A stretch of 20,000 nucleotides of DNA. It comes from an uncultured virus (IMG/VR IMGVR_UViG_3300042691_027621) (taxonomy: Duplodnaviria; Heunggongvirae; Uroviricota; Caudoviricetes). The stretch covers positions 55,339 to 75,338 of IMG/VR virus record IMGVR_UViG_3300042691_027621; one strand, 5' to 3'. Shown one piece after another: positions 1 to 20,000 of the stretch (position 1 is its first letter; the number at the start of each line of letters is the position of its first letter). The position numbers and the translations under genes are program-made. The notes under the pieces were generated by a model, which made no database searches, was not told the origin of the DNA, and saw only the letters and a program-made list of their open reading frames with translations.

Positions 1-1
1 G

Positions 2-1795
2 GTCAACTTGTCTACTGCTTACACCGCCAGCGACTATTTGACTTTTGTTGTACTAGGCATCACTACACCAATTCAATATTCCTGGAGCACTCCACAAACT
101 GAATATTTTACAGTTGATGCAGCAATCAATGCGGCTCGCACTGTAAATCTTTCCAACAACACTGGCGGCACCAATCCTTGCAACGCCATTGTTGAGATCA
201 ATGGCTTACGCCTGCGTCCTTCGGAAGGCGCAGAATACATTGGAGACAACACTACCACAGGATTTGCTTTGCCAACCCGAGGTGGATATTCCCAAGGTAT
301 TGTTAATGCACTAACTGATGTGACGGTGTATGTTAACAATGTGCTGCAACAGCAAAACACTGGCGCAGGCGGAGCTTATGTAGTAACTCCCTGGAACAGC
401 GTCAGTAATGACCGTGAAGTAGTGTTTGCAGTACCTCCGGCAGTTGGTGATCGTATATTGATTGCTGTAAGTACAGTAGCTGAATACCTTATTGTGAACT
501 CACAACTACAACTAGTTACTGCACCCACAATTGGCGCAACTATTGCAGTGACCACTTATAACGACACAAGTCAACAAAATATTCTTACCTTGGTATTCCA
601 GGGTCCATTGAATACTGGTATCACTGTAACTGAAAGCTATGACAGCACTACTTTTGATGCTGGCAGCACAACCGGTGCTCCAGGATCTTATGATTATTCT
701 GCTGGTGCAATAATTCCAGACAACAATCTTGATCTTCAGCGATTGGGAGTACAAGCTGGTCGTTTGTGGGTCACACTCAACGGCTATAGACTGTTTGACG
801 GTGTAGATTACACTGTACAGGGCCAGTATCTCATACTGGCATCTGGACCAATGGCCAGTTCTGATATTGTTGTGATAACTGAGTTCACAGAAAGCGTGGT
901 GCCTGAGGCATTGGCTTTCCGTATTTTCCAAGACATGCGCGGAGTGCAGGCAACCTATCGCATGACTACCGCAACAACCACATTCTTAACAGCCAATGTC
1001 ACTGCCAGTGCTGATATCATTTATGTTAATAATGCCAGTGCGCTGACCGAACCAGATTTGCCCAACGGAATTTTTGGTGTGTGCATGATAGAAGGCGAAC
1101 GTATTATGTATCGCAACAGAAATACAGCATTGAACACCATCAGTGGACTCATGCGTGGCACAGCAGGAACTGCTACAACTGGCCACAGTGCTGGTACTGT
1201 GGTCTATAACATGGGACGCGGCAATTTGATGTATGAAGAATACCAAGATCGTATTGTAAAAGATACATCGTTGGGCGACGGTTCTACTACTATTTTCTAT
1301 GCACCCAACATCAATGCTGTGCCAGAATATCCACGTGACAGCAGTACTGCTTATATTGATCACAGCATTGAAGTGTATGTAGGCGGAATTAGACAGTATC
1401 CTATCACTGAGCTTGAAACCCCAAGTCAGTATAGATACACTGTGTCTATGATAGAGCCATTGAGCATTGAGTTTATCACTGACAATGATCCAGTTAGTCC
1501 GCTGCTGGCACCAGCTGCTGGTGAAGAAGTTTCAATAACTCAACGAGTAAGCAAGAGCTGGTACGATCTTGGAACTATTTCTCCAGTCACCAGCATCGTG
1601 GTTGGAAACAGCTACTTTATCTGGGCTCTAGGAAATACCAACTGGATTGCACTGGGCGCTGAAGACGCTAGAGAAGGTGCGTTGTTTACAGCTACCGCAG
1701 CAGGAACGGGAACAGGACAAGTGCGTACTGCCAGCGATGGTATAGCTCTGCAGGAAACTGACACTCAGGCTGCAAGGTTCCTGCGTGGTTTATAA
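2..1795 (+). CDS. Large virion structural protein (baseplate/tail-associated, repeated Ig-like beta modules), 5'-truncated
   Basis: Frame is open from base 2, so the true start is probably upstream. T/V/G/S-rich with recurring beta-strand motifs (VEINGLRL, VYVNNVLQ, VTLNGYRLFDGVDYTV, VYVGGIRQ) and GD(N/G)xTTxF motifs typical of large-phage baseplate/tail proteins. Lies next to fibre genes. Confidence 0.65.
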   Translation, partial: VNLSTAYTASDYLTFVVLGITTPIQYSWSTPQTEYFTVDAAINAARTVNLSNNTGGTNPCNAIVEINGLRLRPSEGAEYIGDNTTTGFALPTRGGYSQGIVNALTDVTVYVNNVLQQQNTGAGGAYVVTPWNSVSNDREVVFAVPPAVGDRILIAVSTVAEYLIVNSQLQLVTAPTIGATIAVTTYNDTSQQNILTLVFQGPLNTGITVTESYDSTTFDAGSTTGAPGSYDYSAGAIIPDNNLDLQRLGVQAGRLWVTLNGYRLFDGVDYTVQGQYLILASGPMASSDIVVITEFTESVVPEALAFRIFQDMRGVQATYRMTTATTTFLTANVTASADIIYVNNASALTEPDLPNGIFGVCMIEGERIMYRNRNTALNTISGLMRGTAGTATTGHSAGTVVYNMGRGNLMYEEYQDRIVKDTSLGDGSTTIFYAPNINAVPEYPRDSSTAYIDHSIEVYVGGIRQYPITELETPSQYRYTVSMIEPLSIEFITDNDPVSPLLAPAAGEEVSITQRVSKSWYDLGTISPVTSIVVGNSYFIWALGNTNWIALGAEDAREGALFTATAAGTGTGQVRTASDGIALQETDTQAARFLRGL

Positions 1796-1800
1796 CAAGG

Positions 1801-1806
1801 TAAATA
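1801..1806 (+). promoter_or_regulatory. Possible late-promoter core TAAATA
   Basis: GGTAAATAAG in the 18-nt gap before ATG 1814; a partial match to the T4 late consensus TATAAATA seen intact at 2561. Confidence 0.35.
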
Positions 1807-1813
1807 AGTGATC

Positions 1814-1963
1814 ATGTCAAATACAGTACCAAACAAGCAACAACCACCAAAAATGCCGGCTGCACCGCGCCGGCCCAACGAGCACGGTACAATCAGCGTA
1901 CAGGGTTATTTTAGAGTGTTTGATCCAAAAACACAAAAAACCATTGTGGAGGGTCGCTCATGA
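1814..1963 (+). CDS. 49-aa small protein MSNTVPNKQQPPKMPAAPRRPNEHGTISVQGYFRVFDPKTQKTIVEGRS (absent from ORF track)
   Basis: Hand-translated from ATG 1814 to TGA 1961-1963. Fills the gap and overlaps the next start as ATGA. Its C-terminal half resembles the N-terminus of the next protein. Confidence 0.75.
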   Translation: MSNTVPNKQQPPKMPAAPRRPNEHGTISVQGYFRVFDPKTQKTIVEGRS

Positions 1964-2565
1964 TAGTTCCTGGATTGGCCAAAATTGAAGGTTTTGTAAA
2001 AATTCACAACCCAGAAACCGGCGAAGTTTTTGTTGACAAGAAAAATGCTATTCACTACGAAAATATTAGTATCAGCATGGCACAAACACTGAGTGATCGC
2101 AACACCGGCTACATCTATGCTATGGCGTTTGGCAACGGTGGTAGCTCGGTAGATCCCACTGGTGTTATTACATACTTGCCGCCTAACACAACTGGCCAAA
2201 ACGCTGACTTGTATAATCAAACTTATATTAAAGTTGTCAACGATAATTCAGCAGCCGACACTGACCCTGAAAACAACAAAATGACTGTGATTCACACTCC
2301 AGGCACAGTGTATACAGACATTCTTGTTACTTGTTTGTTGGACTACGGGGAACCTCCTGAACAGCAGGCATTTGACAATTCAACCAATTTCAATGGTGAA
2401 TATGTTTTTGACGAGCTTGGACTCAAAGCCTGGAATGGCAGCGCAGACAATTTAAGATTGATCACTCATGTGATTTTTCACCCTGTGCAAAAGAGCTTGA
2501 ACCGTCAAATTCAAATTGACTATACCTTGCGTATTCAAACGCTCAGCAACATAAATGCTGTATAA
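1960..2565 (+). CDS. Putative baseplate/tail-collar structural protein
   Basis: 201 aa. MAFGNGG ... FDELGL ... LITHVIFHPVQK pattern is reminiscent of phage tail-collar/fibre-attachment domains; sits within the structural module. Confidence 0.5.
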   Translation: MIVPGLAKIEGFVKIHNPETGEVFVDKKNAIHYENISISMAQTLSDRNTGYIYAMAFGNGGSSVDPTGVITYLPPNTTGQNADLYNQTYIKVVNDNSAADTDPENNKMTVIHTPGTVYTDILVTCLLDYGEPPEQQAFDNSTNFNGEYVFDELGLKAWNGSADNLRLITHVIFHPVQKSLNRQIQIDYTLRIQTLSNINAV

Positions 2566-2568
2566 ATA
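2561..2568 (+). promoter_or_regulatory. T4-type late promoter TATAAATA
   Basis: Exact match to the T4 gp55-dependent late consensus, overlapping the upstream stop and 27 nt before the fibre ATG (2596). SD-like AGGA/AGGT follows. Confidence 0.6.
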
Positions 2569-2595
2569 TGATATAATTAGGAACAGGTAACTGAC

Positions 2596-4332
2596 ATGGC
2601 TTATGTAATCAACCTTACCGATGGTGCTACTTTTGCTACCATTGCAGATGGTACTATCAATACTTCTAGCTCAATGACGCTGGTAGGTAAAAACTACGCC
2701 GGCTACGGTGAGTTCTTAGACGAAAACTTTATTCACTTGTTGGAAAACGGTTCTAACACCACTGCACCCCCAGCACCGTTGACTGGTCAGCTTTGGTGGG
2801 ACAAAACCAATAACTTGCTGAAAGTTTACAACGGCTCAACATTCAAAACTATTTCAGCAGCTACAGCCAGTGCCAGTGCACCTGCATCTAATGTCACAGG
2901 AGATTTGTGGTACGACACGGTTAACCAGCAACTTAAGGTGTGGACTGGTTCTGCTTTCTTAGTAGTTGGTCCGGCCTTCTCTAGTGCTACAGGCACAGCT
3001 GGCGCTATTCCTGAAACTATTAACGATTCAGGCGGCAGCCCGCACTTTGTTACCACTTTGTACGTAAACAACAGCAGACAGGCTATTGTCAGTTTAGACT
3101 CGGCTTTTACACCTGCGTCGCCAATTAACACCAACTTCCCAACTATCTATCCAGGTATAACCGTGACCAAGAACGCCAGCAGTGTTCTCAGCGGAAACGT
3201 GGTCAACACTGGTAACCTTACTTTAGGCGCAGGCGGCGCAACCACTGTTACTGTAACTAGCACAGGCGGCAACATTTCTGGCTATGTTAGTGCTAGTGGA
3301 AACGTTACAGGTGGCAATTTAATCACAGCTGGCCTGGCCACAGTGTCTGGCAACGTTACAGGTGGCAATTTCTTAACCAGCGGCATTGTCAGTGCCACAG
3401 GCAACATCACCGCCGGCAACGTTGCAGCAACCAATTACACTGGTACCGTAGTTAGCGTGACTGGCAACGTCACCGGCGGTAATGTACTAACAGGTGGAAT
3501 TTTGAGTGCTAGTGGTAACATCACTGGTGGCAATATTGCTGCTACATTGCACACTGGTACCGCAGTTAGTGTTACAGGAAACGTCACTGGTGGTAATTTG
3601 ATTACTAGTGGTCTAGTGACTGTGACTGGTAATATCAACAGTTCAGCTAACATTGCAGGTAGTTACTTCTTGGGCAACGGTGCATTACTAACTGGTATCA
3701 GTGCAGCGGTTAGTGTTCAAAAGATCTCTGCTGGCACAACCGAAGTTAACATTCCTAGCTCAGGTGGATCAATTTTTGCCAACGTAGCAGGAACTTCCAA
3801 CGTCATGGTTGTTTCTAGTTCAGGCGCTACCTTCAGCGGCATTACTGTGCCCAGCATTGGTAAAAGCGGTTCAAATGCTGTGGGCAACATTGGATCTAGC
3901 TCAAACTATTTTAACCAGGTATTTGCCACAGCAACTACAGCACTGTACGCTGACGTTGCAGAACGATTTGAAGCTGACGAAGTCATGGAACCAGGTACAG
4001 TGGTCGAACTTGGTGGCGAAAAAGAAATTACCAAATCTCGTGCAGAACTCAGCGACTTAGTGTTTGGTGTGATAAGTACAAAGCCCGCATTTACTATGAA
4101 CGGTGGAGCAGGCGAAAACGATACTCATCCTCCTGTGGCAATGACTGGTCGCGTTCCAGTTAAAGTTTCAGGTATAATACACAAAGGCGATCGATTAGTT
4201 TCAGCAGGAGATGGGTTGGCCCGTGCAGCTCGCCCAGGCGAAGCAACATCATTTAATGTGATCGGGCGTGCATTGACATCCAAGCTGAGCACAGATATTG
4301 GTACCGTTGAAGCAATTGTGAGTATCAAATAA
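2596..4332 (+). CDS. Tail fibre/appendage protein with repeat shaft and C-terminal intramolecular-chaperone (peptidase G2-like) domain
   Basis: N-terminal LVGKNYAGYGEFLDENFIHLLEN and G(Q/D)LW(W/Y)D motifs, central GN[VI]TGGN repeats, C-terminal YADVAE...PGTVV...GRVPVKV.G.I.KGD.LV resembling the autoproteolytic chaperone of phi29-like appendages. Confidence 0.75.
   Translation: MAYVINLTDGATFATIADGTINTSSSMTLVGKNYAGYGEFLDENFIHLLENGSNTTAPPAPLTGQLWWDKTNNLLKVYNGSTFKTISAATASASAPASNVTGDLWYDTVNQQLKVWTGSAFLVVGPAFSSATGTAGAIPETINDSGGSPHFVTTLYVNNSRQAIVSLDSAFTPASPINTNFPTIYPGITVTKNASSVLSGNVVNTGNLTLGAGGATTVTVTSTGGNISGYVSASGNVTGGNLITAGLATVSGNVTGGNFLTSGIVSATGNITAGNVAATNYTGTVVSVTGNVTGGNVLTGGILSASGNITGGNIAATLHTGTAVSVTGNVTGGNLITSGLVTVTGNINSSANIAGSYFLGNGALLTGISAAVSVQKISAGTTEVNIPSSGGSIFANVAGTSNVMVVSSSGATFSGITVPSIGKSGSNAVGNIGSSSNYFNQVFATATTALYADVAERFEADEVMEPGTVVELGGEKEITKSRAELSDLVFGVISTKPAFTMNGGAGENDTHPPVAMTGRVPVKVSGIIHKGDRLVSAGDGLARAARPGEATSFNVIGRALTSKLSTDIGTVEAIVSIK
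3298..3645 (+). repeat. Coding tandem repeat GN[VI]T[GA]GN with unit spacing 17,17,21,17,21,17 aa
   Basis: Unit starts at 3298, 3349, 3400, 3463, 3514, 3577, 3628 (51 or 63 nt apart). Units 1 and 2 share AACGTTACAGGTGGCAATTT; later copies diverge at synonymous sites. Confidence 0.9.
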
Positions 4333-4345
4333 TTAGGACAAAAGC

Positions 4346-5311
4346 ATGACATACGTAAGCGGTGGTTTAATACAGGCCACAGACTATAATGGATTCGTAA
4401 GTACCAATGCCAATGCCAACGTCAACGACGTTTGGGGCACTGGATCGGGAGACAAAGGCTGGGGGCAAAGTGCGCTGGCCACTGTGAGTGCTACCAATAC
4501 AATCACTGCTACTCAATGGGGTAGTTTGGTCAACACTCTTGCCAGCATGGGAAGCCAGACCAACACCGCAATCACTGCAAGATCAGCACCCACCACTGGG
4601 CAAACCATTGGCATACTATCAGCTCTCAACACTGATCTAACCAACATAACCACTAACCGCGCATTTGCAGCAGCCAACGGTAGTCAATTTACAGGATGGA
4701 CTGGCACCAATTCTAAAACCGCTGCCACATCGGGCGCACCCTGGAGCATTACTTTTACCAATACAGTAACTTTTGCTAGTGCAAATGCTGCTCGCTGGTT
4801 TTTCAATGCTGGAGGTCGAATCAAACTAGACGTAAGCAAAACAGCCACAGGTGCCACAGGCGATCCAGAATGGAACGATCTGGCCAATACCTTGTGTGGT
4901 GATATATTTTTCACCGGCATTGCTGCCAGCAAAACTATTGCTGGTGCTGCATACACTGGAACTACCAAAGTTGGCGGTTCGGGTACGCCCAACACACTGA
5001 GCACTGCTACTGGTTTTTATGCTTTGACCCCTGGTGCAGCAGCCACTATTATCTATAAACAGTTTGCCGATACTGCTCCGTACACCGCAAACTTTATTCA
5101 ACACAGTGTGGCGCTGAACGCCGCTTCGACTGTTTTAACATTTACTACACTTTGGTCAGCATCAGACGGCGACCCAATTTCGGGCGGTACTGCAAGTACA
5201 GGAGCCACTCCCGGAACTGCACCTACTACTATTTGTACATATTTCCCGCCCTCAACAACATATTTGAGCAACAGTTGGGGAACACCAGCTGTAGCTGCTA
5301 CAACAGTTTAA
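4346..5311 (+). CDS. Thr/Ala/Gly/Ser-rich virion structural protein (fibre/baseplate-associated)
   Basis: 321 aa, low charge, very T/A/G/S-rich, AGGA SD upstream, last gene before the terminator. Confidence 0.6.
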   Translation: MTYVSGGLIQATDYNGFVSTNANANVNDVWGTGSGDKGWGQSALATVSATNTITATQWGSLVNTLASMGSQTNTAITARSAPTTGQTIGILSALNTDLTNITTNRAFAAANGSQFTGWTGTNSKTAATSGAPWSITFTNTVTFASANAARWFFNAGGRIKLDVSKTATGATGDPEWNDLANTLCGDIFFTGIAASKTIAGAAYTGTTKVGGSGTPNTLSTATGFYALTPGAAATIIYKQFADTAPYTANFIQHSVALNAASTVLTFTTLWSASDGDPISGGTASTGATPGTAPTTICTYFPPSTTYLSNSWGTPAVAATTV

Positions 5312-5314
5312 TCA

Positions 5315-5350
5315 AAAGGGCCGCAAGGCCCTTTACTTTTCTCTTTTTTT
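5315..5350 (+). terminator. Rho-independent terminator
   Basis: Perfect 8-bp stem AAAGGGCC-GCAA-GGCCCTTT (5315-5334, GNRA loop) followed by ACTTTTCTCTTTTTTT, 3 nt after the stop at 5311. Confidence 0.9.
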
Positions 5351-5360
5351 CCTGTATACT
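5332..5360 (+). promoter_or_regulatory. Sigma70-like promoter, probably leaderless, for the modification operon
   Basis: TTTACT (5332-5337), 17 nt spacer, TATACT (5355-5360). ATG at 5367 is at the expected +1 position and has no SD. Confidence 0.6.
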
Positions 5361-5366
5361 AACATC

Positions 5367-5675
5367 ATGGATACTGATGCCCTTGTTGCTCACGCACGAG
5401 CAAGATTTAATCATGCTGTTGCAAAACGGCTACTAAAAGAAAAATACCTGGCCAAAATGACCTTTGCTTATCGCGGTGGCATGTGGCGTGCTGGTCCTGA
5501 ACTGCTGGCTGTGTTACAAACTGTGCCAGTAGAAGATGAAGTGGTTATTGTTGACTTATACGAAAACCCTGTTAAAATTGATCCACTAGAACTACAGCAC
5601 TTGGCATTTGACCGTTGGCAAGAACAAATGAATGCCTGGCACGTGGAGTTTGAAGAAATGAGCAAACGTCGATGA
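5367..5675 (+). CDS. Hypothetical protein, first gene of operon
   Basis: 102 aa; ATGA overlap with the next gene; no recognised motif. Confidence 0.8.
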   Translation: MDTDALVAHARARFNHAVAKRLLKEKYLAKMTFAYRGGMWRAGPELLAVLQTVPVEDEVVIVDLYENPVKIDPLELQHLAFDRWQEQMNAWHVEFEEMSKRR

Positions 5676-6475
5676 CCACCGGCGCACTGATATTTGCATT
5701 TAACAATGAACAAACCGACTACCTTGCTATGGCTCGATGGAATGCTGCAAACATTCGTAGGCACCTTAACATTCCAGTGGCCGTGGTCACAGACCAAACA
5801 GGATCTGATATTGTGGAAGGATTTGATCACGTCATTCATGCAGACCCCAAAGCGGGAGGAACCCGTTATTTCCAGGATTATGATGCCACTGTTACGTGGC
5901 ATAACGCAGGCCGAGTTGATGCTTATAGTTTGTCCCCTTGGGACTGCACACTAGTATTAGATGCTGATTATGTTGTGGCCAGTGCTGCACTGCGCAATGT
6001 AATCAACGCTGATCGTGACTTTATGTGCTATCGCTGGGCCACAGACATGACCACTGGACGGGAGTTAGAAGCTCTCAACACATTTGGGCGCCATCAAATG
6101 CCCATGCGTTGGGCCACAGTAATGATGTTCCGTAGATCAAACACAGCACAATATATATTTGACTGTATGCAAATGATTCAAGACAACTGGCAACACTATC
6201 GCGATTTGTATGCCATAGACAAAAGCACATATCGCAACGACTTTGCATTGAGTATTGCTCTGGGCATTGTAAGTGGACACACCAACCATGTAAGTGATAT
6301 TCCATGGCCCATGATGAGCGTCATGCCTGAACATACTTTAAAGCAAGTGGACGCTGACAGTTACGAGATTACATTTGTAGATGCTGATCGAAAACCTCAA
6401 ACAGTAGGCTGGATTGGTTTTGATTTCCATGCCATGGGCAAACGTCATTTGGAGAATATCGTTGCGTCCTGTTGA
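5672..6475 (+). CDS. GT-A fold glycosyltransferase, GT8-like
   Basis: N-terminal GALIFAFN strand, VAVVTD, SPWDCTLVLDADY (DxD motif), RND, C-terminal FHAMGK His motif. Confidence 0.7.
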   Translation: MTTGALIFAFNNEQTDYLAMARWNAANIRRHLNIPVAVVTDQTGSDIVEGFDHVIHADPKAGGTRYFQDYDATVTWHNAGRVDAYSLSPWDCTLVLDADYVVASAALRNVINADRDFMCYRWATDMTTGRELEALNTFGRHQMPMRWATVMMFRRSNTAQYIFDCMQMIQDNWQHYRDLYAIDKSTYRNDFALSIALGIVSGHTNHVSDIPWPMMSVMPEHTLKQVDADSYEITFVDADRKPQTVGWIGFDFHAMGKRHLENIVASC

Positions 6476-7226
6476 AGAACAAGGTTACATTATTCCTGCG
6501 TTCAATGTAGACAAGATAGACTACGTTGATTGTGCTCGTACCTTGGCAAAAACTTTACTGGCACAACATCCCAGGGCACGTATCTGTTTGCTGACCAACG
6601 AACCCTATGCAGCGGACTATAGTTTGTTTGCCTACACACACGTTGTAGACATCAATCGAGAAAATCCCTATGCCAACGACCCTTTGGTATTTGCTCAAAC
6701 ACCCTTCCGCGAAACTATCAAGCTAGAAGCAGACATGCTGATTGCCAGTCCAATAGATCACTGGTGGACCATGTTTAGGCATCGTGATGTGGTGTTGTCC
6801 ACTGGCTGCCGTAACTGGCGCGACGAAATCAGCACAGCTCGAGACTACCGAACAGTTTTTGATCAAAACAATTTGCCAGACGTGTACAATGCTATTACCT
6901 ATTGGCGTCGCAGTGAAATGGCCAAAGAGTTCTTTGACACTGTGCGCAATATATTTGTTCATTGGACAGAATATCGTCGGCTCATCAAATACTCGCCCGA
7001 TGTACCAGATACAGATTTGGTCTATGCCATGGCTGCACAGGTTATAGGGCCTGAATTGGTTACTATTCCAGGATCGCCCTCAATTGTACACATGAAACAA
7101 GCACATGCAGGCACAGCCACAAAAGACTGGACACAAGAATTGGTTTGGGAAATGAATCCATTGAGAATCAATACCGTTGCTCAATGGGGTGCGTTCCACT
7201 ATAATGTTAAAAGGTGGCAACCATGA
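6462..7226 (+). CDS. GT8-like glycosyltransferase paralog with DxD changed to EAD
   Basis: Start reassigned to TTG 6462 (GGAG at 6451-6454). GYIIPAFN, ICLLTN, TPFRETIKLEADML, RRSEMAKEFFD and VHMK align by eye with the preceding protein. Confidence 0.65.
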   Translation: MRPVEEQGYIIPAFNVDKIDYVDCARTLAKTLLAQHPRARICLLTNEPYAADYSLFAYTHVVDINRENPYANDPLVFAQTPFRETIKLEADMLIASPIDHWWTMFRHRDVVLSTGCRNWRDEISTARDYRTVFDQNNLPDVYNAITYWRRSEMAKEFFDTVRNIFVHWTEYRRLIKYSPDVPDTDLVYAMAAQVIGPELVTIPGSPSIVHMKQAHAGTATKDWTQELVWEMNPLRINTVAQWGAFHYNVKRWQP

Positions 7227-7549
7227 TGACCCCAGATGAATTCTTTGGTGTATTAGAAAGTATGCCACAACCTCAGTCTGTATTTTATAGACTGTATTAT
7301 GAAGGTGAACGCCCACTATTCTACAGCATGGAAGACTTGCCCGGTACATACATTGAAGTTACCCCTGAACAGTATGCTAGGAGCCAAATGAAAGTGCGTA
7401 TTCGCAACGGAAGGATAATTCCTATCACTTGGCAAACGGCACAAAAACTCGCACCCAGCAACGCAGGCACACTGTGCCATTTGCAAGATGTTGCTATTGT
7501 TGTAAAAGAAAACGGAACCTATTGGAGCAAACGGACTTATGAAAGTTGA
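7223..7549 (+). CDS. Hypothetical protein
   Basis: ATG 7223 gives an ATGA overlap with the previous stop; 108 aa; overlaps the next gene by 11 nt. Confidence 0.75.
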   Translation: MMTPDEFFGVLESMPQPQSVFYRLYYEGERPLFYSMEDLPGTYIEVTPEQYARSQMKVRIRNGRIIPITWQTAQKLAPSNAGTLCHLQDVAIVVKENGTYWSKRTYES

Positions 7550-8459
7550 TATCGCAGATTTAGACTGCATTTACTTAACCTATGACGAACCACAAAAAGA
7601 AGAGTTTTGGATCAAAATTCGCAACATGGTGCCTTGGGCAAAACGGGTGGATGGCGTTAAGGGCAGCGATGCTGCTCACAAAGCGGCGGCGCAGGCCAGT
7701 GACAGTGATAGATTCATTCTCATTGATGGCGACAATCTCCCCAACCCGTCGTTTTTTAATCAGACGCTTGTTCTTCCTAATGAAGAATACAAGAACGCTG
7801 TGTTCCGGTGGCGGGCACGTAATCACATTAACGGTTTGATGTACGGCAACGGAGGCCTAAGTTCATGGACAAAGGAGTTTGTGATGAACATGCAAACTCA
7901 TGAAGCCACAGACGGACGAGATGAAACTCAGGTAGAGTTTTGTTTTGATCCCTTGTATTGGCCCATGCATGATTGTTATTCAACAACTTACCCCAACGGT
8001 GATGATTTCCATGCGTGGCGTGCAGGATTTCGAGAAGGCGTTAAGATGTGCCTGCAACGCGGTCGCAAACCCACGGTAGAAGAATTTAAAAATCAAGTGC
8101 TACGAAACTTAGACAATCTCACAATCTGGCACAACGTGGGCACAGATGTAGAATATGGCGAGTGGGCCATCGCTGGCGCACGTCAAGGCACCTATATGAC
8201 CATGCTTACTAATTGGGATCATACCTTGGTGCAAAGTTTTGATGCCTTGGCCGAACTATGGCTCACAGTGAAAGATGGCCAACCAAGATTGCTCAGTAAT
8301 CGGTTGGCCGAGGACTTGCACACACAATTGGATCTGCCAATGGCCATCCTAGAATGTGAACAAAGCGCATTTTTTAAACATCACTATCGTTTGAACTGGC
8401 ACAATCAAGGTGTTATGGTTCGAGAAATTGACGTTATTCGCAAGATAGAAGGTTGGTAA
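7539..8459 (+). CDS. GT-A fold (GT2-like) nucleotide-sugar transferase-like protein
   Basis: DCIYLTYDEP first strand, GVKGSDAAHKAAA helix, then DRFILIDGDN (hydrophobic strand + DxD), GNGGL, AWRAGFREGVK. Confidence 0.55.
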   Translation: MKVDIADLDCIYLTYDEPQKEEFWIKIRNMVPWAKRVDGVKGSDAAHKAAAQASDSDRFILIDGDNLPNPSFFNQTLVLPNEEYKNAVFRWRARNHINGLMYGNGGLSSWTKEFVMNMQTHEATDGRDETQVEFCFDPLYWPMHDCYSTTYPNGDDFHAWRAGFREGVKMCLQRGRKPTVEEFKNQVLRNLDNLTIWHNVGTDVEYGEWAIAGARQGTYMTMLTNWDHTLVQSFDALAELWLTVKDGQPRLLSNRLAEDLHTQLDLPMAILECEQSAFFKHHYRLNWHNQGVMVREIDVIRKIEGW

Positions 8460-9844
8460 TGAGCAAAGGCGACCAAAGCCGATTCATGAGCAGTGCGGAA
8501 CAAATGTCGCAGGACCTAGGTCCTGCGCTGTGTTTGGCTAAATGGAAGCAGGTCAGCTTTCACTTGCCCACAGGTCTAAACAACTCATGTTACCATCCGC
8601 CCCTGCACCAAATTACCGCAGACGATTTGACACGCCCTGGTGGCCTGCACAATACAGCACACAAGAAATCTCAACGAGTAATGATGATACAAGGCGAAAA
8701 GCCTGGTGAGTGTCAGTATTGCTGGAACATGGAGAATCTAGGCAAACTCAGTGACAGACATTATCGTTCAGGAGAGCCGTGGGCCGCTGTGGATTTTGAA
8801 CGCATTCGTAATTCAACAGGAACTGAAGATGATGTCATTCCAAGCTACGTGGAAGTCAATTTTAATAATGCTTGCAATCTTCGTTGTAGTTATTGCAGCC
8901 CTCAGTTTAGCAGCAGTTGGATGGACGAAACTACTAGACACGGAGCATACCCAACTAGTAAACCTCATAATGATCCTGCACACTTTGTGGGTTCGCGACG
9001 CCCCATACCGGCTAGGGAAGCTAATCCCTACGTTGATGCGTTTTGGGCGTGGTGGCCCACTCTCTATCCCAAACTAGAACACTTTCGCATGACCGGCGGC
9101 GAGCCGCTGATGGACAAAAATACCTATCGAGTGTTTGACTATGTGTTGGAGCATGACAATCCCAAACTGCATTTGAATGTAACTTCAAACTTTTCAGTAG
9201 AGGATGCGCTGTTTGAAAAATACATGGACTATGCCAAGAGATTATGTACACCACGGATTGAACATTTCATGCAGTATGTTAGCCTAGACTCGGGCATTGC
9301 TACGCAAGCAGAATACCTGCGTCACGGCCTAGACTATGCTCGCATGAGTCGCAATGTTGAACGATTCTTACAGGAAATACCAAGTCGCAACAGCCTGACG
9401 TTTATTATTACAATGAACAATCTCAGTGTCACAGGACTGCGGCCCATGCTGGAATGGATACTGAATCTACGCCGGACACACAGTTCAACCTATCAACGTG
9501 TATGGTTTGATACACCTGTGCTGCGCGAACCTGCTTGGCAAAGTCTACAAATACTGCCAGAAAGTTATGTACGTCAACTAGAACAGGCTAGAGATTACAT
9601 GCTGGCCAACTTGACCACAGAAGCCAATCCCCTACACGGATTCAAAGACTACGAAGTGCAACGCCTGGAGCGTGACATTGCCTGGATGCGTGAAGGACAG
9701 TTACAGTACAATAGTATAGCCAAAGCAGACTTCTATCGTTTCTTTGCAGAACACGATCGTCGAAGGGGCACAGACTTTTTGAAGTCTTTTCCTGAGATGC
9801 GAGCCTGGTGGGCAGAATGTGAGTATCATGCTAGGAATACATAA
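8459..9844 (+). CDS. Radical SAM protein with N-terminal twitch-type domain (copy 1, subtype A)
   Basis: CNLRCSYC (CxxxCxxC), MTGGEPL; N-terminal CLAKW...SCYH...CQYC. ATG 8459 forms a TAATG overlap. Confidence 0.9.
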   Translation: MSKGDQSRFMSSAEQMSQDLGPALCLAKWKQVSFHLPTGLNNSCYHPPLHQITADDLTRPGGLHNTAHKKSQRVMMIQGEKPGECQYCWNMENLGKLSDRHYRSGEPWAAVDFERIRNSTGTEDDVIPSYVEVNFNNACNLRCSYCSPQFSSSWMDETTRHGAYPTSKPHNDPAHFVGSRRPIPAREANPYVDAFWAWWPTLYPKLEHFRMTGGEPLMDKNTYRVFDYVLEHDNPKLHLNVTSNFSVEDALFEKYMDYAKRLCTPRIEHFMQYVSLDSGIATQAEYLRHGLDYARMSRNVERFLQEIPSRNSLTFIITMNNLSVTGLRPMLEWILNLRRTHSSTYQRVWFDTPVLREPAWQSLQILPESYVRQLEQARDYMLANLTTEANPLHGFKDYEVQRLERDIAWMREGQLQYNSIAKADFYRFFAEHDRRRGTDFLKSFPEMRAWWAECEYHARNT

Positions 9845-10934
9845 AATTTTTGTTGACGAATGGGCCGAAACCTGGGACTTGCTAAAGCCCTATGCTGATG
9901 AGGTGTTTTGGCAATGGCCTAAAGAATTGGATCCTTCTAGTGTGTACATTGTAGGTCGTGTGCTGCTGAAGCAACACTGGACAGAAATCACAGAATGGGC
10001 TACTCAGCATCCCGGACGCATTGTGTTTTCAAATCCTGCTGAAGGATCTGAAACTATACTACTGCAACTCCGACGACTGCGTATTACAGAGCATGTGCGT
10101 GACGGACGTATTGGCCTACTAACCTCCGGTGACATGGAACCCGGCTGGCGTTATTGCAAAACAGATTGCTACTTCTCTAACATAGTAGAGTTCACAGAAA
10201 ATCGAGCAGCACAGATTGAAGCTGCACTGGACCACAAAGTTCAGCGCCCTTATGAATTTTTGTTCTTAAATGGTAGACTGAGACCGCATCGCAAGTACCT
10301 AATAGACCATCTAAGAGCTCAAGAGTTATTGTCAAATGCACTGTGGACCAATCTTGGTAGTCAAGTTGAAATGGCTTTTACGTCTGCGTTGGACACAGGC
10401 AAAACAGAACCCATTAGATTGTTGCCCCCAGAATACGAGATCCCACGTGCTGTGTCGCAGTTGAATACAGTACCTGAGTCGGGGTTTGTCAAACACGAGT
10501 TGTTCAACAACACCTGGGGTGATGCCATAGTCAATCATCGGTGCTACACAGACGCCTGGTTCAGTTTGGTAACAGAAACAATATTTGATTATCCGCACAC
10601 GTTTCGCACAGAAAAGATCTACAAGCCTATTCTAATGGCACATCCATTTGTGGTTGCAGCCAATCCAGGCTATTTGCGAGATTTAAGAAACGCTGGATTC
10701 AAAACATTCGACACCTTGATAGATGAATCGTATGATCAAATCAATACCCCAACTGCACGAATAGAGCGTATAATAGATACAGTGCGTGACATAAGTTTGA
10801 ATGGTGCTGCTAATTTCTGGGAAGCCAGTCGTGATATCTGTAAATACAATCAGCAACATCTTGTGGAATACAATCGTCAGCAACGTGCTGAGTTGCCCAC
10901 ACTACTAGAACAATACCTCAATGAACGATCTTGA
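9828..10934 (+). CDS. GT-B fold glycosyltransferase-like protein (GT10/fucosyltransferase-like C-terminal motif)
   Basis: FLFLNGRLRPHR and FSLVTET...RTEKIYKPILMAHPFVV, resembling the GT10 F.L.FEN...TEK...P.V donor-binding motif. ATG 9828 preferred over GTG 9819. Confidence 0.55.
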   Translation: MLGIHKIFVDEWAETWDLLKPYADEVFWQWPKELDPSSVYIVGRVLLKQHWTEITEWATQHPGRIVFSNPAEGSETILLQLRRLRITEHVRDGRIGLLTSGDMEPGWRYCKTDCYFSNIVEFTENRAAQIEAALDHKVQRPYEFLFLNGRLRPHRKYLIDHLRAQELLSNALWTNLGSQVEMAFTSALDTGKTEPIRLLPPEYEIPRAVSQLNTVPESGFVKHELFNNTWGDAIVNHRCYTDAWFSLVTETIFDYPHTFRTEKIYKPILMAHPFVVAANPGYLRDLRNAGFKTFDTLIDESYDQINTPTARIERIIDTVRDISLNGAANFWEASRDICKYNQQHLVEYNRQQRAELPTLLEQYLNERS

Positions 10935-12249
10935 TTTTCGCCAGCAAGTACTGGATACCTTGAGTCCTAGCTTTTGTGGGGCAAAGTGGTTTAATGCTAC
11001 CATTTGGCTTGGTAGCGGCATGAGCACCAGCTGCCATCACCCGCCAGCTCATTTGGTGGACATTGATAAAGTCACTACCAACCCTAAGCTGCTGCACAAT
11101 ACACCCGAAAAGAAAGACGACCGTGCAAAAATGCAGGCAGGCGAACGTCCCAGTGGTTGCGAATACTGCTGGAAGATTGAAGACATGGGTCGCAATGCTG
11201 TTTCAGACCGTGTGTACAAATCAAAAATTTACCCTATAGCTGCATTAAAGGAAGCACATGAAACTCCGCCTGATCAAGACGTGGATTTGCGAACTCTTGA
11301 AATTTCTTTTGATCGGACCTGCCAGTTTGCTTGTTCTTATTGTAATCCTGCATTCAGTAGCACATGGGTTAAAGACATTAGGAATAACGGACCCTATATG
11401 GGCCTTGTGTCTGACGGTCGTAATCACTTTACACATGAGCATTCAAGTGCTCAATTGTATCGCTTCGGGGAGACCAATCCGTATGTTGAAGCTTTTTTTG
11501 CGTGGTGGGAATCAGATCTACATCACACATTACAAGAATTAAGAATCACCGGCGGTGAGCCACTAATGAGCGGCCACACCTGGAAACTGATTGACTGGTT
11601 CCGTAACAATCCAGGACGCAGTCGCACACGCCTGGCCATCAACTCAAACCTGGGTGCAGATGTAGATGTGGATCGACTGCTGGATTCCATACAGGGGCTG
11701 GATGTGGACGTCTATACCAGCCAGGAAGCTGTGGGCGTTCAAGCCGAATACATACGTGATGGCCTGGACTATGTTGCCTGGAAGGCAAATGTAGAAAAGA
11801 TCTTGGCCAGTGGCCGTGTGCGTACCTTGCACTTTATGGGCACTATTAACGCACTGTGCCTGCCCAGCTTGCCCGACCATTTGCGTTATCTACTGGAACT
11901 AAAACAACGCTACGGGCGTGACGCAGTAAGTTACACACTGAACATTTTGAGATTCCCCAGCTTTCAAAGTGCGCTGGTAATGCCACATGAACTACGTGCT
12001 AGATTTTCTGTAGAACTAAAAGAATTGCACTACCGCAATCAACACAATCCGCTGTTTCATGAGCATGAATTGGATCACTTGCAACGGCTGATTGATTACT
12101 TGGATGTAGTCGAAACTCCGCATTCAGAAGCATTTGACCTCCCTAAACTACTGAACGATTTTGTTGAATTTTATCGACAGTACGATATTCGCAGAGCAAA
12201 GAACTTTGCACTGACGTTCCCTAAATTAAAGAAACTCATAAACAAATGA
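10921..12249 (+). CDS. Radical SAM protein with N-terminal twitch-type domain (copy 2, subtype A)
   Basis: CQFACSYC, ITGGEPL; N-terminal CGAKW...SCHH...CEYC. Shares LHNT, SDR, NPYV.AF.AWW with copy 1. Confidence 0.9.
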   Translation: MNDLDFRQQVLDTLSPSFCGAKWFNATIWLGSGMSTSCHHPPAHLVDIDKVTTNPKLLHNTPEKKDDRAKMQAGERPSGCEYCWKIEDMGRNAVSDRVYKSKIYPIAALKEAHETPPDQDVDLRTLEISFDRTCQFACSYCNPAFSSTWVKDIRNNGPYMGLVSDGRNHFTHEHSSAQLYRFGETNPYVEAFFAWWESDLHHTLQELRITGGEPLMSGHTWKLIDWFRNNPGRSRTRLAINSNLGADVDVDRLLDSIQGLDVDVYTSQEAVGVQAEYIRDGLDYVAWKANVEKILASGRVRTLHFMGTINALCLPSLPDHLRYLLELKQRYGRDAVSYTLNILRFPSFQSALVMPHELRARFSVELKELHYRNQHNPLFHEHELDHLQRLIDYLDVVETPHSEAFDLPKLLNDFVEFYRQYDIRRAKNFALTFPKLKKLINK

Positions 12250-13934
12250 CCCTAGAAGAATTACAAACACAATACAACGTAGTTGGCATAATTGATTTGT
12301 CTGCATGGACTAACAACTACGAAACCAGCACACAGTGGCTACGCAGTCAATGCCAAGCTGTGTACCAACCAGCCTACGCAGAAAATCAACGCATTGTGTT
12401 TGTACATTCACATGATTACTATGTTAAGAATGCAGACTCTGCGGGTATCATTTTAAAGAACATACAAGTAGCACTGAATGAAACTGATATTAGCAATTAT
12501 TTTGCGCTAGTACTCAGTACCAATCCCAATATTGAACAAGAAATGGCTTATATCAATTCGCAGAGTTCTGACCCAGTGCCTGTGAAATTTGAACGCTGTG
12601 TTGGCGAGTTTGTTACAAAAGAATTGACCCAGCATCCTTACAGTCGTAAAGAGCAGTATCAGTACGGATCGGCTAACCCTATAAAAATCAGCCTAAATGA
12701 AGTCAGCGAGCAAGATAAATTTTTACTCAGTGAAAGCAAGAACTTCTGCATTTACCCTTGGATTCACCTGCACGCTTGGCCCACGGGCGAAGCATATCCT
12801 TGCTGTCATGCCACACAGCATCCTGTGTATGGTAACACACGTAAAGAAACCTTGTCTGATGTATGGAATGGCACACGCATGCGACAACTAAGACAAGACA
12901 TGCTGAGTGATACACCAAATGAAACCTGCCGTAAATGTCACGAACAAGAAGATTCTGGATTCTTTAGTGGCAGACAAAGTGCAAACAAACATCACGGACA
13001 CCATATTGATCGTGTGCATAGAACAGGACCTGATGGCACATTCAATGAGTTTGAAATGACTTATTGGGATATTCGTTTTAGTAATCTTTGCAATTTAAAA
13101 TGTCGTAGCTGTGGACATATCTTTAGCTCACAGTGGTATCAAGATCAAGCCAAGTTAGCTGGAGGTACCTGGAAACAATCTAATCCTGTGCTTAACTATG
13201 CAGGACGTACAGAAACAGACATGTGGGAACAATTGATTCCACATCTGGACTATGTGGAACAGATTTATTTTGCCGGTGGCGAACCCTTGCTGATGGAAGA
13301 ACACTATCATATTCTCGACGAGTTAGTAAAAAGAAAAAGATTTGATGTAAGATTGATTTACAACACCAATTTTACACACACTGACTTGAAAGGTAATTCG
13401 GTATTTGACTACTGGAAACAATTTGATTCGGTGGCTGTAGGCGCCAGCTTAGATGCTTCAGGAGCACGTGGAGAATACATACGCAAAGGCACAGACTGGG
13501 CACAAGTAGAACAAAATCGCAGAGACATGTTGGCAATTTGTCCTGGCGTGGATTTTTATATTTCGCCCACACTCAGTATCATGAATGCGCTACACCTGCC
13601 AGATTTTCATCGTGACTGGGTAGAAAAAGGCCTGCTAAAACCGCAAGATCTAAATGTGAATATTCTTCAGGACCCCTACGAATACAGACTGGACATTGCT
13701 ACTCCTGAATACAAACAACAAATACAACAGCGATTTCTTGAACACATTGAATGGTTGCGACCACAAGACCCCTTGCATAGAGCCACAGTGGGTTTTGAAT
13801 CGGCAATCAACTACATGATGAGCACAGACAACACCGCACTGATACCTAAATTTTGGGACAAGACTCAACAGCTGGATAAAATCAGAAAAGAAAACATCTT
13901 GGACATTATTCCTGAATTAGCTGCATTAAAATGA
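12246..13934 (+). CDS. Radical SAM protein with twitch-type domain and about 165-aa extra N-terminal domain (copy 3, subtype B)
   Basis: CNLKCRSC, FAGGEPL, YNTN; CIYPW...PCC...CRKC starting near residue 168. Confidence 0.9.
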   Translation: MTLEELQTQYNVVGIIDLSAWTNNYETSTQWLRSQCQAVYQPAYAENQRIVFVHSHDYYVKNADSAGIILKNIQVALNETDISNYFALVLSTNPNIEQEMAYINSQSSDPVPVKFERCVGEFVTKELTQHPYSRKEQYQYGSANPIKISLNEVSEQDKFLLSESKNFCIYPWIHLHAWPTGEAYPCCHATQHPVYGNTRKETLSDVWNGTRMRQLRQDMLSDTPNETCRKCHEQEDSGFFSGRQSANKHHGHHIDRVHRTGPDGTFNEFEMTYWDIRFSNLCNLKCRSCGHIFSSQWYQDQAKLAGGTWKQSNPVLNYAGRTETDMWEQLIPHLDYVEQIYFAGGEPLLMEEHYHILDELVKRKRFDVRLIYNTNFTHTDLKGNSVFDYWKQFDSVAVGASLDASGARGEYIRKGTDWAQVEQNRRDMLAICPGVDFYISPTLSIMNALHLPDFHRDWVEKGLLKPQDLNVNILQDPYEYRLDIATPEYKQQIQQRFLEHIEWLRPQDPLHRATVGFESAINYMMSTDNTALIPKFWDKTQQLDKIRKENILDIIPELAALK

Positions 13935-14569
13935 GTTTGAATTTTGATAGTTTTTTTGGCGCACCTACTTCCTATGTGCCGGGACCGTATTTTTTAGCAG
14001 CAGGTTGCAGTCATACTTCAGCGGTGGGGGTAGATGCTGATCAATGCTGGGCAGGCCAACTGGCTCAACGCACTCGAATCAAGACTTGTAATCTAGCCGA
14101 AGCCGGGGGCAATGCCTGGATTGCCAGTATGCGTATAGCACAGTGGATTCTGGTCACCGGTCGTCCAGAGTTTGTTGTGGTACAATGGCCTCACCCCATA
14201 CGCACAGTGATATGGAAAAACGGACAAGGTAATTCTGTTAACGTACACGACACTGAAGATCATTTATTTCACACCCGCTTGCGCTACGGTGACTCCAATT
14301 ACTGGGCTGAGTGGATGCAGGCAATAATTACTACAAATGCCATTTGCGTCGCAGCCAAAATCCCCATTATAAATTGGAGTCTTGACAACGTTGATCCGCA
14401 CTATCTTGCACTGTTAAAGGCCAATGGCATTGTTGTGCATGATCAAACAGATCAACCACGCTGGGAAAGAGACCGGTCGGGCTCAGATCAACGACATGCC
14501 GGGCCCTTGTCACATGCGCAATGGGCACAACAATTACAGGAAATGTTAAATGCAATTACCACACGATAA
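13931..14569 (+). CDS. SGNH/GDSL-fold acyl-esterase or acyltransferase
   Basis: Block I AAGCSHT, block II NLAEAGGN, VVVQW strand, block V DQRHAG (DxxH). Confidence 0.7.
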   Translation: MSLNFDSFFGAPTSYVPGPYFLAAGCSHTSAVGVDADQCWAGQLAQRTRIKTCNLAEAGGNAWIASMRIAQWILVTGRPEFVVVQWPHPIRTVIWKNGQGNSVNVHDTEDHLFHTRLRYGDSNYWAEWMQAIITTNAICVAAKIPIINWSLDNVDPHYLALLKANGIVVHDQTDQPRWERDRSGSDQRHAGPLSHAQWAQQLQEMLNAITTR

Positions 14570-15788
14570 ATTCTGCGTATTACCTTGGATCAGTTTGGAG
14601 GCCAGCCCTATAGGTACAGTACGTCCTTGTTGCCTAGCCGACGACGAAATTGTAGACAACGCTGGCAACAAATTTGAATTAAGTACAGCAAATTTTGGAG
14701 ACATTCAAAATTCCAATCACATGCGCGATCTTCGCCAGGAGTTCTTGGATGGAAAAAAACCTCAAACCTGCCGTAAGTGCTGGAACGAAGAACGTGCAGG
14801 ACGCACATCAAAACGTATGCACACCCTGGACAGACTCAAACATGTGGTCACAGATACAGAGTGGACCGCAGATGCTAAACCTTTGATGTTCCTGGATCTC
14901 AAGCTGGGCAACATCTGCAACTTGAAATGCCGTATATGCGGTTCATGGTCTAGCAGTCAATTTGCCGCAGAAGAAATCCAATGGACTGCCTCGCATGAAC
15001 GCAAGCAAACCTATGCATATCAAATGTTGCGAGCTGGTGCATGGCCACAGGAAAATCAACAATTCTGGAATCAAATTGATAGCTGCCTGACAGATATTCG
15101 TTATATTGAATTCACAGGTGGTGAGCCATTTATGATTAAAGAACACTTTGCTATGTTACAAGGCATTGTGGATCGTGGTATTGCACATCAGGTAGAAATA
15201 CATTACAACACCAACGGAACCATTTTTCCCGAAGAAGCTGTTGAAATCTGGCGCCATTTCAAAACTGTAGAAGTAGCGTTCAGCATCGACGACATGGGTC
15301 CTCGTTTTGAATATCAGCGCACCAATGCCAAGTGGGTAGAAGTAGAAGAAAATATAGCACGTTTCTTTGAATTGAAAAACACGTTGCCTGGGTTGAAATT
15401 ACAGGTCTGCTGCACAGTCAATGTATTCAACGTCATGTATTTGCATCAAACGTCAGACTGGATTGTACAGCAAGGATTTGACTTTGTGTATTGGAATATG
15501 ATGCATGATGCTTGGTATTTTTCTATAGCCACACTGCCCAAAGAAGCCAAAGAAAAAATTGATCAGCATTTTGCACGGCATGTTACACAGCCCAGCTGTC
15601 AAGCTGAATTTATTCGCATAATTGATTTTATGAATCGTGGTGCTGATTCCGACGGTGATATGTTGCGTATGAAAATACGTGACTTAGATCGTAAACGCGG
15701 ACAGAATCTTGCAGACTTTGCACCCGAATTTGCAGCCATGATCAACTACAATTACAATGACACAGACCCCAACGCTCCCAAAGCCTGA
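14550..15788 (+). CDS. Radical SAM protein with N-terminal twitch-type domain (copy 4, subtype B)
   Basis: CNLKCRIC, FTGGEPF, YNTNG; N-terminal CVLPW...PCC...CRKC. Confidence 0.9.
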   Translation: MQLPHDKFCVLPWISLEASPIGTVRPCCLADDEIVDNAGNKFELSTANFGDIQNSNHMRDLRQEFLDGKKPQTCRKCWNEERAGRTSKRMHTLDRLKHVVTDTEWTADAKPLMFLDLKLGNICNLKCRICGSWSSSQFAAEEIQWTASHERKQTYAYQMLRAGAWPQENQQFWNQIDSCLTDIRYIEFTGGEPFMIKEHFAMLQGIVDRGIAHQVEIHYNTNGTIFPEEAVEIWRHFKTVEVAFSIDDMGPRFEYQRTNAKWVEVEENIARFFELKNTLPGLKLQVCCTVNVFNVMYLHQTSDWIVQQGFDFVYWNMMHDAWYFSIATLPKEAKEKIDQHFARHVTQPSCQAEFIRIIDFMNRGADSDGDMLRMKIRDLDRKRGQNLADFAPEFAAMINYNYNDTDPNAPKA

Positions 15789-17073
15789 CACCTTGTGCAT
15801 GGCACCTTGGACGCACACATATCTAAGCCCGCAAACCGAGCGTAGAATGTGCTGTGCGTCGAGAGAACCTGCACAGAACTTTGCGCAATACATAGACACA
15901 GCCGCAGGCACTGGGCGCTATATTCCTGTCACACTAGAACAGCACTGGAACAGTGATCACATGAAGTCAGTTCGTCGCAGAATGATGGCAGGGGAAACCT
16001 TGCCTGAGTGTGAAGTATGCAATGACCGACTGCTTAATACCAGCGTTTACCGCACTTACTTTGATCATTTGTTTGGGCACAAACTAGAGGAAATATATGC
16101 AAGTACCGATGCTTCAGGGCACACAAGCATGGCTCCTGTTTCGTGGGATTACCGCTTTAGTAACCTTTGCAACTTCAAATGCAGAACCTGCGGAGATATG
16201 CTTTCGTCAGCATGGGAGACCGAAGAAAAGACTCAAAACATGGTTGACTGGCATAATCCAAAAAATAATTGGATGCAACCTAATTATCGTCAACAGATCA
16301 CTGAGTTTCAGGATAGTCAGGTTGAGGCCGAATTTGCTGCCGCCGTTGAGCGACATGATGTTGAAGAGATCTACTGGGTAGGTGGCGAACCCTTGATGTA
16401 TGAACAACACTGGCGTTACATGCAACGCATTGTTGAACTAGGAGATGGACCCAGATTATATGCACGATACAACACTAACCTTAGCCGAATTCATTATCGG
16501 GGGCGTGACCTTTATAGTGATATCCTGGATCATATACGAGATTGGCAAATTTGCGCGAGCATTGACGGCACTGGAGCAATCGGTGAATACATTAGAACAG
16601 GTCTTGACTACGCAACGTTCTGCAGAAACTTCGAAGCAGGACTGCAACACCAGCGAAACCGACGACAGATGAGACTGGACTTTACATTGACGTTGCCGGG
16701 CATGTTTGAAGTTGATGCAATGCAGCAATTGGCCTCCAGCTATGACGTAGAATTGTTGGTCAAAGTGATATTCAGTTTTACTCCAGATATTATTATGAGT
16801 CCTTTGGCATTGCCACGACATCTGTTGGATGTCTGGGTAGATGAACTAGTGCCCAATTGTACCTCCGGTGCCATGCGCGATGTACTGCTACAGTTAAAGA
16901 ACCGTCCCACATTTGAACAACAATGGCCTGAAGAATATCGTGCAGGTCTTGCTCGAGGCAAGGCTCGTGTGTTAAAATTAGAAAGCATAAGAACACAGTC
17001 GGTAACAATGACTGACATTCTGGGCACACGTCCAGAAATACTAAAATGGTGGAACGAAATTGGAATCAATTGA
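15757..17073 (+). CDS. Radical SAM protein with N-terminal twitch-type domain (copy 5, subtype B)
   Basis: CNFKCRTC, WVGGEPL, YNTN; N-terminal CMAPW...MCC...CEVC. Confidence 0.9.
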   Translation: MTQTPTLPKPDTLCMAPWTHTYLSPQTERRMCCASREPAQNFAQYIDTAAGTGRYIPVTLEQHWNSDHMKSVRRRMMAGETLPECEVCNDRLLNTSVYRTYFDHLFGHKLEEIYASTDASGHTSMAPVSWDYRFSNLCNFKCRTCGDMLSSAWETEEKTQNMVDWHNPKNNWMQPNYRQQITEFQDSQVEAEFAAAVERHDVEEIYWVGGEPLMYEQHWRYMQRIVELGDGPRLYARYNTNLSRIHYRGRDLYSDILDHIRDWQICASIDGTGAIGEYIRTGLDYATFCRNFEAGLQHQRNRRQMRLDFTLTLPGMFEVDAMQQLASSYDVELLVKVIFSFTPDIIMSPLALPRHLLDVWVDELVPNCTSGAMRDVLLQLKNRPTFEQQWPEEYRAGLARGKARVLKLESIRTQSVTMTDILGTRPEILKWWNEIGIN

Positions 17074-18094
17074 AATAGATCTCCGTGGCAACAGCGGAGA
17101 CTGTCTAACTGTTTATATCAATGTGCACGACAACAGTTTGAGTCGTAAATGGTTGGCCGCGCTCAATGATATTATTCGTAATCAACTGCATCTAGAAAAG
17201 AACTATTGTTGGATGGGCTGGACTGAGCATGATCGCAACTTAGAATATCTTTGTACACAAGTCAATCGCAGTATTCATGCAATCAACAGCAGCAATTTAG
17301 ATTATCGTATACAAGACTTTTTTAGTCCTGCCAATGTAATACAAAAAAATCTTGATGTCAATCATGACAAAATGAATCATCTGCATCGTTATTTCGAAGA
17401 CCTGCAAGGAACTTCGGGTGCAATGAGCAGGTACTACACAGCCGCAGACGATCACACACGTTGGCACATACGCCAATTAAATTTATTGTGTCATGAAATA
17501 GAAAGTCTTGTGCTGAGCATGCGCAAAGATGTGCAAGCACCTGAATGGAAGCGTCCCAGCCAGTTGATGTGCTGGCTCAATGCCCCACGTTTTGTGCTAG
17601 AACAAGAAGATTATGAGTTGTTTGGTGTTGACACCATTAACCGTAGTCTTGGTGGTGTGTATGTGGGCGTGAACAAAGCAGTAGGCAAGCACCATTGGGA
17701 AGTGTTCAACGACGAAGGCCGCGACAGTCGCATCGGCGAACTTGTTACGTCCTCACTAAAAGCACAGACTGAAGCCGCAGGAGATTTTGATATTGAGTGG
17801 GCACGTGACCCTGGCGCTTACCATTGGCAAAAGACCAAATTGGCTGAATTCCGTGAATGGCTTATCGCGAACGGATTTGATCCTGACGACAAAGCCCTCA
17901 CTATCGGCCATCCCAAGGTTGCTCAAGTTGATTTGCAGCGCTCATTCGGCACAACAGACTACACAGAGATATGGGCACAGCTAGCCCAACATCTGGATGT
18001 GTATAAAATACGCACCAGTTCAGCAGAAGCTACATATAACTATAACTGGAGCGATGCAGACTATGCAGAGCAACAAATAAAGGAACTTAAATGA
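17060..18094 (+). CDS. Hypothetical protein
   Basis: 344-aa ORF, TTG start overlapping the previous gene by 14 nt, ATGA overlap with the next; no family recognised. Confidence 0.8.
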   Translation: MESIEIDLRGNSGDCLTVYINVHDNSLSRKWLAALNDIIRNQLHLEKNYCWMGWTEHDRNLEYLCTQVNRSIHAINSSNLDYRIQDFFSPANVIQKNLDVNHDKMNHLHRYFEDLQGTSGAMSRYYTAADDHTRWHIRQLNLLCHEIESLVLSMRKDVQAPEWKRPSQLMCWLNAPRFVLEQEDYELFGVDTINRSLGGVYVGVNKAVGKHHWEVFNDEGRDSRIGELVTSSLKAQTEAAGDFDIEWARDPGAYHWQKTKLAEFREWLIANGFDPDDKALTIGHPKVAQVDLQRSFGTTDYTEIWAQLAQHLDVYKIRTSSAEATYNYNWSDADYAEQQIKELK

Positions 18095-18192
18095 ACTGGA
18101 TTAAAAGCATCTGGAATCGAATTACCTTGGAAATTCGCTATCGTAAAAAGCTAAAAGAACTACGCAAGCGCGATCCATTTATCTACAAATGA
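18091..18192 (+). CDS. 33-aa basic micro-protein MNWIKSIWNRITLEIRYRKKLKELRKRDPFIYK (absent from ORF track)
   Basis: Hand-translated. AAGGA SD at 18080-18084; ATGA overlaps at both ends exactly bridge the only apparent gap in the operon. Confidence 0.8.
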   Translation: MNWIKSIWNRITLEIRYRKKLKELRKRDPFIYK

Positions 18193-18833
18193 AAAAGCAG
18201 TTGTTAACAGTAGGGGATAGTTTTACCTATGGTGATGAACTTGACGATATCTATCAGGCTTGGCCTTATCAGTTGGCAGATCTACTAGATTACGAAGTGC
18301 ATAACATGGGCCTAAGCGGTGCCAGCAATGCTAGTATATTGCGTAGATCACTAGAAGAACTAGTAACCAACGAGTACGATCTAGTAATCATTGGATGGAC
18401 TAACCCGGGACGTATCGAGTGGAAAGACGACACTGGTATTCCCTATAACATGTGGCCAGGACATGCAGGGTCGTCGGCGTTCTTTGTTGAACAACCATGG
18501 CGGTTGGATCTGCTGAGCTACATTAGTCAACATCATAATTCATCATACCTGTATCAGCGATATCTAATTCAAGTTCTTTCTTTACAATCTTATTTTGAAG
18601 CACATAACATTGAGTATAGAATGATAGATACTGTACGCAACAACTACTATCGAAAAGTTGGCGCCGAAGAACATGATAAATTAGAAGCAAAAATAAACAC
18701 TAAAAAGTTTGTAGGCTGGAACAGTTTTGGAATGTCTGAGCTAACTATGGATTGTCCACGCGGTGTAGGTAGTCACCCACTGGAAAAAGGCCATAAAAAA
18801 ATAGCCAATGAAATATATCAAGGATTAAAATGA
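18189..18833 (+). CDS. SGNH/GDSL-fold acyl-esterase or acyltransferase
   Basis: TVGDSFTYG (block I), NMGLSGASN (block II), DLVIIGWT, C-terminal GSHPLEKGH. Confidence 0.8.
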   Translation: MKKQLLTVGDSFTYGDELDDIYQAWPYQLADLLDYEVHNMGLSGASNASILRRSLEELVTNEYDLVIIGWTNPGRIEWKDDTGIPYNMWPGHAGSSAFFVEQPWRLDLLSYISQHHNSSYLYQRYLIQVLSLQSYFEAHNIEYRMIDTVRNNYYRKVGAEEHDKLEAKINTKKFVGWNSFGMSELTMDCPRGVGSHPLEKGHKKIANEIYQGLK

Positions 18834-20000
18834 ATATTCTAGGGATATCCGGCGGCTTTCACGATGCTGCTGCCACAGTAATTGATAGTTCAGGCAACAT
18901 CTTGTTTGCTGGCCATGCAGAACGCTATAGTAAATGCAAGAGCGATGCTGACATTGGCTCTGCACTGTTAGACGAACTAGAGCAATACAATCCCATTGGT
19001 ACTGTAGCATACTATGAACGACCGCTAGTAAAGCAACTGCGTCAATGGTACGCAGGACAGGGCATAGAGTGGGATAAACTAACTGCTCGACAAGCTGTGA
19101 ACAAACAAACACAAGGGAGGTACGATCATGTGCCCATACAGTCTTTCAATCATCATCTTAGCCATGCTGCTGCGGGGTTTCAAACGAGCACGTTCCAAAG
19201 AGCCACAGTTGTGGTAATAGATGCTGTGGGTGAATTTGAAACAATCACAATATGGGGAGCACAATATGATCGAAGTGGTGTGGCAAAGTATAAAAGACTT
19301 TGGAGCCAGCGTTATCCACATTCAATTGGACTGTTCTACAGCGCAGCTACTGGCAGCGTTGGCCTACGCCCACTAGATGAAGAATACATCTTGATGGGCA
19401 TGGCTGCTTACGGCAGCTCAGAACATAATCTAACACTGCAAAAAAAGCTAGTCAGTGATACTGTGAATATTAAATTCCGTGAAAATCTACACACAGGCAT
19501 AGACAGTAAACACCTAGCTGACATGACAGACTATGACATTGCTGCCAGCGCACAGGCCATTGCAGAAAATTTGATCAACAATGTCATGAGCAGAGCACGT
19601 GATTTTAAGTGGTCTGACAATCTGGTATACATGGGTGGCGTTGCTCTCAATTGTTCAGCCAACAGGCATATAGGACGGTATTTTGATAACATATGGATTA
19701 TGCCTTGCCCTGGCGATGCTGGCAGTAGCCTGGGTGCTGCTGCCCTGGCTTGGGGTAAAAGAGTTAAATGGACTGATGCTTATCTCGGACACAATATCGC
19801 TGGTGACTATCCTGTTAATGATATTCTCAATCATCTGGCATCTGATCTCATTGTTGGTGTTGCTAGCGGCCGTGCTGAGTTTGGTCCTCGTGCACTAGGA
19901 AATCGTAGCTTGCTGGCCGATCCACGAGGCGAGCGTATCAAGGACCAAGTAAATGCAATCAAACGTAGACAAAAATTTAGACCTTTTGCCCCTGTTATTT
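18830..20000 (+). CDS. Carbamoyltransferase, NodU/CmcH/TobZ family, 3'-truncated (absent from ORF track)
   Basis: Hand-translated from ATG 18830: MNILGISGGFHDAAA...ERYSK...HHLSHAAAG...IDAVGE...SIGLFY...EYILMGMAAYG...GGVALNC...PGDAGSSLGAA...GRAEFGPRALGNRSLLADPR...KRRQKFRPFAPVI; open to the window end. Confidence 0.95.
   Translation, partial: MNILGISGGFHDAAATVIDSSGNILFAGHAERYSKCKSDADIGSALLDELEQYNPIGTVAYYERPLVKQLRQWYAGQGIEWDKLTARQAVNKQTQGRYDHVPIQSFNHHLSHAAAGFQTSTFQRATVVVIDAVGEFETITIWGAQYDRSGVAKYKRLWSQRYPHSIGLFYSAATGSVGLRPLDEEYILMGMAAYGSSEHNLTLQKKLVSDTVNIKFRENLHTGIDSKHLADMTDYDIAASAQAIAENLINNVMSRARDFKWSDNLVYMGGVALNCSANRHIGRYFDNIWIMPCPGDAGSSLGAAALAWGKRVKWTDAYLGHNIAGDYPVNDILNHLASDLIVGVASGRAEFGPRALGNRSLLADPRGERIKDQVNAIKRRQKFRPFAPVI

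Follow-up and report, generated by a model that had tools for sequence, protein, structure and literature searches.

What would a run of glycosyltransferase-like, radical SAM, SGNH and carbamoyltransferase genes build in a virus, and where would its product be placed? We addressed this question in a stretch of 20,000 nucleotides (hereafter the window) taken from a 75-kb contig of an uncultured jumbo phage from freshwater. A check on the viral origin of the contig had been proposed by the earlier note, and T4-type capsid, portal, protease, gp55-like sigma and baseplate genes were indeed found in it; sequence affiliation places the virus carrying the island among T4-like viruses, as kin to the Rak2/PA5oct jumbo phages. 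Near-identical sequence was seen in 20 runs from 15 studies, labelled mostly freshwater, lake or metagenome, and contigs of two DNA runs showed zero differences from the window, which we therefore consider to be real DNA.

From position 5367 to the end of the window, 17 co-oriented plus-strand ORFs, including one for a 33-aa peptide, follow each other with no intergenic bases, each junction overlapping by 4-32 nt according to the coordinates if GTb starts at 6462, a position inferred from the start positions in relatives (Table 1). The previous count of at least 16 co-oriented genes with no gaps thus holds. The accompanying statement that they lie directly after tail-fibre genes could be retained in part: structural genes of a baseplate/fibre module do precede them, but these encode putative fibres at most, and between them and the operon lies a 55-nt spacer that carries both a hairpin of the terminator type and a promoter-like site. 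The first of these structural genes is the end of contig ORF 42515-57133, and for the fib578 homologs of PA5oct and RaK2 the annotation reads virion structural protein or tail pin. The 201-aa protein has a match in 16/80 related loci and fib321 in 52/80, the latter without family match in Pfam and PHROG searches. Membrane helices were predicted in none of the 19 window proteins (19-residue Kyte-Doolittle maximum below 1.6), and the operon products are most likely soluble, cytoplasmic enzymes. No NDP-sugar-forming enzyme is encoded in the window, such enzymes being present only in relatives.

Table 1. Features of the window, with coordinates counted from its first nucleotide.
Feature	Positions	Strand	Basis or remark
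Virion structural protein, 4872 aa, C-terminal end	1..1795	+	phrog_10938, E 1.3e-297
201-aa conserved structural-module protein	1960..2565	+	phrog_11259, E 1.2e-70
TATAAATA, T4-type late-promoter-like motif, upstream of fib578	2561..2568	+	single copy in window
fib578, baseplate/fibre-like virion protein, GN[VI]TGGN repeats	2596..4332	+	phrog_14394 virion structural protein
fib321, fibre-like, Ser/Thr-rich (28%)	4346..5311	+	composition
Intrinsic-terminator hairpin and T-run, end of structural genes	5315..5350	+	AAAGGGCCGCAAGGCCCTTT then T-run
Sigma-70-like promoter TTTACT-17-TATACT, 6 nt before first ATG	5332..5360	+	promoter scan
s102, conserved small protein	5367..5675	+	match in 53/80 loci
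GTa, GT8-like GT-A transferase, invariant DxD	5672..6475	+	GTb paralog; weak glycogenin matches
GTb, GT8-like paralog, EAD motif	6462..7226	+	phrog_1903; glycogenin-1 profile match
s111, conserved small protein	7214..7549	+	match in 49/80 loci
GTc, nucleotide-diphospho-sugar-transferase (GT-A) fold, invariant D63-G-D65, helical C-terminal domain	7539..8459	+	
rS1, N-terminal-twitch radical SAM	8453..9844	+	NF033640, 303.5 bits; ortholog clade support 100
u371, conserved protein, no family assigned	9819..10934	+	fourth 'GT' of the earlier note
rS2, N-terminal-twitch radical SAM	10921..12249	+	NF033640, 278.9 bits; clade support 100
rS3, N-terminal-twitch radical SAM	12246..13934	+	NF033640, 405.9 bits over residues 164-560; clade support 96
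sg212, divergent SGNH-like protein, GCSHT replacing GDSxT	13931..14569	+	hhalign vs SGNH214 family
rS4, N-terminal-twitch radical SAM	14550..15788	+	NF033640, 348.3 bits; clade support 96
rS5, N-terminal-twitch radical SAM	15757..17073	+	NF033640, 280.7 bits; clade support 100
u344, conserved protein, phage-only fold family	17060..18094	+	
33-aa near-invariant peptide, C-terminus ...RKRDPFIYK	18091..18192	+	ATGA overlap with each neighbour gene
SGNH214, SGNH/GDSL-like hydrolase or acyltransferase	18189..18833	+	Pfam DUF6071, 36.1 bits (cut-off 27)
CmT, O-carbamoyltransferase, NovN/GdmN/TobZ/NodU family	18830..19999	+	cut by contig end

The composition proposed by the earlier note (four GT-like proteins, five twitch-type radical SAM enzymes, two SGNH proteins and a carbamoyltransferase) was recovered with a single exception among the GT-like proteins. 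Five ORFs match NF033640 at 279-406 bits, against a cut-off of 170 bits, and have in common CxxxCxxC, GGEP and four N-terminal cysteines, in an invariant Cys pattern. An additional N-terminal extension of about 160 aa is found in rS3, and in rS4 the Pfam order places SPASM (residues 9-78) ahead of Radical_SAM (residues 119-275). A quick tree built from 71 rows split the copies of the window and of 10 sampled relatives into five separate, well-supported ortholog clades, the single radical SAM protein of Ralstonia phage RsoM2USA being placed beside the rS2 clade; judged from this phylogeny, the five paralogs diverged anciently. They show weak resemblance to both BtrN and BlsE. We know of no member of NF033640 with a known reaction, and the sugar substrate of these enzymes is therefore proposed from their neighbour genes only.

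GTa, GTb and GTc qualify as GT-like at the fold or profile level, none of them passing a Pfam GT model. GTa, in which D97 and D99 are invariant among 19 aligned sequences, and GTb are paralogs (hhalign probability 99.8%, E 2.9e-28); the PDB search with GTa returned seven weak matches, every one glycogenin (E 0.39), and the GTb profile matches glycogenin-1 across the DxD region (E 8.4e-7). The fold matches of GTc comprise glycosyltransferases but also nucleotidyltransferases, with low Foldseek TM-scores (0.28-0.38). On these comparisons the operon is predicted to encode a pair of GT8-like paralogs and a third transferase, all with a GT-A fold. The fourth candidate, u371, could not be upheld: it has no Pfam, NCBIfam or PDB match and no annotated relative, no homolog was found in phage isolates, and 25 distant relatives searched gave no credible Pfam family. 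Of the named Atlas clusters GT10 comes closest to it, at 0.80 only, and its family counts 11020 representatives at E<=0.001. SGNH214, with S11 invariant within GDSFT and a match in 17/80 related loci, passes DUF6071 and reaches 30 bits with Lipase_GDSL_2, under the cut-off of that model; sg212 is related to the SGNH214 family (hhalign probability 98.6%, E 1e-15) and has a match in just 4/80 loci. CmT, about 495 aa when full-length in relatives, contains Carbam_trans_N (E 8.6e-34) and Carbam_trans_C (E 1.3e-20) and its profile matches the sugar or polyketide O-carbamoyltransferases NovN (E 1e-76), GdmN (2e-69) and TobZ (4e-50). Neither s102 nor s111 has a family match in Pfam, PHROG or NCBIfam, and s102 has a weak homolog in RsoM2USA.

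The synteny check suggested by the earlier note gave a clear outcome, as the block recurs in all 80 IMG/VR relatives retrieved and, in a reduced form, in RsoM2USA. In tblastn searches each of the five radical SAM queries had a match in 80/80 related viral loci, as did GTc in 75 of them, GTa and GTb in 65 each, u344 in 63 and CmT in 57; a contig end or the limit of the 10-kb flank truncates many of these loci. Given this recurrence, the arrangement is not due to chance. Island identity across phages is 60-85%, and the phages sharing it probably infect different hosts. The operons of relatives additionally carry NDP-sugar enzymes, namely an SDR epimerase/dehydratase (8 loci), a DegT sugar aminotransferase (7) and a UDP-glucose dehydrogenase (4), and these insertions favour a sugar product. 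Other additions are APS-kinase-like proteins (7 loci), a PNP_UDP_1 nucleosidase-like protein (8), B12-radical SAM enzymes (4), SAM synthetase (4) and methyltransferases. In Bacteroidota, N-twitch radical SAM clusters neighbour a GT2-methyltransferase fusion, a polysaccharide deacetylase, a carbamoyltransferase and GDSL proteins. No description of this island was found in the literature searched.

The regulatory sequences bear on timing. The motif TATAAATA, which we take from T4 to be a late-promoter motif, has five copies in the 75-kb contig, four of which sit 13-35 nt upstream of structural genes. The sigma-70-like site ahead of the operon is the sole -35/-10 pair found upstream of any contig gene, and among 45 unique upstream regions of relatives such a pair is present in 30, as compared to one for TATAAATA. 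Promoter-like sites in the window (43, versus 35 +/- 5 expected) are not above chance, so that the site is called a promoter on the strength of its conservation among relatives. The terminator hairpin is likewise conserved, with compensatory changes, and a strict pattern finds it in 22 of the 45 regions. This predicted promoter, in place of the late motif, suggests that the operon is expressed early in infection and not late, possibly by the host RNA polymerase, and weakens the link of the operon to late virion assembly.

Purifying selection on the 33-aa peptide exceeds that on any enzyme of the operon: its C-terminal 21-aa motif occurs in 53/81 sources, the 47 distinct DNAs translate into no more than 19 variants, and its codon-position entropy is 0.40/0.15/1.12. 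It has no Pfam or NCBIfam match and, like the sigma-70-like promoter, had escaped the earlier note. Such a peptide could be the substrate or primer of a glyco-RiPP-like pathway in which the radical SAM enzymes edit it, the GT8-like enzymes glycosylate its invariant Tyr in the manner of glycogenin and CmT finishes the product. Peptides are often matured by SPASM/twitch radical SAM enzymes, GTb resembles the Tyr-glucosylating glycogenin, the peptide S-glycosyltransferases SunS and ThuS are among the GTc fold matches, and rS4 weakly matches the peptide maturases YhhB, XyeB and PapB in NCBIfam (about 26 bits), albeit far under the cut-offs. However, the peptide accompanies CmT and not the radical SAM genes. 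It was found, with looser patterns, in 50/50 loci with a complete CmT ORF, and among 54 strict-motif copies the gene directly downstream is CmT in 31 cases and an SGNH gene in 6. RsoM2USA, K566 and the cellular clusters lack the peptide although they all possess N-twitch radical SAM enzymes, and two loci lacking u344 (L082 and L087) have kept it. Pfam found no RRE/PqqD-like domain. We consider this pathway unlikely. From gene order, the peptide, always encoded ahead of CmT, is probably translationally coupled to it.

Soluble cytoplasmic enzymes under an early-type promoter would also agree with a tailored sugar on phage DNA bases, shielding them from host nucleases as in T4 glucosylation, and T4 DNA-modification genes are early. 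The nearest non-family matches of the radical SAM proteins, viperin and MoaA, act on nucleotides, and next to the island a few relatives carry a thymidylate-synthase homolog (3 loci) and a dCMP deaminase (5 loci). The matches to viperin and MoaA score low, however, and reflect the common radical SAM core; Pfam and NCBIfam detect no base-hydroxymethylase, DNA glycosyltransferase family or DNA-binding domain in the island, and to our knowledge neither O-carbamoylation nor SGNH chemistry is known on DNA sugars, which makes DNA hypermodification rather improbable. To the same degree we doubt that the island alters LPS, capsule or another host surface glycan for receptor masking or superinfection exclusion. 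The early-type promoter would suit this role, as would the polysaccharide-modifying genes near the cellular clusters; GT8 enzymes include LPS core transferases, and surface glycans commonly carry SGNH and carbamoyl modifications. Against it, besides the lack of predicted membrane helices, no flippase, polymerase, initiating phosphoglycosyltransferase or exporter was seen among the 19 window proteins and 53 accessory-gene representatives, and the 60-85% identity across phages of probably different hosts fits a phage-internal target better. Very improbable, finally, is a diffusible aminoglycoside-, nucleoside- or Nod-factor-like metabolite made during infection. The repertoire does recall antibiotic tailoring, with its NovN, GdmN and TobZ homologs and its slight likeness to BtrN and BlsE. 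An AMP-binding enzyme and a Trp-halogenase homolog occur in two relatives, beside the B12-radical SAM enzymes of others, and the cellular clusters hold PhyH dioxygenases and a WelO5-like halogenase; apart from the B12 enzymes, these genes would suit small-molecule or peptide tailoring too. Yet neither a scaffold-forming enzyme (cyclitol synthase, PKS, NRPS) nor an exporter was seen in the window or the accessory genes, and a metabolite cluster would not be expected to keep one place after the structural genes through such deep divergence, RsoM2USA included.

We lean, with somewhat more confidence than doubt, towards a conserved operon of soluble enzymes that assembles a sugar-based product and then edits it chemically. 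The GT-like transferases would either assemble an oligosaccharide or use NDP-sugars as donors to attach sugars, and each radical SAM clade would perform a different radical step on the sugar or NDP-sugar, candidates being oxidation, epimerisation, deoxygenation and C-C/C-methyl chemistry, with a fully Cys-ligated auxiliary cluster serving as electron conduit like that of BtrN. The SGNH proteins may put on or take off O-acyl groups, and CmT together with the 33-aa peptide may O-carbamoylate a hydroxyl. Among the possible acceptors of this sugar-based product, the front-runner, from gene position only, is the set of virion baseplate or fibre proteins encoded just ahead of the operon.

The operon that begins at 5367 comprises 17 plus-strand open reading frames, the 33-aa frame described below among them, whose neighbours overlap by 4 to 32 nt, and the co-oriented gene run without intergenic bases described in the earlier note is thus borne out. 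The three genes that precede it, there called tail-fibre genes, do belong to a structural module, as they match PHROG families annotated as virion structural protein and their homologs in PA5oct and RaK2 are annotated as virion structural protein or tail pin; that they encode fibres in particular is plausible, not proven. One of them, fib578, contains a run of GN[VI]TGGN[LVIF]xT/S repeats with many N-x-T/S triplets, and metagenome contigs differ from one another there by deleted or inserted repeat units with joints at 3337-3606, so that this fibre-like protein has a variable repeat region. Between the giant structural gene and g201, 164 nt contain a short frame that opens with an ATG at about 1815.

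Features of the structural module and of the operon, with the number of the 80 fetched related loci that have a tblastn match to each gene. Because contig ends or the 10-kb flank truncate many of the loci, misses are upper bounds.
Feature	Position in window	Strand	Assignment	Loci matched (of 80)
Short-frame region	1815-1959		Between giant structural gene and g201	
g201	1960-2565		Structural module	
fib578	2596-4332		Structural module	
fib578 repeats	3150-3700		Variable repeat region	
fib321	4346-5311		Structural module	
s102	5367-5675	+		53
GTa	5672-6475	+	GT-like candidate	65
GTb	6462-7226	+	GT-like candidate	65
s111	7214-7549	+		
GTc	7539-8459	+	GT-like candidate	75
rS1	8453-9844	+	N-twitch radical SAM	80 (five radical SAM queries)
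rS1 palindrome	8508-8527		Perfect, 20 nt	
u371	9819-10934	+	Fourth GT-like candidate	59
rS2	10921-12249	+	N-twitch radical SAM	80 (as rS1)
rS3	12246-13934	+	N-twitch radical SAM	80 (as rS1)
rS3 extension	12246-12730	+	Residues 1-160	
sg212	13931-14569	+	SGNH-like	4
rS4	14550-15788	+	N-twitch radical SAM	80 (as rS1)
rS5	15757-17073	+	N-twitch radical SAM	80 (as rS1)
u344	17060-18094	+		63
Peptide	18091-18192	+	33 aa	
SGNH214	18189-18833	+	SGNH protein	17
CmT	18830-19999	+	Predicted O-carbamoyltransferase	57

The IMG/VR virus record measures 75,338 bp, of which the window is the final 20 kb, and its completeness is estimated by CheckV at 22%. Its upstream 55 kb encode a T4-type major head protein (phrog_138, E 2.7e-98), a prohead protease and a portal, a gp55-like late sigma factor, gp46/47-like nuclease subunits and baseplate hub and wedge proteins, and a 4872-aa structural protein begins there and extends into the window. 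The capsid protein shares 61-66% identity with its counterparts in Vibrio phage 2.275.O, PA5oct, Serratia BF and Yersinia fHe-Yen9, which makes the phage a distant T4 relative of the Rak2/PA5oct jumbo group. Near-identical DNA is present in 20 public runs from 15 studies, labelled mostly as freshwater, lake water or metagenome, and two DNA runs contain contigs identical to pieces of the window with zero differences. The possibility of a cellular contig, on which the first reading had asked for a decision, therefore fails, given the structural genes, the capsid kinship and these matching DNA runs. A megablast of the whole window against the phage collection gave no match. Outside the window, a 194-aa protein is encoded on the minus strand at contig positions 5247-5831, close to other baseplate and fibre genes; it matches phrog_30607 (E 8e-32) and, weakly, a PHROG annotated as alpha-2,3-sialyltransferase (E 9.8e-6), and may be another sugar-related gene adjoining structural genes.

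The operon encodes five radical SAM proteins. All of them, already recognized as twitch-type enzymes in the earlier note, exceed the curated cut-off of 170 bits of the NCBIfam family NF033640 (N_Twi_rSAM), with 303.5, 278.9, 405.9, 348.3 and 280.7 bits for rS1 to rS5 respectively. The CxxxCxxC cysteines (C282, C286 and C289), the GGEP motif (G344-G345-E346-P347) and four N-terminal cysteines (C168, C186, C228 and C231) are invariant across the five; the twitch/SPASM-like auxiliary-cluster domain lies N-terminal to the core, and in three of them Pfam places SPASM ahead of Radical_SAM. Pairwise identity is just 22-34%, and in a quick maximum-likelihood tree of 71 rows, drawn from the window, 10 chosen relatives, 4 phage-isolate proteins and 8 cellular proteins, they form five clades of orthologs, to each of which every phage contributes one member, with supports of 96-100. 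They are old paralogs, and the five clades would most simply reflect five different reactions. Scores of 279-406 bits and an auxiliary Cys domain before the core are what the window proteins share with NF033640, a catalogued family without an assigned reaction, from which the phage operon stands apart in that five to seven old paralogs are kept together. A literature search by the family name, judged by titles and the beginnings of abstracts, returned nothing on the N-terminal-twitch family. The butirosin dehydrogenase BtrN likewise carries one twitch-type auxiliary 4Fe-4S domain, and its C-terminal twitch region aligns weakly with the N-terminal region of the phage profile (E 0.004-0.014); the domain order is however reversed in the phage enzymes and the similarity is marginal. 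In rS3 the twitch domain is preceded by about 160 additional N-terminal residues, which match no Pfam or NCBIfam family: most relatives align with rS3 from about residue 137 and just a subset of loci from residue 1. The 5' part of rS1 contains a palindrome with 8-bp stems and 6 G-C pairs, flagged on both strands by a terminator scan.

Three of the four glycosyltransferase calls made initially are supported at the level of fold or profile, and the fourth, u371, is left with no family match. By hhalign, GTb is a paralog of GTa (99.8%, E 2.9e-28); its profile matches glycogenin-1 (GT8) with E 8.4e-7 across the nucleotide-binding and DxD region, where GTb itself has EAD, whereas GTa alone reaches glycogenin at just E 0.39 and has an invariant DxD. 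The likeness to GT8 enzymes extends over just about 100 residues, and neither protein matches Pfam Glyco_transf_8. GTc has a Rossmann-like nucleotide-diphospho-sugar transferase fold of GT-A type with a DxD after beta-4, and its top Foldseek match is the A64R glycosyltransferase domain of chlorovirus PBCV-1. Searched as profiles against PDB sequences, GTc, u371 and u344 gave chance-level rows only, and scanning each member of the u371 and u344 alignments with Pfam revealed nothing credible. For u371, no match was found in Pfam, NCBIfam or PDB and no homolog among phage isolates; its family counts 11020 representatives at E<=0.001, and none of 25 distant or multidomain relatives has a credible Pfam family. 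Assignment of u371 to GT10, to which the sole lead was an Atlas feature score of 0.80, was not accepted. The model of u344 is confident (pLDDT 87.6) and has no clear solved relative, retrieving uncharacterised phage look-alikes only; this family comprises at least 5779 metagenomic protein clusters.

The carbamoyltransferase and SGNH calls of the first reading hold. CmT consists of a Kae1-like N-domain and a YrdC-like C-domain, and both Pfam domains, common to NovN, GdmN, TobZ and NodU, score above cut-off in the window copy, which stops with the contig at residue 390, and in the full-length ortholog of L013, the closest relative among the fetched loci. Profile matches to NovN (E 1e-76), GdmN (E 2e-69) and TobZ (E 4e-50) predict an O-carbamoyltransferase of this type. 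H110, H111, H114 and D298 are invariant in 28 sequences and are candidates for the metal-binding His/His/Asp residues. With about 495 aa, its orthologs are shorter than NovN (687), GdmN (about 700) and TobZ (576). SGNH214 scores 36.1 bits against the DUF6071 cut-off of 27, resembles GDSL proteins and has a GDSFT motif with invariant S11, and sg212 is a divergent relative of the SGNH214 family (hhalign probability 98.6%) in which GCSHT aligns with GDSFT.

The apparent 94-nt gap at 18095-18188 turned out to be occupied by the 33-aa frame, which is joined by ATGA overlaps to u344 upstream and to SGNH214 downstream. Its C-terminal 21 residues are almost invariant, and the strict motif was present in 53 of 81 sources. 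As 47 distinct DNAs encode 19 peptide variants, with codon-position entropies of 0.40, 0.15 and 1.12 bits, the peptide is under strong purifying selection as a protein, stronger than on any of the island enzymes. The 54 strict-motif copies are directly followed by CmT in 31 cases, by an SGNH gene in 6 and by the end of the locus in 9; with looser patterns, each of the 50 loci with a complete CmT frame proved to contain the peptide. Among these are L082 and L087, in which CmT is just 44-47% identical and u344 is missing; the ATGA overlap is present there too. One locus, L022, carries two copies, a divergent one ending in ...KKPFIYW. No peptide was found in the Ralstonia phage RsoM2USA, in K566, a further locus with N-twitch radical SAMs, or in cellular clusters, and it belongs to no Pfam or NCBIfam family. 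Because it accompanies CmT across all these complete loci, the peptide may be a partner, shuttle or substrate of the carbamoyltransferase. In this coupling CmT differs from the characterised NovN, GdmN, TobZ and NodU enzymes, and we know of no characterised O-carbamoyltransferase with such a peptide.

A possible parallel is offered by DltX, for which the sections consulted of one study (PMC12148441) describe a tyrosine "acyl shuttle" motif, FXYXXF, that hands D-alanine to the SGNH protein DltD. In both cases a microprotein with an invariant tyrosine near its C-terminus is encoded beside an SGNH protein, the order in the window being peptide, SGNH214, CmT, and the peptide ends in ...DPFIYK, whose F-I-Y corresponds to the F-x-Y part of the DltX motif. 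The peptide stops after Y-K, however, leaving the motif incomplete, and unlike DltX it has neither a membrane helix nor an MBOAT partner, so that this is a resemblance only. No MBOAT protein was found in the window or among representatives of the accessory genes of relatives. With a partial motif, no hydrophobic helix and no MBOAT, a DltX-type microprotein was rejected as a classification.

The distribution of the island was assessed by scanning IMG/VR with the five paralogs: at least 685 stretches matched, of which 648 were confirmed, so that radical SAMs of this kind are encoded by at least 648 stretches; the 80 best loci, some of them near-duplicates, were fetched. The island genes recur together in these loci, so that a lack of co-occurrence, which the earlier note had named as a refutation, does not apply; the low identities in the most distant loci are cross-hits between paralogs. 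The isolated Ralstonia phage RsoM2USA has, at the same position, a reduced island, in which s102, GTa, GTb and a GTc of 37% identity are joined by a single rS1/rS2-like radical SAM and another GTc-like gene; these genes are all annotated as hypothetical. L013 has two further radical SAMs after CmT, and in L022 (17016-19725; also in L024) CmT is followed by an AMP-binding enzyme (E 7e-59) and a tryptophan-halogenase homolog (E 4.5e-91). In L073 the island is interrupted by an HNH/NUMOD3 homing-endonuclease-like gene (16211-17002, minus strand). The operons of relatives additionally contain an SDR epimerase/dehydratase (8 loci), a DegT/EryC1 sugar aminotransferase (7), a UDP-glucose dehydrogenase (4), an APS-kinase-like protein (7), FkbM and class-I methyltransferases, B12-radical SAMs (4) and further SPASM radical SAMs, as well as a SAM synthetase (4) and a PNP_UDP_1 nucleosidase-like protein (8), which would suit SAM supply and removal of 5'-deoxyadenosine.

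A single-protein search of genome contigs retrieved just two phage-like contigs, both inside one MAG titled Haliscomenobacter sp. On these contigs (C1 and C3 of G001, or L091 and L092), 183 and 148 kb long, rS4 orthologs with 72% and 69% identity occur together with 12 above-threshold NF033640 matches and the 33-aa peptide; most likely, two related phages were binned into the MAG, which is at best a weak hint at the host. Among 401 sampled Bacteroidota genomes, NF033640 exceeded its cut-off in four, one of them through phage contigs inside a MAG. The three chromosomal contexts (L103, L104 and L105 in G080, G152 and G284) have two to four N-twitch radical SAMs, and among the neighbours are a GT2-methyltransferase fusion and a polysaccharide deacetylase, a carbamoyltransferase and GDSL proteins, B12-radical SAMs, methyltransferases, up to five PhyH dioxygenases and a WelO5-like halogenase; the G080 cluster is accompanied by a secreted protein with Peptidase_S74 and T9SS sorting domains. 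The combination of N-twitch radical SAM, carbamoyltransferase and SGNH protein is thus not confined to phages, and in these clusters the phage island has a cellular counterpart, itself uncharacterised.

A terminator hairpin with a T-run lies in the 55 nt that separate 5311 from 5367, overlapped by the promoter-like sequence TTTACT-17-TATACT, which ends 6 nt before the ATG of the operon; the operon mRNA is probably nearly leaderless. In relatives, the hairpin is kept through compensatory changes and a TATAAT-like -10 element, often TGTATAAT, lies at a constant distance despite drift of the surrounding sequence. Among 45 distinct upstream regions of relatives, the -35/-10 pair was found in 30 and TATAAATA in one. 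Within the 75-kb contig TATAAATA occurs five times, and four copies sit 13-35 nt upstream of structural genes, including fib578. A late operon was therefore rejected, TATAAATA being missing before the operon here and in 44 of the 45 upstream regions. We infer that the structural genes are read from T4-type late promoters and the operon from a host-type promoter, probably early. In raw number, promoter-like sites of the window do not exceed the chance level, and the argument depends on the conservation in relatives. Some short contigs of the metatranscriptome run X20 match parts of GTc exactly and parts of other genes almost exactly; these were not accepted as proof of transcription, since RNA-library contigs are insufficient and the uncovered parts are uninformative.

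The glycan tailoring proposed in the earlier note is the best-supported explanation, one to which we give somewhat better than even chances; it is an inference, as no N-twitch radical SAM has an assigned reaction. No NDP-sugar-forming enzyme is encoded in the window, and a sugar product is favoured because the operons of relatives add SDR, DegT/EryC1 and UDP-glucose dehydrogenase enzymes. None of the 19 window proteins has a stretch of membrane-helix strength (19-residue Kyte-Doolittle maximum below 1.6), and neither the window nor the accessory genes of relatives revealed a flippase, a polymerase, an initiating transferase or an exporter. This gene set points to cytoplasmic chemistry on a soluble acceptor. 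As regards the rival of host-envelope remodelling, the absence of membrane proteins argues against a classical lipid-linked envelope pathway, and a cellular LPS or capsule locus of Wzx/Wzy or ABC type was rejected on a viral contig with no membrane helix in 19 proteins and none of the corresponding families. Virus-encoded virion glycosylation, as by A64R of chlorovirus PBCV-1 or on mycobacteriophage capsids and tails (the latter reportedly the work of Freeman et al. in 2023), also relies on soluble glycosyltransferases adjoining structural genes; those systems lack a radical SAM array, a carbamoyltransferase or a peptide, and the promoter in the window is not of the late type.

A peptide-centred product is another rival; the operon does encode a conserved peptide, but this is coupled to CmT and not to a radical SAM, as a RiPP precursor would be, and Pfam detected no RRE/PqqD recognition domain in the window proteins. 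The neighbours of the cellular clusters fit polysaccharide tailoring and may also suit tailoring of a peptide or of a small molecule. Further rivals of the glycan-tailoring reading are a diffusible metabolite and DNA hypermodification. A more elaborate proposal, which we consider quite improbable, is that the island is an undescribed peptide-assisted glycan factory, in which the invariant C-terminal tyrosine would serve as a soluble, DltX-like carbamoyl or acyl shuttle between CmT and the SGNH proteins, or as the primer for a chain begun by the glycogenin-like GT8 enzymes and edited by at least five radical SAMs. The outcome would be a carrier-linked sugar or phage "glyco-RiPP" that is produced in early infection.

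Literature searches found no published description of the island. In the sections available, Nishimura et al. 2017 (PMC5332604) only remark that one T4-like marine genome has 12 radical SAM genes, a paper on a "moraphage" (PMC12619734) concerns another lineage with radical SAM unmentioned, and the RsoM2USA paper (PMC8504454) does not discuss ORFs 349-354. A globally common clade of freshwater jumbo phages devotes 15-30 kb to this block. Identifying its product would assign a chemistry to the N-twitch radical SAM family, for which the five ortholog clades are five separate ready-made enzyme targets, would reveal the role of a microprotein tightly coupled to a TobZ-type carbamoyltransferase, and would open a new layer of phage biology, be it virion decoration, DNA protection or host remodelling.
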